Virus record (IMG/VR): IMGVR_UViG_3300042384_000288
Location: 32,001-96,000 of that record
Reading direction: 5' to 3' (one strand)
Length of the DNA stretch: 64,000 nucleotides
Origin: a virus
In this document: positions 1-64,000 of the stretch, one piece after another
Layout of the letters: each line of letters opens with the position of its first letter
Numbering within the stretch: the first letter of the stretch is position 1
Position numbers and translations under genes: made by a program
Notes under the pieces: generated by a model
The model's input: the letters and a program-made list of their open reading frames with translations, nothing else
Told to the model about the DNA's origin: nothing
Databases searched by the model: none

Positions 1-2
1 CT

Positions 3-3000
3 ATTAGATTAGTCTGGGTAGATTTATTAGTCACACCTGAACCGTATCGAGCCGAGTTAGCATTAAATTATCCCTTAGGTATAGGAGAAAACTCATCTAA
101 CGCAGAATACATAACTATTAATCGCGCTAGTAGAGACCTAAATGCGTGGAGTCGCAATAATCGTTGGTTTCATAGGGACGTTATTGTTGCCACAGCAACT
201 TATAATAACACTGTTCCTCTAATAGATCAACGAAATCGTGCAAAACGACCAATCATTCAATTTGAATTAGATCTACAATTAGTCAACCAAGGAAGAATTG
301 GTAAACAAGCAGTTGATATCTTAGATCTGTTTACGTTGGATCCTTTTACTGAATTACAAGGCACAGTTGCGTTAACAGCATTTGGCACGACTTTAACCAA
401 CGGACTTCGTGTGCTGTTTGCAGGCGCAGTGGACCCTTTAGTAAAGAATAAAATTTATACTATAGAATTAGTACAATACGGATACGACACAGAGCTACGA
501 CAACCCTCAGGTGAATTTTACGTTAATTTAGTAATTGCTGAAGATGGAGCAAGTGAAGCATATGACACTGTGGTAATTACACAGGGAAGATTCAAAGGAA
601 CACAGTGGTATTTTGACGGTATTGACTGGAAAGAAAGTCAACAAAAAACAAATCTGCAACAAGCACCGTTATTTGACGTAGCAGATATCAATGGCAAAAG
701 TTTCACTGAATTTGAACGTACTACCTTTGCAGGTACTAAGTTATTTGGTTATGCAGAATCGTCTGCAGCTGTACTTGACCCAGTACTACAACTACCATTA
801 AGTTATAGAAACTTAGCTACTCAAGGAGAATTAGAGTTTAATACATTTTTTAATACTGATACCTTTAGTTATCTACTTGATGGAGTTTCTGTAACCAACG
901 CTGTATCTACCGGATTCGTGCAAAGAGTTATCAGTAGAGATGTACTAAGTCCTAAGAATACCTGGAGAACGGTAGTAGAAGATACTAAACAATATCAACT
1001 GATCGGATATAATGCAGACGGAATCAACAGTGCATTTACCTTAGACGTAAGAACTGCTCCTAGCCAATCAGTGCCGTATTTAAAAGTCTTTAAAAATTAT
1101 GTTTATCAAACAACAGATCGATGGATACTAATTGACAACACTGTTCGATTAGTACAAAGTTTAAATTTTACTGGTGACGGAGTTACTGCATCTTTTACAG
1201 TGGATAACACTCTCAACGGTATAATAGTTAGTATAGATGGAGTCTTGCAAACACCGAGTCTATTTGGTATTGCGGGCAATGTAGTTACTTTTGAAGTACC
1301 TCCTTCAAAAAATAGTATAATACTAATTAGAACTATACAACTTCCTACTATAAATGATAAAATTGATATTTTAATCTATAGTAAACAACCTAGCGAGTTT
1401 GGAGTCTATCAAATTCCGTTGAACTTAGAATTAAATGCAAGAAATACCAACATCGAATCAGTAACTTTAGGTCAGATGCGCAATCATTTAGTGGCTATGT
1501 CTCAAAATAGTACTACGCTAATCGGTGACCCATTGGGTATTAGTAATCTTCGAGATGTTGAGATTAAACAACAAGGCGGTACTATTTTACAAAACAGTGC
1601 ACCTGTTCCGCATGCGAGTCTTTTCCTACTAGATGAAAAAGCTAATTTTATCAATGCTCTTCGTCTTGCTCAACGCGAATATAGCAAATTTAAAAACAAA
1701 TTTTTAGGATTAGCTACAACGTTATCGGGTATTAATCCTACTGATCCTGTTGCTAGTGTAGACTTAATTCTAACCAGTATTAACAGTATTAAGAATACTA
1801 CATTCCCGTGGTATTACAGCGATATGGTACCGTACGGCACATTAAAAAATACAATTACATACACGGTATTTAATACGTTGGATAGTGATTACGAAATTAC
1901 AAATGTTTTTAATGATCAAAATCTAAGCAATCAAGCGGTATTAGTTTATCTAAATGATGTACAATTAACTAAAAATATTGATTATATATTCTTACAGGAT
2001 CGTCCCGCAGTTAGATTTATTGGCGCTACCTTAGAGGGTTTAGAAGTCGATGATATTATTCAGTTAGTTGAATACACTAATACTGATGGTAACTACATTC
2101 CAGAGACTCCAACAAAATTAGGATTATGGCCAAAATATGTTCCTCAGATATTTTTAGATGATACCTATAGACAACCGATTAATGTTCTCCAAGGACACGA
2201 CGGTAGTATTACTCCAACGTTTGGCGATTACCGAGATAATTTTTTATTAGAATTAGAGAAACGTATCTACAATAACATAAAAGTATTAGATACTGCTTAT
2301 GAAAATGTTGTTGACGTAGTTCCTGGAAAATTTAGAGAAACTGACTACAATCTGACAGAAATGACACAGATATTATCTCAAGGATTTTTAAATTGGGTAG
2401 GCAACAACAAAATTGATTTTAGCTCAAACGATTCATTTAGACCCAACGATGCTTTTACTTGGAACTATAATGCGTTTCCTGACAGAGTCGACGGTGAAAT
2501 ACTGCCAGGCAGCTGGCGTGCTTGTTATCAATATTTTTATGATACTTTCCGCCCTCACTTAACACCTTGGGAAATGTTAGGATTTTCTGAAAAACCCGAT
2601 TGGTGGGAGGAATTCTACGGACCGGCACCATATACCGGCAGCAACAAATTGCTATGGGACGACCTAGAAGCTGGACGTATTCGCGAAGGCAAGAGATCAT
2701 TGATTGATCTAGGGCTGGGATTAGGTATAGATCCACGTTATGCTCGTCCGGGATTATCTGCATTAATACCAGTAGATGAAAACGGACAATTATTAAGCCC
2801 AGTGGCAGCAATAACTGGAGCATATAAATCTAATAGAGCAGGAGGTAGCTGGACTGTAGGTCAATATGGGCCTGTAGAGTATGCTTGGCGCACAAGTAGT
2901 GACTATCCATTTGCAATGCAAAGGGCTGCGGCCTTGGCTAAACCAGGCAGATATTTTGGTTTATTAGCAGATGCGTTTAATTACTATTACGACGAGACGT

Positions 3001-6000
3001 TAGATCAATATTTAACAAGAGGTACTAATAGACATATAACTCAATTTGACATAAATTACAACGGTAACTCTATCAACGGTCGTGTCTACAGAAGTGCAGG
3101 CTGGATAAACTGGGTAGCTGATTATTTGGTCAATCAAGGAATAAATCCTGCATCTGAAATACTTACAAAAATACAAAATTATGAAATTAAACTGTCATAT
3201 AAAACTGCAGGCTTTACCGATCAAAAATATCTTCAGATATTAGCAGAACAAGTAAGTCCAAGCAGTTTTGGTGACAGTATTGCAATACCTAACGAAAATT
3301 ATCAAGTTCATTTGTATAAATCGACTCCTGTTAACACGCTTCGTTATAGTGCAGTTATTGTTGAAAAAACATCCAATGGATATACTGTCAGAGGATATGA
3401 TTTAAATAATCCATTCTTTGTAATAATACCTAGTCAGGCAAATAATAATGCTACTAGAATCAATGTACTGAATAGTAGTGCTTCTATCTATAATAATTTT
3501 CAAAATCTTAGATTAACTGTGCCTTACGGTTATGAATTTACTACACAACAACAAATAGTTGACTTTCTGATTGGATATGAAAGAAATCTAAAAGGCAGAG
3601 GATTCACATTCGAAGAATTAGACAATCAACTAGGACAGGTTAAGAGTTTTAGATTAAGCGCAGAAGAATTTTTGTTTTGGGCACAACAGGGATGGAAGGC
3701 AGGTAGTATATTAGTGTTAAGCCCGGTAATTAATACTGTTCGAGCTACAACTATAAGCGGAATTACAGATGGAATCACGGATAGTCAATACGGTAGCAAA
3801 GTATTAGATGTTAATTTCCAAATGGTTAAAAATAATAATTATGATGTAATGCGATCAGCAACAGAATTTAAACTAACACTAACTGGTGACGGTGCAGTTG
3901 TGGGTTATTTAGAAGTTGATGTAGTACAATATGAACATGTATTAATCTTTGACAATAATACTGTGTTCAACGATGTTATTTATGAACCAGAGTCCGGTAG
4001 TCGTCAGTACAGACTTAGATTAATTGGACAAAAAACAGGTGCCTGGGATGGTAGTCTGTATGCTCCGGGATTTATATATAATTCGGGTGTAGTTGATTTA
4101 TGGAATCAAGGTAAGGATTATCTCAAAGGTGATCTAGTAGAATTTAAAAATCAATATTATGTTGCATTGGAAAATATTATTGCAGCTCCAGAATTTCAAT
4201 TTGGATTGTGGCAAATTATTGCGTCTAGTGAAATTAAAAAAGGACTTTTACCAAACTTTAGTACGCTGGCCAGTGCTGCAGAAGACTACTACGACAGTTA
4301 CGGTAGTATCAAAGATAAAAACCAAATACAACAAAGTCATAGCCTAATAGGATTCAAACCAAGACAGTATTTGAGTGATCTGGGACTAAGTGAAACTAGT
4401 CAAATTGAATTTTACAAGGGATTTATCAATCAAAAAGGTAGTGCAAATGCAGTAAACCAACTGCTTAATGCAGTGTTTAACAACTTAAACAGTAACATTG
4501 AATTCTATGAAGAATGGGCAGTGCGAGTAGGTGAATACGGAGCACTACAAAGTAATCCTTATGTGGAAATACCGTTAGCTGAAAATGAATACTCAGCTAA
4601 TCCTGCAATTGCACGTTTTGTTGCTGGCGCACAGTTTAACGACGGCGACGGTATATCGGTATTTAACGAAACTCAATTGTACAAATCCGAAGGAGTGTTT
4701 ACTGCTAGTATTGCATTAAATCGTACAAGTGCTAGTAACTATGACAACGATATTACCACTGCAGGTTACGTGAATATCAATGATGTTGACCTAACAATAT
4801 TCGATCTAGCCAACTACCAAAACATAGCGGGCGAAAATAGTCTAGATCGAATTGGTAGTGGGTTTACCATCTGGTGCGCCAAAGATTTCCAACAACGCTG
4901 GAACGTTTATCGTGTTACAGAAACAAGAAATACAGTACTAAGTGTAACTAATAGTTTAGATGGATTTATTACATTTACAACAAAATTGCCACACAAATTA
5001 ATTTTAGACGAAATATTTGTTATTAAGAGTTTTGATCCGGCATTTGATGGTTTTTATCAAGTGCGCACTGTTGTAAGTCTAACAGAGATTATGGTTCAAT
5101 ATACCGGAGATACTGCAGATCTAACTACGTTAGAAGGTGATGGACTACTGTTTGTTTTAGACAGTCTACGTTTCCAATACATGGAAGATGCACGTAAATA
5201 TCTTCCGCCGCACGGTTGGCAAGTGGGAGAAAAGATTTGGATTGATGAAGATGCAGCTACTAACTTAATACAAGGGCAACCTATTGCAACTCCAAATAAC
5301 ACATGGAAAGTTTATGAAAAAACGAGACCATGGAACGTAACTCAAGATTTAGATCGCATATCTACATTTGACAATGCCAACGGATTTGGTACTAGTATCA
5401 AAATGACGCAGGATAATCGAGTGATTGTCAGTGGAGCACCTTATCAAAATCTCGGAGTAGGTATAGTAAATACATTCTTGAAAGATAGTCAAGACAATTT
5501 CAATGAGGGGTTTGTTGTTGCTCCGGATACTGGCAACGCCACTGTTACCACAGCTAGCTTTGGATCAGTTGTAGATTTAGCACAGCTGAGAGGAATTACG
5601 TATCTAGCAGTAGGTGCCCCTCTAAGCAGCATCAATTCTAATACTAACATTGGGTTAGTGTATATCTATAAGAAAGACTCCAATGTAGCTGGATTTAGCA
5701 AAGCACAAGTGTTAGTAGGTATAGCAGGCCAAGATCAATTCGGTACAAGTTTAGCATTTAATCAAGATGGTAGTTGGTTATATGTAGGCGGAGTTGGAAA
5801 TAATGGTAAGGTTAGCTTATATGGTTTAAAACGTTTTGTTGAAAAAAATACCGGAATAGTAGTAGCTAGCTTAGGTAGTTCGACTGTAACAGTTCCGTTT
5901 GTTAGAGACCCTAATGTAAATTCAACTGATGCTAACAGTTTATTGATAACGTCATTTGGCAGAACATATATTCCGGTTATTGATTATACCGTTAATGGGC

Positions 6001-9000
6001 AAACAATAACGTTTAAAAATGCCTTTGCGGCAAATACAGAAATTACAGTAAGTCAAGGTCCGTACTATGCAATGTTAAATAACGGAGTGCCGTTGACACA
6101 TCCATTAGGTACAACTGGTACACAATATGGGTACGCACTGTCTAGCAGTTTTGACGGAGCACAACTTGCTGTAGGAGCTCCTAATGACACTGTGCAAGGC
6201 AAACTAGGCGCTGGTAGTGTTTGGGCATACGATCGATTAATTGAAGCGTTTAAGGCAGATGGTGGTATAGATTATGTAACTCAAAGCAATATAGCTGAAG
6301 TATACCGTGTTACAATCGAAGATGTTGAAGTAAATGATTACAAAATTATCGGAAGTAATACAGTAAGATTCCTTACTCCTCCACCGATTGGCAAAGTTAT
6401 TTTTGTTGAAACTAATCAATTTGTTTTATTAGAACGTATTACAGGCAAAGATGAGTTCATTCAAGCCAATGCTGCATTAGGTACTAGTTTAACAATTTGT
6501 TCAAACAATTGTGCGATTTATGTTGGTGCTCCATACTATGATAATGGAACAGCATACAACACTGGTGCAGTGTATAAATTCCACAATAGAGGTCGTTTAT
6601 ACGGAACCAATACTGGTACTACAGTAAACCCAACATTTACGCCAGGCGATAGTATTCGTTTAGATAACTTTGAAGTAACGGCAACAGGAACTACATTAGA
6701 TGATCTAGTTAATGATATTAATAATGCAGGTATTTTGGGTGTTAGTGCATTGAACGATCAAGGCAGACTAAGATTAAATTCTGATAAAACTGTAGCTAAA
6801 AACTTATTGCGTATGCTAGCAGGAACTGGTACAATATATGTTGATGCTGGTTTAGAAATTTTTGCACAAATGCAACTTATTACTAATCCATTTGATACTC
6901 CCGGTGAATACTTTGGTACTAAAGTTAAATTAGCAGCCAATGCCACCATGTTGGTAATTGGCAGTGGTCGCGGGACAACCAAAACATTCACTACATTAGA
7001 TAATGAAACAACAAATTTTGACTTTAACGCAACAGTATTCCGTGACGATATAGTAGGTAGTGGAAGTGTATACATTTACGAACTATACGATGATCCTCGA
7101 GATGCAGTTGAATATCCGGGTCGATATCAATACTGTCAACAGCTTAGTGTTATAAATCCACTACATCCTGATGACCCTGATTATAATCCGCAAGAAGGAT
7201 TAAATCCGGGCGACCAGTTTGGCTATGCGTTAGATATTGAAGGCACGTACATTATTATTAGTTCGCTAAAAGATAGTACTGCAGGCGCTAATGCAGGTGA
7301 TGTCTATGTGTTTAATAATCCTACAATGACTCGAGGATGGAATTTAATACATTACCAAGAAGAAACTGTAGATCCTGACAGTGTAAGTAGAATGTACTTG
7401 TACGATAGTACTGCTAGCACAATTTTAAGTAACCTACAATTTATCGATCCTGCCAAAGGACGTATCTTAGGGCAAGCAGAACAAGAAATTACATATAAAA
7501 CAGAATATGATCCTGCTCTGTATAATGCGGGAACAAATAACACAACCGACATTAATTCTCAACTCTATTGGGGAGCGAATCACGTTGGGCAAGTATGGTG
7601 GGATTTAAGTACTGTGCGTTTCATTGATTACGAACAGGGCACGTTAACATATCGTAGTATTAACTGGGGAGGAGTTTTTCCTGGCTCATCAATTGACGTT
7701 TACGAATGGGTAGAAAGTGATGTTATTCCTAGTCAATATGTTGAAAATGACGGAAACGGGATTCCTAAATTCGAAAATGACGGTGCGTATGTAGAAGAAA
7801 TATTTGTAGATCCTACAAGTAATATCATTTCTACTAGATATTATTTCTGGGTCAGAGACAAAACTATAGTAGATCCAAATAATCCTACACGTCGATTACC
7901 GATTCAATCAGTGGCTAGTATTATCGAAAATCCTAAAGCTCAAGGTATAGCCTACGGTGCGATCGTACGCAATGATGCAGTAATATTATATAATGTAACT
8001 CCGTTCTTAACAGCAGACGATACAGTATTGCATATCGATTATCAGAAAACTATTAACTCTAATATTATTCACAGTGAATATGAACTTATACAAAAAGGTA
8101 ATGCAAGTGCAATACTGCCTGCTAAAATAATCAATAAATTAGTAGATAGTTTAAGTGGTGTTGATGTTGAGGGTAACAGCGTACCAGATCCAACGCTGAG
8201 TCCTGCAGAACAATACGGTATAGGTGTACGCCCAAGACAAAGTATGTTTGTTAATCGTTTAGTTGCAGTAGCACAGTTAGTATCTTTTGTAAATGCAGTT
8301 TTTCAAGAAACTCCAATTACAGGCAATGCCGATCTTAGTGCTTTAAGTGCTGAGGATCCGCTACCTACTGACAAATTAGGCGAATACAATTTAAGAGTAG
8401 CAACTGATATTGAGTTAGCATACATCGATAGAGAACCATTGTCTGTGGGAACTATTGCGCTGGTCGAAAACGACACAACGCAGAGCGGATTGTGGGTATT
8501 ATATAGATTAGACGAAAACAGACAATGGGTAATTGATCGTGTTCAAAGTTACAAAAATAGTCTATACTGGGATTACGTTGACTGGTACGCTGTTGGATAT
8601 GATTCCTCAACGAAACCTACTTTTAGTGTGGACTCGGTTGTTGATGCATTAAAACAACCAGTTGCTGCAAATGATCTAATCAAAGTTAACAATGTAGGAA
8701 ACGGTCAGTGGCGCTTATTTTTAGTAGCGTTTAACGGAGCATTGATTACAGTTGGTATTCAAAATGGCACTATTCAACTTAATAGTGTGTTAGGTAACTA
8801 CGAAGACAATGGAATTGGTTATGGTAATCAAGGATTTGATCTAAGTAGGCATGACCAAAGTCCTAATACTGAAATCCGTGGTATTATTATTGCTATTATT
8901 GAAACAATTTTTGTTGGAGATCTAGCTGGTAAAGTGAATGAATTGTTCTTTACCCTAATTAATTATCTGTTAACTGAACAACCTTATGTAGACTGGTTAT

Positions 9001-11276
9001 TTAAGAGCAGTTTTATTAGTGTGAAACATCAATTGAGAACATTGAGTCAATTCCCTAGCTATGTTCGAGATAATCAAACATACTACCAAGATTATATCAA
9101 CGAAGTTAAACCTTATAGAACTAAAATTCGAGAATATTTAATTAACTATACTGGATCCGACGAATTTGAGGGTAGTATTACTGACTTTGATTTACCTGCA
9201 TATTATGACAGATCTTTAGGGCTGTTCCGTAGCCCAAGCGGTGAACAAGTGGTAGCTGACTTAGCAAGATGGCAGACACAACCGTATAATGAGTGGTATA
9301 ATAATCGTGCATTAGAAATTAGTAGTATTGTAGTAAGCACCGCAGGTGCAGGATACACTACTCCACCAGTAGTTACTATTACTGGAGGTGGTGGCGTAGG
9401 TGCCACAGCCGAAGCTGTTATTGATGGCAACAACGGATCAGTGATCGGTATTACTGTAACAAACAGCGGTGGTGGATATTCAACCACCCCTACTATCAAT
9501 CTTAACGGTAGTGCAACTACTACTGCTGAAGCTGTTCCGGTTATGGCTAATAGACTCATAAGAAGTTTTGACACTCGTATTAAATTTGATAGAATAACTT
9601 ATCATACTACAATAAAAGAGTGGGCAGCTAACACCGCATATCGTGCAGGAGACATAGTCGCGCACTCGCAATTAGATGGCAATAAGTCTATTAGAAAAGC
9701 ATATACTGTAAATGTAGACATTATCACAGGTACAACTTTTGTAGCAACAGACTACACAGTATACGGTGCCGGCGAATTTAGTACAGCCAATGATCGCATA
9801 TTAGGTTATTACGAGCCAAGAGATACAATGCCGGCTATAGAAACAATTACACGATCTATAGATGTAGTGCAAGATGTTACTAACGCAAATATTATGTTTG
9901 TGACAGCTTTACCAGGTCTACGTAGAGATATGACTATCAGCGGAAGTGGTGCTAATGCAGCAACTATCACTGAAGTGGTATCAGGTGTGTTATTATTAAG
10001 CGGAAACATAACAGCTAATATTGGTAATTACCTAACACAAACAAGATTTTCAAATACATATATCAATACTGGAAATGTTAGCACTTCAAAATGGGCTAAT
10101 GTTGTTGCTACAGCTAATGTACAAATTACTGCAGAATTCCCTACAACATATGGCAACATAACTAATGCATATCGTGTAAGTTCTTATATTACTGAGCACG
10201 AATTTGATTTTGCTAATGTTGTTACTATAGTTGATACAACAACATTACCAGAGTCAACAGTAACTATTACATCAGTTTACCCTGTGGCCAACGACGTAAT
10301 CGCGGTACAACTTGATAGAGAACAAACTCAAGATTCGGGCAACATAATAACTGCAACTTACAAAAATCTAAGTCAATTAGTATCTGATTTAGAGTATCCT
10401 GGAGTTCAATTACAAGGAAGTCAATTTGTACAAGGACCAGGATACGATGCACCGTTTGGCAGCGTATTTGACAATATAGATTATAACAGTGACGGAACTC
10501 CGTTGCTAAGTGAAGCATCATTAGATTCTGTAATCCGTAGTACATATTCGGACTTGTTATTAGGCACCCGTGCGGAAGATATTAATATAGAAGGTGGAGA
10601 ATATGTTGATACGTACTCAAGCCATGCGCCAGAAGAACTAGTACCGGGGCGAGTATATGACGCATTGGATATGCAGATATATACAAAAATTAATGGTAAT
10701 ACAGAAGTTTTGGGATATCGCGTATTTACAAACATGCTAGACTATGTAACGTATACACGAATAGCAGATGCGCATTCAACAACACTAACGCAGGTATTAC
10801 TACCAACAGATACAGAAATTCATGTAGATGATGCTACCGTTTTAATGGAGCCAAATCCAGCAGCAAACTTACCCGGTATAGTGTTTATTGGTTGCGAAAG
10901 AATTGTCTACTATAGAATTAACAGAACTACTAACGTAATTGGCCTTATTCGTCGAGGCACACACGGTACGGCAATTATGCCAATACATGGCATAGGTGCA
11001 CGTGTAATTGACAGTGGACAAACACAGCATATACCTACAATAACAGTTGGCACAAATAACGCTAATGTTAGTGTTTGGTTTAACAGTGGAGCAAACGTTG
11101 CCACCGACGGTACTGGCTTCGAAGGTTCGACAACTGAGGCTGTTAATTTCTTAAAAGCCGCTACCGCAGGAAATGTACAAATAGCAACCGTTTCTGAGAT
11201 GATTATCACCGAGGATGCGGTAAATACATTAACGACTGAAGACGGCCAGATACTCATTGAGGAAGACCAAGCATGA
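3..11276 (+). CDS. Giant virion structural protein (baseplate wedge/tail-associated), 5'-truncated by the window edge, >3750 aa
   Basis: The frame is open from nt 3 (IRLVWVDLL...[25 protein letters not shown]), so the 336 start is artefactual. It contains about 7 FG-GAP-like repeats, [17 protein letters not shown] baseplate-type repeats and W-x-x-x-x-x-Y-x-x-GD-x-V modules. It precedes fibre genes. Confidence 0.8.
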
Positions 11277-12394
11277 CAATAAAAATTAGCGAATTAAGCA
11301 GTTTAACCACGGTACAGGGCAATGTACAAATACCGTTGGTTGCCAACGTCGCAGGAACACTAACTACAGTTAGGGGAAATGTTGCCCAACTAACTGACTA
11401 CATATTAGGTACCTCTGGTATTGACTATGCTAATATTATAGCTAATGCAGCAACGCAGGCAGGGCAAATTTCTAATCTGACTAGTAATGCTGCAGTACAG
11501 TCGGGGCTGATAGCAGAACTACAAAGTAATGTAACAATATTACAGGGTGATATTATTACACTAACAGCCAATGCGGCTACACAGTCAGGTGAACTAGCAA
11601 CACTAACAGCCAATGCGGCTACACAGTCAGGTGAACTAGCAACACTAACAGCCAATGCGGCTACACAGTCAGGTGAGCTAGCAACACTAACAGCCAATGC
11701 GGCTACACAATCAGGTGAGCTAGCAACACTAACAGCCAATGCGGCAGTGCAATCAGGTGAGCTAGCAACACTAACAGCCAATGCGGCTACACAGTCAGGT
11801 GAGCTAGCAACACTAACAGCCAATGCGGCTACACAGTCAGGTGAGCTAGCAACACTAACAGCCAATGCGGCAGTTCAATCTGGATTACTAACAGACTTAT
11901 TAGCTAATGCGTCAGAGCAAACTACGGAAATAACTTCAGTAACCGCAAATGTTGCAATATTGCAAAGTAACGTAGCTACTTTATTTGTTAATGCTTCTAC
12001 ATTGGCCAACGTAGCCTCTAGTGGTGACTATAATGATCTGATTAATTCTCCTACGTTAAGCAATGTGGCAATCAGTGGTGACTATAATGATCTGATTAAT
12101 TCTCCTACGTTAAGCAACGTAGCCTCTAGTGGTAACTATAATGATCTGATTAATTCTCCTATATTAAGCAACGTAGCCTCTAGTGGTAACTATGATGATT
12201 TATTTAATTCTCCTATATTAAGCAATGTAGCAATCAGTGGTGACTATAATGATCTGATTAATTTACCAAATCTAGAGGCTATTACTAATTTTGTTCCAGG
12301 CAACGTCGAACATTGGACTGACTTCATCACTACGATTTTTGACGCAGTTAATAATCTAGCGCAACGTGTATCGGATTTAGAAAATCCAACATAA
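11273..12394 (+). CDS. Tandem-repeat fibre/structural protein
   Basis: ATGA overlap with the giant gene. N-terminal IKISEL motif, 14-aa coiled-coil-like repeats and 18-aa SGxYNDLxNxP repeats typical of phage fibres. Confidence 0.7.
11558..11884 (+). repeat. 42-bp in-frame tandem repeat, about 8 units ([14 protein letters not shown])
   Basis: acactaacagccaatgcggctacacagtcaggtgaactagca occurs 7 times plus a partial copy, with few substitutions. Confidence 0.95.
12008..12274 (+). repeat. 54-bp in-frame tandem repeat, 5 units ([18 protein letters not shown])
   Basis: Visible directly in both DNA and protein. Confidence 0.9.
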
Positions 12395-12409
12395 AATAGA
12401 GGCAAAAAC

Positions 12410-12577
12410 TTGACAACAAACACGATAAATAATACTATTGAAGAAAATAAACAACAATCTGAGATTCAACAACCTCAAACGAAACAGCCAGATGAGCGTA
12501 GTGGGATTCATGTACAGGGGCATATAAAAATATTTGACCCACAAACAAAAGAAGTTTTCGTAAACGGACGAGCATAA
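12410..12577 (+). CDS. Small protein (up to 55 aa) missed by the ORF track; its C-terminus is paralogous to the N-terminus of the next gene
   Basis: TTG start after AGAGG, or an in-frame ATT at 12437 just after ATAAATA. Ends ...PDERSGIHVQGHIKIFDPQTKEVFVNGRA*, with the stop 1 nt before the next ATG. Confidence 0.7.
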   Translation: MTTNTINNTIEENKQQSEIQQPQTKQPDERSGIHVQGHIKIFDPQTKEVFVNGRA

Positions 12578-12578
12578 T

Positions 12579-13205
12579 ATGAGTTTAACAATGAATTTAG
12601 ACGTTATTGGAATGGTAAAGATTTTTGATCCTAAAACAAACGAAGTGTTTGTGGACAAGAAAAATGCCATCCACTACGAAAATATGAGTAAGGCTATTGC
12701 TAATTGTTTAGGAAACAAAAATACTGAACCTGGATTCGGCGGATTTATTACAGAAATGCATTTTGGCAACGGCGGCACCACAGTTGACCCTACTGGAGTT
12801 ATCACATACTTGCCTACTAATACTAATGTGCAGAGTGCAGATTTGTACAGTCCTACATACTATAAAATTGTAGATAATACCAGTGCCGCAAATAGCGACA
12901 AAGCAAGAAATAAAATAGAAATTAGTCATATTGCAGGATTGATTTACACTGACATTATTGTTAGTTGTTTACTAGACTACGGTGAGCCAGCAGGGCAAGC
13001 TGTGTTTGACAATAGCCAAGATTTGAGTGGCGAGTTTATTTTCGACGAGTTAGGATTAAAAGGGTTTAGTAACGACGGAGAAGGACTTGGTCCTTTACTC
13101 ACTCACGTTATCTTTAGTCCAGTGCAAAAATCATTGAATAGATTGATTCAAATTGATTACACAGTGCGTATACAGACACTGACGAATTTAAGTACAAACG
13201 CATAA
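12579..13205 (+). CDS. Putative baseplate/virion structural protein
   Basis: Lies in the structural block. C-terminal FDELGL...LLTHVIFSPVQKSLNR-x-IQIDYTVRI motif resembles tail-collar/baseplate proteins. Confidence 0.6.
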   Translation: MSLTMNLDVIGMVKIFDPKTNEVFVDKKNAIHYENMSKAIANCLGNKNTEPGFGGFITEMHFGNGGTTVDPTGVITYLPTNTNVQSADLYSPTYYKIVDNTSAANSDKARNKIEISHIAGLIYTDIIVSCLLDYGEPAGQAVFDNSQDLSGEFIFDELGLKGFSNDGEGLGPLLTHVIFSPVQKSLNRLIQIDYTVRIQTLTNLSTNA

Positions 13206-13218
13206 TTAGGATAATAAG

Positions 13219-14616
13219 ATGGCATATACTATAACCACAAGAGACGGACAACTGCTAGGTACCATAGCAGATGGTACCGTAAATACTGTCAATACTGATT
13301 TAATTTTAGTAGGTCGTAACTACAGTAACTATGGGCAAATAAAGCTCGATAACATGGTAAGGTTACTTGAGAATTTTAGCAACAGTGCAGAACCTGTAAG
13401 CCCATTGATAGGACAGTTATGGTGGGATTCTGGCGAAAAAAGATTAAAAATCTGGGGTAATTCAACAACAGACACTAGTCCGGGCGCAGGTAATTGGCGT
13501 AACGTGGGCAGTGCAACTGTATCAACAGCACCTCCTAACACAACTGTAGCAGGCGACATGTGGTTGAATTCATCTACTAGTCAGTTTTATGTATATGATG
13601 GTACAACTCCGTTTAATGCCAACGGATGGGTGTTAGTAGGACCAGGATATAATATTACCAACGGCAAAAGTACTGCACTTTGGGAACAAATTGCTGATAC
13701 TGCCGCAGTATTGCATAATGTTGTTAGCATTTATCTTGATGGTGTTAGAACTGCAATAATTAGCAAAGATCCAGAATTCCAGCCACAGGTAGCTATATCA
13801 GGATTTGGTAATATACAACTTGGGTATAACATGAACAGCAGTTATACTATCTACGGAACTGCTAATAATGCTAGTTTCTTAGGTAATCAGCCTGCTGCTA
13901 ACTATTTCCGTAATAATATCAACAACACAGGAACCGGTACACTAAGCATTGTTAACGATAGTGGAATTACTATCGGAACTGGCTCAGACTTAACATTATC
14001 AGTTAATAGTATTCATGCCAGAGTTATTAATAATACCAATGGGGGCAATGTTGAGATTTTTGCAACAGTTGGCGGAGTTTCGACAAGATACATTACAATC
14101 AATGGTACTACTGGCACGGTAGAGGTTGCAGCAGATCCTACTACTGCATTAGGGGTTGCTACTAAGCAATATGTAGACAATAGATTTATTAATGCAACTT
14201 TAACAGGGGTGTCAACTGCAATAACAGCGCCGGTCAATACTGCTAATACTATGATTGCTACTACTGAATTCGTTATAAATAATTCAGGATTTTTTACAAA
14301 CAAGATTTACCAAGGCGATAGCTACATGGAAATCTTGGATACAGGTACAGGGTCTGCTAATTTAGTAGTAGACGGTACTAGTGTAATGACTGCTAGTCAG
14401 TCAGGAGTTAATCTTAGAAATGGTGCATTGGCAGTGACTCAACCTGATATTTACAATGGTACAGGTAATACTAGAGTAGCCACTACACAATTTGTTAAAA
14501 ACGCTACCCAGTGGTGGGGAGGCAGTGCCAAATATGTTAGTACTGATGCTCCGCAACTAGGAGTAAATGATGCTGGTTCTAATAACGGTGATTTCTGGTT
14601 CCAGTATTCTGTATAA
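13219..14616 (+). CDS. Tail-fibre-like protein, paralog 1
   Basis: Shared N-terminal module LxLxGxNYxxYG...LLENF...P..P..GQLWxD; T/N/G-rich; ATKQYVD motif. Confidence 0.7.
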   Translation: MAYTITTRDGQLLGTIADGTVNTVNTDLILVGRNYSNYGQIKLDNMVRLLENFSNSAEPVSPLIGQLWWDSGEKRLKIWGNSTTDTSPGAGNWRNVGSATVSTAPPNTTVAGDMWLNSSTSQFYVYDGTTPFNANGWVLVGPGYNITNGKSTALWEQIADTAAVLHNVVSIYLDGVRTAIISKDPEFQPQVAISGFGNIQLGYNMNSSYTIYGTANNASFLGNQPAANYFRNNINNTGTGTLSIVNDSGITIGTGSDLTLSVNSIHARVINNTNGGNVEIFATVGGVSTRYITINGTTGTVEVAADPTTALGVATKQYVDNRFINATLTGVSTAITAPVNTANTMIATTEFVINNSGFFTNKIYQGDSYMEILDTGTGSANLVVDGTSVMTASQSGVNLRNGALAVTQPDIYNGTGNTRVATTQFVKNATQWWGGSAKYVSTDAPQLGVNDAGSNNGDFWFQYSV

Positions 14617-14625
14617 AATAGTAAG

Positions 14626-14632
14626 ATAAATA
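14626..14632 (+). promoter_or_regulatory. T4-like late promoter motif ATAAATA
   Basis: Intergenic, 20 nt upstream of a fibre gene. The motif recurs upstream of many genes in the window. Confidence 0.55.
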
Positions 14633-14652
14633 TAATATAATAGGTAACAACA

Positions 14653-15969
14653 ATGGCATATAACATTACTTTAACAAATAGCACTACTATTGGTACCATC
14701 TCAGACGGTACAGTTAATAGTTCGGCTACTAGCTTAACCCTAATAGGAAAAAACTATGCCGGATATGGTAACTTTTTAAATCAAAATTTTTTAAAGTTAC
14801 TCGAAAACTTTTCTTTTGGAACACCGCCGATAGCGCCGCAGACAGGTCAGCTATGGTATGATTCAGCAAATAAAATTCTTAAAATTTCTGCAGATGGTAG
14901 CAGCAATCAATGGAAACCTGTTGCTAGTTTGACAAGATCAACAACCACTCCTACTGTGCCGGCACCGATCGAAGGTGACATGTGGTGGGACCAAACCGCG
15001 TTACAGCTTAAAGTATACGGTGGTGGAATTAGTGATTGGATTACAATAGGTCCTGCATTTAGTACTGTGGGCGGCACTAGCGGATCTGTTGTAGAGACAG
15101 TTTTAGATAATTTAGGCAACAGCCAGATTATTATTAAATTATATATTTCAGGTAGTGTAGTAGGCATTATTAGTGGAAATATAGCTGGATTTACCCCACA
15201 GACAACTATTACAGGTTTTTCTAATATTAATTATGGTTTTAATGTGCATTCAAGTGCAACTTTTGCAGGCGGTGACGCAGCTAATGCAACAACAATAAAC
15301 GGACTGGCATCAAATCAATTTTTACGCAGTGATGTAAATGACAACAACAGCGGATATAATCTGACTGTTGGTAGTTTAACAGTGGGCGGATTTTTTACTC
15401 AAACAGAAAATGCAGCTAATGTTGAATTGAGAAATACAAAAAATAACAGCGACTTAAGTTTTTACGTAAACAGCGCAAATACTGTTTCGAAAGTTTTTAG
15501 CATCACAGGAACTACTAAAGCCGCAACATTATCTAACGCATTATTAGTTCAAGGTGCATTAACTGCCAGCACTACCTTAGCAGTAACCGGAGCCGCAACA
15601 CTATCGTCTACACTACAGGTTACTGGAAATATAACTCCTCAAAGCAATGGCACAGGCAGTGTAGGTACTAATACCAACAGATTTGCCAATGTATTTGCTA
15701 ACATAGTAACAGCGACTGATGCAATAACTACCACAGTAACAGCAAATACAGTAACATCAAACCTAGTAACAGCAAACACAATAACAGTGGCCAATACAGT
15801 AGCAGCTGCTAACTTAACAGCATCTTCAACGTTTAAAACAGCAGTCTACGCTACAACAACAGCAAGAGACTCGGCTATTCCAAGTCCACAGGCTGGGATG
15901 ATTGTTTTTGTAACCACAGGCACAACATTCTGGGGATATAATGGCAGCGCATGGGTAGCATTAAATTAA
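14653..15969 (+). CDS. Tail-fibre-like protein, paralog 2
   Basis: Same N-terminal module. The C-terminal TARDSAIPSPQAGMIVF...GYNGSAW is a common fibre motif. Confidence 0.7.
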   Translation: MAYNITLTNSTTIGTISDGTVNSSATSLTLIGKNYAGYGNFLNQNFLKLLENFSFGTPPIAPQTGQLWYDSANKILKISADGSSNQWKPVASLTRSTTTPTVPAPIEGDMWWDQTALQLKVYGGGISDWITIGPAFSTVGGTSGSVVETVLDNLGNSQIIIKLYISGSVVGIISGNIAGFTPQTTITGFSNINYGFNVHSSATFAGGDAANATTINGLASNQFLRSDVNDNNSGYNLTVGSLTVGGFFTQTENAANVELRNTKNNSDLSFYVNSANTVSKVFSITGTTKAATLSNALLVQGALTASTTLAVTGAATLSSTLQVTGNITPQSNGTGSVGTNTNRFANVFANIVTATDAITTTVTANTVTSNLVTANTITVANTVAAANLTASSTFKTAVYATTTARDSAIPSPQAGMIVFVTTGTTFWGYNGSAWVALN

Positions 15970-15983
15970 GATAACGGAACAAT

Positions 15984-17531
15984 ATGCCATACATTATAAC
16001 AACAACAGCAGGTGCAACGCTAACAACTGTAGCAGACGACGTCGTTAACACCACAAGTACTAGCCTAAGTTTAATTGGTAAAAACTATGCTGGCTATGGT
16101 ATATTCTTAAATGAAAATTTTGTAAGTCTATTAGAAAACTTTAATAACAGTACTGCACCTGCAGCACCTTTAACTGGACAATTATGGTTTGACAACTCTG
16201 GCGGCATATTAAAGTTTTACACAGGGGTTGTATGGAAACCGATCAGCACCAGTGCAGCCAGTGCAACTGAACCAAATAACCCTATAGTGGGTGATTTATG
16301 GTGGAATACTCTAACATCACAGCTTAATGTTCGTGGTCCTAGTAATTGGGTGGTGATCGGACCGGCATTTACTTCGATAGCAGGAACATCAGGCGCCATT
16401 ATAGAAACCATTTTAGATACTGTTTTATTAAGTCATGTTGTGGTTAACTTTTACATTAGTAATACCGTAGTTTCTATTCTAAGCAAAGACTCGTCGTTTA
16501 CTCCTCAAGTACCAATACCAGGATTTCCTACAATTAATCCCGGATTAAATTTAATATCAAGTTCGGTGCTGCCATCCAGTCAATTCTGGGGTAATTCTGT
16601 CAGCGCAGGTAGCGTAAGCGGAGTTAGCTTGACTAACTTCCTTAGATCAGATCAGGCTTCTACTAACGGTAGTAATACATTGACCGTGGGCAAACTTCAA
16701 GCAAATGCACATTTGCTTATTGATCCTACTCCAGCTGACGTACAGATTTATAGCAATAGTCCTGGTACATCTAAAGATATTGGAATATATGTCAACAGAG
16801 GCGGTACTCCGACATTAACTCAACGCTCAATTGCCACCACTGGCGGCACACAGTTTTATGCAAACTTAACTACAGTAAATGTAAATCCAACCAGCGACAA
16901 CGTAAGTGTAATTGGCAGTGGGACTACAAGATATGCAAATGTGCATAGCGTATCATTTACTGGAACAAACTTTTTCGGTACTGTGGGCACATTAACTACA
17001 TTAGGTGTAAGTGGTGTAACTACAGTTAACAGTGGTAATAATGTTACTGCTATTGTCAACGGTGGTACCAGCGGGATTGGTAATATCGGAACAGCGGCTA
17101 AGCCGTTTAACACAATTTTTGCTAGATCAACTTCGGCACAATACGCTGACTTGGCAGAACGTTTTGAAACTGACAGTCCTTTAATGCCAGGAACTGTGGT
17201 TGAACTTGGCGGTGCTAAAGAAATTACGCAAGCAGTTCAAGAACTAAGTGAAGAAGTGTTTGGTGTTATAAGTACATTACCAGGCTTCTTATTAAACGGT
17301 AATGCAGGAACAGATATAACTCATCCTCCGATTGCAGTTAATGGTCGAGTACCAGTGAGAGTAATAGGTACTTGTAGGAAAGGTGATCGATTAGTCAGCG
17401 CCGGCCGTGGTGTAGCACGTGCAGCTCAGAGAAGTGAACTTACTGCATTTAATGTAATTGGCCGCGCACTACAAGATAAAATTACCAACGAAGAAGGGTT
17501 GGTAGAAGCAATAGTTAAATTAAACAGTTAA
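15984..17531 (+). CDS. Tail-fibre-like protein, paralog 3, with a C-terminal ADLAE domain (chaperone/autocleavage-like)
   Basis: Same N-terminal module. C-terminal SAQYADLAERF...PGTVV...GVIST.PG...GRVPVRV...GD.LV...IGRAL. Confidence 0.7.
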   Translation: MPYIITTTAGATLTTVADDVVNTTSTSLSLIGKNYAGYGIFLNENFVSLLENFNNSTAPAAPLTGQLWFDNSGGILKFYTGVVWKPISTSAASATEPNNPIVGDLWWNTLTSQLNVRGPSNWVVIGPAFTSIAGTSGAIIETILDTVLLSHVVVNFYISNTVVSILSKDSSFTPQVPIPGFPTINPGLNLISSSVLPSSQFWGNSVSAGSVSGVSLTNFLRSDQASTNGSNTLTVGKLQANAHLLIDPTPADVQIYSNSPGTSKDIGIYVNRGGTPTLTQRSIATTGGTQFYANLTTVNVNPTSDNVSVIGSGTTRYANVHSVSFTGTNFFGTVGTLTTLGVSGVTTVNSGNNVTAIVNGGTSGIGNIGTAAKPFNTIFARSTSAQYADLAERFETDSPLMPGTVVELGGAKEITQAVQELSEEVFGVISTLPGFLLNGNAGTDITHPPIAVNGRVPVRVIGTCRKGDRLVSAGRGVARAAQRSELTAFNVIGRALQDKITNEEGLVEAIVKLNS

Positions 17532-17540
17532 GGAACTAAG

Positions 17541-18458
17541 ATGGCATACTCACAAGGTGGACTGATTGAAGCAACGGATTATAACAATCTTATCAACGGT
17601 TCCAATCAATTAAACACAGTATGGGGTGTAGGCAACGGAGACGCGGGCTACGGACAAACTGCCATTGGCACAGTGGTAGCTGGAACTACAGTAACAGCTA
17701 CACAGTGGGCAACATTGATTAATACCTTAAACAGTGCTAGAAATCATCAGAGTGGAGTAGGGTCCGGTATTAGTGCTGTTACAGCTGGCCAGACTATTAA
17801 CCACTTAAACACCTTACAAACAGAAATTAACACAGCATTTACTAACCGAGGATTGCGTAATGCAACGGGCAGCACAACCACAGGCACAACTGATACAACC
17901 AATCCAACAGCAGGTGCTACATCAGCATTTAGTTATTTTAGAGACACCAACGTAACATTTAGCAGTGCTAACGCTGCTCGCTACTTCTTCAACGCTGGCG
18001 GGCAGATTAACTTTGTATGCAGTGCTACAGACAATGCTGGCACTAGTCGCAGTCAAACACTCAGGGATATGATAAATCAAGTTGGCGGCTTAAGTGCATT
18101 CCGTAATACTACCAATACTGGTCGCACTGGTACTGGTGGTACTATAGTTACTAATAACACCAGCTTTGGTTACAGAAATTTAACAGCCAGTGCCCAAAAT
18201 GTAGTTGACAATGATATTAGTGGCACATACTCAGCACACGATGTTAAATTACAATTATTCTCAAACGGTATAGATACAACCGACGGCTCAAACGGCGCAT
18301 CAGTTGTGTTTAGGCTGTTAGCAACCGCAGCCGCAGATGATAGTTTTGGTGGTGGTATTAATATCTCTCTGTCAGTCAGAGCAGACATAGTGTTTCCATC
18401 AACTGCACACCTGACTAATGTGTGGGGCACACCTACAATCTCATTCGACGGTGCATAA
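17541..18458 (+). CDS. Virion structural/short fibre protein
   Basis: MAYSQGGLIEATDYN...GYGQ...VTATQW and ARYFFNAGGQI motifs; T/G/N-rich; last gene before a terminator. Confidence 0.6.
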   Translation: MAYSQGGLIEATDYNNLINGSNQLNTVWGVGNGDAGYGQTAIGTVVAGTTVTATQWATLINTLNSARNHQSGVGSGISAVTAGQTINHLNTLQTEINTAFTNRGLRNATGSTTTGTTDTTNPTAGATSAFSYFRDTNVTFSSANAARYFFNAGGQINFVCSATDNAGTSRSQTLRDMINQVGGLSAFRNTTNTGRTGTGGTIVTNNTSFGYRNLTASAQNVVDNDISGTYSAHDVKLQLFSNGIDTTDGSNGASVVFRLLATAAADDSFGGGINISLSVRADIVFPSTAHLTNVWGTPTISFDGA

Positions 18459-18464
18459 AATCTA

Positions 18465-18494
18465 TTGACATACTATAGTAATATGTGTTATAAT
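18465..18494 (+). promoter_or_regulatory. sigma70-like promoter
   Basis: TTGACA-18-TATAAT. Confidence 0.5.
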
Positions 18495-18525
18495 AAAGGT
18501 AAGTTTTTTCCGCTTACCTTTTTTT
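18495..18525 (+). terminator. Rho-independent terminator ending the structural operon
   Basis: AAAGGTAAG-loop-CTTACCTTT followed by a T run. Confidence 0.75.
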
Positions 18526-18541
18526 ACGGCTATATACTTAT

Positions 18542-18856
18542 ATGACAGAATTAGATCAACTAACCAAACAAATACGTCAAGCAACTGACTACCAAACTAA
18601 CAAGCAGATCCTGCGTGAAAAAATTCAAGCAGATTTACATTTTGCCTATAACGGAGGATTGTTCAAAACTTCGCCAGAACTAATTGGATTTATCAATGCC
18701 TGGGATAGTGAAACATTGTATTTAGAAGATACCTACGAAAATCCAATTGAAATCAATCGAGACGAATTTTTATCTTTGTGCCGGCAACAATACCAACAGG
18801 TAATGAACACTTGGCATATAGAACATGAAGAACTTAAACGTGCCCGCAAAGTCTAG
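18542..18856 (+). CDS. Hypothetical protein, first gene of the modification cluster
   Basis: 104-aa ORF overlapping the next gene. Confidence 0.7.
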   Translation: MTELDQLTKQIRQATDYQTNKQILREKIQADLHFAYNGGLFKTSPELIGFINAWDSETLYLEDTYENPIEINRDEFLSLCRQQYQQVMNTWHIEHEELKRARKV

Positions 18857-19634
18857 AGGTGTTATATTATTTGCCTTTAATACTGCGGCAGTTGACTATG
18901 TGGCAATTGCAGATCAATCAGCGCGGCTTATACATCACACGCTAAATTTGCCTGTGACGCTGATAACTGACAAAGAAACAACTACTGAACACATTGATCA
19001 AACATTTGTAGTTGAAAACAATATAAACAATGTTCGCAAAGGTTATGCTAATTTAACAGCTTGGCGCAATGGCAATAGATACCAAGCATACGAACTAAGT
19101 CCTTATGATGAAACCTTACTCATTGACAGCGACTACCTAATGTTAGATCAGTCATTGTTAAAGTTGCTTGACTTAACTCAAGATTACCAAATTATGGGCA
19201 GTAATAAATTTCTCAAAGCAGTGTCGCCTACTCTGATGTCCGCTACCAGCATACCACAGGTATGGGCCACTGCGGTACTATTCAAAAAGACCTTAAAGTC
19301 TCAACTGTTATTTGCCCTAGTAGGAAGAATACAGCGCAATTATGATTACTATAGACGACTATACAACATAACTGCTACTAACTTTCGCAATGATTTTGCC
19401 TTTGCCATAGCCAACAACATTATCAACGGCTACGCACAAGACAACTTAATACCTTGGGCTATGCTGACCGCAGAAAATCCCGTAGTCAATATAGAAACAA
19501 CAACAAATGGATTAATAGTTAGAGAAGAGTCGCAGGCATATCTAATACCTCGTCAGAATCTACACATCATTGATAAAGATTATCTAACATCACCTAAGTT
19601 TGAACTATTTGTAGACAGTCTATGCCAAGAATAA
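18825..19634 (+). CDS. GT-A-fold glycosyltransferase-like protein (GT8-like)
   Basis: YELSPYDETLLIDSDYL carries a DxD motif; N-terminal GVILFAFN...DY..IA. Confidence 0.6.
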   Translation: MKNLNVPAKSRGVILFAFNTAAVDYVAIADQSARLIHHTLNLPVTLITDKETTTEHIDQTFVVENNINNVRKGYANLTAWRNGNRYQAYELSPYDETLLIDSDYLMLDQSLLKLLDLTQDYQIMGSNKFLKAVSPTLMSATSIPQVWATAVLFKKTLKSQLLFALVGRIQRNYDYYRRLYNITATNFRNDFAFAIANNIINGYAQDNLIPWAMLTAENPVVNIETTTNGLIVREESQAYLIPRQNLHIIDKDYLTSPKFELFVDSLCQE

Positions 19635-20482
19635 CATCACACCAAGAACAGCAGGGATTTTTAACTATTGCTCAGAACACAGTAGATACTGACTATCTAA
19701 AGTTAGCCTATGTTCAAGCCATGAGCATTAAACTTGTAATGCCGCAGAGCAAATATGCAGTATTAGTTGATCACAATACTTTAGCGAGCGTAACTGAACA
19801 ACATAGACGAGTATTTGACTATGTTATCACTATTGACAATGACATGGCTGCCGACGAAACTTGGAAACTCAGTAATGAGTGGCAGGTGTTTGAACTAACT
19901 CCATTCAAAGAAACTATTAAATTAGAAAGTGATATTGTGTTTACTCGTAGTATCGAGCATTGGTGGACAGCGTTCAGACTGCGTGACATAGTGTTAAGCA
20001 CCGGCTGTAGAGATTATCGAGGTCAGTTGAGCACAGCAAGAGACTATCGTCGAGTATTTGATGATAACCAACTGCCTGATGTATACAATGGTCTAATGTA
20101 TTTTAGATACACAAGAACAGCTACGCAGTTTTTTAACATAGCTCAACAGATATATGCTAATTGGGATTATGTCAGTCAACAACTTTTAAAGAATTGTAGA
20201 GACCCGAGCCCAACCACTGACGTGGTCTATGCACTATCAGCAAAGATATTGGGAGTACAGTTATGCACGTTGCCTTCGGCAGACTTTATTAACTTTACTC
20301 ATATGAAGCCTGCTATTAATGCATGGTCTATTCGACCTTGGTGTGAACAGGTAGTATGTGAAACTGACCTACCTATGTTGCGCATAGCCAATCAAAATCA
20401 ATATCACCCAGTACACTATCATGACAAGACATGGGTTACTGATGACATTGTTAAGGAGTATGAGCATGAATTCTTTAGATGA
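19622..20482 (+). CDS. Glycosyltransferase-like protein, paralog of the preceding gene
   Basis: FELTPFKETIKLESDI (ExD variant of the same motif); NGLMYF, TTDVVYA, FTHMKP, PVHYH. Confidence 0.55.
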   Translation: MPRITSHQEQQGFLTIAQNTVDTDYLKLAYVQAMSIKLVMPQSKYAVLVDHNTLASVTEQHRRVFDYVITIDNDMAADETWKLSNEWQVFELTPFKETIKLESDIVFTRSIEHWWTAFRLRDIVLSTGCRDYRGQLSTARDYRRVFDDNQLPDVYNGLMYFRYTRTATQFFNIAQQIYANWDYVSQQLLKNCRDPSPTTDVVYALSAKILGVQLCTLPSADFINFTHMKPAINAWSIRPWCEQVVCETDLPMLRIANQNQYHPVHYHDKTWVTDDIVKEYEHEFFR

Positions 20483-20813
20483 ATTAATTAAGGCATTTAG
20501 TTTAATAGAAGAAATAGTTGAAGAGCCATTTGAATACAGAATACATTATGACGACGCTGGTAATATTACCATGTGCACCATGCAGGATCATCCTGTAGAA
20601 ACTGATTATATTGTAGTGACTAAAGAAGAATATGATAACTACTATCAATACACTGTAGTCGACGCTAAACTTAAAAAGATTGACAGGAATCCAGGATATA
20701 ATGTACAATTAATTAAGAGCAATAGTGGATATCGAGTGGTAAAGAACCACGCCGGCCTTATTGTAGAAGGCAACGAAATCTATGAGAATATAGAATACTA
20801 TGCCGCTAATTGA
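20466..20813 (+). CDS. Hypothetical protein
   Basis: ORF with AAGGAG RBS before ATG 20466. The 3' end overlaps the HNH gene on the opposite strand. Confidence 0.65.
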   Translation: MNSLDELIKAFSLIEEIVEEPFEYRIHYDDAGNITMCTMQDHPVETDYIVVTKEEYDNYYQYTVVDAKLKKIDRNPGYNVQLIKSNSGYRVVKNHAGLIVEGNEIYENIEYYAAN

Positions 20814-21475
20814 CGGCGTTTTTCTTGAGCCAATTTAACTCCGGCCGAAATCCTTGCTTTTGTTTCGTCTGATACTCCGCGAGTTCTATTAGATTCTGCA
20901 ATTTTTGCTTTAGATTCAGCTGTGTGTTGTGGTCCAGAAATTTTACCTTTCTTATGTGATGGCCGACCTTTTAGTGTATTTGATATTTTAGCTTTGTTTT
21001 CTTCTGACATTGGCCCTTTTAATTTTCCTTTTAATCTTGCAGCTATATTAGCCGCATGTTCTGCGGTTTTCTTTTTACCCTTGCTTGCTGATGACATTTT
21101 TGCTTTAGTCTCGGCAGATAAAGGAATACCTATACAGCGGAGTGTTAATAGTATAGCATATTCTTTTTTGATTTGGTTATACAACCTAGAATTTATATAT
21201 CGTTGTTGATATAATCTGCTGCGTTTCATTCCTATTGCGGCATGTATCATTTTTTTGTATGCTGTACCCGATGTCATTTTTGGCAACAACATATGACATA
21301 TAAAATGCTCACGTCCAGTTAATTTAACTAAATTGGCGCTACTATTGTTGCCGCCTAGGGATTTAGGAATAATATGATGTTTTTCGATATAAACATCTTC
21401 TAATAACTCTCTTGACTTTGCTTTATTAATGATGTTATAATATATGTTAGTGTATTTGTTGTTTATAAATATCAT
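20798..21475 (-). mobile_element. HNH homing endonuclease with NUMOD3-like repeats
   Basis: YIEKHHIIPKSLGGNN...NLVKLTGREHFICHMLL; repeated S/T-x-E-x-K-A-K-I/M-S motifs; inverted within the operon. Confidence 0.9.
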
Positions 21476-21490
21476 ACAGGACCTTTAAAA

Positions 21491-22393
21491 ATGACTACTA
21501 TTGTAGATGTGGCAGATTTATCAACTATTTATCTAAGTTATGACGAGCCGAGAAAAGAAGAGTTTTGGATTAAGATTCAAAACATGGTTCCGTGGGCTAA
21601 ACGTGTAGATGGGGTTAAGGGCAGTGATGCCGCGCACAAAGCCGCAGCGTCAGCCAGTGATACCGATCGCTTTGTGTTAATCGACGGAGATAACATACCA
21701 GACCCTGCCTTCTTTAATCTTCAGTTGGTATTGGATAACATATCCAGTAATAAAGTTTTTCGGTGGCGAGCCAAGAATCAAATAAACGGACTACAGTACG
21801 GTAACGGTGGACTAAGCTGCTGGACTAAAGAGTTTATAGAAAATATGCAGACACATGAAGCCAGCGATGGCAGTGCGGCTAACGATGTAGAGTTTTGCTT
21901 CTATCCTAATTATTGGGCAATGAGTGATTGCTACAGTACAACATACCCTAACGCTACACCATTTCAAGCATGGCGAGCAGGATTCCGCGAAGGCGTTAAG
22001 ATGTGTTTAGATCGTGGAGCAAAGCCCCCAATGGAAGAATTTGAGCGACGTGTACATAGTCGTAACTATGATAACTTATGTATTTGGCAAACCGTCGGAG
22101 CAGATGTTGAGAATGGATTTTGGGCTATACTCGGAGCACGTCAAGGTACGTATCTAACAATGTTAGAAGATCAATGGGACTACAAACAAGTACAAAATTT
22201 TGATGCGCTTGAAAAACTATGGAATGAATACGAAAGTATCAATGAACCCATAGATCACTGTAACCACTTAGGTGATGTATTACGTACTCGTTTAGGGTTG
22301 CCTATTGTAGACATGAATCCAGATGAAAGCAAGTTCTTTAAACATCATTATAAAAGTAACTTTAAGAATCAAGGCATAATGGTGCGTGAATAA
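21491..22393 (+). CDS. GT-A-like protein (SYDEP family)
   Basis: IYLSYDEP...RVDGVKGSDAAHKAAA...FVLIDGDN (DxD)...YGNGG...PFQAWRAGFREGVK. Homologous to the C-terminal domain of 38179..41238. Confidence 0.55.
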   Translation: MTTIVDVADLSTIYLSYDEPRKEEFWIKIQNMVPWAKRVDGVKGSDAAHKAAASASDTDRFVLIDGDNIPDPAFFNLQLVLDNISSNKVFRWRAKNQINGLQYGNGGLSCWTKEFIENMQTHEASDGSAANDVEFCFYPNYWAMSDCYSTTYPNATPFQAWRAGFREGVKMCLDRGAKPPMEEFERRVHSRNYDNLCIWQTVGADVENGFWAILGARQGTYLTMLEDQWDYKQVQNFDALEKLWNEYESINEPIDHCNHLGDVLRTRLGLPIVDMNPDESKFFKHHYKSNFKNQGIMVRE

Positions 22394-23339
22394 ATACACA
22401 TTAGAATTAGAAAATGACCAATTATTAAATATAATTCCACTGGTTAAATTCTTAAAAGATCACGAAGGAAAAGATATATCTTTATCTGTAAATCAAGAAT
22501 CGCATTGCCTTGAACATTGCAGAGTTTACGAGTTGCTTGATCTGTTTAATTTTAAGTCGGTAGTAATATATACGCAAAACTCTATTGAACAGCACAAGAA
22601 ATATATTATAGTATCGCGAGCAAGATTTTATTGGCTTCGCAAAGCAAAACTAGAAGCAGACCTAACAAAAAATTATGTATGGGATCAAACAAAAGTGTTT
22701 GGGTGCTTTTATGGCAGACCGTCTGCTGTTAGATTAGGTATAGCAGGTTATCTAACTAAAAATTATTTAGAAAAGTCATTAATAAAAATTAAATTTGATA
22801 CAACACACGAAGATTTAAGAAAACAATTTGAAATGACTAAAATATTTTCTTGGGATGTTAACAGTTTAAATAACATAGACTTATTATTATCTACTATACA
22901 GTTATCTACAGATTATGCATATAATTTACAGTCGGGTGAATATGATTACACCCATACTCTATCTAACGATTATAGAAGTATTTTTGTTGACATCATAAGT
23001 GAGCCTAACAATATAGGAAATAGCTTTTATCCGTCTGAAAAGTTTGCTCGTGCGGTGCTTTGTAAAAAACCTTTTATCGTTATGGCTCCAAAACATTATT
23101 TAAAATATCTTAAACAAATGGGATTTAAAACATTTAACAATTGGTGGAGTGAATCATACGATGATTTAGAAGTTAAGGATAGATATTTTGCTATACTACA
23201 GTTAATAGATCAAATAGCTTTATTAACAATAAATCAATTGGAAGAACTAAATTCTGAGATGTCGTCTGTCACAGAGCACAACTATCAATTATTGATTAGC
23301 GGTAATTATAGTGAAATTATAAAACCAATTAATGAATAA
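22386..23339 (+). CDS. Hypothetical protein, EK..PFI..GFKTF..ESYD family (possible GT-B/GT10-like)
   Basis: FVDIISE...SEK..R..L.KKPFIV...GFKTF..WWSESYD is shared with three other ORFs here. Confidence 0.5.
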   Translation: MNKYTLELENDQLLNIIPLVKFLKDHEGKDISLSVNQESHCLEHCRVYELLDLFNFKSVVIYTQNSIEQHKKYIIVSRARFYWLRKAKLEADLTKNYVWDQTKVFGCFYGRPSAVRLGIAGYLTKNYLEKSLIKIKFDTTHEDLRKQFEMTKIFSWDVNSLNNIDLLLSTIQLSTDYAYNLQSGEYDYTHTLSNDYRSIFVDIISEPNNIGNSFYPSEKFARAVLCKKPFIVMAPKHYLKYLKQMGFKTFNNWWSESYDDLEVKDRYFAILQLIDQIALLTINQLEELNSEMSSVTEHNYQLLISGNYSEIIKPINE

Positions 23340-24180
23340 ACCTATATTACCGTTTGTTGAAACTATGATTACACAGGTATGTAATTTAAGTTGTCACGGC
23401 TGCACTAACTACAGTGACCTACAACATGAAGGTTATGTTTCGTGGACGCAGGGCAAACAGGAATTAGAAGCATGGCTTACTCGAGTCGATATTTTAGATT
23501 TTGGTATATTGGGTGGTGAACCGCTAGTTAATCCAGAAGTGGACAAATGGATTGTCGGCCTACGAGAATTGATGCCCAATGCACAGATACGTTTTACTAC
23601 TAACGGTATCAAGTTGGATAAAAAGTTTCATCTGATTCAATTACTGCACGATATCGGTAACTGCGTGATTAAGATTGGCGTACACGTAACCGATCCTAAA
23701 TTAGAAGCAACTATACAACGCATATATGACAGTTATGATTGGGAACCAGTTACTGAATACGGTATAGACAGACATATTACAGGCGACCGTGTACGCTTTC
23801 ATGTTAAACGACCGGACACGTTCTATAAAACATATCAGAGCACTTATGCTGATATGAAACCACATAATAGTAATCCTGCAGAAGCGTTTGCTATTTGCTG
23901 TCAACAAACCTGTCCACTATTATATCAAGGCAAGCTGCATAAATGTAGTACTGCTGGGCTAATAAAAGAAACATTAGCTAAAGTGGGCAATCCTAACATG
24001 GATCTGTGGGAGCCAGTTATTGATCATGGTATAGGAACCGATTGTAGTGATACGGAATTAGAGAGATTTTTGGATAACTTCGGCAAACCTAATGACATTT
24101 GCCGCCAATGTCCCACCTTAGCGGATACCAATGCTAAAATTATTCATATTGACAATGTATCAACAAAAAAGATTAAATGA
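23332..24180 (+). CDS. Radical SAM protein with a Cys-rich C-terminus
   Basis: CNLSCHGC, GGEP, TTNG; C-terminal CCQQTC...KC...CRQC. Confidence 0.9.
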   Translation: MNKPILPFVETMITQVCNLSCHGCTNYSDLQHEGYVSWTQGKQELEAWLTRVDILDFGILGGEPLVNPEVDKWIVGLRELMPNAQIRFTTNGIKLDKKFHLIQLLHDIGNCVIKIGVHVTDPKLEATIQRIYDSYDWEPVTEYGIDRHITGDRVRFHVKRPDTFYKTYQSTYADMKPHNSNPAEAFAICCQQTCPLLYQGKLHKCSTAGLIKETLAKVGNPNMDLWEPVIDHGIGTDCSDTELERFLDNFGKPNDICRQCPTLADTNAKIIHIDNVSTKKIK

Positions 24181-25202
24181 ATATAAGCATACAAACATTG
24201 GATAGAAAGATTTGGCGCAAAGATTTACTAGTAGATGCGTTACGTCAATGCTACAGCACAAATCAGCCAATTCTATTAGATTTTAGCCCAGAGGGATCTT
24301 GCGCAGAAGCGTTGGGATTATACAAACTATTGGATGATTTCTGTCATCGATCAGGGTATAGCAAGCAACTTATTACAATTAAAACAGCTAATATGCTTGA
24401 GCATCATGCTGAATATAATATTATTAAAGATGTTAGCTGCTGGTATGAAGTAGCTAAAATTAAAAAATGGCTGATAGGCAAGACTTTAGATATCCGCTAT
24501 ACCCCAACTAAACATTTTGCTAATTTTTCTAGTAGAAGTAATTGGTATAGATTATGGATTGCAACTATATTAGACAAATATTATGCTGATAAAACGCTAC
24601 AAACATATCATTATGATCCGCTGAGAGAAAATTTTAATGGTAACGGTTATGTTGGATTAGATGATTTAATAAATTATAAATGTGACATTGTAACTGACGC
24701 TGTGGAATTTATTAAAACTTGTCCGCGCACCTTAGATATAGAATATTTACAAAATTTAGATAATTGTAAAGATAGCATATTTCAACATGAAAATAGTTAT
24801 TATCCAATACAACACCCATCAAATTTAAATTTGTTGCAATATTATAATGATATATTTGTTGATGTTGTATGTGAACCAAATGTTAGTGGTAATTGTTTTC
24901 TAGTAACGGAAAAACTATGGAGATGCATTGTCGCACGTCGTCCATTTATAGTAATGTCAAATCCTAATTACCTTGCTAATCTACATAAATTAGGATTTAA
25001 AACATTCAACGACTACTGGTCCGAGGAATATGATTATTATAGGCAAACAAACCGCATACATAAAATTGAATCATTATTAGCTAGTATTGTAACAATGGAT
25101 ACCGGTGAATCATTGACTAAAATGAAAGATCTATTAGATCATAATTATAATGTATTCATGATGTTGAATCAGTTTAAACTTCGAGGGGCATTTATTCGAT
25201 GA
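24177..25202 (+). CDS. Hypothetical protein, EK..PFI..GFKTF family
   Basis: FVDVVCE...TEKLWR...RPFIV...GFKTF..YWSEEYD. Confidence 0.5.
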   Translation: MNISIQTLDRKIWRKDLLVDALRQCYSTNQPILLDFSPEGSCAEALGLYKLLDDFCHRSGYSKQLITIKTANMLEHHAEYNIIKDVSCWYEVAKIKKWLIGKTLDIRYTPTKHFANFSSRSNWYRLWIATILDKYYADKTLQTYHYDPLRENFNGNGYVGLDDLINYKCDIVTDAVEFIKTCPRTLDIEYLQNLDNCKDSIFQHENSYYPIQHPSNLNLLQYYNDIFVDVVCEPNVSGNCFLVTEKLWRCIVARRPFIVMSNPNYLANLHKLGFKTFNDYWSEEYDYYRQTNRIHKIESLLASIVTMDTGESLTKMKDLLDHNYNVFMMLNQFKLRGAFIR

Positions 25203-26353
25203 AAATAACTGTGTGGGCACGCGACCCGTGGTGGGATCAATATTACTACGGACTATTTAAAGATATGGCTGAAATTATGCCCGACAATAGCGAGATGCAT
25301 TATATTATATACGATCCTATCTCACGTAATTTTGAAAAAATAAAAAAAACTACCTACACTGAAAAATTAGTAGGATTGATGATTATAGAAGAACTACAGT
25401 ACGAATGTGACTACACTAGTAATCAATTCTCTCCCGCTGCGGCACACATTATCGATTTATGTAATTTAAATCCCAATACACAGTTTATTATATTTACGGA
25501 AATTGAATATTTTAATAAAGAAGTTCCGGAGATCAGTAATCTCCGGATTGTGCCAGTGGGCACCGGCATAATGTTTGAGCATGCGCATCGTGATACAATA
25601 ATCCCAGTAACTGAAAAGAATTTGTTATCTACTCAAACATTTGTGAGTTTAAATAGATCAGTTCGACCTAGTAGAGTTACATTACTAAGTTATCTATTAG
25701 GAACAAGCCTGGCGGACTGCGGATACCTTTCATTTAATTCAATGGATTTAATTAAAGATCATTCTTCTTGGTTGAGTTATTGTCCGTGGGGTATACCGGA
25801 TAAATACCGTCAGGAAATATTAGATGGTTTTGAATTATTAAAAGTTGGCCACGGGATTACCCAATCGATAACTGCTGTTGATAATCTCTATAATATACAG
25901 GCTTGCGATAATGTTACTAATTTTAATGAATTTTTGCGAAGTATTTATAAAAATACATTTGTGGAAATTGTGTCAGAAACAACGTTTACTTTACCGGGTA
26001 TATTAGTTACAGAAAAAACAAAAAATAGTATATACGGATATAACTTTCCTATTTTTGTTGCTGGAAAAGGCATAGTTAATCATTTAAAAAATGATCTTGG
26101 ATTAGATATGTTTGACGATATTATTGATCATAGTTACGATACTATTGAAGATAATGTTACACGCATCACTACAGCTATAGATTCTAATAAACGACTGCTA
26201 ACAGATTCTTCGTATATTAAGAGTTGCTGGCAAAATAATTTTGATAGATTTACTAGTAACGTACACATATTACGTACCCAAATTGAAAAATTTTATCGGC
26301 AACGAGCATGGTCTAAATTAACTGATATATTGAGAGAATGTGGCTATAATTAA
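25199..26353 (+). CDS. Hypothetical protein, EK..PFI..GFKTF family
   Basis: FVSLNR..RP.R; FVEIVSET...TEKT...FPIF...IIDHSYD. Confidence 0.5.
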   Translation: MKITVWARDPWWDQYYYGLFKDMAEIMPDNSEMHYIIYDPISRNFEKIKKTTYTEKLVGLMIIEELQYECDYTSNQFSPAAAHIIDLCNLNPNTQFIIFTEIEYFNKEVPEISNLRIVPVGTGIMFEHAHRDTIIPVTEKNLLSTQTFVSLNRSVRPSRVTLLSYLLGTSLADCGYLSFNSMDLIKDHSSWLSYCPWGIPDKYRQEILDGFELLKVGHGITQSITAVDNLYNIQACDNVTNFNEFLRSIYKNTFVEIVSETTFTLPGILVTEKTKNSIYGYNFPIFVAGKGIVNHLKNDLGLDMFDDIIDHSYDTIEDNVTRITTAIDSNKRLLTDSSYIKSCWQNNFDRFTSNVHILRTQIEKFYRQRAWSKLTDILRECGYN

Positions 26354-26362
26354 AATATATGT

Positions 26363-26391
26363 TTGACCAATATACCGTTAGAATATATACT
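26363..26391 (+). promoter_or_regulatory. sigma70-like promoter upstream of the rSAM run
   Basis: TTGACC-17-TATACT in an intergenic region. Confidence 0.55.
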
Positions 26392-26427
26392 TAGTAATGT
26401 GGGCTCCAAATAAACAAATATAATATT

Positions 26428-27819
26428 ATGATAAAAAGTAATTTCCTGACTGCTGCAGAAGAAATGAAGGACAAGTTAGGTCCTGCTCTCTGCTTGGCTA
26501 AGTGGCAACAGGTAAGTCTACACTTGCCTACAGGACTTACTAACAGTTGCTATCACCCACCCTTACATGAGATCGACAGTGCTCCGTTGCTATTCAATCC
26601 CGGTGCGCTACATAATACTGATTACAAGAAACAACAGCGCAAACTCATGCTAGAGCAAACACGCCCGGCTGAATGCAGCTACTGCTGGAGTGCCGAAGAT
26701 AACCAGCAACTAAGCGATAGACACTATCGTTCCGGTGAGCCGTGGGCGGCTGAACACTATGAAACGATAGTAAACGCACCATGGGACCAAGACGTTGTAC
26801 CAAGTTATGTTGAAGTAAACTTCAGTCATGGCTGTAACTTAGCTTGTTCATATTGCAGTCCGCAGTACAGTACAGAATGGGGCAAAGATATTGGCAGATG
26901 GGGAGCATACCCAACTAGTACTCCGCACAATGCGCCCGAACACTTTCAAGGTCGACGTAAACCTATTCCAGTTCGTGAAGCTAATCCCTATGTAGAAGCA
27001 TTTTGGCGTTGGTGGCCTGAATTATACCCTAAACTTAAACATTTCCGTATGACAGGTGGTGAACCACTTATGGATAAGAATACGCATCGTGTGTTTGATT
27101 ATATACTTGCCTTGCCTAAGAGTGACCTGCACGTAGATGTTACTAGCAACTTCAGTGTTGAGCCTGAACTGTTTGACAAGTATCTAGACAAAGTAAAACA
27201 GCTATGTGAGGGTGAACGCATCGAACACTTTATGCAATATGTTAGCTTAGATACCGGACTTCCTGAACATGCAGAATATATACGCGATGGGCTATATTGG
27301 GATAGAGTCATGCGCTATACTAACGATTTCCTAGCAGTAGTGCCATACCGCAATAGCCTAACGTTTATTATTACAATGAACAATTTAAACATACTTGGAC
27401 TAAAACTTTTATTGACACAGATATTAGAGATGCGTAACAAATACAGCACAACTTATCAACGTGTGTGGTTTGATACGCCACTATTACGTAGCCCAACCTA
27501 TCAAAGTTTACAAATACTACCAGCAAGTTATGTTCGCATATTAGAAGATGTTGTTACATTTATGCGAGCAAATCAAGCAGATGAAACTGCTGATAACTTT
27601 GGGGGCTTTAAAGATTACGAAATACAACGTATGGAACGTAATGTAGATTGGATGAAACAAGGTTGCGAACTTGCCGCAGACTATGTTACAATACAAAGAG
27701 CAGACTTCTATAGATTTTTTAATGAATACGATAAACGCAGAGGGTTAAACTTTTTGGAAACATTTCCACAAATGAAAGAGTTTTGGCAGGAGTGCAAATA
27801 CCATGCCGAAACTAACTAA
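26428..27819 (+). CDS. Radical SAM protein with N-terminal SPASM/Twitch-like domain
   Basis: CLAKW...SCYHPPLH...ECSYCW, then CNLACSYC and GGEP. Confidence 0.9.
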   Translation: MIKSNFLTAAEEMKDKLGPALCLAKWQQVSLHLPTGLTNSCYHPPLHEIDSAPLLFNPGALHNTDYKKQQRKLMLEQTRPAECSYCWSAEDNQQLSDRHYRSGEPWAAEHYETIVNAPWDQDVVPSYVEVNFSHGCNLACSYCSPQYSTEWGKDIGRWGAYPTSTPHNAPEHFQGRRKPIPVREANPYVEAFWRWWPELYPKLKHFRMTGGEPLMDKNTHRVFDYILALPKSDLHVDVTSNFSVEPELFDKYLDKVKQLCEGERIEHFMQYVSLDTGLPEHAEYIRDGLYWDRVMRYTNDFLAVVPYRNSLTFIITMNNLNILGLKLLLTQILEMRNKYSTTYQRVWFDTPLLRSPTYQSLQILPASYVRILEDVVTFMRANQADETADNFGGFKDYEIQRMERNVDWMKQGCELAADYVTIQRADFYRFFNEYDKRRGLNFLETFPQMKEFWQECKYHAETN

Positions 27820-29179
27820 CGAAACAGATGTAGAATATAAGCGCAGAGTGATTGACATTAAGTCAGCGAGCTTCTGTGCGGCTAAATGGTATAACGCTAC
27901 TATATGGTTAGGGTCGGGACAGACTACTAGCTGTCATCACCCATTGCCTCATGCTATTGACCTAGAAGCAATTAAAACTAATCCCAGTGCTATCCATAAC
28001 ACTCCGCAAAAGAAATTAGAGCGTAAACAGATGCAGGTGGGTGAACGTCCCAGTGGATGCGAATACTGCTGGAAGATTGAAGACATGTACAAGGATCCTA
28101 AATATACCGGAGTTGATGTTGGCACTCCAATTAGTGATCGTGTATACAAAACAGTAATTTATGATGATAAGGATTTAGATCTTGCCTACAACACCGACTA
28201 CCAAGAAGATGTTAATTTACAAACTTTGGAAATCGCATTCGACAGAACTTGTCAGCTTGCTTGTAGCTACTGTAACCCTGCTTTCAGTACCGCCTGGGTT
28301 AGAGATATTAAACGCAATGGAGCCTATGAACACCTTGTATCTGACGGACGCAATCACTTTACTCACACTCACGATCATAGCCAACTGTTTACTATTGATC
28401 AAGTCAATCCTTACGTTGAAGCATTCTTTAAGTGGTGGGAGTCAGACCTACACAAAACATTAAAAGAACTGCGTATCACCGGCGGCGAACCGCTTATGTC
28501 GGGGTACACATGGCGCCTAATAGAATGGTTCCAACAGAATAAAGGACAAAGCACCACACGTCTTGCTATCAACAGCAACTTGTGCTTTGAACAAGATAAG
28601 TTAGAGAGGTTATTAGATGCTACACAAGGTATCGAACTGGATTTGTACACTAGCAACGAAAGCTGGGGTCGCCACGCAATGTATATACGCGATGGTTTGG
28701 ATTGGGATCAGTGGGTTAATAATGTTATGTTCTTATTGGATAGCGGTAAGTTGCGTGGCCTACATGTTATGTGTACCATCAATGCTCTATGCTTATTAAG
28801 CATAACAGATCTACTATGGATGATTGTTAAATTTAAACGCAAATACGGTAAGGATAGTATTAACTTTAGCCTAAATATCCTACGTTTTCCTAGTTTTCAA
28901 AGCCCACTAATATTACCGTTAGAATTGCGCAAACAGTTTGCCAAGGATCTAGGACAGTTTGGTACTGCGGCACACGAACATCTACATGAATATGAATTCA
29001 ATCAATTACAAAGATTAATTGAATACCTGAACACAGTAGACAGTCCACATAGCGGAGCATTATCACGTGAAATATTACAGCGTGACTTTAAGAACTTTTA
29101 TCAGCAATACGACCAACGCCGCGGTCTAGACTTTAAATATACATTTACACAATTAGCTAACTGGTACGATACACTATGA
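27803..29179 (+). CDS. Radical SAM protein with N-terminal SPASM/Twitch-like domain, paralog of the previous gene
   Basis: CAAKW...SCHHPLPH...GCEYCW, then CQLACSYC and GGEP. Confidence 0.9.
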   Translation: MPKLTNETDVEYKRRVIDIKSASFCAAKWYNATIWLGSGQTTSCHHPLPHAIDLEAIKTNPSAIHNTPQKKLERKQMQVGERPSGCEYCWKIEDMYKDPKYTGVDVGTPISDRVYKTVIYDDKDLDLAYNTDYQEDVNLQTLEIAFDRTCQLACSYCNPAFSTAWVRDIKRNGAYEHLVSDGRNHFTHTHDHSQLFTIDQVNPYVEAFFKWWESDLHKTLKELRITGGEPLMSGYTWRLIEWFQQNKGQSTTRLAINSNLCFEQDKLERLLDATQGIELDLYTSNESWGRHAMYIRDGLDWDQWVNNVMFLLDSGKLRGLHVMCTINALCLLSITDLLWMIVKFKRKYGKDSINFSLNILRFPSFQSPLILPLELRKQFAKDLGQFGTAAHEHLHEYEFNQLQRLIEYLNTVDSPHSGALSREILQRDFKNFYQQYDQRRGLDFKYTFTQLANWYDTL

Positions 29180-31731
29180 GCGACGAGCCAAGCAAAAAAT
29201 TAACAGTACATCACAAAAATCACAATTACAATACTCGTAAACCTGTTTATATACACGAAGATGATTTAACCAAAGATCATACATATAAACTGATAGAAAG
29301 TAAACACTTCTGCATGATACCGTGGACGCACATGCATGGTATTCCCGATGGTCGAGCATATCCCTGCTGTCTGGGTGAAATGCATTTGCCGATTGGTAAT
29401 TTCAAAGACAATACCATGAAGGAAGTATGGAATGGAACTCCGTACAAACAGATGCGTCTAAACATGTTAGAAGATAAACCCAGCAAAGAATGCACACGCT
29501 GTTACGAGCAAGAAGATAATGGATTCTTTAGTATGCGCAATAGCCAAAATAAAAACTTTGGTCATCATATTGCATTAACAGATAAAACCAATGCCGATGG
29601 AAGTTTAGATGACTTTAAACTACGCTACTATGATGTACGTTTCTCTAATCTATGTAACTTTAGTTGTCGTACCTGTGGTAGTTTGTTCAGCAGTAGTTGG
29701 TACGCAGAAGAAACTAAACTATTTGGTAAATTAAACCATCCTCAGATTATGTTTGCTGGTAAAAATAAAGATGACATGTGGGAACAGATGCAGGAACATA
29801 TCCCATACCTAGAACAGATTTACTTTGCCGGCGGTGAACCATTGATTATGGAAGAACACTATCGCATTCTCGAAGAATTAGTCAAACGTGAAATGTTCCA
29901 TGTACGATTGATCTATAATACAAACTTTAGTCACATACGTCTTAAAGATAAGATGGTGTTTGAATACTGGAAACTGTTTGATACAGTTTGTGTAGGTGCA
30001 AGTTTAGATGACTCGTATCTCCGCGGAGAGTACATACGTAAAGGTACAGACTGGGCAGAAACAGTAGAAAACCGTCGCAAAATGATTGAAATTTGCCCCA
30101 ATGTTGACTTTTATGTTAGCAGTACAGTTAGTATACTCAATGCCTGGCATTTGACTGAATTCCATAAAGAATGGGTCGACCTTGGTTTGATTAGAGCAAT
30201 GGATTGGAATGTAAATATTTTGCAAAGTCCAGAACGTGATCGAATTGATGTATTACCAATTCAATTTAAAGACAGAATTAAACAACGAGTTGAAGAACAT
30301 ATTGCCTGGCTAGCTCCAATAGATCAACTGCAACGGGCTACTTCTGGTTATAAAGCTATTATTACATTCATGTATCAAGATGATAAGAGTCACTTATTGG
30401 GAGAATTCTTTAAGATAAATGATCAAACTGATGAATTCCGTAGAGAAAAATTTGAAACGATATTTCCTGAATATCGAGAGTTGCGCAATCACTTAGGCAT
30501 TAATAAAACGCATGATAGTATTTGTATGTTGCCGTGGGTCAGTTTAGAAGCTAGCCCAGTGGGTACTGCTCGTCCGTGTTGTCTGGCTAAAGATGAAATT
30601 ACCAAACCCAACGGCACTCCGTATAAACTAAAAGAAAGTTCATTGGCAGAAATTTATAACAGTGAATATATGCAGAATCTTCGACAACAATTTCGACGCG
30701 GTGAAAAGCCTAGTACATGTAATCGTTGTTGGAGTGAAGAAGATGCCGGCATAGTTAGTAAACGTATCAACAGTAGAATTAGACTTAAAGAATTCTATCC
30801 TATCGTTGATTGGAAAAATGACACGCCAGATCAACTATGGTTTATTGATTTAAAACTAGGTAATATCTGTAATCTTAAATGTCGTATATGTGGATCATGG
30901 TCTAGTAGTAAATGGGCCAAAGAAGAAATTGATTACGAGTCTAGGAAATACAAAGAGGTACAAGGATACAATCGCAAACAACATAGTGCATACAAATTTC
31001 TACAAGATGGCACATGGCCAAGAGAAAGCGAAGTATTTTGGGAAAATTTAAAAGAACTACTGCCCAATATCAAGTACTTTGAATTTACCGGTGGAGAACC
31101 ATTCTTAATTGAAGAACATTTTAAACTATTACGCTATGCAGTCGACCACGGGTACAGTAGTCGTATAGATATACACTATAATACCAATGGTACAGTATAT
31201 CCGACAGATGAAGAAGCTAGTCTATGGGGTAAATTTCGAAATGTTGAGATCGCTGTTAGCATAGATAATACCGAAGAACGATTTGAATATGAACGTTACG
31301 GTGCCAACTGGAAAGAAGTAACAGTCAATGTAGTTAAATTTAATGCAATGAGAACTAATTTAATTAAAACACAAGTTTGTATGACTGTAAACATACAAAA
31401 TGTTTATTACTTGCCAGAATTGTGTGATTGGGTTAATACTCAATCTTTTGATATGGTGCATTTTAATATGTTACATGATCCCAATGTAATGTGTATTAAT
31501 CGTATGACTCCTGTTGCACAAAAATTAGTTATAGATAGATTAACCGTTTATCCGTTCAATGTCAAACATCGAGTAGAAATTGATAAAATAATTCAATTTA
31601 TTGAAAACGGCCAAGGCAGCGATGGTACAGAATTTGTACAGAAAATGCAACAGACTGATGTGTATCGTGAGCAGAGTATGTTAACTACACATAGAGAAAT
31701 TGCACTAGCAATGGGCTATGTTGAAGCCTAG
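29176..31731 (+). CDS. Fusion of two N-Twitch radical SAM units
   Basis: Unit 1: CMIPW..PCC..CTRC, CNFSCRTC, GGEP. Unit 2: CMLPW..PCC..CNRC, CNLKCRIC, GGEP. Confidence 0.9.
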   Translation: MSDEPSKKLTVHHKNHNYNTRKPVYIHEDDLTKDHTYKLIESKHFCMIPWTHMHGIPDGRAYPCCLGEMHLPIGNFKDNTMKEVWNGTPYKQMRLNMLEDKPSKECTRCYEQEDNGFFSMRNSQNKNFGHHIALTDKTNADGSLDDFKLRYYDVRFSNLCNFSCRTCGSLFSSSWYAEETKLFGKLNHPQIMFAGKNKDDMWEQMQEHIPYLEQIYFAGGEPLIMEEHYRILEELVKREMFHVRLIYNTNFSHIRLKDKMVFEYWKLFDTVCVGASLDDSYLRGEYIRKGTDWAETVENRRKMIEICPNVDFYVSSTVSILNAWHLTEFHKEWVDLGLIRAMDWNVNILQSPERDRIDVLPIQFKDRIKQRVEEHIAWLAPIDQLQRATSGYKAIITFMYQDDKSHLLGEFFKINDQTDEFRREKFETIFPEYRELRNHLGINKTHDSICMLPWVSLEASPVGTARPCCLAKDEITKPNGTPYKLKESSLAEIYNSEYMQNLRQQFRRGEKPSTCNRCWSEEDAGIVSKRINSRIRLKEFYPIVDWKNDTPDQLWFIDLKLGNICNLKCRICGSWSSSKWAKEEIDYESRKYKEVQGYNRKQHSAYKFLQDGTWPRESEVFWENLKELLPNIKYFEFTGGEPFLIEEHFKLLRYAVDHGYSSRIDIHYNTNGTVYPTDEEASLWGKFRNVEIAVSIDNTEERFEYERYGANWKEVTVNVVKFNAMRTNLIKTQVCMTVNIQNVYYLPELCDWVNTQSFDMVHFNMLHDPNVMCINRMTPVAQKLVIDRLTVYPFNVKHRVEIDKIIQFIENGQGSDGTEFVQKMQQTDVYREQSMLTTHREIALAMGYVEA

Positions 31732-33004
31732 TACACTTTGTCTTGCGCCCTGGGTACATACATACCTAAGCCCTCAGACCGAACGACGTATGTGCTGTGC
31801 CAGTCGCGAACCTGCGCAAAATTTTGAACAATATATTGACGTCTCGGCGGGTACAGGGCGTTATATACCAATAACTCTGGATGAACACTGGAATAGCGAG
31901 CACATGCGGTCGGTCCGTCGTCGCATGATTGCTGGGGAAACCCTCCCAGAGTGTGAGGTATGTAATGATAAGCTGTTGAACACATCAGTTTACCGTAGTT
32001 ATTTTGATTCTATGTTCGGACATAAATATTTACAAGTAACAGACACAACAGATTCAACAGGTTACACAACTATGCGCCCTGTGAGTTGGGATTATAGATT
32101 TAGTAACTTATGTAACTTTAAATGTCGTATGTGTGGTGATATGTTATCAAGTGCTTGGGAAACTGAGCAACGTCAACATAATATGATTAACTGGCATAAC
32201 CCCAAGAACAATTGGATGAAGCCAGAAGTAAAGCAAGAAATTACAGCATTTCAAGATAGTCAAATTGAACAGGAGTTTGCTCAAGCAGTCGAAGATCATC
32301 AAGTTGAAGAAGTATATTGGGTTGGCGGTGAGCCACTGATGTATGAACAACACTGGCGTTATATGAAACGCATTATTGATTTAGGAGATGGTCCGAATGC
32401 TTACGCACGGTACAATACTAATCTTAGCCGCGTCAACTATCGCGGTGTCAATCTCTACACTGACATACTTTCTGGGCTACGCGACTGGCAAATCTGTGCC
32501 AGTATCGACGGAACTGGAAGAATTGGAGAGTACATTAGAACAGGCCTTAATTACAATACATGGCTTGAAAACTTCCGTGAAGGAGTTAAAACAGCCACTC
32601 ATCGTAGACAAATGCGAATTGATTTCACCCTCACTCTGCCGGGATTGTTTGAAGTTAAACAAATCATGCAGCTTGCTTCAGAAGAAAACGTAGACATACT
32701 AGCTAAAGTTGTTTTCAGCTTTAGCCCAGACATTATCCTTAGTCCCCTTGCCCTACCTCGTCACTTACTACATCCGTGGTTAGATGAACTAATCCCGCAA
32801 ACTTCTGGTGCCATGCAAGATATACTTGTGCAGTTAAAATCACGACCAACGTTCGATGAGCAATGGCCCGATACATATAAGAAAGAGCTTGACAAAGGTA
32901 AGCAACGTGTGTTACAATTAGAGAGTATACGTGGCGATACATATACGTTAGCAGACATATTAAAAGAGAGACCAGCTGTATATGAATGGTATCAATCAAT
33001 CTAA
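31718..33004 (+). CDS. Radical SAM protein with N-terminal SPASM/Twitch-like domain
   Basis: CLAPW..MCC..CEVC, CNFKCRMC, GGEP, YNTN. Confidence 0.9.
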   Translation: MLKPSTLCLAPWVHTYLSPQTERRMCCASREPAQNFEQYIDVSAGTGRYIPITLDEHWNSEHMRSVRRRMIAGETLPECEVCNDKLLNTSVYRSYFDSMFGHKYLQVTDTTDSTGYTTMRPVSWDYRFSNLCNFKCRMCGDMLSSAWETEQRQHNMINWHNPKNNWMKPEVKQEITAFQDSQIEQEFAQAVEDHQVEEVYWVGGEPLMYEQHWRYMKRIIDLGDGPNAYARYNTNLSRVNYRGVNLYTDILSGLRDWQICASIDGTGRIGEYIRTGLNYNTWLENFREGVKTATHRRQMRIDFTLTLPGLFEVKQIMQLASEENVDILAKVVFSFSPDIILSPLALPRHLLHPWLDELIPQTSGAMQDILVQLKSRPTFDEQWPDTYKKELDKGKQRVLQLESIRGDTYTLADILKERPAVYEWYQSI

Positions 33005-34136
33005 AATAACCATAACTCTACGCAATCCATTGGATCACAACGATCTATTGGAATATCATATCATTCCTGATGATCACCAATTGGCTAAAGATTGGATAGT
33101 AGCATTAAAAAAAATACTTAACGATAAAAAATTGATAGAAAAGAATTTTTGTTTTTTAGGGTTTCCTTCAACATCTCGTAGTATAGACTATCTTTGCGAT
33201 CAGCTAAATCAAGCAGTGTGTCAAATTAACATGTTTAATCAATCTAATGTATGGCAAGCGGCTGGATTAAAATCTTATGTAATTGAAGAACATTTTTCTG
33301 CTGAAACTGTTAGATTTAGTGACGCCTATACTATTAGTAAAGGCCCAGACAACTTAGGAATGCGCCTTAAACATTCAATAATGAATCGTATACACAACGA
33401 TTTTGAAAGACTTCAAGGAACAGTTGATCATTTAAGTGACTATTATAGATTGGCTGATTACAATACCAAATATGCAATACGTCAATTAAATATTTTATGT
33501 CATGAATTGGAAACGTTGGTTCTGTCTCAGCGAAAATTAATACAAAATCCAACTTGGGTGCGTCCAAGTCAAATAACAACATTTTTACATGCTGACCGTT
33601 ATAGCTTAAGTAATCAACATCGAGAATTATTTAAACAAAATGGATACGATAGACAGTTTGGGCATGTTTATATGCATTGGGCACAAATTGGAAAAACTTT
33701 GTTTGAAGTATTTCGAGACGAGCATGCACCTAAACTAACTGATACTATCTGCGATGCTATTAATCATCTTCAATATTATAGTGGAGAATTTGACGTAGAA
33801 TGGGCTAATGATGTAATATACAACGACAAAAACACCCCATGGCACACTAAATTAATTGATGAATTTAATCAATGGTTAGAGGATAACGGGTTTGACCCAA
33901 ATGATTCACAACTAAGTTTAGGGCATCTGCACATAGGCGAAATTAACGTAAAGTCTGCATTTGGTACTACTTCTACAGACAAAGTTTGGGATATACTTAG
34001 TAATTACCTTGATATATACCGTATAGAAGTAGATGGGGTTAGTAATCAATTTGATTATTGTTGGACTGACAGTGACTACAAGCAAAAGCAAATAGATATG
34101 ATGAGGGAAGGGTATGACTATAGTAGTAGGGGGTGA
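32982..34136 (+). CDS. Hypothetical protein
   Basis: 384-aa ORF overlapping both neighbours; no motif recognised. Confidence 0.75.
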   Translation: MNGINQSKITITLRNPLDHNDLLEYHIIPDDHQLAKDWIVALKKILNDKKLIEKNFCFLGFPSTSRSIDYLCDQLNQAVCQINMFNQSNVWQAAGLKSYVIEEHFSAETVRFSDAYTISKGPDNLGMRLKHSIMNRIHNDFERLQGTVDHLSDYYRLADYNTKYAIRQLNILCHELETLVLSQRKLIQNPTWVRPSQITTFLHADRYSLSNQHRELFKQNGYDRQFGHVYMHWAQIGKTLFEVFRDEHAPKLTDTICDAINHLQYYSGEFDVEWANDVIYNDKNTPWHTKLIDEFNQWLEDNGFDPNDSQLSLGHLHIGEINVKSAFGTTSTDKVWDILSNYLDIYRIEVDGVSNQFDYCWTDSDYKQKQIDMMREGYDYSSRG

Positions 34137-34932
34137 TAGTTTTATTTGGGGCAGTGAACTTGCTGATAATATAGTAGAATTCAATGAAGAAACACAGGAA
34201 TTAGTACACGAAATAGTCAGTCAAAGCACGTTTACAGCATTGTTAGCCAAAGATATGAATCAACAGTATGCGTGCGTGGCATATCCTGGATATGCCAATG
34301 GTGCAATTCGTAGAACAGTTATGAATGCTTGTGAGCGCATACAAGATATAGATCTAGTGGTTGTTTGTTGGAGTTTTTTAAGCAGATACGAATTTCGATT
34401 TGTACAGGATACAGAAGAAAGATGGGGACATTGGTATAGCATAACTCCATGGTCTGCTATAGACGACATTAACACTATTAAAAAAGGTTTTAAATCAGAT
34501 AATCCTACTATTTTAGAACATCATGTTAATAATCTTAAGCGAGCTAAACGCACTGGGATATCTTCTTTCGCTAAATCATTTTATCAACACGTAGGCACCG
34601 CCTGTTATTATGAATTATGGAGTAGCTATACAGAAATAGTGTTGTTGCAGCAATATCTACAATTAAAAGGGATACCATACATTTTTACCACTGTGGATGA
34701 AAGCCTATTAGAACAGTACAAGAATTGGTCAGACGAGTCAATAAGTACATTGTATAATCAAATTGATCTTTCGCGGTGGGTCATGTTTCCCGGCAATCGT
34801 GGATTTTATACCTGGGCCAGCGATGAAAATTATTTGTTCGGTACTACACACCCGTTAGAACAAGCTCATTATGATGCATACAAATATATTAAGGAGAAAT
34901 ATCATGACATGGTTACGCCGTATTATAAATAG
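34114..34932 (+). CDS. SGNH/GDSL-like hydrolase or acyltransferase
   Basis: N-terminal GDSF.WG, G..N, C-terminal THP..AH. Confidence 0.6.
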   Translation: MTIVVGGDSFIWGSELADNIVEFNEETQELVHEIVSQSTFTALLAKDMNQQYACVAYPGYANGAIRRTVMNACERIQDIDLVVVCWSFLSRYEFRFVQDTEERWGHWYSITPWSAIDDINTIKKGFKSDNPTILEHHVNNLKRAKRTGISSFAKSFYQHVGTACYYELWSSYTEIVLLQQYLQLKGIPYIFTTVDESLLEQYKNWSDESISTLYNQIDLSRWVMFPGNRGFYTWASDENYLFGTTHPLEQAHYDAYKYIKEKYHDMVTPYYK

Positions 34933-35005
34933 AATCAAACTTGAAATTCAATATCGTAAAAAGTTAAAAGAACTACGCAAAAGAGATCCTTTCATTTACA
35001 AATAG
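34904..35005 (+). CDS. 33-aa basic peptide MTWLRRIINRIKLEIQYRKKLKELRKRDPFIYK, below the ORF-track cutoff
   Basis: Strong AAGGAG RBS; the stop lies 1 nt before the next ATG. Confidence 0.75.
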   Translation: MTWLRRIINRIKLEIQYRKKLKELRKRDPFIYK

Positions 35006-35006
35006 T

Positions 35007-35645
35007 ATGCGATTATTAACAGTCGGCGACAGCTTTACCTATGGCGAAGAGTTATCTGATGCAACCAAATCTTGGCCAAATGTACTGGGTCAATATTTAG
35101 GATATGAAGTTACAAACTTAGGCCAACCAGGCAGCGGCAATACACAAATAATTAGAAAAGTAGTAGAGAATATACACAATTACGATTTAATTATTATTGC
35201 TTGGAGTCATTATGCTAGAATAGAATTTGCAGATAAAAATGGAGTATTCGACATCTGGCCAGGAGCCAATTTGGCTGTACATAATTTTCTACCTTATAGA
35301 AAAGAACTAGTTAATTATGTAACAAAATATTATAACGATTTATATTTTTATCAACAATATCTTGTTAATATTTTGCTACTGCAGGGATATCTAGTACAGC
35401 ACAAACAACAATACCTAATGGTTAATTCTTTTGGTAATAATTGGGATGATTTTAAAGACAAAAATAATATAACACAATTAGCTGAGCAAATTGACACTAA
35501 TTATTTTTTAGGATGGCCCAATGACCAAATGGTTGAATGGACATACGGATGTGCCAAAGGACCCGGTGGGCATTTCTTAGAAGACGGGCACAGAAAGGTA
35601 GCGGAAAAAATCAATGAACATATTAGGTCTTTGGGATGGATTTAA
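35007..35645 (+). CDS. SGNH/GDSL-like protein
   Basis: VGDSFTYG, NLGQPGSGN, C-terminal GGHFLEDGH. Confidence 0.65.
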   Translation: MRLLTVGDSFTYGEELSDATKSWPNVLGQYLGYEVTNLGQPGSGNTQIIRKVVENIHNYDLIIIAWSHYARIEFADKNGVFDIWPGANLAVHNFLPYRKELVNYVTKYYNDLYFYQQYLVNILLLQGYLVQHKQQYLMVNSFGNNWDDFKDKNNITQLAEQIDTNYFLGWPNDQMVEWTYGCAKGPGGHFLEDGHRKVAEKINEHIRSLGWI

Positions 35646-35796
35646 CACAGTATCCATTGTGATGTTCTTGTTTACCTTTAGCAACCTGATCACGCATTGC
35701 TGGTAAACTTAGTTTGTGGGTTTTACAAAATTCTGCTAAATTATTGGTCTGCTCAATGTTATAATACCAATGGGTGTATTTGTTTGTTAAATACAT
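35623..35796 (-). pseudogene. Internally deleted HNH homing endonuclease (57 aa)
   Basis: MYLTNKYTHWYYNI (compare MIFINNKYTNIYYNI of 20798..21475) joined directly to a C-terminal DNA-binding-like segment NLAEFCKTHKLS; no HNH core. Confidence 0.7.
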
Positions 35797-35868
35797 TTGC
35801 TGATGCTCCTTTACAAGCGTTAGAGTAGTTGGATATGTCGAGTATCGCGAACTACACTTATATTTATC
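35797..35868 (-). promoter_or_regulatory. Late promoter plus structured leader of an endonuclease gene (copy 1)
   Basis: ATAAATA..GTAGTT-CGC-GATA-loop-TATC-C-AACTAC-TCTAAC..AAAGGAGC..TCAGCAAATG; homologous to 50490..50560. Confidence 0.65.
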
Positions 35869-35885
35869 AAATAATTATGGAAATT

Positions 35886-37376
35886 ATGAATATTCTCGGA
35901 ATTAGTGCTGGGTTTCATGACGCAGCCGCAACATTAGTTAGCAGTCAAGGTGAGATATTATTTGCTGGGCATAGCGAACGCTACAGCAAGCATAAGCACG
36001 ACAGTGACCTACACAGTGATCTAATTACAGATGCTGTTAGATACGGACGACCTGACTGTGTGGCCTACTACGAAAGACCTTGGGTCAAAAAAACTCGACA
36101 ATTGTATGCAGGACAATACAGTGAATTAAAACAAGGGTGGACTGTACGAGGAATGCTTAAACGTACAGTTCCTGAAATTAGTCACTTACCAATTACCGCA
36201 TATAATCATCACCTTAGTCATGCCGCTGCAGGATTTCAAACAAGTCCGTTTGACACTGCAGCAGTGGTAGTAATTGATGCTATAGGTGAGTGGGATACTA
36301 TTAGTATTTGGTCAGCAACGTATAACAATGCAGGTCAAGCAAAATATACTAAAGTATGGGGTCAAAAATATCCGCATAGTATTGGCCTAATGTACTCAGC
36401 TTTTACTCAGAGTGTTGGGCTCAAACCTATGGATGAAGAATATATTCTAATGGGCATGGCTGGATGGGGCAAACAACAGAATTGGTTCCAAGCTGACAAT
36501 CTTAAAGCTAGCCTAATAGAAGATGAAGTAGCAATGATCTTTAAACATAATTTACATATTGGCTTGCCGGGCAAGATTAAAGGTAATTGGACTAATGAAG
36601 ACACAGCACGAGCGGCACAAGAACTTGCAGAAGATTTGATTAGCAATGTTATGCACCGTGCCAGCGAACTTGTACCAAATAGCAATTTAGTCTATTGCGG
36701 TGGTGTAGCACTTAACTGTAGTGCTAATCGTATGTTAGGAGAATACTTTGACAACATTTGGATTATGCCTAATCCTGGCGACGCTGGCAGCAGCCTTGGG
36801 GCAGCGGCCCTTAAATACGGTAAGAGATTGGTGTGGCGCGATGCTTATCTTGGCCACAATATTAGCGGGGACTATCCTGTTAGACAAATCATATCTGAAC
36901 TCGTTACTAACAAAATTGTCGGAGTTGCAAGTGGTAGGGCAGAGTTTGGACCCCGAGCCTTAGGCAATCGTAGTTTATTAGCAGACCCACGTGGTGACAC
37001 AATTAAGGATCAGGTAAATGAAATCAAACGAAGACAAAAATTTAGACCATTCGCTCCAGTTATATTGGAAGAACTTGTCCATGAGTATTTTAGCATGCCT
37101 CGCAATTGGAATAGTAGCCCATATATGCAAACTGTCGCTGAGTGTCGTTATCCTGATCAGTTCCCTGCTATTGTGCATATTGATGGTACCAGCCGTGTGC
37201 AGACTGTGCCAAAAGACGGATCAGGAATAAGACAGTTATTGGAACAGTGGTACACTTGGACAGGTTGCCCTATGTTGTTAAACACTAGCTTGAACATTCG
37301 AGGAGAGCCAATGGTCAATGATCGTGCAGATGCTGACCGATTCGAGCAATTATACGGAGTTCGTGTTTTATCATGA
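35886..37376 (+). CDS. O-carbamoyltransferase (CmcH/NodU/TobZ family)
   Basis: MNILGISAGFHDAAA, ERYSKHKHD, HHLSHAA, DAIGE, GGVALNC, PGDAG, EFGPRALGNRS, RPFAP, LLNTSLN. Start moved to the MNILG ATG. Confidence 0.95.
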   Translation: MNILGISAGFHDAAATLVSSQGEILFAGHSERYSKHKHDSDLHSDLITDAVRYGRPDCVAYYERPWVKKTRQLYAGQYSELKQGWTVRGMLKRTVPEISHLPITAYNHHLSHAAAGFQTSPFDTAAVVVIDAIGEWDTISIWSATYNNAGQAKYTKVWGQKYPHSIGLMYSAFTQSVGLKPMDEEYILMGMAGWGKQQNWFQADNLKASLIEDEVAMIFKHNLHIGLPGKIKGNWTNEDTARAAQELAEDLISNVMHRASELVPNSNLVYCGGVALNCSANRMLGEYFDNIWIMPNPGDAGSSLGAAALKYGKRLVWRDAYLGHNISGDYPVRQIISELVTNKIVGVASGRAEFGPRALGNRSLLADPRGDTIKDQVNEIKRRQKFRPFAPVILEELVHEYFSMPRNWNSSPYMQTVAECRYPDQFPAIVHIDGTSRVQTVPKDGSGIRQLLEQWYTWTGCPMLLNTSLNIRGEPMVNDRADADRFEQLYGVRVLS

Positions 37377-37774
37377 GAATATTAATTTGTGGTCTGCCAG
37401 GCTCGGGTAAAACTACACTAGCACACGCATTATCAACATTGATAGATTGTATATGGTACAATGCTGATGCAGTTAGAAGCAAGTATAATGATTGGGATTT
37501 TTCTAAAGAAGGCAGACTACGTCAGGCAACACGTATGAAAAAGTTAGCCGATGACAGCAACGGTCACATTGTATGTGACTTTGTTGCTCCTACCAAAGAG
37601 ATACGTGATATCTTTGATGCTGACTATGTTGTATGGATAGATACAATTAAACTAGGTAGATTCGAAGATACAAATAAAGTATTTGAGCCACCGGAGCATT
37701 ACGATATACGGGTAACAGAACAAGATGCCGCACGTTGGGCAGCTATTATTGCCAAGGAAATAAATGAAGCCTAA
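37373..37774 (+). CDS. Adenylylsulfate-kinase-like P-loop kinase
   Basis: GLPGSGKTT, NADAVR, DFS.EGR.RQ, FVAP, FEPP. Confidence 0.7.
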   Translation: MRILICGLPGSGKTTLAHALSTLIDCIWYNADAVRSKYNDWDFSKEGRLRQATRMKKLADDSNGHIVCDFVAPTKEIRDIFDADYVVWIDTIKLGRFEDTNKVFEPPEHYDIRVTEQDAARWAAIIAKEINEA

Positions 37775-38186
37775 ACACCAAACAGCACACATGCGAGCCG
37801 CACATATCTACGCTGAACTAAGCACAGCACGTAGACTTAAAGTGGGCGCACTTGTAGTTAAAGATGATAGAATTGTATCAATTGGCTACAACGGTATGCC
37901 CAGTGGATGGGACAACAACTGTGAATATGATTTAGAAGATGGAAATATTAAAACTAGACCGGAGGTATTACATGCAGAAACTAACGCACTTGCGAAATTG
38001 GCTAGAAGTACTGAGTCTGGTCTTGATGCTGATTTATTTGTTACTCATAGTCCTTGCTTGGATTGTGCCAAGCTCATATATCAGAGTGGTATTAAACGAG
38101 TATTCTATGCTACTGCTTACCGCGATAATTCCGGGATTAATTTCCTTAAATCTTCGGGTATTGACGTAGAGCAACTAGATGTTTGA
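37764..38186 (+). CDS. dCMP deaminase (ComEB/T4 cd-like)
   Basis: RLKVGA, GYNGMP, HAE, SPCLDC, SGIKRV. Confidence 0.9.
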   Translation: MKPKHQTAHMRAAHIYAELSTARRLKVGALVVKDDRIVSIGYNGMPSGWDNNCEYDLEDGNIKTRPEVLHAETNALAKLARSTESGLDADLFVTHSPCLDCAKLIYQSGIKRVFYATAYRDNSGINFLKSSGIDVEQLDV

Positions 38187-41100
38187 TGTGTTCTACACGG
38201 GCCCAAAGCCTGGCTTATTTCCATTTGAACTGCCAGCTGATACATTAGCAGAAGCTGCTAGTTTAAGTCGTACTAAGTTTTTTTGGTTCGTCGATGGACA
38301 AAATGACTACACGAGATTTGATTTTAATTTTCGTGCAGTACCCTGGGAAGAACATCAGATACACACCTGGCCAAATCAATGGCAGGTAGACGGCGGCACA
38401 TACTTTGCTAACAAATATACGATTCAAGATCGTATACATAACTTTCACACAGAGACATACACACATCGATTGCCTAATTTAGATTATTGGCATATACCCA
38501 ATAATGTAGACCTTGACAGCGTTGATTATCGCTGGTGCCCTGATACAAAAGAACCTCCATACATTTATGTATTTGGAAATCAATGGAACTCTGCTGTATT
38601 AGAACCAACAGCAATCTATAGTATTCTCGGAGCAACTGAATACAAATATATGGAAGAAATGCCAGTGCGTGTTCTATCAATGATGGACCAGTGGACTCTA
38701 TTAGATGATATCTTAGATTTTGATTATTCGTGGAGACCCAATCCTAAAGAACCACCGTATATCTATATATTCGGCAATCAATGGTTGACTCCAGAACAAC
38801 GACCAGCATTGAAATACACTGTTCTCGGTGCTACGGAAATTAAGTATATGGAATACCCTAAGGCTAATAGAGTAAGTAAGCCAGAGTTATTCATTACACA
38901 TTATGCCTGTGAGTTCGATTATAGTTGGGAACCTGATCCCGGCAGTCCACCATACAATTATATTTTCGGTAATCAACATTGGCCTGCTGAAATTATGCCC
39001 ACAGTAGAATATCATATGGCAGGTGCAACTGAAGATAAATTTATGGATGAACCCAGGGCACAACTAACAGCAACGTCTGAGAATTGGCAGACCTTAATAA
39101 ATTGTGAGTTTGATTATTCATGGTGCCCTGACCCGGGAGACCCGCCATACATTTATGTATTTGGCAATCAATGGTATGCTGGTACAGAAATGCCGACTGT
39201 GGAGTATCATGTGTTCGGTGCTACGGAACGTAAGTTCTTAGATGAACCTCGTGCAAGACTATTTCCTATAATGGAACGCTGGACTGTACCAGAAGAGGTA
39301 GATGCAACGAATATTGATTTTAGTTGGGTACCTCACCCAAAAGATGCACCTTACATACATCACTTTGGATCTGAATTTCAAATGAGTGTAGGATTGCTTT
39401 ACACAGTACCAAGCGCGACAGAACCTAAGTTTGAGGGTGAAATACCATTAATTAAAATTGAAAAGAAACAATTACAAGTATTAGACATATTCTTTATTGA
39501 CAAGAGTAATGTTAGTTCTGCTGCACGTTATGAAAAGTTAGTTGAACAATATCCACATGCGCAACGAGTGCGCTATGTCAATTCAATGATTGATACAATT
39601 CGTCGTTGTATTGCACGAGCAAAGTCTGGTAAGTTTTGGGTTATTAGTAGTGAAAACGTCTACGATAATTTTAATTTCGCATGGCATGCACAACCATGGC
39701 AAAGTTATATGACACATGTATTTGGTTCACAACATCAGAAGTGGAGTGATACATATTTAATTAATCGTTGGGAGTTTGAACGTACTGTCACTTGGGCTAA
39801 TAGCTTGGAAGAATTTCCAAATCTTAACTTTGTGCAAGATCAAAGTATTATTATTCCGGATGACCTACACGACATTTACTATGTAGATCACAATAACCAT
39901 GACAATGGCGGGCTAAACAGCATACAAACCCGGTTTAACAAGGTTAAAGTAACTAGATATGTTAGTGACTATCTAAATACATTTAAACGCATAATGTCTA
40001 CTGCAACTACAGAATATGTTTGGATTATCAGCAGTTTATGCGACTACTCTCGCTTTGACTTTAGTTGGCAACCAGAGCCGTGGCAACGAGAAATGATACA
40101 TGTGTTTCCTAGTGCCGATCAACCGCGCGGTGATACTTTTTATATTCACGTCGAATCGTTTAAAAAACAAATGGACAAACTTGAACTATTAGATTGGTTT
40201 GATGTTATTAATTATTGTGAAGAACAGCGTGTTCCTCGACTACCTATACCGTGTATTACGTATAAAGGAGACAATCTCGTTGATGTAATTAAACAGCACG
40301 AATTTGAACATCCTTATACATGGTTCGTTCCTTACTTTAGTGACATACTGTATAACCCAAGCATTTGGAGTCTAAAAGATAAGAAAATCATGTCTTTTTC
40401 ACCTAATAATGGCTATATTTTAGCACCAAGAGAAGCTAAAAATTATATTAATACACAAGTATATGATTATCCTTATATTAGCAAAAATTCTAAAATATCT
40501 AGCCTAAATCAAGACATTATATTCATTAGCTACGATGAACCTAATGCAGATGCTAATTGGCAGATATTAAGCAGTAAATACCCGCAGGCTCGCCGCCTAC
40601 ACGGCGTAGAAGGTATAGAAATAGCTAAACTAAAAGCTGCAGAAATGAGTTCAACTGATTGGTACTATGCTGTATTTGCTAAAACAGAACTACATCCAGA
40701 CTTTGATTTTAGTTTTAGTCCTGACCTATTTCAAGAACCTAAACACTATATATTTCACGCAGAAAACCCCCTCAATGGACTATGCTATGGACACATGGGT
40801 GTAGTTTTATATAATTGCGGCGTAGTTAAAGCTACTACTAAGTTTGGCATAGATTACACCATGAGTGCACCGCACGCTGTTATACCTATCACTAGCGCAA
40901 TTGCTAGATTTAATAGTGACCCTTACCAAACATGGCGTACTGCTTTCCGTGAAGCAAGTAAACTAGCACAATTCTGCGACGAAACAGATAATGTAGAAAA
41001 CAGCTATCGATTAAATATATGGACTAGCAAAGCAGAAGGACCATACAGTGAATGGTGTTTACAAGGAGCTCGCGACGGAGTTATGTTTTATCATGCTAAT

Positions 41101-41238
41101 AAAGAAGATAAAACCCAGTTAAAAAATGCATTCAACTGGGTTTGGCTACGAGAGTATTTCAGCAGTTTATATAAAGATACTAACGAACCAGATCTAAACG
41201 ATCTACTACAGCGTCAACAACTTTGGCAACAGCAATAG
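38179..41238 (+). CDS. Large multi-repeat protein with tandem GT-A-like modules
   Basis: Five 65-68-aa DYSWxP..PPYIYxFGNQW repeats, several degenerate modules, and a C-terminal ISYDEP...YGHMG...PYQTWRTAFRE domain. Confidence 0.6.
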   Translation: MFDVFYTGPKPGLFPFELPADTLAEAASLSRTKFFWFVDGQNDYTRFDFNFRAVPWEEHQIHTWPNQWQVDGGTYFANKYTIQDRIHNFHTETYTHRLPNLDYWHIPNNVDLDSVDYRWCPDTKEPPYIYVFGNQWNSAVLEPTAIYSILGATEYKYMEEMPVRVLSMMDQWTLLDDILDFDYSWRPNPKEPPYIYIFGNQWLTPEQRPALKYTVLGATEIKYMEYPKANRVSKPELFITHYACEFDYSWEPDPGSPPYNYIFGNQHWPAEIMPTVEYHMAGATEDKFMDEPRAQLTATSENWQTLINCEFDYSWCPDPGDPPYIYVFGNQWYAGTEMPTVEYHVFGATERKFLDEPRARLFPIMERWTVPEEVDATNIDFSWVPHPKDAPYIHHFGSEFQMSVGLLYTVPSATEPKFEGEIPLIKIEKKQLQVLDIFFIDKSNVSSAARYEKLVEQYPHAQRVRYVNSMIDTIRRCIARAKSGKFWVISSENVYDNFNFAWHAQPWQSYMTHVFGSQHQKWSDTYLINRWEFERTVTWANSLEEFPNLNFVQDQSIIIPDDLHDIYYVDHNNHDNGGLNSIQTRFNKVKVTRYVSDYLNTFKRIMSTATTEYVWIISSLCDYSRFDFSWQPEPWQREMIHVFPSADQPRGDTFYIHVESFKKQMDKLELLDWFDVINYCEEQRVPRLPIPCITYKGDNLVDVIKQHEFEHPYTWFVPYFSDILYNPSIWSLKDKKIMSFSPNNGYILAPREAKNYINTQVYDYPYISKNSKISSLNQDIIFISYDEPNADANWQILSSKYPQARRLHGVEGIEIAKLKAAEMSSTDWYYAVFAKTELHPDFDFSFSPDLFQEPKHYIFHAENPLNGLCYGHMGVVLYNCGVVKATTKFGIDYTMSAPHAVIPITSAIARFNSDPYQTWRTAFREASKLAQFCDETDNVENSYRLNIWTSKAEGPYSEWCLQGARDGVMFYHANKEDKTQLKNAFNWVWLREYFSSLYKDTNEPDLNDLLQRQQLWQQQ
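38524..39432 (+). repeat. Five degenerate 195-204-bp coding repeats
   Basis: Units begin at 38524, 38722, 38917, 39112 and 39316. Confidence 0.85.
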
Positions 41239-42073
41239 CATTATCTACATCACTTTTAGGAGTTTTTCTGGTAGTAACGCAATCAATAAAATGTTCTAAT
41301 TCTAATTGCAGTGGGCTTTTATTTAGATCTGGTATATAACTTTCGTCTAATTTAAGTTCAGTAAGTTTACAGTCAATGACAGTGCCTTGATATAGATCTA
41401 CACAATTAGCTACATCATCCCATACAATACTACCTTGTTCGCCAATAATAGTGATCTTACGAATCTTTTCTGGCCAATACCAGCTGCCGGTAATGCGCAC
41501 TGTGGCATCTCCAGCAATCATATTGAAGTTTACATAATCTGGTTGCTGATTGTTGGTAAATCTGGCGGCATCTACGTCAGCAACCAAAATATTTTCGCCT
41601 AATAGTTCTAACATAATGCTAACGTCATGTGTAAGTAAAGTATGCATTGGTGTAGTTTTGGTTTGATAGATACCCCAATTAAGTCGTTGACTGTCTACAT
41701 GTTTAATTTTACCAATACGATAAATATTTTTTTTAATCCACTTTATAGCGGGGTGATATAAGAATATATGGCCAACCATTAATATTCTATCCCCTTGTAA
41801 ACCTTTAAACAATTGGCAACAATGTTCTGTTTCTGCTAATGGTTTTTCAATGTAACAATCAAAACCTCGTGTTAATAATTTAGCACCTGTGTTAAAGTGA
41901 TCCCATACGGGTGTGGCTACTATCGCAGTCTTGATATTGGAGTCAATATCATCAATATTCTGTTTATTTTTAATATCGATGATTTGAAATTTACCCACTG
42001 CAGGATTATTTTCTAAACTGCTAATGATCTTGTTACCCCAATAACCACCGCCAATTAATGCTATATTAATCAT
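41180..42073 (-). CDS. Gfo/Idh/MocA-family oxidoreductase
   Basis: IGGGYWG, ATP..H, IEKP, VGH.F.YHP, HD. Confidence 0.9.
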   Translation of the reverse strand: MINIALIGGGYWGNKIISSLENNPAVGKFQIIDIKNKQNIDDIDSNIKTAIVATPVWDHFNTGAKLLTRGFDCYIEKPLAETEHCCQLFKGLQGDRILMVGHIFLYHPAIKWIKKNIYRIGKIKHVDSQRLNWGIYQTKTTPMHTLLTHDVSIMLELLGENILVADVDAARFTNNQQPDYVNFNMIAGDATVRITGSWYWPEKIRKITIIGEQGSIVWDDVANCVDLYQGTVIDCKLTELKLDESYIPDLNKSPLQLELEHFIDCVTTRKTPKSDVDNAIAVAKVVDAVVDRLDLVR

Positions 42074-43154
42074 TTTGTACCCACGCTTTAACTAAGTTAA
42101 TAATATAATCTTGTTGTTCGATAGTCAAGGTATGATAACAAGGTAAACTGACAATTCTACGACACATAGCTGATACTTTAGGTGTGGGCTCTGTTATGTA
42201 TTTTTGGAATATTGGCTGTTCATTTAGACTTTCTAAGTAGTGTACATTACAAGTAACTCCTTTGGCCTTCATGTATTCAATAAATTCATCTCTACGGGGA
42301 ATTTCTATTACATAAACATAATAGGTATGATAACACCAATCATATTCTTTAGGTGTTACTACATAGTCTTTTAGCTGTTCAGTATAACGATGACAGATAC
42401 TACGTTTGCTATCTAACCAACGATCTAAGTGTGGAAGTTTAGCCTGTACAACTGCGGCCTGCAGATTATCAATACGTGCGTTAATACCGCGTACTTCAAA
42501 CGTCCATTTGTTTTGACGTCCATGATTGTTATACATTCTGCATTTAGCAATTAATTCTCGACTGCCTGTAATAGCACCAGCATCACCCATAGCACCTAAG
42601 TTTTTAACAGGATTAAAACTAAAACAGGTCAAATCTACTAAACTACCTACTTGTTTGCCTTTGTACCTAGTACGTACACTATGAGCGGCATCTTCAATTA
42701 ACCATAGATCATATTTGTCAGCTATCTCACGTAAGCGATCAATATCTGGTGTGTGGCCATACATGTCTACAAATAGAATAGCTTTGGTCTTATCGGTGAT
42801 TCTGCGCTCAATTTGATCTACATCAATTTGGTGATTATCATCTATATCAACAAACACAGGATTAGCACCCTGCCAAATAATTGCTTCGCTGGTACTGATA
42901 AATGTGTGTGGAGTTGTAATAACTTCGTCACCTTGTGTAATACCTATCGTCATTAACGCACACATAAGAGCAGTAGTTCCACTGCCAGTAGCACAGCAAT
43001 CTTCTGCTTCTACAAAGTCAGCAAACGCTCGTTCAAATTCTGTGGTAATACTACCTGCAATAAAACCACTACTGTCGATCACTCGACGGATAGCTTGATC
43101 TATTTCAGTTTTAATTTCTAAATTTTGTTTTGTTAAATCGGTAAAAGGTATCAT
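42066..43154 (-). CDS. DegT/DnrJ/EryC1/StrS PLP-dependent sugar aminotransferase
   Basis: MIPFTDL, SGTTAL, EDAAH, FSFNPVKNLGAMGDAG, NARIDNLQAA. Confidence 0.95.
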   Translation of the reverse strand: MIPFTDLTKQNLEIKTEIDQAIRRVIDSSGFIAGSITTEFERAFADFVEAEDCCATGSGTTALMCALMTIGITQGDEVITTPHTFISTSEAIIWQGANPVFVDIDDNHQIDVDQIERRITDKTKAILFVDMYGHTPDIDRLREIADKYDLWLIEDAAHSVRTRYKGKQVGSLVDLTCFSFNPVKNLGAMGDAGAITGSRELIAKCRMYNNHGRQNKWTFEVRGINARIDNLQAAVVQAKLPHLDRWLDSKRSICHRYTEQLKDYVVTPKEYDWCYHTYYVYVIEIPRRDEFIEYMKAKGVTCNVHYLESLNEQPIFQKYITEPTPKVSAMCRRIVSLPCYHTLTIEQQDYIINLVKAWVQND

Positions 43155-44122
43155 TAATTTCCCTTCCATAATATGGGATTTTTTAAATACCAATTATAGT
43201 ATCGATAAAATCCTTCTTCTACATCTACTGTGGGTGTATAGCCTAATTCTTGTTGAGCACAACTAATATCCAATCGACCTCGTTTAGGAAAACTTAAGTC
43301 ACGTGGTGCTATTTCTAACTGCCCTTGACCTGCAATTTTAACCGCAAGTTCGGCAGCATCTTTCAAAGTCCATTGGCGTTTTTCTGAACGTGTAATGTTA
43401 TAGATATTACCGTTGGCTACGTCTTTAGTTGCTGCAAGCACAATACCCATAGCAGTATCTTCTACATAGGTGAAGTCTAATACTTCATCTGGACCATTTA
43501 CCTTAAGTGTTTCGCCACGCATGGCTTTGGTCATAAACTTACTGACCACACGATCCTCGACGTCCCATTCACCGTATACAGCACTTGGACGAATAATCAC
43601 ATGTTCAAACCAACCACGGCGACTATAATCTTCTACAAGTTTCTCACCCATATACTTCATAATGCCGTATTGTCCGATTGGCTTGCAGACTGCATCTTCA
43701 GAAACATCAGCAGTGAAATCACCGTAGACCATGCTTGAACTAATGTAGACGAACTTCTTAACACTGTGCTTTTTACATGACTCTAATAGGTTAATTAATC
43801 CGGTTGACATAACTTCGCTGGCTGTGGCTGGATCTTGCTCTACTACTTTTTGGCGCGGATAGCTGGCCATATGTATAACTACATCAACTTCGCTAACACC
43901 AATCGTAGTGTCTAACTTATGTTGATTGCGTATATCTACTGGATATACTTCTGAAGCAAAACGTCGACTGCGATGCTGGCTTAAGTAGTTGATTTCTGAT
44001 TGCGGAATAAAACCGTAGCCAGTATTAGTATCTACTACCACGCATTCGTGTCCTTGTGATTCTAAAATGCGTGTGACATTGTGTCCAATAAATCCAGCAC
44101 CACCTGTGATTAAGTACTTCAT
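43154..44122 (-). CDS. NAD-dependent nucleotide-sugar epimerase/dehydratase
   Basis: ITGGAGFIG, SSSMVYG, YGIMK (YxxxK), DFTYVED. Confidence 0.95.
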   Translation of the reverse strand: MKYLITGGAGFIGHNVTRILESQGHECVVVDTNTGYGFIPQSEINYLSQHRSRRFASEVYPVDIRNQHKLDTTIGVSEVDVVIHMASYPRQKVVEQDPATASEVMSTGLINLLESCKKHSVKKFVYISSSMVYGDFTADVSEDAVCKPIGQYGIMKYMGEKLVEDYSRRGWFEHVIIRPSAVYGEWDVEDRVVSKFMTKAMRGETLKVNGPDEVLDFTYVEDTAMGIVLAATKDVANGNIYNITRSEKRQWTLKDAAELAVKIAGQGQLEIAPRDLSFPKRGRLDISCAQQELGYTPTVDVEEGFYRYYNWYLKNPILWKGN

Positions 44123-44280
44123 CGGCCACGACCTGCTGATTTTTTTGCAGGCTTGTTTGAAGTTACTTTACCTTTAGGTGCACCCTTGCCAGTGTCCACT
44201 GTTAGGTCCGTGTTAACACCATGTTGTTCTTGTTGTTTCTTTTCTAATGCAGCTTTAACTAAGTCTTTAAGTGATGCCAT
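44119..44280 (-). CDS. Small basic protein (53 aa), below the ORF-track cutoff
   Basis: MASLKDLVKAALEKKQQ...NKPAKKSAGRGR*; AGGAGA RBS; ATGA overlap with the epimerase. Confidence 0.65.
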   Translation of the reverse strand: MASLKDLVKAALEKKQQEQHGVNTDLTVDTGKGAPKGKVTSNKPAKKSAGRGR

Positions 44281-44290
44281 TTATATTCTC

Positions 44291-44938
44291 CTAATCCCAA
44301 AGTGCTTGGTAGTACTTGCCAAATAAACGTGTGCCGTTGCTGATACGTTCATGATGTTTTGTATAACCTTTTTTATCAAACTTACTTGTATCGTTGGGAC
44401 CTTTTTTCCATTCACATAAACCTTTTTCATCGGGCTTAGTGAAGTATCGATCACTTACTCCGGTGTGAAACTGTGCGTCATTGTTTTCGTCACATAGTTG
44501 TTCAAACGTCCAGATCATTTCATCTAATACCCAATCCCAACGACGAAAGTGATTACTGTCAGTGTCCCATGAGTTCTTTTTACTTTTGACAGCAGCTTTA
44601 GTGGTACTGCGTAGATTGGCTGGTACATCCTCGTCATCCACCAATGGCGCACCGTGTTTAACTTCTTTTAATCGTTTAAGCATTGGTAAGATGATTGGAC
44701 TTAGGGTTGAGTCCATACTCCATACGTCCCAATAGTCAATCTTAACGTAGTCAACTTTTGGATGTACTACGTCTAAGAATTTCATCAATACAGTGCTAAC
44801 TGGAGTTAAAATTGCATTAGTACATTTAACCCAAGGTTCATCGTAGTCAATCTCACGCCACCAACAGATCTTCTCACAGACTGTGTAAGGACTTATCCAG
44901 TGATAACGATATTTGTTCATGTATACTTTCATTTCCAT
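44291..44938 (-). CDS. Hypothetical phage protein
   Basis: KID.WD.WSMD.TL..IILPML..LK..KHGAP...G..LFGKYY..LWD; the start may be 44932. Confidence 0.7.
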   Translation of the reverse strand: MEMKVYMNKYRYHWISPYTVCEKICWWREIDYDEPWVKCTNAILTPVSTVLMKFLDVVHPKVDYVKIDYWDVWSMDSTLSPIILPMLKRLKEVKHGAPLVDDEDVPANLRSTTKAAVKSKKNSWDTDSNHFRRWDWVLDEMIWTFEQLCDENNDAQFHTGVSDRYFTKPDEKGLCEWKKGPNDTSKFDKKGYTKHHERISNGTRLFGKYYQALWD

Positions 44939-45249
44939 TCCTCGCGATGTTTGAAAAATCTTAGTGTGTAATCTACATATTGACTTTCTGTTAGGTCACC
45001 ATAGAATCTAATCTGCTTGTGCCAATCCTGCGCACGGTCATCTACAGCATACTGTAGGTCAATGTTGTTGGCTTCTACCCATGCGTATTCTGGAGTTAGG
45101 CTAAATTTTTTAGCCATATCCCAATATAGTTCATTGGCATGTTTATGTGTGGCATCGTTGGCATGTATACTATCTACGTAAAAGCGTACACGATGCGGGC
45201 GATCATATCGCCATTGAGGCTTTAATTGTTCCGTGGCTTTGGTATCCAT
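44929..45249 (-). CDS. Hypothetical protein
   Basis: ORF in the operon. Confidence 0.65.
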   Translation of the reverse strand: MDTKATEQLKPQWRYDRPHRVRFYVDSIHANDATHKHANELYWDMAKKFSLTPEYAWVEANNIDLQYAVDDRAQDWHKQIRFYGDLTESQYVDYTLRFFKHREEWK

Positions 45250-45417
45250 CTAGTCTGCCTCTTTAATAAAATGACCAGCAAAAACACTTCGCGTTGGAAG
45301 TTTTCCTTGAGACATTCGTTTAATAGTGTTATATACATTGGTAATACTAACATTAAATTCTCTGGCGATTTCTTTTAACCCAGCTATCTTTTTTGTTTCC
45401 CCGTTAGGATATGTTAT
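45250..45417 (-). pseudogene. Relic C-terminal HTH-like DNA-binding domain of a homing endonuclease
   Basis: Start-less frame ITYPNGETKKIAGLKEIAREFNVSITNVYNTIKRMSQGK...GHFIKEAD* filling the gap after thyA. Confidence 0.55.
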
Positions 45418-46250
45418 TATACCGCAAAAGGAAAATTTATGGTTGGATGTGATACATAATCGATAAGTTTTACATCGTCCATTGTAAATTTATCAATATC
45501 TTTGATACCCGGATTAATCCATAATTTAGGTAAAGGTAATAGTTCTCTTGATAACTGTTCTTTAACTCCATCAATTTGATTAATGTAAATATGGGCATCA
45601 CCCATAACATGGATAAATTCTCCTACCTGTAATCCACAGATTTGAGCAATCATATGAGTGAGTATAGAATAACTTGCAATATTGAATGGAGCACCCAATG
45701 GCAAATCCACTGAGCGTTGGTACATCTGACAACTTAGTTTACCATCCGCACTTACGTAGAACTGTGCAAAACAATGGCATGGAGGCAGGGCCATTTGTTC
45801 TAACTCTGCTGGATTCCAAGCTGAGATGATATGTCTACGACCATACGGATCTCGTTTGATACCTTCTACTAGCTTTAGCAGTTGGTCAACGCCACCAAAG
45901 TCTCTCCACTGTACACCATAGACACGACCCAAGTCACCTTGGAATTTAGCCTTAGGTAACCAATAAGACGCTAGGGCATTGTCAGTCCAGATAGTGCGTT
46001 TATCTTCTTCACTGCTGCCATGCAGTATTTCAGCTAATCTACGCTCATCACTGGATCCTTCTAAGAACCAAAGTAGTTCACTAAGACAGGCTTTGAACGC
46101 TAGTTTCTTAGTAGTAACTGCTGGAAAGCCCTCAGTTAGATCGTAGCGTTGTTGCATGCCAAAGACACCAATGGTGCCTGTGCCTGTACGATCATCACGT
46201 TGAACTCCGTGATCTAAAACATGTTGTAGTGCGGCGAGATAAGTTTTCAT
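45417..46250 (-). CDS. thyA: Thymidylate synthase
   Basis: DRTGTGT, ELLWFL, GRVYGVQWR, AWNP, LPPCH, YQRSVD...PFNIASY, GDAHIY. Confidence 0.97.
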   Translation of the reverse strand: MKTYLAALQHVLDHGVQRDDRTGTGTIGVFGMQQRYDLTEGFPAVTTKKLAFKACLSELLWFLEGSSDERRLAEILHGSSEEDKRTIWTDNALASYWLPKAKFQGDLGRVYGVQWRDFGGVDQLLKLVEGIKRDPYGRRHIISAWNPAELEQMALPPCHCFAQFYVSADGKLSCQMYQRSVDLPLGAPFNIASYSILTHMIAQICGLQVGEFIHVMGDAHIYINQIDGVKEQLSRELLPLPKLWINPGIKDIDKFTMDDVKLIDYVSHPTINFPFAV

Positions 46251-46256
46251 TGTATC

Positions 46257-46285
46257 ATTATAACAGAAATTAGTCTAAAGGTCAA
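46257..46285 (-). promoter_or_regulatory. sigma70-like promoter; probably leaderless thyA mRNA
   Basis: TTGACC-17-TATAAT with 6 nt to the ATG. Confidence 0.65.
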
Positions 46286-46785
46286 CCGAAATAGAAAGTT
46301 TTATCCCAAGTTTCGTAGGTGCAGTTATCACCAGGTGTAACTGATTTAATTTGAAAACAGGCCAACATTTTGTCTAACTGTACTCGAGTATCAGTAAACC
46401 AAGCACCTTTGATACGTGTTAACAGCACACGTTCTACAATTGATTCTGTAGCTTCGTAGAGCTGTTGCCCACCAATTACATAAACATTTTTAGTGGGATT
46501 GTCTCGTTGTATCTGCAGAATGTTTGCTGTAGGTTCGCTAGGAATCCATTTGACCAAATGCTGATATCGTTTGTCGACATGTCGACTACTAACAACATAG
46601 TTAGCACGATTAGGCAACGGTTTGGGCATTTTAGGATCATCCCAAGTATTGCGCCCCATAACTACTATTTGGTTAGTAGTATGACGGGCAAACCAACGCA
46701 TGTCTTCTTGATTGTGCGGCCAAGGTAAAGTGCCTCTATTACCAATACCACCGGTATTGGTAGAAGCTAAAATAGATATAATCAT
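46282..46785 (-). CDS. folA: Dihydrofolate reductase
   Basis: GIGNRGTLPW, DMRWF, VMGRNTW, PLPNR, VIGG..LY. Confidence 0.95.
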   Translation of the reverse strand: MIISILASTNTGGIGNRGTLPWPHNQEDMRWFARHTTNQIVVMGRNTWDDPKMPKPLPNRANYVVSSRHVDKRYQHLVKWIPSEPTANILQIQRDNPTKNVYVIGGQQLYEATESIVERVLLTRIKGAWFTDTRVQLDKMLACFQIKSVTPGDNCTYETWDKTFYFG

Positions 46786-47132
46786 AGATCTTTAAGTGCC
46801 TTGTCTGTTTCGGGTTGTACAACATTAACCACCTTGTCGATGTCAATAAAGAAATCAACATTTTCGATGTATTGGTCGAGGTCGTAAAACTTAGCGTCAA
46901 GTAACTCTTCGATATCGTTGGGATCTTGGCCATCTTCAATTAATTGTTTAATATCGATATGCAGATCAGTACCATCTATTAGTTTTACAACTATCTGTTG
47001 TAACACGTTAACTGGCAATTCCTTCTTATCGACATCTCGGACTATGTCCTGCCATCGCTTTTTTAAATCGAGTTTTAGTTTCTTTGCTCGATTATTACGC
47101 GGTGGCTTTTTTGATTGCGGGTTTTCTGCCAT
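46782..47132 (-). CDS. Hypothetical protein
   Basis: Coupled to DHFR by an ATGA overlap. Confidence 0.65.
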   Translation of the reverse strand: MAENPQSKKPPRNNRAKKLKLDLKKRWQDIVRDVDKKELPVNVLQQIVVKLIDGTDLHIDIKQLIEDGQDPNDIEELLDAKFYDLDQYIENVDFFIDIDKVVNVVQPETDKALKDL

Positions 47133-47745
47133 TTGTTGTTTTCTTCGCCGGAGTTAGTGATTTAGCTTCTTCTTTTAAACGTTTGGCTTCTGCTAGTAAA
47201 TTCTTAGCTTCTGTTTCCATACGGTTTGCTTGATCTAAACGTTGATTTGCTAAATCTGCATCTGATAAAGCTTCGTTACTTGTATTTACACTAGATGAAG
47301 AAGTTCTAGTAGGTTCGCCAACTTCACGACCTTCACTTAACACTCCTTTAACTCCGCGATTTGAATCAATGTCGGCCATACGCTGTTTAGCGTCTTCACC
47401 TGCTTCCATCTCTTTAAGAATCTTGTTTAATTCGTCTAAACGAATAGTACTCTGTGAAGTTGGGGTAACAACAACTTGATTAGTTGGAACTTTCTTCAAC
47501 CATCCTCCACGATGCAATGCTGTTAAACAATTCTGACCATCGCCCATGATAGTACGGAAAAGAGCATCTGCTAATTCTTTAGCATTTTGTCCTACTGCAC
47601 TTTCTAAGCATTTCATTGCCTCGTCATGAATCATTTGTGGCAAACTATCTGTATAAACAATTAGCGCCATATGTTCTTCATCTGGAATGTACTTGTAGAC
47701 GATAGCAATCTTGCGTTGGTTATGTTTACCTACGTGTTTAATCAT
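47095..47745 (-). CDS. Hypothetical protein with C-terminal coiled coil
   Basis: Likely start MIKHVGKH after GGAGA RBS. Confidence 0.7.
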   Translation of the reverse strand: MIKHVGKHNQRKIAIVYKYIPDEEHMALIVYTDSLPQMIHDEAMKCLESAVGQNAKELADALFRTIMGDGQNCLTALHRGGWLKKVPTNQVVVTPTSQSTIRLDELNKILKEMEAGEDAKQRMADIDSNRGVKGVLSEGREVGEPTRTSSSSVNTSNEALSDADLANQRLDQANRMETEAKNLLAEAKRLKEEAKSLTPAKKTTNGRKPAIKKATA

Positions 47746-47746
47746 T

Positions 47747-47992
47747 TTATTTCTCCGCGGCAGCGTCGGTTGGTTTAGTAATTGCACCAACGCTGTCTAA
47801 AAATGCAATTAATTTATTATATAGTGCGCCAACGTTTTGTAGTTCTTCAGCACGATATGCGCCGCGTTGACTGGTTAGTTGAATAATCTGTGCTACTGAG
47901 ATTAGGTCTTGAAGAGTAAGACTTGGTGCTGCTTCAGTTGTTTGTTGAGGCTGTGAGTCTGCCTGAACCTCTTCCATTTGTTTCTTGGCCAT
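47747..47992 (-). CDS. Hypothetical protein
   Basis: AAGGAG RBS; TAAATA at 48021-48026. Confidence 0.7.
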   Translation of the reverse strand: MAKKQMEEVQADSQPQQTTEAAPSLTLQDLISVAQIIQLTSQRGAYRAEELQNVGALYNKLIAFLDSVGAITKPTDAAAEK

Positions 47993-48054
47993 TATAAAAA
48001 TTCTCCTTAGGGGACAATTCTATTTACCCATATATTAACCGATGGAAAAATTTC

Positions 48055-48348
48055 TTACCAAATGGCCTTTGGTTCGTTGATTTGCGTGAGGAACATAGAG
48101 AAGTAGGTAGCTTCACTGGCATGTTCAAATGCTACTACAGTCTGTCTAATAGTGGGCCTACTGTTAGATTGGGTAACATCAATTTGACCTATGTAGAAAC
48201 GCCCTTGTAGGTTTTCATATATCCAGTCAGTGATGTCCTTTTCGCCAACTCGTAGGTCAAATCGCACTGATTCAAAGTGCAAGGGGCAGTGACTAAGCTG
48301 TCTGAGTCCGTGAATATTAAGCGGATTTGCTTCACCGTGTTTAAGCAT
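48055..48348 (-). CDS. Hypothetical protein
   Basis: TAATG overlap; C-terminal AFE...EATYF. Confidence 0.65.
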   Translation of the reverse strand: MLKHGEANPLNIHGLRQLSHCPLHFESVRFDLRVGEKDITDWIYENLQGRFYIGQIDVTQSNSRPTIRQTVVAFEHASEATYFSMFLTQINEPKAIW

Positions 48349-48773
48349 TAAAACGGTATCTCTTCGTCGTACTCTTCACCTAATTGTGCTCGCCATTCGT
48401 TGACGTCTGTTGCGCCAATTATACCTTCAACTTTACGACCAGTTTTAATAGTACGCAGTAATTGTCGATTACGCTCGGCCTGTTCTTTTTCGCTACGTTT
48501 CTTATCATTGCCAAGTTTAAGCATCTCTTCGTAGCCGCGAGCCCATTCAACGCCAGTTAACCAGGTATTGATCTCCTCAAGTGTACCTATAAAGATATCG
48601 GCATCACGACTGTAGTGTGGTAAACAATCTTCCTTAGGTTTTAAACAGATATAACTTATAATGTTGTTAGCACCATAGTTATAATTAGCTGAAGAAGAAA
48701 ACTTAAACCCAAGCTCTTCTGCTCGAGCTTCTACACGTTTCATACGCTGTACATCATCCCAACCTAAGGTCAT
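48348..48773 (-). CDS. Hypothetical protein
   Basis: TAATG overlap with the vWA gene. Confidence 0.65.
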   Translation of the reverse strand: MTLGWDDVQRMKRVEARAEELGFKFSSSANYNYGANNIISYICLKPKEDCLPHYSRDADIFIGTLEEINTWLTGVEWARGYEEMLKLGNDKKRSEKEQAERNRQLLRTIKTGRKVEGIIGATDVNEWRAQLGEEYDEEIPF

Positions 48774-50062
48774 TACGCATGTTCCTTACTTAGTTCATAA
48801 TATGCAGTTTGCCCAAATGGTGCAGTAATATTAGTAGTACCGTGAATTACAAACAGTGTTTCACAGTAGTCCTCATCACCCCAACCGTTTCCTGGGTATC
48901 CATCTGTAAACATAACAAGGAATTTAGGAGCAATTTCATTAGCCTTCATGAATTCCCAGTTAGCTTCAAATGTAGTACCACCACCACCTTGTACGTCATA
49001 AGTGTCAATGTCGTCAATGTTGTCTGGAGTAAATGTCGCCATGCCATACACATCTGTATCAAATGACCAAACACGTAGTTTGAAGTCATCAAATGCCTGC
49101 ATAATACCTTTGACTTCACTTAGAATATCACGCAACATACCTTCACTCATACTACCTGACGCATCAATACTCACACAAACATCAATGGTTTCTGCAAAGT
49201 TAGTACCTGGAAATACTGCATCCATGTGCCAGCTACGACGACTTGGCTTCATCCAAGTGTAATCACTTTTTACCAAACTTTGGATCTGTTGACGAATCAA
49301 TTCGCGCCAGTTCATCTGTGGGTTAGTTAATGTATTAATCATACGTTTAACACCTGCTGGCAAGTTACCTGCACCTGCAGCCTCTGCCGCATGCAAGACA
49401 GCATTACGTATTTCGTCACGTAATGCTTTCTTTTCTTCAGCAGTCATTTTACTAGGACGTCCGCTACCTTCGCCTTCTTTGTTACCATTTTTACCAGGAC
49501 TATTGCCGCCCTCACTATCTCCATCATCTTCATCTGGGTCTAAGTGTTCATCTAGTAATTGCTTCATCAGCGCATCGATATCAATTTTGTCAGCATTAGC
49601 ATACAAGTCGTCGTATACTTCTTCTGAGCTCCAACCGTCGTATTTCTTGTTGTATAGTCCAACTGGAATAAAGTCACCAATTTTTTGTTGTTTCAAATCA
49701 CTATTCACACAATAGTCTGCCGCCGCATTATATAGTCGCGCATCTCTATCACCACGACGTCCCATGTGATCGTAAACAACGTGCAGTACTTCATGCCCCA
49801 TCAGGAACTCAATTTGTTTCTGTGGTAGTTTATTAATAAATTCGCTGTTATAGTAAAAGCTTCTACCATCAGTAGCTGCTGTACCGCACCACTCATCTGC
49901 ATTAACAAGTTTTAAACGTGTTGCTAAGTTACCAAAAAATGGCGCCTTAAGTAGTAGGGCAATACGTGCTGTAATAAGTTTTTCACGTACAGCTGCATCA
50001 GTACGTGCATCTGTTACAGTAACTACTTTTTTCTTTTCTGCACTAGTTGTTGCTGTTGCCAT
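48773..50062 (-). CDS. Metallopeptidase-like plus vWA domain protein (DUF2201-type)
   Basis: TAATDG, HEVLH (HExxH), N.AAD..VN, IDASGSM (MIDAS), GGGGT.F, FTDG. Confidence 0.85.
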   Translation of the reverse strand: MATATTSAEKKKVVTVTDARTDAAVREKLITARIALLLKAPFFGNLATRLKLVNADEWCGTAATDGRSFYYNSEFINKLPQKQIEFLMGHEVLHVVYDHMGRRGDRDARLYNAAADYCVNSDLKQQKIGDFIPVGLYNKKYDGWSSEEVYDDLYANADKIDIDALMKQLLDEHLDPDEDDGDSEGGNSPGKNGNKEGEGSGRPSKMTAEEKKALRDEIRNAVLHAAEAAGAGNLPAGVKRMINTLTNPQMNWRELIRQQIQSLVKSDYTWMKPSRRSWHMDAVFPGTNFAETIDVCVSIDASGSMSEGMLRDILSEVKGIMQAFDDFKLRVWSFDTDVYGMATFTPDNIDDIDTYDVQGGGGTTFEANWEFMKANEIAPKFLVMFTDGYPGNGWGDEDYCETLFVIHGTTNITAPFGQTAYYELSKEHA

Positions 50063-50093
50063 TTACTACTCCTAATCGTTTACTATAACAGCT

Positions 50094-50122
50094 ATTATAC
50101 ATTCAAATGTGATGCTTGTCAA
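50094..50122 (-). promoter_or_regulatory. Consensus sigma70 promoter
   Basis: TTGACA-17-TATAAT. Confidence 0.8.
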
Positions 50123-50424
50123 GTTGAAAATTTCAGTGTAAAGAACGCCAGCGTCGCTTCATCTCTTACGTAAAGTTTTCTATTACCAAACTCTGTATTC
50201 CATGCCCACTGACCACTAATACAATCTATAGGATCGGTATGAATCTTACCAAACCGCATAAAGGCCTCAATCTCGCAACTTGGACCAAATGATTCCCAGA
50301 ACCAAACTCGATGCTGTTGAAAGGTCAGACTTGCCCCATACTTACCAAAGTAGTCTATGACGTGAGTAAAGTATCCACTGCCATTATACCTTGCATCCAT
50401 CTTCTTAATTTTAAATTCTGCCAT
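50119..50424 (-). CDS. Hypothetical protein
   Basis: ORF with its own consensus promoter. Confidence 0.65.
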   Translation of the reverse strand: MAEFKIKKMDARYNGSGYFTHVIDYFGKYGASLTFQQHRVWFWESFGPSCEIEAFMRFGKIHTDPIDCISGQWAWNTEFGNRKLYVRDEATLAFFTLKFST

Positions 50425-50450
50425 ATCGATACCATATTATTGTAAAGCAT

Positions 50451-50479
50451 ATTATAACATAGAAGTTTGGGGATGTCAA
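50451..50479 (-). promoter_or_regulatory. Consensus sigma70 promoter
   Basis: TTGACA-17-TATAAT. Confidence 0.8.
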
Positions 50480-50489
50480 TTGGAGAAAT

Positions 50490-50557
50490 GATAAATAGAT
50501 GTGTAGTCCACGATATCTCACTATCCGACTACTCTAACATAAAGGACTATGTCAGCA
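50490..50557 (+). promoter_or_regulatory. Late promoter plus structured leader of an endonuclease gene (copy 2)
   Basis: ATAAATA..GTAGTC-CAC-GATA-loop-TATC-C-GACTAC-TCTAAC-ATAAAGGACTATG-TCAGCAATG. Confidence 0.65.
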
Positions 50558-51205
50558 ATGTATTTAACCTCACCTACCTATGCTTATGTTTATAAGTGGA
50601 CAGAATTATCAACCGGACGTTGGTATATTGGCTCACGCACCAAGCACGGATGTAACCCCGCAGATGGCTATATTTGTAGTAGTCGCATAGTCAAACCTTT
50701 AATTGAATCCAACCAAACCAATTGGATTCGAACTGTGCTGTGCATTGGCCACGCTGTTGATATGTTAGCATTAGAGACCGCATTACTAACGCTTGCAGAC
50801 GCTAAAAACGACCCTTTGAGCTACAATCAACACAATGGTGATGGCAAGTTTACTGGATTAAACAGACCTTGTATATTTAAAGGTAAGAAACTTGGACCAC
50901 AGTCAGATGAAGCAAAAATGAAACGCTCGATTGCTCACAAAGGAAGAGTTAAGTCCGAAGAACATAAACGAAGAATTAGCGAATCTAAAAAAGGAACTGC
51001 TCCTTGGAATAAAGGTACAACAGGGTTACAAGTTGCTCACAACAAAGGCACAAGAATGTCCGAGGAACAGAAGCAGAAAATTAGAGATACTAAAAAATTA
51101 AATCCTCGACCTGCTTGGAATAAGGGAATAGCATCTACTCCTGAAGCAGAAGCTAAACGATTGGCATCACGTGCTAAAAATCGCCAAAATAAAAGCGCCA
51201 TTTAA
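50549..51205 (+). mobile_element. GIY-YIG (Seg-like) homing endonuclease with NUMOD3-like repeats
   Basis: YVYKW...WYIGSR, Y..SS, E...L, YN; SEEHKRRISE and PWNKG repeats; inverted relative to neighbours. The start may be 50558. Confidence 0.85.
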
Positions 51206-51218
51206 GACGCTTTTATTT
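51187..51218. terminator. Probable bidirectional terminator
   Basis: AAATAAAAGCG-10-CGCTTTTATTT between convergent genes. Confidence 0.65.
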
Positions 51219-51243
51219 ATTTGCTACTTAAGAACTGGTCTTA

Positions 51244-52341
51244 TCACGCAACGGCCGCTACCACGTAACGACCAAAGCGTTTGTGGAACTCATCGAAGTT
51301 TTTCAACTTGTTTGGTACAAACGGTAAGTTGTAAGTAGTAAGTGCAACACGTGCGCCCATGACAGTTACTTCAGTGGTAAAGTTATCCATCATAAACTTA
51401 AAGAAGTTATCCGCCATGTCGTGCCATTTAGCATTGTCTTCCTTGCCAAATTTAGCATAGGCATCTTGCAATTCATAACACATACTAATAGTCAAAGAAT
51501 ACATTGCTGAGATTTCTTTAATCTGCAATTCTTTAACCTTGCCAGCTAATACATCTTCTGGGTTAGGCAACTTGCTGGCAATTTTACGGTGTGCCATAAA
51601 CTTAACAGCAGTACCGTCACCGATAGTACCTGCTACCAAATCAGTTACAGTGCTATCTGCCATACCATCGTCGAGCAAGCTACTTACAAAACTCCAGCTA
51701 CGTGGGGTTGCAAAGCTACGACTTGAGCTCTTAGGATCAAAGTCATATAAGTCTTGTTTAGCAAATGAGATGTAACCAATTACGTCTTTGTGGATACGAT
51801 TCTCGGTAGCCCACTGTAACCAACTCTCAAAGTCTGGACGCATTTCCAAATGCACAAATCTGTTAGCTAATGGCGCTGGCATTCTGTAAGTAACACCTTT
51901 GTCACCTTCTCTGTTACCTGCCGCAATAATTACCACATTATCAGGCAACACATACTTACCGATACGGCGGTTCAACACAAGTTGATAAGCCGCGGCCTGT
52001 ACACTTGGAGCCGCCGAGTTCATCTCATCTAAAAATAGCGTTACCACAGGATACTTAGCCGCATCGGCTTCACTTGGCAAGTCAATTGGAGGCGCCCAAT
52101 CCATCAAACCTAAATCTTTATTGTAGTAAGGAATACCACGGATATCTGTCGGGTCCATCTGCGCCAAACGTAAGTCATACATACGCCCGCCCATTTCTTT
52201 AGTGATGCCTTCTACAAGTTCACTCTTACCAATACCTGGAGGGCCCCATAAGAACAAAGGACGTTTTTTATCAAAACAACGTAGTATTGCAGCTTTAGCT
52301 TCTAGTGCTGTTACTGTACGATTTTCTGTTACTGCTGCCAT
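51244..52341 (-). CDS. MoxR-like AAA+ ATPase
   Basis: GPPGIGKS, LFLDEMN, AAGNR, PLANRF, TPRSW; AGGAG RBS before MAAV. Confidence 0.9.
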   Translation of the reverse strand: MAAVTENRTVTALEAKAAILRCFDKKRPLFLWGPPGIGKSELVEGITKEMGGRMYDLRLAQMDPTDIRGIPYYNKDLGLMDWAPPIDLPSEADAAKYPVVTLFLDEMNSAAPSVQAAAYQLVLNRRIGKYVLPDNVVIIAAGNREGDKGVTYRMPAPLANRFVHLEMRPDFESWLQWATENRIHKDVIGYISFAKQDLYDFDPKSSSRSFATPRSWSFVSSLLDDGMADSTVTDLVAGTIGDGTAVKFMAHRKIASKLPNPEDVLAGKVKELQIKEISAMYSLTISMCYELQDAYAKFGKEDNAKWHDMADNFFKFMMDNFTTEVTVMGARVALTTYNLPFVPNKLKNFDEFHKRFGRYVVAAVA

Positions 52342-52387
52342 AATCAACTCCTATCAATTAATAAACTTGCCTAACACAACAAAAACT

Positions 52388-52415
52388 ATTATACACTCTT
52401 TTACACTTTTGTCAA
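52388..52415 (-). promoter_or_regulatory. sigma70-like promoter
   Basis: TTGACA-16-TATAAT. Confidence 0.65.
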
Positions 52416-52499
52416 GTACTTTATGCAAAGCAAACACTTAATTTATAGAAATTTCAATAGGCATATTTTATCTGCGCTTTGTTGTTAATGTATGTAAAC

Positions 52500-52528
52500 A
52501 TTATACAGTCATTTTGCTAATTTGTCAA
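52500..52528 (-). promoter_or_regulatory. Consensus sigma70 promoter, in tandem with the previous one
   Basis: TTGACA-17-TATAAT. Confidence 0.75.
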
Positions 52529-52549
52529 TTGCTCAACTAAATAAGCTGT

Positions 52550-53668
52550 ATGAATGATATATTAATAGTAGAAATTTATAGTGCGTTAGTACTTTACGAA
52601 AAAATCGAATATGAAATTTTTGGTAATGAATTTTTGTACTGTTCAAAAGGGCTATTTGATGACTTTACTCAACTGCCCCAAGCTGATAAAAAAATTGCCG
52701 TACTTGGGGCAAATTATGTGTCTCATTCTTTTGATGTTGCACATGTTCCTGCGGTCGATTTGAGTATGTTTGATTTGTTGATAATTTTTGATCAAGAATT
52801 ATTGCCCGGTGATACCCCTGAAGAGTATTTAGAATTGACTCGAGCTCGATTTTCTATCGATAATGTAGTTATCGTTACCGGAGCAATTAAACAAAATATA
52901 ACGTTAACTATTGATAAAATTTTTGTATTTCCGTTATTTCTAATAGAAGTATCATATTCTAATACATACACAGAAAATACAACAACGAAATCAAAATTAT
53001 TTGACGCACTATTGGGAATAGAAAAACCTCATCGAGCTAAGATATTTGAAAAATTATGCACAACTAACTTACTCGATAAATCATACGTATCATTAATTAA
53101 TAACGACTACAAAGGTAATATATCAACAATATATTATTCACCAGAATTGCAACAACTTGAACAGGCTGAAGCTGTCCGGGCCAAAGAACTCAATAGTGGA
53201 GTTTTTAATTCGTACGAATATACACTTAGTCATCCTCGACTACCTCATATACGGTATCCAGTCTCTAGACAAATTCCTTCAAGTATCTATCAAAATAGTT
53301 ACTATAGTATCGTAGCAGAAACCAACTGGAATCAGTATGTATTTTCTACTGAAAAAACAGTAAAACCACTGTTTGCTAGGCGATTATTTGTTATGTTCAG
53401 CGCACAGCACCATTTAAAACAACTACAAGAGTACGGATTTAAAACATTTAGTTCAGTAATCGATGAATCGTATGACAATGAAGTTGATGATGAATTGAGA
53501 TGGGATATGGCCTTTGATCAAATTATTGCATTGAGCAACATGGATCCAATTTGGGTGCAGGAAAAAATTAAAGATATACTAGAACATAATTATACTTTAA
53601 TAAATGATAGAGCAAGACTTATTGCGCCAATAAGGGATTGGTTATTACCTCACATAAAGGCTAGTTGA
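52550..53668 (+). CDS. Hypothetical protein, EK..P..GFKTF..DESYD family; lone inverted gene
   Basis: YSIVAET...TEKTVKP...GFKTF..VIDESYD; TAAATA 6 nt upstream of the ATG. Confidence 0.6.
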   Translation: MNDILIVEIYSALVLYEKIEYEIFGNEFLYCSKGLFDDFTQLPQADKKIAVLGANYVSHSFDVAHVPAVDLSMFDLLIIFDQELLPGDTPEEYLELTRARFSIDNVVIVTGAIKQNITLTIDKIFVFPLFLIEVSYSNTYTENTTTKSKLFDALLGIEKPHRAKIFEKLCTTNLLDKSYVSLINNDYKGNISTIYYSPELQQLEQAEAVRAKELNSGVFNSYEYTLSHPRLPHIRYPVSRQIPSSIYQNSYYSIVAETNWNQYVFSTEKTVKPLFARRLFVMFSAQHHLKQLQEYGFKTFSSVIDESYDNEVDDELRWDMAFDQIIALSNMDPIWVQEKIKDILEHNYTLINDRARLIAPIRDWLLPHIKAS

Positions 53669-53676
53669 TAAGTCAA

Positions 53677-53970
53677 CTAGTTTATCTGCATTAGCACTTG
53701 ATATTGACAGTTGCAGTTAGGGTCAAATACCCATTGATATTGATATAAAGGAGTTGCACCCGGAGGGCTGATAACTTTAGGTGGTTGATTGATAATTAGT
53801 GGACGTTGCTGTTGGCTTTTAATTACATACCCAATTACTCCGCCAACAATCATTGGCGTAACCCATTCGGCATTGTTTCGATAATATTCGTGGGCAGATG
53901 CTATTGAACTAAACAACATAGTTGAAACAAAAAGTGCCGATACAATTTTCTTTTGACTTAATTTCCACAT
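53677..53970 (-). CDS. Small exported/membrane protein
   Basis: Signal-peptide-like N-terminus ending ASA, a Gly-rich hydrophobic stretch and a Pro-rich tail; TTGACA-17-TATAGT at 53998-54026. Confidence 0.65.
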   Translation of the reverse strand: MWKLSQKKIVSALFVSTMLFSSIASAHEYYRNNAEWVTPMIVGGVIGYVIKSQQQRPLIINQPPKVISPPGATPLYQYQWVFDPNCNCQYQVLMQIN

Positions 53971-54006
53971 AGTTTTGCTCCTATTAATAATAACTACACT
54001 ATAACA

Positions 54007-54351
54007 TCAAAGGCTTTGATTGTCAAGATATTTTTGTAGATCATTTGCATGAAGTGCTAACATTATAGCGTCACGCTCGCTAACAATATGTATAGTTTTA
54101 AGATTTTGCACGTAATATGGTTCTTTGAAATAACGTTCTAATTGAACCAAACATTTGGGACGGATGGCATGACTGAGGTTAAATTTGTGAAATTTAATTT
54201 GTTTTCGCACCTGCATATATGCATTTTGCGTCAATCGTAAACTGTTATGATTAGTTGGATTGTGCCACCAACTACTTGGACTAATTGAAAACGGACTTGT
54301 TTCGTGTAGTTTAGTCTGCCATTCTATCTGCAATCCAGTCCGGGTCAACAT
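54007..54351 (-). CDS. Hypothetical protein
   Basis: ORF in the operon. Confidence 0.65.
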   Translation of the reverse strand: MLTRTGLQIEWQTKLHETSPFSISPSSWWHNPTNHNSLRLTQNAYMQVRKQIKFHKFNLSHAIRPKCLVQLERYFKEPYYVQNLKTIHIVSERDAIMLALHANDLQKYLDNQSL

Positions 54352-54353
54352 AG

Positions 54354-54641
54354 TTAAGGATATATCTGTTCGCCTGCTCTTAACAATACCACACTAAATT
54401 TGTCGCATTTGAATAGAATATTAAGTTTTTTGGCCAAGTTAACAGCATGCCCGGGATTGCTGAATGAAACTTTCTTGTATTTGGGACCAGGATACGCTAC
54501 TAAAATGTTTTGTGTTTTAAGATTAATGGGTTGTTGGTCGTAGTAAACAGCCCAGATGCCTTCACAGTCAAGGATCTGATCACTTTTATAGTTAGATTTA
54601 TTAACGTGTTCTAACAGCACATTCGGCTTAGGTCTGCTCAT
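54354..54641 (-). CDS. Hypothetical phage protein (MSRPKP...)
   Basis: TAAATA 8 nt upstream of the ATG; YPGPKYKKVSFSNPGHA. Confidence 0.7.
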   Translation of the reverse strand: MSRPKPNVLLEHVNKSNYKSDQILDCEGIWAVYYDQQPINLKTQNILVAYPGPKYKKVSFSNPGHAVNLAKKLNILFKCDKFSVVLLRAGEQIYP

Positions 54642-54674
54642 AGTACATTTATTTATGCCAAATAACTGCGTATA

Positions 54675-54899
54675 TTACCTAAAGTCACCGCCATCCATTT
54701 GTACGCTGACAACATCCTGAGATTCTTGAACTTTTTTAATTTCTGCTAACTCCTGGATCTGTGCTAGCAATTCAAATATATCAGCTTGCAGATTCTGCGC
54801 ATCTAATTTACTTAACGTTAGCTCTTTGGCATTGGTTTGATTCATAACCTTAACACGATTATTAAACGCTTTAAGATGTAGACTTAGTTGTGATTCCAT
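54675..54899 (-). CDS. Hypothetical protein
   Basis: 74-aa ORF ending MDGGDF. Confidence 0.6.
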   Translation of the reverse strand: MESQLSLHLKAFNNRVKVMNQTNAKELTLSKLDAQNLQADIFELLAQIQELAEIKKVQESQDVVSVQMDGGDFR

Positions 54900-55362
54900 T
54901 TGCGATCCTCAATTGTTCTTGCATTTGTTCTTGTGTTTTATAAGGTCCTTGATAAGGATATCTATTAAGTGTAATTAACTTAGGGCAGTAACTTTTAACC
55001 CAGCCATTGTTGAATTTAACAATATAATATCCTGCACAAAAGAAACTTTTGCTTTTGTTGCCTTTGGTAAAGATAGGCAATCTGTGCTGTAAGTCCCAAA
55101 GGACATTTTGTGCGTTGTACTCACAGGGGTATCCGTAAACATCGTGCAGTTCTTTAACAGCCTTTTGTGGTTTGTTTTTGTCTACTATGATATTGTAGCG
55201 ATCACTTAACAGTTTCAAATTAGGAAACTGCTCACGATGTAGATCTGTTTGATTTACGTAAACAACACCTTTAGGGTTGGATAGGATAGTAGCAACTTTT
55301 TTGCCATTGTCCTCTACGATCCAGCATTTGTTTTTAACAATCTGTTTAGCTAGTAATGACAT
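54871..55362 (-). CDS. Hypothetical phage protein
   Basis: FTK..KSKS..CAGYY...CPKLITL.RYPY.GP.KT. Confidence 0.7.
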   Translation of the reverse strand: MSLLAKQIVKNKCWIVEDNGKKVATILSNPKGVVYVNQTDLHREQFPNLKLLSDRYNIIVDKNKPQKAVKELHDVYGYPCEYNAQNVLWDLQHRLPIFTKGNKSKSFFCAGYYIVKFNNGWVKSYCPKLITLNRYPYQGPYKTQEQMQEQLRIANGITTKSTS

Positions 55363-55711
55363 AGATAATTCCTATATATGTTAAGTAATGTAACCCTTGA
55401 TCGGTACCCATCCAAACCCAAAACATCTGATCTGCTGAAGTTAGCCCATAATTTAGTTGTTGTTTAGCCCAATCGATATGATAATGTATAAATCCATCTG
55501 CTAGAGCAAGCACGATAACGTCATTGGCATTTTGACAAAAGAATACTAAGATTAACAACGTCCATGCTGCATGTACCATACTGTGATGAACGCCACCTGT
55601 AGCACCATATATGCCTTTTTCATTAAGCATATATGTAAACTGCATCAGATAATCAGCAATAAAATGTTTAATACCAAACAGCACTAACAGTGTAAATACA
55701 GTTAAAGTCAT
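55346..55711 (-). CDS. DUF3307-like membrane protein
   Basis: KHFIADY..Q, H...H, HYHIDW.K, DQ.LH. Confidence 0.75.
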   Translation of the reverse strand: MTLTVFTLLVLFGIKHFIADYLMQFTYMLNEKGIYGATGGVHHSMVHAAWTLLILVFFCQNANDVIVLALADGFIHYHIDWAKQQLNYGLTSADQMFWVWMGTDQGLHYLTYIGIIYVITS

Positions 55712-55742
55712 TGTTTATCCTTGATTTTCATATGCTGTTGCG

Positions 55743-55904
55743 TTACCAATGTCTAATAACTCCAGCTATGATAAAACAGTTCGTGACAATATAGAAAACA
55801 ACGATCAGAGTTCTAATCATAGCGATACGATCTGCTTCTTGATTACTCTTTCCTTCTTTCTGTCCTAATGCCTTGGCCCAGATTCGCCACACTCGACTAA
55901 TCAT
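55743..55904 (-). CDS. Small membrane protein (53 aa), below the ORF-track cutoff
   Basis: MISRVWRIWAKALGQKEG...EADRIAMIRTLIVVFYIVTNCFIIAGVIRHW*. Confidence 0.7.
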   Translation of the reverse strand: MISRVWRIWAKALGQKEGKSNQEADRIAMIRTLIVVFYIVTNCFIIAGVIRHW

Positions 55905-55985
55905 TGTTTGTGTTAGCCTCTAATAAAAGTACTACGCGACTTAGGAGTTTCCCACCAATCAATGCGGTCTACTGTTACGTTTAGT

Positions 55986-56843
55986 TTAGACATTTATACC
56001 TCTGCAGGCGCCTTTACTTAATCCCTCTGAAACGAACAGGATAGTAACCCCTGCTTGTTTTAGTTGATGTTCGTATCTATCTATAACATAATCTACTAAG
56101 AATTCGACAGTAGTTTCTGTAGTAAGTTTGACTAGTTTTACATCTCCTACAAATTCCATACTCATCGGACCGCGCCCACAATGATATTCGATTAAATTTT
56201 CAGTAGGCATGTTATCTGCCCACGCAAAGATTACGCCATCTAAGTCTCGAGCAATTTCTGCTAATAATAAATCAGTTGCTAACGTGTTTGTAGTATTGGC
56301 TGCGATATAACTTAAATGTCCGTGACCAATATTTTGACACCCCCACGATGTAGATTCTTTTAATCCATGTACATATCTAAACATGTGTGGCATAGAGTTC
56401 AGTTGTGGCATTATATCAAAATTAGTAGTTAGAACGGTTTCTAACTCAATATCAACAGTTGGATGCTTTTTCTGTAGCGCCGATAAACAATAGTCATTGA
56501 AACTAGTTGAACTGGTAACTACTTTAACAATATTCTTTGGTCCGTAAATTTTAACTTTGGGAGTCACAATCGATACAGTGGCACCGGTAAATGTAATATT
56601 TCCTAGAGATTCTCCTTCAATCCACCATAGCTTATGATCGAATCCATCTTCGGTATCATCAATTGCTGCTTTAAGAGACTTTTTAACGGTAGAAAAATCA
56701 ACTACTACCTTTTCTACAGGATCTACTTTACCAGTTACGGTAAACTTTGGTCGGTATGACCCGCCGACTATATCACCTAAGTTATTAATATATGCGTGAT
56801 CTACATTAGTAGTATCACCTAAAAACATTGAACTTTTTATCAT
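55986..56843 (-). CDS. queD: QueD-like 6-carboxytetrahydropterin synthase (two-domain T-fold type)
   Basis: VVDFSTVKK...IDD...FDHKL in domain 1; HGLK....GCQNIGHGH and ETTVE in domain 2; queE and folE nearby. Confidence 0.65.
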   Translation of the reverse strand: MIKSSMFLGDTTNVDHAYINNLGDIVGGSYRPKFTVTGKVDPVEKVVVDFSTVKKSLKAAIDDTEDGFDHKLWWIEGESLGNITFTGATVSIVTPKVKIYGPKNIVKVVTSSTSFNDYCLSALQKKHPTVDIELETVLTTNFDIMPQLNSMPHMFRYVHGLKESTSWGCQNIGHGHLSYIAANTTNTLATDLLLAEIARDLDGVIFAWADNMPTENLIEYHCGRGPMSMEFVGDVKLVKLTTETTVEFLVDYVIDRYEHQLKQAGVTILFVSEGLSKGACRGINV

Positions 56844-56970
56844 TTTCTTTCCCACCTTTTAATTGACTAATCCTCATTTTTTGTTTTGTTTCCGCTGTAA
56901 TAATCTGTTTAGCTCGTGCTGCCTTTAATTTAGCTTTATGCTCTTCTGACTTTGGTTTTCCTTGTCTATT
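56815..56970 (-). pseudogene. NUMOD3-repeat relic of a homing endonuclease
   Basis: Start-less frame NRQGKPKSEEHKAKLKAARAKQIITAETKQKMRISQ directly after TAAATA (56980-56985). Confidence 0.65.
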
Positions 56971-57000
56971 TTACTATTATATTTAGGTTTTGTTTCAAAG

Positions 57001-57507
57001 TCAATTGATTATTTTGCCATCTTCGATAATTAATGGCCATAAATTTTCTACACTGTCGAACATGTAATGTATACGATCCGTATCATATCCATACGAGTTT
57101 AGTTTTTTAAGTATACGTTCGTTGTATTCTGGCGCCGCAAGTATTTGATGATGACTACGAGAATAGAACGAATGTAGTTTAAACTCACCATTGGCGTGAT
57201 GTGTGGCTAAGGCCATAATAGCACAAGCACTGTCACAATAGTCTACAGCATACCAATTAACTAGCCCGTGTTGATATACTGTATCCATAGCATCTAACAA
57301 ATCTTCACTGGTACCGCCAATCGATGTAACATAAAAATTCAACGTTTGGTTAGGATGTTGTCGAACTATGGTGATTATTTCATCGTATTCTTCTTTATGA
57401 AGTTTACCCACAACCCTATAGTCTTGCTCGCTGAGTTTGGTTATTTCCGGAGTGGCACAACCAATCAACATACAGGCTAGTATAAAAAAACTAGATAACT
57501 TTAGCAT
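57001..57507 (-). CDS. Putative lipoprotein with a ClpP/crotonase-like fold
   Basis: Lipobox LIGC; S.GG, CDSAC and a downstream His. Confidence 0.55.
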   Translation of the reverse strand: MLKLSSFFILACMLIGCATPEITKLSEQDYRVVGKLHKEEYDEIITIVRQHPNQTLNFYVTSIGGTSEDLLDAMDTVYQHGLVNWYAVDYCDSACAIMALATHHANGEFKLHSFYSRSHHQILAAPEYNERILKKLNSYGYDTDRIHYMFDSVENLWPLIIEDGKIIN

Positions 57508-58075
57508 CTTCTACGAGATACTCCATCTTACGCTGACGATCAATTAACTTAAAGAACAATGCTAGGGTATTAGCCGCATCAACATCTGCTCTGTGTGCTG
57601 TGCCTTTGAAATGCAGTTTGAACGCACCCATAGCACTAGCTAATCCACCACTAGGTTTCTTACCTCGAGCGAACATCAATAGGGTGTAGAATGTTTTAGT
57701 GTCGATCCAACGGCGACCAAAATGTGGGAAGTCCACACACTGCTTACTAAATTCTTCCAAGAGTTCTACGCTATCTCCACCACCCCATGTAACAGGATTG
57801 ACAAAACAGTTGTGTTCTTTAATCAGTGCGCCTAACTCTCTAGCTACCGTTTCGTGGCTAACACAATTGGCACTGATATCACTATCAGTAATACCGGTTA
57901 GATCATTGATAAATTGGCTAATTGGTTCGTTTGGATTTATATACCATTTCTTAGTAAAATAGTTTTCAAAGCGATCATCTGCCTTACCGATAGCTATACC
58001 AACCTGAATGATCTTACCACTAGGTTGATTTAGTTCTAGGTCTAATGCCAGGTACTTCTGTGATTTATCTATCAA
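57491..58075 (-). CDS. DEDDh 3'-5' exonuclease
   Basis: LDLE, LTGIT, WG..D, HRADVDA. Confidence 0.9.
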   Translation of the reverse strand: MIDKSQKYLALDLELNQPSGKIIQVGIAIGKADDRFENYFTKKWYINPNEPISQFINDLTGITDSDISANCVSHETVARELGALIKEHNCFVNPVTWGGGDSVELLEEFSKQCVDFPHFGRRWIDTKTFYTLLMFARGKKPSGGLASAMGAFKLHFKGTAHRADVDAANTLALFFKLIDRQRKMEYLVEDAKVI

Positions 58076-58368
58076 AATACTTCAATTCCCATCCACCACC
58101 CAAACATTAGATAAAATCCAACTTTGAGTAGTAACCACATAATCTTACAAATAAAAAAGTTTAAATTATAATCAATTAATAAAAATATACCAATAATTAC
58201 CAACGCCATGGGCAGCGGCATATCGCCGTTTGCTGATGCACCGCCAGCAGTAACCATTGGTGCTGGATCATTAATAGCATCAATAGTCTTACAAGCGTTA
58301 CAGGTATTGCCGTATCCGCTCCACGGCGTGCCACATCTAAAACAACTTCTAGGTGTAGTATATGTCAT
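58072..58368 (-). CDS. Zn-ribbon membrane protein
   Basis: CFRC...CNAC plus a hydrophobic C-terminus. Confidence 0.6.
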   Translation of the reverse strand: MTYTTPRSCFRCGTPWSGYGNTCNACKTIDAINDPAPMVTAGGASANGDMPLPMALVIIGIFLLIDYNLNFFICKIMWLLLKVGFYLMFGWWMGIEVF

Positions 58369-59390
58369 TATGCATTTACCAAATGATATAGCGTAACAGC
58401 CTCTGCAGGGTAGCTAGCACACATCCACTCTGCCATACTGCTAGCATTATCACTTAGTTTAACTAGGTCATACTTGCCACAGAATTTAAGGAATTGTGCT
58501 CCTACCATAGGACGATTAAGCACTAGAGCATTATCTTTGATAGTAGTTTCTATCATAAGTTTGTATTCATCTGGCTGTGCTGTTAGGTCTACTAGTTGTA
58601 CATTACGATGATAGTCATCTAACACACGATGCTCTTCACCGTTGTGATCAGTCCAACGTTGTAGCATTAGGTTATTCCAAGCGTACCCTTGACGATCTTT
58701 ATCAGCAAACGCTTCTTCTAGGCCAACTTTGTTCTTAGTGCCCTTAGTGCGTACACCGGGATAAGCACTAAAGATATTATCTGTAGGATCGCCACGCATA
58801 CACTTTTCAAATAAGATGAACTTAGGATTAGGAATCTTCTTAGGCTCTTTAGTTTTCTTATCGATAACTAGTTTGCCTTTCTTATCAAAGATACCTTCTA
58901 AGGTGTGTAACTCATCACTGATGCCGTTATATTGAACAACGTTTTCACTTAACAGTTGATAGAAGTCTGTGTCACTGCTGACAATAGTGTGATGGTCATT
59001 AGGGTGTGTTTGGATCCATCCGGCAATAAGATCATCTGCTTCTAAGTTTGCATGCTGTAATACTGTACAGTTAGTACGCTCACTTAAAAATGTTTTTAAA
59101 CTATCAAAGGCATCCCAGAACAGTTGTTCTTCTTCTTGCTCGGCTTCTGTTTTAGATGCACGTGCTACAGCACGATTAGCCTTATACGGAGTATAAAAAT
59201 CTTTACGCCAACTGCGCCCTTCTAAGCAGATGATAACGTGATCTGCTTTCTGATCGCGCCATGCCTTGTTAATACTGGCTAAAGTTACATGAATGGCAAA
59301 GCCTAACTTATCCCACGTGTCGCTTTGACGATGGGCACTGTGTCGGGCTCTAAAGAATGTGTTTGCTGCATCTACGATTAAGTATCTCAT
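58368..59390 (-). CDS. rnh: T4 RNase H-like 5'-3' exonuclease/flap endonuclease
   Basis: VDAANTFFR, SWRK...YKANR, EADD, SSDTDFYQL, GDPTDNI. Confidence 0.9.
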   Translation of the reverse strand: MRYLIVDAANTFFRARHSAHRQSDTWDKLGFAIHVTLASINKAWRDQKADHVIICLEGRSWRKDFYTPYKANRAVARASKTEAEQEEEQLFWDAFDSLKTFLSERTNCTVLQHANLEADDLIAGWIQTHPNDHHTIVSSDTDFYQLLSENVVQYNGISDELHTLEGIFDKKGKLVIDKKTKEPKKIPNPKFILFEKCMRGDPTDNIFSAYPGVRTKGTKNKVGLEEAFADKDRQGYAWNNLMLQRWTDHNGEEHRVLDDYHRNVQLVDLTAQPDEYKLMIETTIKDNALVLNRPMVGAQFLKFCGKYDLVKLSDNASSMAEWMCASYPAEAVTLYHLVNA

Positions 59391-59396
59391 GTAGCT

Positions 59397-59425
59397 ATTA
59401 TACTTTCTTACGATGAATTTGTCAA
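59397..59425 (-). promoter_or_regulatory. Consensus sigma70 promoter; probably leaderless mRNA
   Basis: TTGACA-17-TATAAT with 6 nt to the ATG. Confidence 0.75.
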
Positions 59426-60097
59426 GTGGTTATATAAAAAATTTGCCCAAGTAATATGTGCATCTGCTCTATAGTGATGGCTATCTTCAGCTACAGGTTT
59501 GTGATTCCACGCTTTTAACAGTTTGTAGTAAGACTGTGTGTGATCATATGGTTGGAAATAGTGACCTTGCCAATCTAGTTGTTCTGTTGGGGTTAATCCA
59601 CTATAAGTATTAAAAAATACATGTTGTATGTTTGAATCAATGAGACGTTGGTGTAACTCCCATATTTTCAACTGAGATTGATCTGAATATTTCTGTACAT
59701 CTTCTCTGCCAACAACCCATTCTTTATAACGTTGTTTAACTGCTTCTGGAAACAAATCGATAATCAATCCGGCACTGAATTGATATACAACATCGTCTAC
59801 TTCGACTTCTTCGCGCTCCCAAGTAGCCCAACCTATTACTACAATATTTGGTCTATATGCGTCTAAATAGTTATGAGTTGTACGTAGGATACGTGCATTG
59901 CTGCTACCACTTTCTGCTTGGCATACTAAAGTAGCCGAATATCTATCAGCTAGTATTTGTCCATAGCTAACTTTAAGATTGTCTGGATGAGGCAGCCTGC
60001 CTAAATGTGAATATAGTGGATCATCTTCAGCAAAGCAATGAGTGTTCATGGCTTCTGCACCAGCACTGTGACTATCACCGTTTACATATAGTATCAT
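59408..60097 (-). CDS. SGNH-like protein
   Basis: NGDSHSAG, SGSSNARI.R, IGW..W.R, C-terminal HY..DAH. Confidence 0.6.
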   Translation of the reverse strand: MILYVNGDSHSAGAEAMNTHCFAEDDPLYSHLGRLPHPDNLKVSYGQILADRYSATLVCQAESGSSNARILRTTHNYLDAYRPNIVVIGWATWEREEVEVDDVVYQFSAGLIIDLFPEAVKQRYKEWVVGREDVQKYSDQSQLKIWELHQRLIDSNIQHVFFNTYSGLTPTEQLDWQGHYFQPYDHTQSYYKLLKAWNHKPVAEDSHHYRADAHITWANFLYNHLTNSS

Positions 60098-60552
60098 TAG
60101 CTTATTTCCGTCCTACCATTGCCTATATCTTTACGACGGTCACGACGGTTGCTAGGATCAGCTTGTTCTTGTTGATAGGTCTCCATGACTACATTGCGAC
60201 ATACAGCACGAAACCAGTTATCTACAATGTCTTGATCTGTTTTACCTTGATATCCTGCTTTGATTAACCGTGCTACAAAAATATCATTCCAGTCTAATTC
60301 AAATGAACCTGCGCCGGGATCTTCTGAATTGATATCGATGCTTAATACTTCGACCCAAGGGTCACCAGCGGCAGTGGCACGAGCTTTTGGATCATTCTTT
60401 TTAGCTTCAGCTTCGGCTTTCTTAGCTTCTTTTTTAGCTTTAGCTTCAGCACGTTTTGCTTCAGCTTCTGCAGATGCTGATTGTCTTAAACGTTCTTCTT
60501 CATCACGTTTTGTTTTGCCTGTTAGCTTATCTATTAATTTTTTAATTACCAT
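60097..60552 (-). CDS. Hypothetical phage protein
   Basis: Likely start MVIKKL; FELDWN..F...L...GY.G..D..IVD.WF. Confidence 0.7.
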   Translation of the reverse strand: MVIKKLIDKLTGKTKRDEEERLRQSASAEAEAKRAEAKAKKEAKKAEAEAKKNDPKARATAAGDPWVEVLSIDINSEDPGAGSFELDWNDIFVARLIKAGYQGKTDQDIVDNWFRAVCRNVVMETYQQEQADPSNRRDRRKDIGNGRTEIS

Positions 60553-60553
60553 A

Positions 60554-61411
60554 CTATTTCCCCCAAGAATTGCCCCAAAGATCAACATGTAATCTCGGAC
60601 TGTAATAATAACCTCTGCGCATAGCTTCATCTGCTATGTTAAATTTGTTGCCATCATATACACTAACAACTCCGCCCACAGGCATAACATATACTACACC
60701 TTCGACGCCTGCTGATCTATAGCAACGTACAGCGTGATCTACTTCAGCAAAGTCTGCGGGAGTTTCTACTACAAACTTAAAGCATACTGTACCAAACTCT
60801 TGATACTCTTTAACTATTGCTGGCTTAACTGCATCTTCAAACTTCTCACCTGAAGCACTTAATTTGGCACTAACACTAAATGTAATCTCACGGTGATTGG
60901 CACGTTTCCAATGATATAGATATGCTTTGAAATCCTTATGTAGTTCTTGAGTACCATTGGTCTCAAAGGTAATATTCTTTAGGTCACGCATACTTTCATG
61001 TTCTAATAGTTCTTCGTAGCTACGTTGCCAACCTAATAAGGGCTCACCGCCTGTGATAACCAAGTGTACATCGTTACCGTTACACTGTTGCCAACGGTTA
61101 TTAGGAGTTAGTGCCAACATAGCATCAACTACAGCACTGGTTTCTAATATTGGACTCAGATGTTTAAACTTAGGATGCCACGCCGCATAGCTGTCACAAC
61201 CTGTATTGACCAAAGGTAAGTCTTCATATCTGTTGTACAATTCTACAGTTTTAGCAACTTCATCAGCCTCTGCACTGGCTGTGCCTCTGACCATACCAAA
61301 TCCGCTACAGGTAAAGTTACAGCCAAATGTACGTAAGAAAACTGAAGGAACACCTACATAGCGTCCTTCACCTTGTGCTGAATAAAATATTTCACTGACT
61401 TTAAGTTTCAT
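60554..61411 (-). CDS. queE: 7-carboxy-7-deazaguanine synthase (radical SAM)
   Basis: VSEIFYSAQGEG..G.P.VFLR..GCN..C...CD, ITGGEP, ETNGT, S.K, KFVV, PRLH..LWG. Confidence 0.85.
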   Translation of the reverse strand: MKLKVSEIFYSAQGEGRYVGVPSVFLRTFGCNFTCSGFGMVRGTASAEADEVAKTVELYNRYEDLPLVNTGCDSYAAWHPKFKHLSPILETSAVVDAMLALTPNNRWQQCNGNDVHLVITGGEPLLGWQRSYEELLEHESMRDLKNITFETNGTQELHKDFKAYLYHWKRANHREITFSVSAKLSASGEKFEDAVKPAIVKEYQEFGTVCFKFVVETPADFAEVDHAVRCYRSAGVEGVVYVMPVGGVVSVYDGNKFNIADEAMRRGYYYSPRLHVDLWGNSWGK

Positions 61412-61676
61412 ATAATTTTGACCATATTTTTAGTTTTTCAATCTTGTTTAATTTAGCTGTGTTTAAGTTATTTAGGTCAACAACGCCTTGCTCAATTAAA
61501 ATATCTACTAGAGCTAACATATCGCCAATTTCCATTTCTAAGTTGGCTCGCTGTGTATTACCAGATTTATGAGCGTTATCTAGGCCAAAACGATAGATCT
61601 TACTAGCTGCTTGTATTACTTCAGCGCACTCTTCTTGTAAAATGATCAATGCTTCTTGTGTTTTGTTAGCAATCAT
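61401..61676 (-). CDS. MazG-like NTP pyrophosphohydrolase
   Basis: QEECAEVIQA.SK..RFG...EIGD. Confidence 0.75.
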   Translation of the reverse strand: MIANKTQEALIILQEECAEVIQAASKIYRFGLDNAHKSGNTQRANLEMEIGDMLALVDILIEQGVVDLNNLNTAKLNKIEKLKIWSKLYET

Positions 61677-62233
61677 TATCTTTCCCAAGGGTAAACAATC
61701 CACGTATCCTGTTCTGCTTTGTTGATTTCTTTAGCTGAATAATCCACTTGACGACTAAAATTGCTACTTAGGTTATCAATTAACACAGCAAAACGCACAT
61801 TGTTACCCCAGATGTCTGCCCAGTTTGGATCGTTCGGCAAACATGATTGTTGCCAATCTTGAATAATCCAATCTAATGTAGCACCTGTGTCATTGATATC
61901 ATCTAAGATCAGTATGTTTTTACGCAGTGCAGGATCACTAGTGGCTTCTCCTTCTAGGCGAGGGTAACTAGCAGCACTAACATAACCAAATGCATCTTCG
62001 GCCATCCAAAGATTACTCTCTGGACCGTTATCACTATCACGTAGACTAACCTTTAAAGTCTCCATTGGGATATGATAGAGATTGCTCATAACAACTGCTG
62101 GAATCAATCCACCGCGGGTAAGACCAACAACGTAGTCTGGACGCCAGTTGTCCTTATACATTTGAGATACAATATTACTAACCATATCGTGTATGTGTAG
62201 ATATTCGTAATACTTTTTTTCAACATTATTCAT
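61676..62233 (-). CDS. Type I phosphoribosyltransferase (xanthine/guanine PRT-like)
   Basis: VVGLTRGGL.PA, ILILDDINDTGAT, WIVYPWE. Confidence 0.85.
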   Translation of the reverse strand: MNNVEKKYYEYLHIHDMVSNIVSQMYKDNWRPDYVVGLTRGGLIPAVVMSNLYHIPMETLKVSLRDSDNGPESNLWMAEDAFGYVSAASYPRLEGEATSDPALRKNILILDDINDTGATLDWIIQDWQQSCLPNDPNWADIWGNNVRFAVLIDNLSSNFSRQVDYSAKEINKAEQDTWIVYPWER

Positions 62234-62565
62234 CGCAAATACTCCATGGTAACAATTTTACTTAATGATTCAGCAAAGTCTGCGTTCTCATCAATGATGT
62301 ACAGCTTAACACGTTCTTGATCATGCTTGTCATTGTAGCGACCAGCTTCAACAATCTTTCCACCACTTGCTCCGTACACTTTAAATGAAATAACACTGTC
62401 ATCATCGTAGTTATGTGATACACGTTGTTGTTGCTTAATTGGGCTACCGCCCCCGCCACCACTAGTCCATTTTCGAGATCTAACTTGTTTGGGTTCTGCC
62501 ACCGCCATATCTTCTAATTCGTATTGCCATTTATGTGCTAAACGTATTAACCATCTCTTAAACAT
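62230..62565 (-). CDS. Hypothetical protein
   Basis: Likely start MFKRW after AAAGGA. Confidence 0.65.
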   Translation of the reverse strand: MFKRWLIRLAHKWQYELEDMAVAEPKQVRSRKWTSGGGGGSPIKQQQRVSHNYDDDSVISFKVYGASGGKIVEAGRYNDKHDQERVKLYIIDENADFAESLSKIVTMEYLR

Positions 62566-62575
62566 AACTATTCCT

Positions 62576-63259
62576 TTATCGAACCTTGCAACTATTGACA
62601 ATATTCATAAACTCTGCACGTACACTTGGGTCAGTTTTAAAACAACCGCCAAGTTTTGATGTAACTGTTGAACTTCCTACATCCTCTACACCCCGCGACT
62701 TAACGCAATAATGTTGTGCATCTAATACAACCCCAATATGATCTGTTTCGAGAATGTATTGTAGTGCGTGATAAATTTGTTCAGTTAATCGTTCTTGTAT
62801 TTGCGGACGCTTGCTAAAATATTCGACTACACGATTAATTTTACTTAATCCTAACACTTTATGATTCGGAATATAACCTACTGTAGCCAACCCATCAATA
62901 ACAACAAAGTGATGTTCACAATTTGATTGGACATTGACATTGCGTTCAATTACCATCTCATCGTATTTCATTTTGTTTTCTACTGTGGTGCACTTTGGAA
63001 ATGCTTCGTAATCGAGTCCCCAAAATATTTCGTTAACATACATTTTAGCTACTCGCTTAGGGGTTTCGATTAAACTGTCGTCAGTTAAATCTAATCCTAA
63101 TGTCTGCATTATTGAAGTAAAATGTTGTTCAATTTTATCGATTTTATCTTTACGATCGATATTGTTAGATATGGTTGGCGTTTCTACGCCCATTTTAATC
63201 AAATGTTCGTGTACTGCTTGTCCTAAGACTGGATCTGTTTTTGTTTTGTTGTATGACAT
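62576..63259 (-). CDS. folE: GTP cyclohydrolase I
   Basis: ETPKRVAKMY, SNCEHH, GLSK..R, RPQIQERLT, HYCVKSRGV, R.EF. Confidence 0.97.
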   Translation of the reverse strand: MSYNKTKTDPVLGQAVHEHLIKMGVETPTISNNIDRKDKIDKIEQHFTSIMQTLGLDLTDDSLIETPKRVAKMYVNEIFWGLDYEAFPKCTTVENKMKYDEMVIERNVNVQSNCEHHFVVIDGLATVGYIPNHKVLGLSKINRVVEYFSKRPQIQERLTEQIYHALQYILETDHIGVVLDAQHYCVKSRGVEDVGSSTVTSKLGGCFKTDPSVRAEFMNIVNSCKVR

Positions 63260-63406
63260 GATAACCTTCCTTTGTGATGGTTTAAATTGTGATGTTTACA
63301 GCCTTTATGCTGCAAAAGTATTTATGCGAAGTTGTTTCGCTTACTTTGTACTTTGACAATTTATATTACTCCGATGTTAAGCCAGTGGATTGGCGATTCA
63401 TAAATT

Positions 63407-63436
63407 AGTATAACATGATTATTTAGGTCTTGTCAA
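63407..63436 (-). promoter_or_regulatory. sigma70-like promoter with TAAATA embedded in the spacer
   Basis: TTGACA-18-TATACT; TAAATA at 63420-63425. Confidence 0.55.
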
Positions 63437-63437
63437 T

Positions 63438-63998
63438 CTATTTGATAATAATTTCGCGCAGGTCCGGATACTGCTTGTATTTAGGTTTTTGGTCTACTGT
63501 AGGTAATAATTCTAATCCTCGAATAGCATCTTCGATAGTAGGACGATAGTGATAACCAACTTCAAATACTTTTTGTTCTTGCCAAGGGCTTTTAGTTAGA
63601 TCTCTACCATCGTATCGTTGTGCTAGCAAGGTTTTATATGCATTGGCGTCATCTAATAGAATAGCACCACCGTGACCGATGTTTAAAGGTTTGTCAAATC
63701 CAAAACTCAAACACTGCATTTGATCTGGGCGATACATGCCTAATTGTAGCTTACGAGCACTATCCCAAATACGGGTATTAACAAATTGGTATTCACCGAC
63801 CCATTCGTTATTACCAGTATATCCAAATGAAATATCCAACTTACGCATGGTCATTGGTATGCTTAGGTAGGTAAATGCTGGGAACATTGTGCGCTTAATT
63901 TGGTCATAACGCAGACATAACTCAATAGCGTGAGTGCAACAATCAGTCATAACAACGTATGGCGCACCAGTAAGCTCACCTAATGCCCGTTCAAATTT
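63438..63998 (-). CDS. Short DegT-like PLP aminotransferase, 5'-truncated by the window edge
   Basis: The frame is open to the edge (KFERALGELTGAPYVVMTDCCTHAIEL); DSA, CLSFGFDKPLNIGHGGAIL, YDGR. Confidence 0.75.
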   Translation of the reverse strand, partial: KFERALGELTGAPYVVMTDCCTHAIELCLRYDQIKRTMFPAFTYLSIPMTMRKLDISFGYTGNNEWVGEYQFVNTRIWDSARKLQLGMYRPDQMQCLSFGFDKPLNIGHGGAILLDDANAYKTLLAQRYDGRDLTKSPWQEQKVFEVGYHYRPTIEDAIRGLELLPTVDQKPKYKQYPDLREIIIK

Positions 63999-64000
63999 TG

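Follow-up and report, generated by a model that had tools for sequence, protein, structure and literature searches.

A block of glycosyltransferase-like and radical SAM genes behind the fibre genes of a jumbo phage that may build and edit a glycan

Some 23 kb of enzyme genes lie directly behind the fibre genes of an uncultured giant phage, which raises the question of what they make and where the product is placed. The window (the whole 64-kb stretch of DNA that was analysed) is part of a 111-kb jumbo-phage fragment. A sequence-only reading had proposed a dedicated pathway that builds and tailors a glycan, and every gene class that it named is present where it had placed it. The block (18542-41238, ~23 kb) consists of ~24 tightly coupled plus-strand genes, with the start and stop codons of neighbours overlapping throughout, and it follows three paralogous fibre-like genes. 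The features of the locus are:

3..11276, plus: giant virion structural protein, 5′ end open, at least 3757 aa (phrog_10938 virion structural protein, E 1e-41)
13219..18458, plus: fibre-like genes, three paralogues (13219, 14653, 15984) with a common N-terminus, plus o17541
18465-18494, plus: sigma-70-type promoter, TTGACA-18-TG-TATAAT, 12/12 match
18495-18527, plus: terminator-like hairpin with a U-run, directly after the promoter
18542..18856, plus: conserved 104-aa protein o18542, first gene of the block
18825-19634 and 19622-20482, plus: two paralogous GT-A-like genes with weak resemblance to glycogenin (GT8)
20421..20813, plus: conserved 130-aa protein o20421
20798..21475, minus: HNH/NUMOD3 homing endonuclease inserted in the block (NUMOD3 E 2e-9, HNH weak)
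21491..22393, plus: GT-A-fold glycosyltransferase-like protein o21491
22386..23339, plus: GT-B-fold (GT10/GT47-like) glycosyltransferase-like protein, variable slot, 31% identical to o24177
23332..24180, plus: small generic radical SAM protein, 282 aa, variable slot (PF04055 49.7 bits, CNLSCHGC motif)
24177-25202 and 25199-26353, plus: two GT-B-fold EK..PFI proteins
26428-27819, 27803-29179, 29176-31731 (double module) and 31718-33004, plus: five N-terminal-twitch radical SAM modules in four genes (NF033640)
32982..34136, plus: conserved 384-aa protein o32982
34114..34932, plus: SGNH/DUF6071-like protein o34114 (DUF6071 25.4 bits, just below the cut-off of 27)
34904..35005, plus: 33-residue basic peptide gene (MTWLRRIINRIKLEIQYRKKLKELRKRDPFIYK), nearly invariant
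35007..35645, plus: SGNH/DUF6071 hydrolase-like protein o35007 (DUF6071 35.9 bits, cut-off 27)
35886..37376, plus: O-carbamoyltransferase, NodU/CmcH/TobZ type (Carbam_trans_C 2e-49, Carbam_trans_N 1e-36)
37373..37774, plus: P-loop kinase-like protein, 133 aa (APS_kinase E 6e-7, profile positions 5-90 of 152 only)
37764..38186, plus: dCMP deaminase (PF00383 E 3e-22)
38179..41238, plus: 1019-aa multi-module protein, N-terminal tandem repeats of ~65 aa and short modules, C-terminal GT-A module
41180-42073, minus: Gfo/Idh/MocA oxidoreductase (Pfam; weak UDP-GlcNAc 3-dehydrogenase match)
42066-43193, minus: DegT aminotransferase (Pfam)
43154-44122, minus: SDR epimerase/dehydratase (Pfam)

The giant structural protein is context and lies outside the pathway; it has a weak tblastn match to ORF361 of the isolate Ralstonia phage RsoM2USA, a protein detected in virions (PMC8504454). 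The fibre-like paralogues match one another with blastp E values of 1e-37 to 1e-65 and have PHROG virion structural and tail fibre matches, and one of them has an IMC-type C-terminus (Peptidase_G2 IMC domain, E 4e-5). The backbone of the block is syntenic behind fibre genes in ~20 of the 27 related loci, with variable GT slots, so the gene arrangement is not due to chance. RsoM2USA carries a reduced, minimal version, one N-twitch radical SAM gene flanked by two GT-A-like genes, beside virion genes (PMC8504454), and the phage of the window belongs to this RsoM2USA-like jumbo lineage and is not a pelagimyophage. Homologues of o18542 (33-73% identity; 36% in RsoM2USA) and of o20421 each occur in 17 of the 27 loci, and those of o32982 in 20; neither of the first two has a family match, and family, Atlas and structure searches gave no lead for the third.

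Glycan building by the block is well supported: GT-A and GT-B folds are predicted, the DegT enzyme is of the C3 type, the carbamoyltransferase is of the NovN/GdmN/TobZ type, and relatives L022, L025 and L026 have GT-B genes in among their radical SAM genes. Sequence searches matched none of the GT-like block proteins to a curated GT family, and modelling predicted glycosyltransferase folds for two families that are blind to Pfam. The first is that of o21491, the most conserved GT of the block, whose AF2 model (pLDDT 75.7) has only GT-A glycosyltransferases as Foldseek top matches, counts PBCV-1 A64R among its structural matches, and reached a VIA Z of 9.8 (rmsd 3.2, 140 residues); D65, D67 and N68 of its invariant DGDN motif do not vary. 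Three GT-A-like genes had been proposed, and while o21491 stands, o18825 and o19622 are more tentative. They are paralogues (blastp E 5e-7) with an invariant D104 within the consensus LDSD, and a PDB search with their A3 profile gave glycogenins as the only matches (E 0.008), but neither has a Pfam match and hhalign against the E. coli GT8 enzymes WaaJ and WaaO was negative. The multi-module protein is GT-like at residues ~780-1005 only, which are paralogous to o21491 (blastp E 3e-15), whereas its N-terminal 780 residues are repeats with no assigned fold; its homologues span 233-1210 aa, and it has no Pfam, PHROG or PDB match.

The second family is that of the three EK..PFI..GFKTF proteins (22386, 24177 and 25199), which are paralogues; the 22386 protein belongs to alignment A2, in which the E..TEK motif is invariant. 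For o24177, the AF2 model (pLDDT 83.1) has a GT-B fold close to fucosyltransferases, with VIA Z scores of 10.3 to EXT1/2 and 10.0 to H. pylori alpha1,3-FucT over residues 1-341, and 50 of 50 rows of structural matches were GT-B glycosyltransferases, phage and T4 DNA glucosyltransferases among them. It aligns full-length with GT10 alpha1,3-fucosyltransferases (H. pylori FucT, FUT9 and mango FucT13; Z 8.4-10.0), and the invariant E..T-E-K stretch of the family coincides with the site of a weak profile alignment to a GT10 enzyme. The family has no GT10 Pfam match even at E 10. Scores just as good come from exostosin GT47 domains and from GT-B enzymes like T4 beta-glucosyltransferase, and therefore we assign o24177 to a fold and not to a family.

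The DNA glucosyltransferases among these matches would fit a reading in which the DNA is hypermodified with a glycan or a carbamoylated side chain and so evades restriction. Genes for a dCMP deaminase and for a small P-loop kinase lie within the block, the promoter is early-type, and a 7-deazaguanine gene set with GTP cyclohydrolase I and a PTPS-like gene is encoded by this genome. However, that set lies with the replication genes and the block is tied to virion genes, many relatives that keep the block are without a dCMP deaminase, and no hydroxymethylase was seen. In addition, ThyA of this phage is over the equivalog cut-offs for a true thymidylate synthase and adjoins DHFR; the phage therefore makes ordinary dTMP, which argues against DNA glycosylation. 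We regard DNA modification as highly improbable. The dCMP deaminase, which only some relatives have, probably belongs to nucleotide metabolism rather than to the glycan pathway. The neighbouring 133-aa protein had been called APS-kinase-like, and it is a P-loop protein with such a match, but the match covers only the first half of the family and the protein falls under every NCBIfam cut-off.

All six radical SAM domains proposed earlier hold up, five of them scoring 282-388 bits against NF033640 (NCBIfam cut-off 170 bits) and the sixth being the small PF04055 protein, which among related loci occurs only in L008, L018 and L025. In the five modules the Cys of the twitch and CxxxCxxC motifs is invariant and GGEP is present, and as in NF033640 (N_Twi_rSAM, twitch domain-containing radical SAM protein) an N-terminal Cys-rich domain precedes CxxxCxxC. 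Within the block the array consists of ancient paralogues (20-32% identity), and one of the genes fuses two modules that are separate in relatives. The literature that we found names no reaction for NF033640, which is catalogued only, and the bacterial members of the family do not consistently adjoin glycan genes. The nearest solved relatives, all with weak scores, include the peptide maturase TvgB at the top and the nucleotide or sugar enzymes viperin, BlsE and MoaA.

Since peptide maturation is the typical role of SPASM/twitch radical SAM enzymes, the TvgB match favours a reading in which the 33-residue peptide is a scaffold or precursor for the radical SAM enzymes, GTs and carbamoyltransferase. 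The peptide gene is widespread, being present in 23 of the 27 loci and in 244 protein clusters, mostly called at 33 aa, and its invariant residues are encoded by up to four synonymous codons, a sign of very strong constraint at the protein level. Precedents are the scaffold-peptide ('pearlin') pathways and mycofactocin, in which a small peptide is processed by the SPASM radical SAM enzyme MftC and then oligoglycosylated, with MftF as the glycosyltransferase. As in mycofactocin, a small, conserved peptide whose C-terminal tail contains Tyr is encoded alongside a glycosyltransferase and auxiliary-cluster radical SAM enzymes, but the block has no MftB-like chaperone or peptidase and its peptide has no sequence similarity to MftA. 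Moreover, the peptide follows the carbamoyltransferase, with which it co-occurs in 23 of 23 loci, and the SGNH genes rather than the radical SAM array; it is absent from RsoM2USA, Vibrio phage K566 and the L030/L033 lineage, although radical SAM genes are present there. A protease, an exporter and a RiPP recognition element were not detected, and a strongly basic, helical peptide would equally suit a simple enzyme partner. The product might instead be an aminocyclitol-like pseudo-oligosaccharide, as the set of DegT, Gfo/Idh/MocA, TobZ-type carbamoyltransferase, GT-B and twitch radical SAM genes resembles aminoglycoside gene sets, but the Gfo gene is unique to the phage of the window. We consider a peptide-anchored or free small molecule distinctly unlikely.

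The proposed carbamoyltransferase is confirmed by matches to both domains, and its closest solved relatives are NovN, GdmN and TobZ. As for the two proposed SGNH proteins, o35007 passes the DUF6071 cut-off and has an N-terminal GDS motif (Lipase_GDSL_2 weak), whereas o34114 falls just under it, with an N-terminus paralogous to o35007. The converging epimerase, DegT and Gfo/Idh/MocA trio is likewise borne out by Pfam matches at 41180..44122; the closest solved relatives of the DegT enzyme are the C3-aminotransferases QdtB, DesV and WbpE, and relatives retain a DegT and SDR pair at this site.

Our preferred explanation, to which we give about an even chance, is a fully soluble (cytoplasmic) pathway, encoded by the phage, in which an oligosaccharide is assembled, heavily edited and placed on a phage protein made nearby. 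From host UDP-hexose or UDP-HexNAc the trio would make a 3-amino sugar nucleotide; chain synthesis would begin with the conserved GT-A enzymes and continue with the variable GT-B enzymes. Each radical SAM module may make one radical sugar edit, e.g., C-methylation, epimerisation, oxidation or deoxygenation, and the module of SGNH proteins, carbamoyltransferase and peptide may add or trim acyl and carbamoyl groups. Host RNA polymerase would turn the block on ahead of the late fibre genes, and the finished glycan would go to the nearby protein, for which a fibre or the giant virion protein is the likeliest candidate. If so, the glycan would change how the phage adsorbs or would shield the particle. 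Chloroviruses provide a precedent, as they glycosylate virion proteins in the cytoplasm with enzymes of their own.

The promoter bears on where the glycan goes. It is the sole perfect match on the plus strand of the window, is kept at 10-12/12 in nine relatives, and is of a kind that occurs elsewhere in the window only ahead of replication and nucleotide genes. In the window, in L018 and in L020 the hairpin folds from differing stem letters. Because this promoter and hairpin stand between the block and the fibre genes, the block, judged from its sequence, is not a mere continuation of the fibre operon; the two elements would uncouple it from the fibre genes, which counts against a virion glycan. 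Early action fits remodelling of the host envelope during infection, in which LPS O-chain or capsule precursors would be altered at the cytoplasmic face so that competing phages could not adsorb. The same role has been suggested for GT-rich islands beside fibre genes (PMC7029224), and 3-amino sugar routes of the WbpB/WbpE or GnnA/GnnB type are classical in LPS synthesis. Nevertheless, no block protein has a membrane segment, the block has no initiating phosphoglycosyl transferase, flippase, polymerase or ligase, the association with fibre and virion genes persists in very distant relatives including RsoM2USA, and a 23-kb exclusion system would be of little gain to a lytic jumbo phage. We therefore think host-envelope remodelling unlikely.

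The preferred pathway on a phage protein has partial parallels. The sequence-only reading knew of no characterised phage system that combines so many radical SAM enzymes with glycosyltransferases, and no member is characterised, but similar islands have been annotated: pelagimyophages and cyanomyophages carry 'host recognition clusters' of fibre, GT and radical SAM genes (PMC7029224), and 12 radical SAM genes have been noted in one marine T4-like genome (PMC5332604). The host recognition clusters, which are known by annotation from T4-like aquatic myophages and which their authors link to host O-chain modification, are likewise large variable islands beside a giant structural protein and fibre genes, with glycosyltransferases and radical SAM cassettes; a conserved backbone, an N-twitch radical SAM array, a carbamoyltransferase and a peptide, all of which the block has, were not defined in them (PMC7029224). 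Mycobacteriophage capsid and tail-tube glycans are a further case of virus-encoded glycosylation of virion proteins (Freeman et al. 2023, as cited in PMC12619734). The mycobacteriophage systems and chlorovirus PBCV-1 A64R share with the block soluble virus-encoded GT-A/GT-B enzymes near structural genes and no lipid-carrier machinery, but they have few GTs and are without radical SAM, SGNH or carbamoyl tailoring, whereas the block is known from its genes alone and has an early-type promoter.

Several features had not figured in the sequence-only reading, namely, the block's own promoter and hairpin, the 33-aa peptide gene, the dCMP deaminase, the lack of membrane segments, the conserved proteins o18542, o20421 and o32982, and the homing endonuclease, which is absent from all 27 related loci. 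Finally, the true start of the carbamoyltransferase, whose relatives are 494-500 aa long, is likely the ATG at 35886 rather than the TTG at 35829 given by the ORF finder.

The source contig is 111 kb long with a CheckV completeness of 32%, so that the virus is a jumbo phage of roughly 340 kb. Behind its fibre-like genes runs a block of about 24 plus-strand genes (18542–41238), most of them with overlapping start and stop codons, which the sequence-only reading had taken for a pathway that builds and decorates a glycan. Its observation of the gene classes was confirmed, and the six radical SAM domains, the SGNH/DUF6071 pair, the carbamoyltransferase and the convergent sugar-nucleotide trio were all verified; its interpretation as virus-encoded glycan biosynthesis with radical chemistry is partly supported. 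The upstream genes and the small elements within the block are as follows.

Upstream of the block: giant virion structural protein (phrog_10938, E 1e-41)
Upstream of the block: three fibre-like paralogues that share their N-terminus, one of them with a C-terminus of the intramolecular-chaperone type
20798–21475 (−): HNH/NUMOD3 homing endonuclease between two coupled block genes, absent from 27 of 27 related loci
34904–35005 (+): gene of 33 codons for a 33-residue peptide, filling the gap before the second SGNH gene
35623–35796 (−): endonuclease relic of 57 codons, preceding the carbamoyltransferase gene, with an N-terminus similar to that of the endonuclease at 20798–21475

Flanking the homing endonuclease insertion are a terminator-like site (20800–20819) and a promoter-like site (21412–21441).

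The block has a promoter of its own. A gap of 83 nt separates the last gene on the fibre side from the first block gene, and in it lies a perfect promoter of the sigma-70 type (TTGACA-18-TATAAT, the −10 extended by TG). This promoter falls within 18465–18527 (+), is the sole 12/12 site of its type on the plus strand of the window, and is kept at 10–12 of the 12 positions, in the same place, in nine relatives. Directly after the −10 box comes a hairpin with a U-run, ending at 18527 and conserved in relatives with different stem letters. If transcription starts at the usual spacing from the −10 box, the RNA would begin inside the 5′ arm of this hairpin and lack that arm, and thus the block transcript would escape a terminator-like structure at which fibre transcripts would end. 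We infer that the block forms its own unit of transcription, read by the host polymerase and probably early. The idea of a late operon was abandoned because the T4-type late promoter TATAAATA is not enriched (4 sites versus 10.9 expected), and the ATAAATA boxes that do occur, before 14653 and 21491, stand isolated. On the minus strand, five perfect 12/12 sigma-70-type promoters lie at 50094–59425, with fewer than one expected by chance; the nameable genes behind them, a 5′–3′ exonuclease and an AAA ATPase, are of replication type, and the others are small ORFs.

This transcriptional separation and the early-type promoter count against the target that the sequence-only reading had favoured, a virion protein. 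Early expression would fit remodelling of the host envelope, the reading offered for similar fibre-linked islands of pelagimyophages, whose glycosyltransferases (GTs) and radical SAM cassettes are known from annotation (PMC7029224). No block protein has a membrane segment, so the block encodes no lipid-carrier initiation, flippase, polymerase or ligase, and this lack of membrane machinery speaks against envelope remodelling. A virion protein is a candidate target in that the pathway is soluble, viral precedents exist for cytoplasmic glycosylation of virions, and the anchoring of the block to virion genes persists over deep divergence. For Asn-context sequons in the fibre proteins, only the fibre-side protein o11273 (11273–12394, +) stands out, and the result was set aside as evidence. 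In that protein 27 of 42 Asn are preceded by Ala, Gly or Ser, where composition predicts about 31%, and a tandem repeat accounts for part of the bias; in o14653 the bias is weaker (20 of 44).

All six radical SAM domains claimed for the block are real. Membership of the NCBIfam family NF033640 (N_Twi_rSAM) was taken as a score over its curated whole-protein cut-off of 170 bits, and the five N-twitch modules at 26428–33004 (+), carried by four genes of which one is a two-module fusion, score 282–388 bits each. The sixth domain, the small protein o23332, scores 27.6–29.7 bits and is not a member. All five modules have invariant C8, C26, C79 and C82 in an N-terminal auxiliary domain, followed by C132/C136/C139 (CxxxCxxC) and then GGEP; the SPASM Pfam model matches the module N-terminus, and the Cys-rich twitch domain is N-terminal to the radical SAM core. 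With an identity of only 20–32% to one another, the modules are old paralogues, and an alignment of all five proved too divergent to scan genomes with. The fusion (29176–31731, +; 851 residues) is recent, because its two modules are separate genes in five relatives (L018, L022, L025, L026 and L027). A PDB sequence search with this 851-residue protein gave no match, and among solved structures the N-twitch modules match the RiPP enzyme TvgB best, closely followed by viperin, BlsE and MoaA, at weak scores.

For one of the radical SAM proteins, metagenomes yield more than 8000 homologues, on contigs of up to 308 kb. A Bacteriovoracaceae MAG, from a predatory bacterium (G001; loci L040 and L050–L054) has nine N-twitch paralogues over the family cut-off on seven contigs, three of them on one 8-kb contig, and next to them lie PhoX, FeoB, a deformylase, a HAD hydrolase and, once, a GT1 enzyme. 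As these neighbours are mixed and form no consistent glycan or peptide context, no function can be read from the bacterial setting. In the literature we found nothing bearing on function under DPFIY, NF033640 or "N-terminal twitch", and no paper assigning NF033640 a reaction. The cultured, KVP40-like Vibrio phage K566 (OZ196521.1, 153–182 kb; L055) carries an array of five or six radical SAM genes that are distantly N-twitch-like, all annotated as hypothetical; homologues of the GT, SGNH, carbamoyltransferase and peptide genes were not detectable in it. Twelve radical SAM genes have been noted, in an Fe–S context, in a marine T4-like genome (PMC5332604).

The glycosyltransferases claimed for the block are supported at the level of predicted fold for two proteins. 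All seven GT-like proteins lack a match to any GT family in Pfam, PHROGs or NCBIfam, even at E 10. For o21491 (21491–22393, +), which has no Pfam, PHROG or PDB sequence match and whose family profile returned only noise, the structural model (pLDDT 76) has a GT-A fold over residues 4–154. It matches many GT-A glycosyltransferases, among them B4GALNT1 (VIA Z 9.8, rmsd 3.2 Å, 140 residues), the capsid-glycosylating chlorovirus protein A64R and the peptide S-glycosyltransferase SunS; IspD-type nucleotidyltransferases match nearly as well (Z about 9), so the assignment is limited to the fold and does not extend to an activity. Residues D65, D67 and N68 (IDGDN) are invariant in 14 homologues and would form a DxD-type motif. 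From the model, we assign o21491 as a GT-A-fold protein, predicted to be glycosyltransferase-like.

The EK..PFI..GFKTF family (o22386, o24177 and o25199) likewise has no Pfam, PHROG or PDB sequence match. The AlphaFold model of o24177, built with 16 homologues (pLDDT 83), matched only GT-B glycosyltransferases: an exostosin at Z 10.3, the Helicobacter pylori α1,3-fucosyltransferase over the whole chain (Z 10.0, rmsd 4.5, 226 residues), and also FUT9, FucT13, a phage GT and T4 β-glucosyltransferase. Other GT-B families score the same as the GT10 structures, and none of the three proteins has a Pfam match to the GT10 sequence family up to E 10, the PDB profile match to a GT10 enzyme reaching only E 1.1.

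The paralogues o18825 and o19622 gave 13 matches in a joint profile search of the PDB, all of them glycogenins and the best at a weak E 0.008; they have no PF01501 match, and hhalign against E. coli WaaJ and WaaO gave a probability of 0.8%. We call these two GT-A-like with reservation. In the multi-module protein o38179 (1019 residues; 38179–41238, +), a GT-A paralogue of o21491 occupies only the last ~230 residues, and the remainder consists of tandem repeats and short modules. Five repeats of about 65 residues each (DYSWxPDPxxPPYIYxFGNQW...GATExKxM) lie at residues ~100–420 (window 38179–40500, +) and are followed by two FxxD...DFSWxPxPW modules. An IMG/VR pattern scan with o38179 confirmed no relative, and homologues were found instead by tblastn in loci retrieved with the radical SAM protein; they range from 233 to 1210 residues, a spread that repeat copy number explains. 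PDB sequence searches with o38179 and o24177 gave no match. In the ESM Atlas, o38179 returned only viral hypothetical clusters, and o32982, the gene behind the radical SAM array, whose own model is poor, returned nothing usable.

Among the tailoring genes, the carbamoyltransferase (35886–37376, +) is well founded: Carbam_trans_N (127 bits) and Carbam_trans_C (168 bits) both exceed their cut-offs, and its nearest solved relatives are NovN, GdmN and TobZ (E 1e-34 to 1e-44), which makes it an enzyme of that type; against the NodU equivalog it scores 143 bits, under a cut-off of 1000. Of the two SGNH proteins, o35007 matches DUF6071 at 35.9 bits (cut-off 27) and has VGDSFTYG at residues 6–13 as an N-terminal GDS block, and o34114 falls just under the cut-off at 25.4 bits. 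The supposed APS-kinase-like protein (37373–37774, +) matches half of that family, over positions 5–90 of the 152 in the APS_kinase profile, and not its full length; in NCBIfam it reaches at most 32.7 bits, where the cut-off is 127, and P-loop kinase-like protein is the better name for it. The convergent trio (41180–44122, −) is present as described, with an SDR epimerase, a DegT aminotransferase and a Gfo/Idh/MocA protein. The DegT protein is nearest to the C3-aminotransferases QdtB, DesV and WbpE, a kinship that would fit a 3-amino-sugar route of the WbpB/WbpE or GnnA/GnnB type; the Gfo/Idh/MocA protein scores 69 bits against UDP-GlcNAc 3-dehydrogenase (cut-off 450).

We compared 27 related IMG/VR loci, and the proposed synteny holds in about 20 of them, fibre genes included. 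The common backbone begins with the fibre genes and continues through a small protein, two GT-A-like genes, another small protein, the GT-A gene o21491, a variable slot, four to eight N-twitch radical SAM genes, o32982, one to four SGNH genes with the peptide gene, the carbamoyltransferase, the kinase-like gene and the multi-module GT-A protein, ending in a convergent DegT and SDR pair. The variable slot is filled by GT-B genes and by the small radical SAM gene in some relatives only, and in three (L022, L025 and L026) the radical SAM genes have extra GT-B genes between them. Glycan loci show this arrangement: a core that is conserved, with transferase slots and a sugar-nucleotide module that vary. 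The tight interleaving of GT and radical SAM genes argues that the radical enzymes act on the same product. We found neither the backbone, nor the peptide, nor the arrangement of the promoter described in any paper.

Of the relatives in culture, the Ralstonia phage RsoM2USA (343 kb) is the nearest; its virions contain the giant protein ORF361, the sheath protein ORF359 and ORF356 (PMC8504454). Beside its virion genes it has a minimal core made up of the small protein, a pair of GT-A-like genes, o21491, a single N-twitch radical SAM gene and another module like o21491, and the question of the product is therefore directly testable. Among 50,697 phage records it alone has an o21491 homologue, so that the block is accessory even within the wider clade.

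The 33-residue peptide MTWLRRIINRIKLEIQYRKKLKELRKRDPFIYK is strongly basic and almost invariant. It is found in 23 of the 27 related loci, including those of a clade whose enzymes are only 25–45% identical, and in 244 clusters of a large protein database, where it is mostly called at exactly 33 residues. Invariant residues are encoded by up to four synonymous codons, which argues for selection on the protein. All 23 loci with the peptide also have the carbamoyltransferase, and the peptide is absent from RsoM2USA, Vibrio phage K566 and one bacterial genome rich in N-twitch radical SAM genes. Its presence in the block suggests a product that is anchored on a peptide or free, as does the fact that radical SAM enzymes with auxiliary clusters usually act on peptides, TvgB being the top, though weak, solved match; but the peptide gene follows the carbamoyl module and not the radical SAM array. 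We think it improbable, if worth stating, that the N-twitch enzymes represent a new class of enzymes that edit glycans by radical chemistry and that the block builds its product on a phage-encoded carrier, in the boldest form this peptide. In that case the virus would produce a peptide conjugate that is glycosylated, carbamoylated and radically edited, to be used free or moved onto the particle; it would be the viral equivalent of natural products of the mycofactocin-like or scaffold-peptide kind.

Virus-encoded glycosylation is known from a handful of systems with a few transferases. In the block, divergent GTs go together with radical SAM enzymes that number up to eight or more, and its carriers, a very abundant jumbo-phage lineage of aquatic and soil habitats, spend 5–10% of the genome on it; its interest rests mainly on this abundance, its size and its testability in a cultured relative. 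Identifying the product would assign a chemistry to the catalogued, unstudied family NF033640, would reveal the role of the micro-peptide, and would show whether large phages decorate their adsorption apparatus, the host or a free molecule.

The product might also modify the phage DNA, and this we rank as the least likely reading because thymidylate synthesis is canonical. A dCMP deaminase gene lies inside the block, and just past it, in the region 45417–46785 (−), is a ThyA of 341.7 bits (thymidylate synthase equivalog cut-off 327), with DHFR next to it. No pyrimidine hydroxymethylase stands beside or in place of thymidylate synthase in the window, where the only ThyA homologue is the canonical one, on a contig of about 32% of the genome. 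Separately, a PTPS-like gene and a GTP cyclohydrolase I gene at 55986–63259 (−) are consistent with a 7-deazaguanine gene set.

Follow-up and report, generated by a model that had tools for sequence, protein, structure and literature searches.

A portable, proposed two-strand cassette at the head of homing endonuclease genes in uncultured T4-like phages, with a predicted antisense RNA

Unrelated free-standing homing endonuclease genes of uncultured T4-like phages are headed by a portable cassette of about 80 bp, two copies of which (A and B) lie in the stretch of viral DNA analysed here (64,000 nt, hereafter the window). Judging from sequence, we consider it an even bet that this is a two-strand cassette, where a predicted antisense RNA driven by a late promoter would control the nuclease and probably also restart the neighbouring gene. 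Among the selfish genes of large lytic phages, homing endonucleases are the main ones, and to our knowledge the tolerance of a phage to dozens of them is understood for a few T4 cases only.

The family was collected by one pattern scan of IMG/VR, which gave at least 119 loci, and the full layout occurs in 102 of the matches listed. Because the search pattern fixed CTACTCTAAC and AAGGA, the invariance of both motifs in the main set is by construction. Comparisons were made on 89 distinct copies among the matches listed, including the two of the window; carrier records hold two to seven copies apiece, and copy counts stand for sequences, not for independent events. Of 77 open reading frames scanned downstream of cassettes, one from the window and 76 from related copies, 49 matched the PHROG 314 homing endonuclease family, and Pfam assigned NUMOD3 to 25, GIY-YIG to 13, HNH families to up to 11 and TnsA-like domains to two, which bears out a preliminary description of the element as a portable module tied to unrelated nuclease families. 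Among cultured phages, a typical cassette found by blastn a single partial match, a divergent true copy in Rhizobium phage RHph_I1_18 (MN988519), where it occupies about 80276-80380 ahead of EVB91_137, and megablast of the 5-kb surroundings found none. In keeping with that description, the element matches no family in Rfam: at the gathering score there were no matches on either strand of the 64-kb window, and over the element itself, with E of 10 or less allowed, only noise appeared (E of 6 or more). A full-text literature search for the motif strings returned unrelated primer matches only.

A covariance model built from the relatives finds copy B (91.4 bits) and copy A (69 bits) as the sole two copies in the 111-kb record, with no further match. 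Their resemblance is beyond chance, since a BLAST search within the record aligns them with 79% identity over 80 nt (E = 1.9e-11), and every feature of the layout first noticed at the two sites is present in both:

Copy A
50490..50497, + strand: sense late-promoter-like box GATAAATA; predicted mRNA +1 at G50503, 5 nt past the box
50503-50508 and 50527-50532, + strand: outer stem GTAGTC/GACTAC, 6 bp
50509-50511, + strand: CAC bulge, forming a CAC/C internal loop
50512-50515 and 50522-50525, + strand: inner stem GATA/TATC, 4 bp, with loop TCTCAC
50503..50532, either strand able to form it: helix 1 (outer stem, internal loop and inner stem)
50533-50538, + strand: TCTAAC
50542-50546, + strand: Shine-Dalgarno sequence AAGGA, between ACATA and TATGT
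50534..50555, - strand: helix 2 around AAGGA, 8-9 bp in the antisense RNA (CUGAC AUA / UAU GUUAG)
50553-50556, + strand: CAGC, followed by ATG at 50558 and TATTTA at 50561-50566
50561..50567, - strand: mirror-image late-promoter-like box TTAAATA, within endonuclease codons 2-4
about 50556/50555, - strand: predicted antisense +1 from the mirror box
50490..50556, - strand: predicted antisense RNA, two hairpins and then the tail ACAUCUAUUUAUC
50558..51205, + strand: homing endonuclease gene, 215 aa, GIY-YIG type by motifs, with a NUMOD3 domain

Copy B
35861..35868, - strand: sense late-promoter-like box GATAAATA; predicted mRNA +1 at G35855
35855-35850 and 35830-35825, - strand: outer stem GTAGTT/AACTAC
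35825..35855: helix 1 (GTAGTT/AACTAC, CGC/C internal loop, GATA/TATC with loop CTCGACA)
35824-35819, - strand: TCTAAC
35800..35823, + strand: helix 2 around AAGGAG (35811-35806), 8 bp in the antisense (+ strand) RNA; GCT/AGC flank AAGGAG
35802-35799, - strand: CAGC, followed by ATG at 35796 and TATTTA at 35793-35788
35787..35793, + strand: mirror-image late-promoter-like box TTAAATA; predicted antisense +1 at G35799
35623..35796, - strand: remnant open reading frame, 57 aa, overlapping the 3' end of gene 35007-35645

The gene behind copy A lies backwards amid leftward host genes. Its initial assignment to the GIY-YIG type is backed by YVY...YIGS motifs, and the gene has a Pfam NUMOD3 domain and matches the PHROG 314 'homing endonuclease' family (E 9e-24), but the Pfam GIY-YIG domain itself stays below threshold; a sequence search of the PDB with this protein gave no match. 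The open reading frame behind copy B had been called an HNH relic; its first 14 residues alone match HNH-type endonucleases (79% to L034), and no HNH or other nuclease domain is found in the 57-aa frame. A relationship between the two proteins was considered and rejected, as their common part is a nucleotide-level MYLT start only. For annotators, the cassette is a practical marker: it points out the true start codon of endonuclease genes (for copy A at 50558 and not at 50549), reveals relics of dead endonucleases, and allows late promoters to be predicted on either strand.

Both hairpins covary strongly, as had been proposed from the two copies alone: 10 of the 19 pairs change on both sides, none of 500 shuffles reached the observed score, and slid controls are 29-50% paired against 99% for the true 19 pairs. 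In helix 1, pairing in the outer and inner stems is 97-100%, five positions showing three to four pair types, and copies from outside the search pattern replace the 'invariant' GTAG/CTAC by GTGAGT/ACTCAC, GTCCGT/ACGGAC or GCCGAT/ATCGGC. The preliminary description had placed this fold in the mRNA leader, and it is on this point that the larger family departs from it. Standard pairs over the 19 positions amount to 99.0% on the antisense strand versus 87.4% on the sense strand, a difference that widens in the helix around the Shine-Dalgarno sequence (98.6% versus 74.1%), whereas helix 1 pairs on the sense strand (97.5%) as well as on the antisense one. Five pair positions are canonical on the antisense strand only, where a G.U wobble corresponds to A.C on the sense strand. 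The pair types are CG 29 and CA 60 at the first discriminating position and AU 72 and AC 17 at the second (n=89); of two further ones (n=88), one shows GC 58, AC 17 and AU 13 and the other A.C in 87 of 88 copies. A sense-strand G.U wobble never occurs at the discriminating positions.

Predicted folding energies go in the same direction, with a lower minimum for the antisense strand in 80 of the 89 listed copies (-16.3 versus -12.4 kcal/mol; -17.1 versus -11.3 for copy A and -16.8 versus -10.6 for copy B). The second hairpin around AAGGA, initially read in the sense RNA, has about three reliable base pairs there in copy A, versus 8-9 in the antisense RNA. The conserved fold thus fits the strand opposite the gene, which points to the antisense strand, and not the mRNA leader, as probably the RNA under structural selection. 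Nothing in the element points to self-cleavage activity.

The sense box is NATAAATA or CTAAATA in all 89 listed copies and never deviates, and it lies 5 nt from GTAG in 58 copies, against 3 nt in 25 others. In T4 the late box occupies positions -13 to -6 (PMC2988020), and T4-like cyanophages have NATAAATA as their late promoter (PMC2984593). When the -13 to -6 rule is applied to the sense box, the predicted mRNA +1 falls on the first nucleotide of helix 1. Just past the ATG stands TATTTA, which on the complementary strand reads TAAATA, the late-promoter box. Of 87 related copies, 74 retain this motif, 55 of them at a distance of 5 nt from CAGC, and the other 13 deviate from it (TATATA, TAGATA and others). 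While the spacing to CAGC stays fixed, the ATG shifts: the motif follows it at 0, 1 or 2 nt in 10, 9 and 54 copies, and so occurs in all three frames. Non-GIY genes retain it in 20 of 22 cases, and co-oriented (19/21) and divergent (46/54) loci do so to the same extent. Going by sequence, TATTTA is thus a nucleotide-level signal, a mirror-image late-promoter-like box, and not a common N-terminus, although part of its conservation belongs to the protein level because ATT TAT encodes the catalytic-motif Ile-Tyr in GIY-YIG genes.

Other observations bear on transcription. The window's own record and four of five other carrier records contain a gp55-like open reading frame, and within the window the stretches upstream of genes are enriched about 3-fold in TAAATA. 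Helix 1' (mean -9.1 kcal/mol) is followed by at least five U within the next 10 nt in 82 of the 89 listed copies; a simple terminator scan called none at either copy, and the U-rich tail is not a canonical terminator. Three freshwater metatranscriptome runs of one study (Logan contigs) contain 6-8% of the words of 48500-52500; these contigs, which carry no strand or end information, cover parts of flanking genes only and leave 50242-51447 uncovered.

We infer from these features the firing of either promoter, the existence of the antisense RNA and its action, as follows. Two face-to-face T4-type late promoters, NATAAATA on the gene strand and the mirror TATTTAT in the first four codons, would bracket about 55 nt. 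With predicted starts at this distance, the two transcripts would be complementary over the whole 5' UTR including the Shine-Dalgarno sequence: the predicted overlap begins at the sense +1, takes in AAGGA and ends at CAGC, just short of the AUG. The antisense RNA would begin with a 5' G, followed by an 8-9-bp hairpin with loop UCCUU (the Shine-Dalgarno complement), one A, a bulged hairpin of about 11 bp and a U-rich tail complementary to the sense promoter. By pairing with the leader of the nuclease mRNA it would block ribosome binding or trigger decay, and the nuclease would be held down late in infection, as IS10 RNA-OUT does for its transposase. The same mirror promoter would probably also restart transcription of the adjacent host gene, and it may feed this neighbour because the nuclease genes lie mostly backwards in host gene clusters. 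At copy A the predicted antisense RNA may read through into the frame 50424-50119, and at copy B it heads to a carbamoyltransferase gene with a likely start at 35887, whose PHROG alignment begins at residue 20 of a TTG frame. Copy B keeps a perfect cassette despite its dead nuclease, so a role for the neighbouring gene fits it better than nuclease control.

A broader proposal, which we put forward tentatively and hold somewhat less probable than the mechanism itself, is that these would be a dedicated class of 60-80-nt cis-antisense RNAs made from a late promoter within the first endonuclease codons. Such a portable 'governor' would be exchanged among GIY-YIG, HNH and TnsA-like genes of T4-like phages, with variable stems and loops giving copy specificity and the invariant junction GUUAG-A-GUAG serving as recognition site for a phage or host factor.

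Among other readings of the cassette, one takes the mirror box as mainly an outward promoter that restarts the host gene cut off by a backwards nuclease insertion, so that the antisense RNA would simply form the leader at the 5' end of the neighbouring mRNA and would act on the nuclease, if at all, in a secondary way. Much of the genomic context suits it. At 54 of 75 loci the upstream gene is divergent, often starting 12-70 nt from the cassette; the nuclease gene lies backwards to both flanks in 31 of 49 loci versus 7 co-oriented; and both window copies are divergent, the box of copy B (35787-35793) pointing at the carbamoyltransferase start at 35887, a gene for which no sigma-70-like promoter was found. 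Cassettes also outlive the nuclease, as in copy B (57 aa) and at L068:7700-7801 (15 aa), and in T4 there is precedent for neighbour-gene promoters embedded in segG, segA, segE, mobB and mobC (PMC2988022). However, a promoter has no need of a conserved two-hairpin fold with invariant junction nucleotides, TATTTA is no less conserved at loci with a co-oriented upstream gene, and the neighbour of copy A has its own perfect sigma-70-type promoter adjoining the cassette (50479-50451). On balance we regard this reading as unlikely. The cis-acting mRNA leader of the preliminary description, where a 5'-terminal helix 1 would stabilise the late mRNA or bind a regulator and helix 2 would mask the Shine-Dalgarno sequence to throttle translation, looks to us slightly more doubtful. 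Helix 1 does begin exactly at the predicted +1, with its high sense pairing and many compensatory changes, RNAalifold recovers both hairpins on the sense alignment, and RNA structures limit nuclease translation in T4 and Aeh1 (PMC2988022). Yet sense helix 2 comes down to three reliable pairs, and the positions that would extend it hold A.C or C.A in 17 to 87 of 88 copies; partner changes at the discriminating positions always preserve antisense pairing; the full sense leaders of the window copies fold no better than shuffles (z -0.8 and -0.6); and the frame-independent TATTTA is left unexplained.

The two boxes, exact reverse complements that flank the leader, also recall the temporal switch known for I-TevI, segB and Aeh1 mobE (PMC2988022) and invoked by Dassa et al. 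(PMC2677866) in their treatment of such loci. In read-through RNA, AUAAAUA would pair with UAUUUAU to give a three-way junction hiding the start region, and late transcripts without the 5' arm would be translated. We judge this very improbable here: a 60-nt multiloop would be closed by six to seven A-U pairs, a weak closure that is absent from the RNAalifold prediction, TATATA variants occur without compensation in the promoter, and sense read-through is itself unlikely because the upstream gene is on the other strand in those 54 of 75 loci. Least credible of all, to our mind, is an element acting at the DNA level, either as an operator for a phage protein or as a recombination hotspot that swaps nuclease 5' ends, with hairpins that are incidental or act in ssDNA. 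The cassette edges are indeed sharp at both boxes, its fusion to unrelated genes in three reading frames shows recombination at the cassette 3' edge, and I-TevI binds an operator over its own late promoter (PMC2988022). But where compensatory changes leave a wobble signature specific to one strand, they betray pairing in RNA, and no single autorepressor protein could serve GIY-YIG, HNH and TnsA-like enzymes alike.

If antisense control is true, a cassette common to hundreds of unrelated nuclease genes would bring an RNA-OUT-like mechanism to the known ways to tame homing endonuclease genes. The cassette would in addition be a new, abundant and well-defined phage RNA motif absent from Rfam. Insertion in backwards orientation, combined with a promoter that faces outward, suggests a way for such genes to escape polar effects on host genes.

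The closest functional parallel to the proposed antisense RNA is RNA-OUT of IS10/Tn10, a 69-nt cis-antisense RNA that overlaps RNA-IN by 35 nt and limits the element's own transposase (PMC5006887). As in IS10, the cassette would have, at the gene 5' end, convergent promoters separated by a few tens of nt, together with a short antisense RNA of stable fold complementary to the translation initiation region, by which a selfish element limits its own enzyme. Three counterparts of this arrangement can be recognised: the promoter-like box of opposite polarity at the gene 5' end, present at the sequence level in 74 of 87 copies; antisense stem-loops under selection; and, by geometry, complementarity to the initiation region. 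The conserved antisense part measures about 55-70 nt and the overlap about 55 nt. There is no sequence or structural homology with RNA-OUT, with two hairpins instead of one; the promoters would be phage late promoters (gp55-type factor); the overlap spans the 5' UTR and the Shine-Dalgarno sequence but not the AUG; and the gene concerned encodes a homing endonuclease of a lytic phage, in a cassette known from sequence alone.

In T-even phages and Aeh1, hairpins with an embedded late promoter sequester the ribosome-binding sites of I-TevI, I-TevII, I-TevIII, segB and mobE (PMC2988022). The cassette likewise places a TATAAATA-type late promoter just ahead of a homing endonuclease gene and has RNA structure close to the ribosome-binding site, and its proposed purpose, limiting a potentially harmful nuclease, would be the same; it is more elaborate than the T4 hairpins, as was first supposed. 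In T4, a stable sense hairpin hides the site and the late start lies inside it. In the cassette, the promoter lies upstream of both hairpins, the predicted +1 opens helix 1, the sense hairpin over the Shine-Dalgarno sequence is feeble (three reliable pairs, 74.1% for the extended helix), and the selected fold is on the opposite strand. Nor is a co-oriented early or middle unit found: 54 of 75 loci, as well as both window copies, have their upstream gene on the other strand; with most cassette genes backwards to their neighbours, sense read-through RNA is not expected.

Dassa et al. 2009 (PMC2677866) described marine and freshwater metagenomic phage-like loci with 'fractured genes' and free-standing endonucleases. 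Of the 16 UTRs in their account, 15 have a hairpin ahead of the start codon and 10 a TATAAATA box; two conserved motifs are mutually complementary in the stem. The feature is common to unrelated endonuclease families and persists at a locus from which the endonuclease has been lost. By description, these UTR motifs are probably the same family as the cassette, so the novelty first claimed for it holds with respect to Rfam, but hairpins, TATAAATA boxes and complementary motifs had already been reported. In the passages of that paper on these UTRs, the hairpin is read on the sense strand as a T4/Aeh1-type translational hairpin at loci co-oriented with the split host gene, with no antisense promoter, strand test or covariation analysis. 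A link of the cassette to split inteins and 'fractured genes' was also considered and rejected: the co-oriented loci L096 and L003 have TnsA-like, DruA-like and SMC-like flanks and no inteins.

Antisense transcripts to free-standing homing endonuclease genes do exist in T4-like phages, as CfrI of cyanophage S-PM2 illustrates, a detected RNA of about 225 nt that links an endonuclease gene to psbA (Millard et al. 2010, as cited in PMC2984593). CfrI was rejected as a member of the family: the model has no match at the endonuclease/psbA locus, and its best hit in S-PM2 is elsewhere (17 bits, E 1.4). Finally, the promoters embedded in T4 seg and mob genes (PMC2988022) offer a parallel for the proposed service to the neighbouring gene, being promoters within an endonuclease coding region that serve a neighbour and favour retention of the element. 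Those promoters share the direction of the endonuclease gene and belong to no conserved portable cassette, whereas the box described here lies in the first four codons, points in the opposite direction and would head a conserved folded RNA.

Two copies of an ~80-base cassette precede nuclease genes or their remains in the window, and the layout given for both in the preliminary description is borne out element by element:

50490-50497 (+): copy A, late-promoter-like box GATAAATA, then 5 nt before the bulged hairpin
50503-50532 (+): copy A, bulged hairpin; outer stem GTAGTC/GACTAC, internal loop CAC/C, inner stem GATA/TATC
50542-50546 (+): copy A, AAGGA, preceded by TCTAAC and flanked by ACATA and TATGT
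50558 and 50561-50566 (+): copy A, ATG and TATTTA, preceded by CAGC
35868 down to 35788 (-): copy B, laid out as copy A; outer stem GTAGTT/AACTAC, AAGGAG between GCT/AGC

The copies share 79% identity over 80 nt (E 1.9e-11, BLAST within the record), and neither BLAST nor a covariance model found a third one in the 111-kb IMG/VR record, whose completeness CheckV estimates at 32%. Gene A (50558-51205), whose start was placed at 50558 and not at the first ATG (50549) because of the family alignment and the Shine-Dalgarno spacing, encodes a homing endonuclease matching PHROG 314 (E 9e-24) and Pfam NUMOD3. Its assignment to the GIY-YIG nucleases stands on YVY...YIGS motifs, with the Pfam GIY-YIG model scoring below threshold. 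The HNH relic described behind copy B is, judging from its sequence, an endonuclease remnant of 57 aa (ORF B, 35796-35623, -), with an HNH-type resemblance confined to its first 14 residues. Cassette B is perfect (91 bits, covariance model) despite this dead nuclease gene. On other contigs, cassettes also precede very short ORFs of 15 aa (L068, cassette at 7700-7801, -), 96 aa (L040), 87 aa (L103) and 107 aa (L106), which are orphan or decaying endonuclease genes with intact cassettes.

A single scan of IMG/VR with an exact pattern (CTACTCTAAC, gap, AAGGA, gap, ATG) revealed at least 119 loci, with the full layout in 102 of the 121 matches listed; 87 distinct copies among these, plus the two of the window, form the alignment of 89 used here. 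Carrier records hold 2-7 copies each. The idea of a portable module tied to nuclease genes is upheld, as the enzymes encoded behind the listed cassettes belong to unrelated nuclease folds. They comprise several subfamilies of GIY-YIG enzymes, HNH enzymes of several families (Pfam HNH, HNH_3, HNH_4 and HNH_5) and two TnsA-like endonucleases; of the 77 ORFs scanned, 49 match PHROG 314 and 25 carry NUMOD3. TnsA-like (PD-(D/E)xK) ORFs using the cassette occur in L037, L045 and L096 (4317-4754), and may be what Dassa et al. 2009 called “Vsr-like” homing endonucleases. The element had initially been matched to no family, and Rfam likewise returned none on either strand. Copies outside the search pattern were recovered with R1, a covariance model built from cassette copies. 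Among them is a divergent cassette (47 bits) in the cultured Rhizobium phage RHph_I1_18 (L127 1501-1605, MN988519.1 80276-80380). The gene behind it, EVB91_137 (annotated as hypothetical), starts with TTG and has the N-terminus MTIY, and here too the upstream gene is divergent; this cultured carrier offers a handle for experiments. Among 185,579 species genomes, a strict pattern matched only three Bacteroidota MAG contigs (L131-L133, from an uncultured Bacteroidetes, Mucilaginibacter and Haliscomenobacter). These are probably phage sequences that were binned together with host DNA, and they hint weakly at the host.

The covariation expected from the two window copies holds across the family, where both helices covary and none of 500 shuffles came up to the observed covariation score or paired fraction. 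Pairing falls from 99% to 29-50% when one partner is shifted by 1-3 columns, and both sides change in 10 of the 19 pairs (tool's count, listed copies). In helix 1, the 6-bp outer stem shows U-A 55, G-C 24 and A-U 6 at position 5, and U-A 81 and C-G 8 at position 6 (n=89, listed copies); after a C-R-C/Y internal loop comes an inner stem of 3-4 bp, where every position shows 3 or 4 pair types and positions 1-3 are 100% Watson-Crick in the listed copies. Helix 2 has three covarying positions beside AAGGA paired in every listed copy (AT 40/GC 49; TA 31/CG 50/GC 8; TA 70/AT 12/GC 4/CG 3). The invariance of CTACTCTAAC and AAGGA in the main set arises by construction, because the search pattern fixed both, a caveat answered by the copies outside the pattern, where the stems vary: GTAG/CTAC is swapped for GTGAGT/ACTCAC, GTCCGT/ACGGAC, GCCGAT/ATCGGC or ACTGAT/ACCAGT, and CTAAC with C changed to T always has A as the partner.

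The fold had been assigned to the nuclease (sense) strand, whereas pairing and fold energies favour the antisense strand. The same 19 pairs are standard in 99.0% of cases on the antisense strand versus 87.4% on the sense strand in the listed copies, and those of the Shine-Dalgarno helix (helix 2) in 98.6% versus 74.1%. This difference exists because some sense-strand A.C or C.A positions become G.U when read on the antisense strand: in the sense reading, one is A.C in 87 of 88 listed copies, another C-G in 29 and C.A in 60, a third A-U in 72 and A.C in 17, and the R:Y pair of the helix 1 internal loop is G-C in 58, A.C in 17 and A-U in 13, with a few further A.C/C.A positions in the outer stem. 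No sense-strand G.U wobble occurs at the discriminating positions in the listed copies. Taken by itself, helix 1 cannot tell the strands apart, since pairing reaches 97.5% in the sense orientation too. In the antisense RNA, CTAAC and CAGC, invariant motifs of the sense strand, become the two basal arms of an 8-9-bp helix 2. With ViennaRNA, the antisense core folds better in 80 of 89 listed copies (mean -16.3 versus -12.4 kcal/mol; Wilcoxon p 5e-15; z -1.8 versus -1.2), including copies A (-17.1 versus -11.3 kcal/mol) and B (-16.8 versus -10.6 kcal/mol).

Directly after the ATG lies TATTTA(T), the reverse complement of the upstream TAAATA box. This mirror box is kept in 74 of 87 listed copies, at 5 nt from CAGC in 55 of the 74 and at offsets of 0, 1 and 2 nt from the ATG in 10, 9 and 54, so that ORFs start MYL.., MIFI.. 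or MxIY.. depending on the frame. Its conservation across frames and in non-GIY genes (20 of 22, listed copies) indicates a nucleotide-level signal. The T4 late promoter is a bare 8-bp TATA box at -13..-6, in either polarity (PMC2988020), and T4-like cyanophages use NATAAATA as late promoter (PMC2984593). A gp55-like protein is encoded in the window's own record and in 4 of 5 other carrier records; the former, outside the window, matches the T4 late sigma (E 5e-6) within a 291-aa open frame (G000:C1:18539-18739, -). TAAATA is ~3-fold enriched upstream of window genes (12 observed, 3.9 expected). The T4 spacing rule predicts a sense start at the G of GUAG and an antisense start at the G of GCUG; the two RNAs would then be complementary along the entire 5′ UTR (~55 nt), Shine-Dalgarno included. 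Past helix 1′, the antisense counterpart of helix 1 (mean -9.1 kcal/mol), the complement of the sense box provides a U-rich tail (5 or more U among 10 nt, 82 of 89 listed copies), which together with helix 1′ looks like a weak terminator; a simple terminator scan called none at either window copy. Metatranscriptome matches to the copy A locus cover flanking genes only. A second face-to-face pair of late-promoter-like boxes, TATAAATA at 21464-21471 (+) and GATAAATA at 21533-21526 (-), lies at the divergent genes 20798-21475 (-) and 21491-22393 (+), each box in the first codons of the other gene; the predicted 5′ ends would overlap by ~55 nt, and the cassette hairpins are absent.

The upstream neighbour lies on the opposite strand in 54 of 75 listed loci, its start often 12-70 nt from the cassette, and both flanks oppose the nuclease gene in 31 of 49 listed loci versus 7 co-oriented. 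Both window copies sit backwards to their flanking genes:

51244-52347 (-): copy A flank, MoxR-type ATPase gene
50424-50119 (-): copy A flank, ORF followed by a DUF2201/VWA gene
35007-35645 (+): copy B flank, GDSL/DUF6071 gene
35887, likely start (+): copy B flank, carbamoyltransferase gene

Gene A interrupts the usual pairing of the MoxR-type AAA ATPase gene with a DUF2201 metallopeptidase/VWA gene (48773-50062, -; PHROG 1314). Abutting cassette A is a perfect sigma-70-type promoter (50451-50479, -; TTGACA, 17 nt, TG-n-TATAAT; 12/12 matches) that aims at ORF 50424-50119 and probably serves as early promoter of the leftward cluster. Elsewhere, a giant open frame (3-11276, at least 3757 aa) extends beyond the window's 5′ end, and a cluster at 26428-37376 and 42066-43193, with three radical-SAM-like genes (26428-31731), two DUF6071/GDSL-like genes, a Nol-type carbamoyltransferase, a small kinase and an aminotransferase, looks like a sugar/nucleotide-modification island in a jumbo phage.

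The reading we favour, with about even confidence, is that two convergent late promoters make up the cassette, the antisense one producing a two-hairpin RNA with UCCUU exposed in a loop. This RNA would pair with the nuclease mRNA leader and limit its translation or stability, late in infection and at high template copy number. Where the nuclease gene is backwards, the mirror box points into the adjacent host gene, and the cassette likely has a second role there as outward promoter and leader. That this could be its main role we consider unlikely: the mostly backwards loci, the cassettes intact at the dead nuclease B and at the 15-aa ORF of L068, and the T4 precedent of host-gene promoters inside seg and mob genes that favour retention (PMC2988022) speak for it, but co-oriented loci retain the box as often as divergent ones (19/21 versus 46/54, listed loci) and a conserved fold is superfluous for a promoter. 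A structured leader acting in the sense mRNA, as first proposed, draws its main support from the position of helix 1 at the mRNA 5′ end and, given the strand preference of the fold, appears more doubtful still. A T4-type read-through switch seems improbable, and DNA-level roles of the cassette the least probable of all.

The cassette is real, widespread and absent from curated families, and the antisense mechanism is testable. It had probably been met before, on the sense strand: among free-standing endonuclease genes of metagenomic “fractured genes”, Dassa et al. 2009 reported that 15 of 16 5′ UTRs had a hairpin and 10 a TATAAATA box, along with two conserved motifs each complementary to the other, and a hairpin persisting at a locus without its endonuclease (PMC2677866), a description that, compared with our cassette, probably concerns the same element. 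T4-like phages can make RNA antisense to homing endonuclease genes, as CfrI from S-PM2 demonstrates (PMC2984593), although S-PM2 lacks this cassette in a covariance model search. In its proposed mode of action, the cassette, which is not in the RNA-OUT family, would resemble the RNA-OUT/RNA-IN system of IS10, where a 69-nt RNA that overlaps the translation initiation region by 35 nt exerts multicopy inhibition (PMC5006887).
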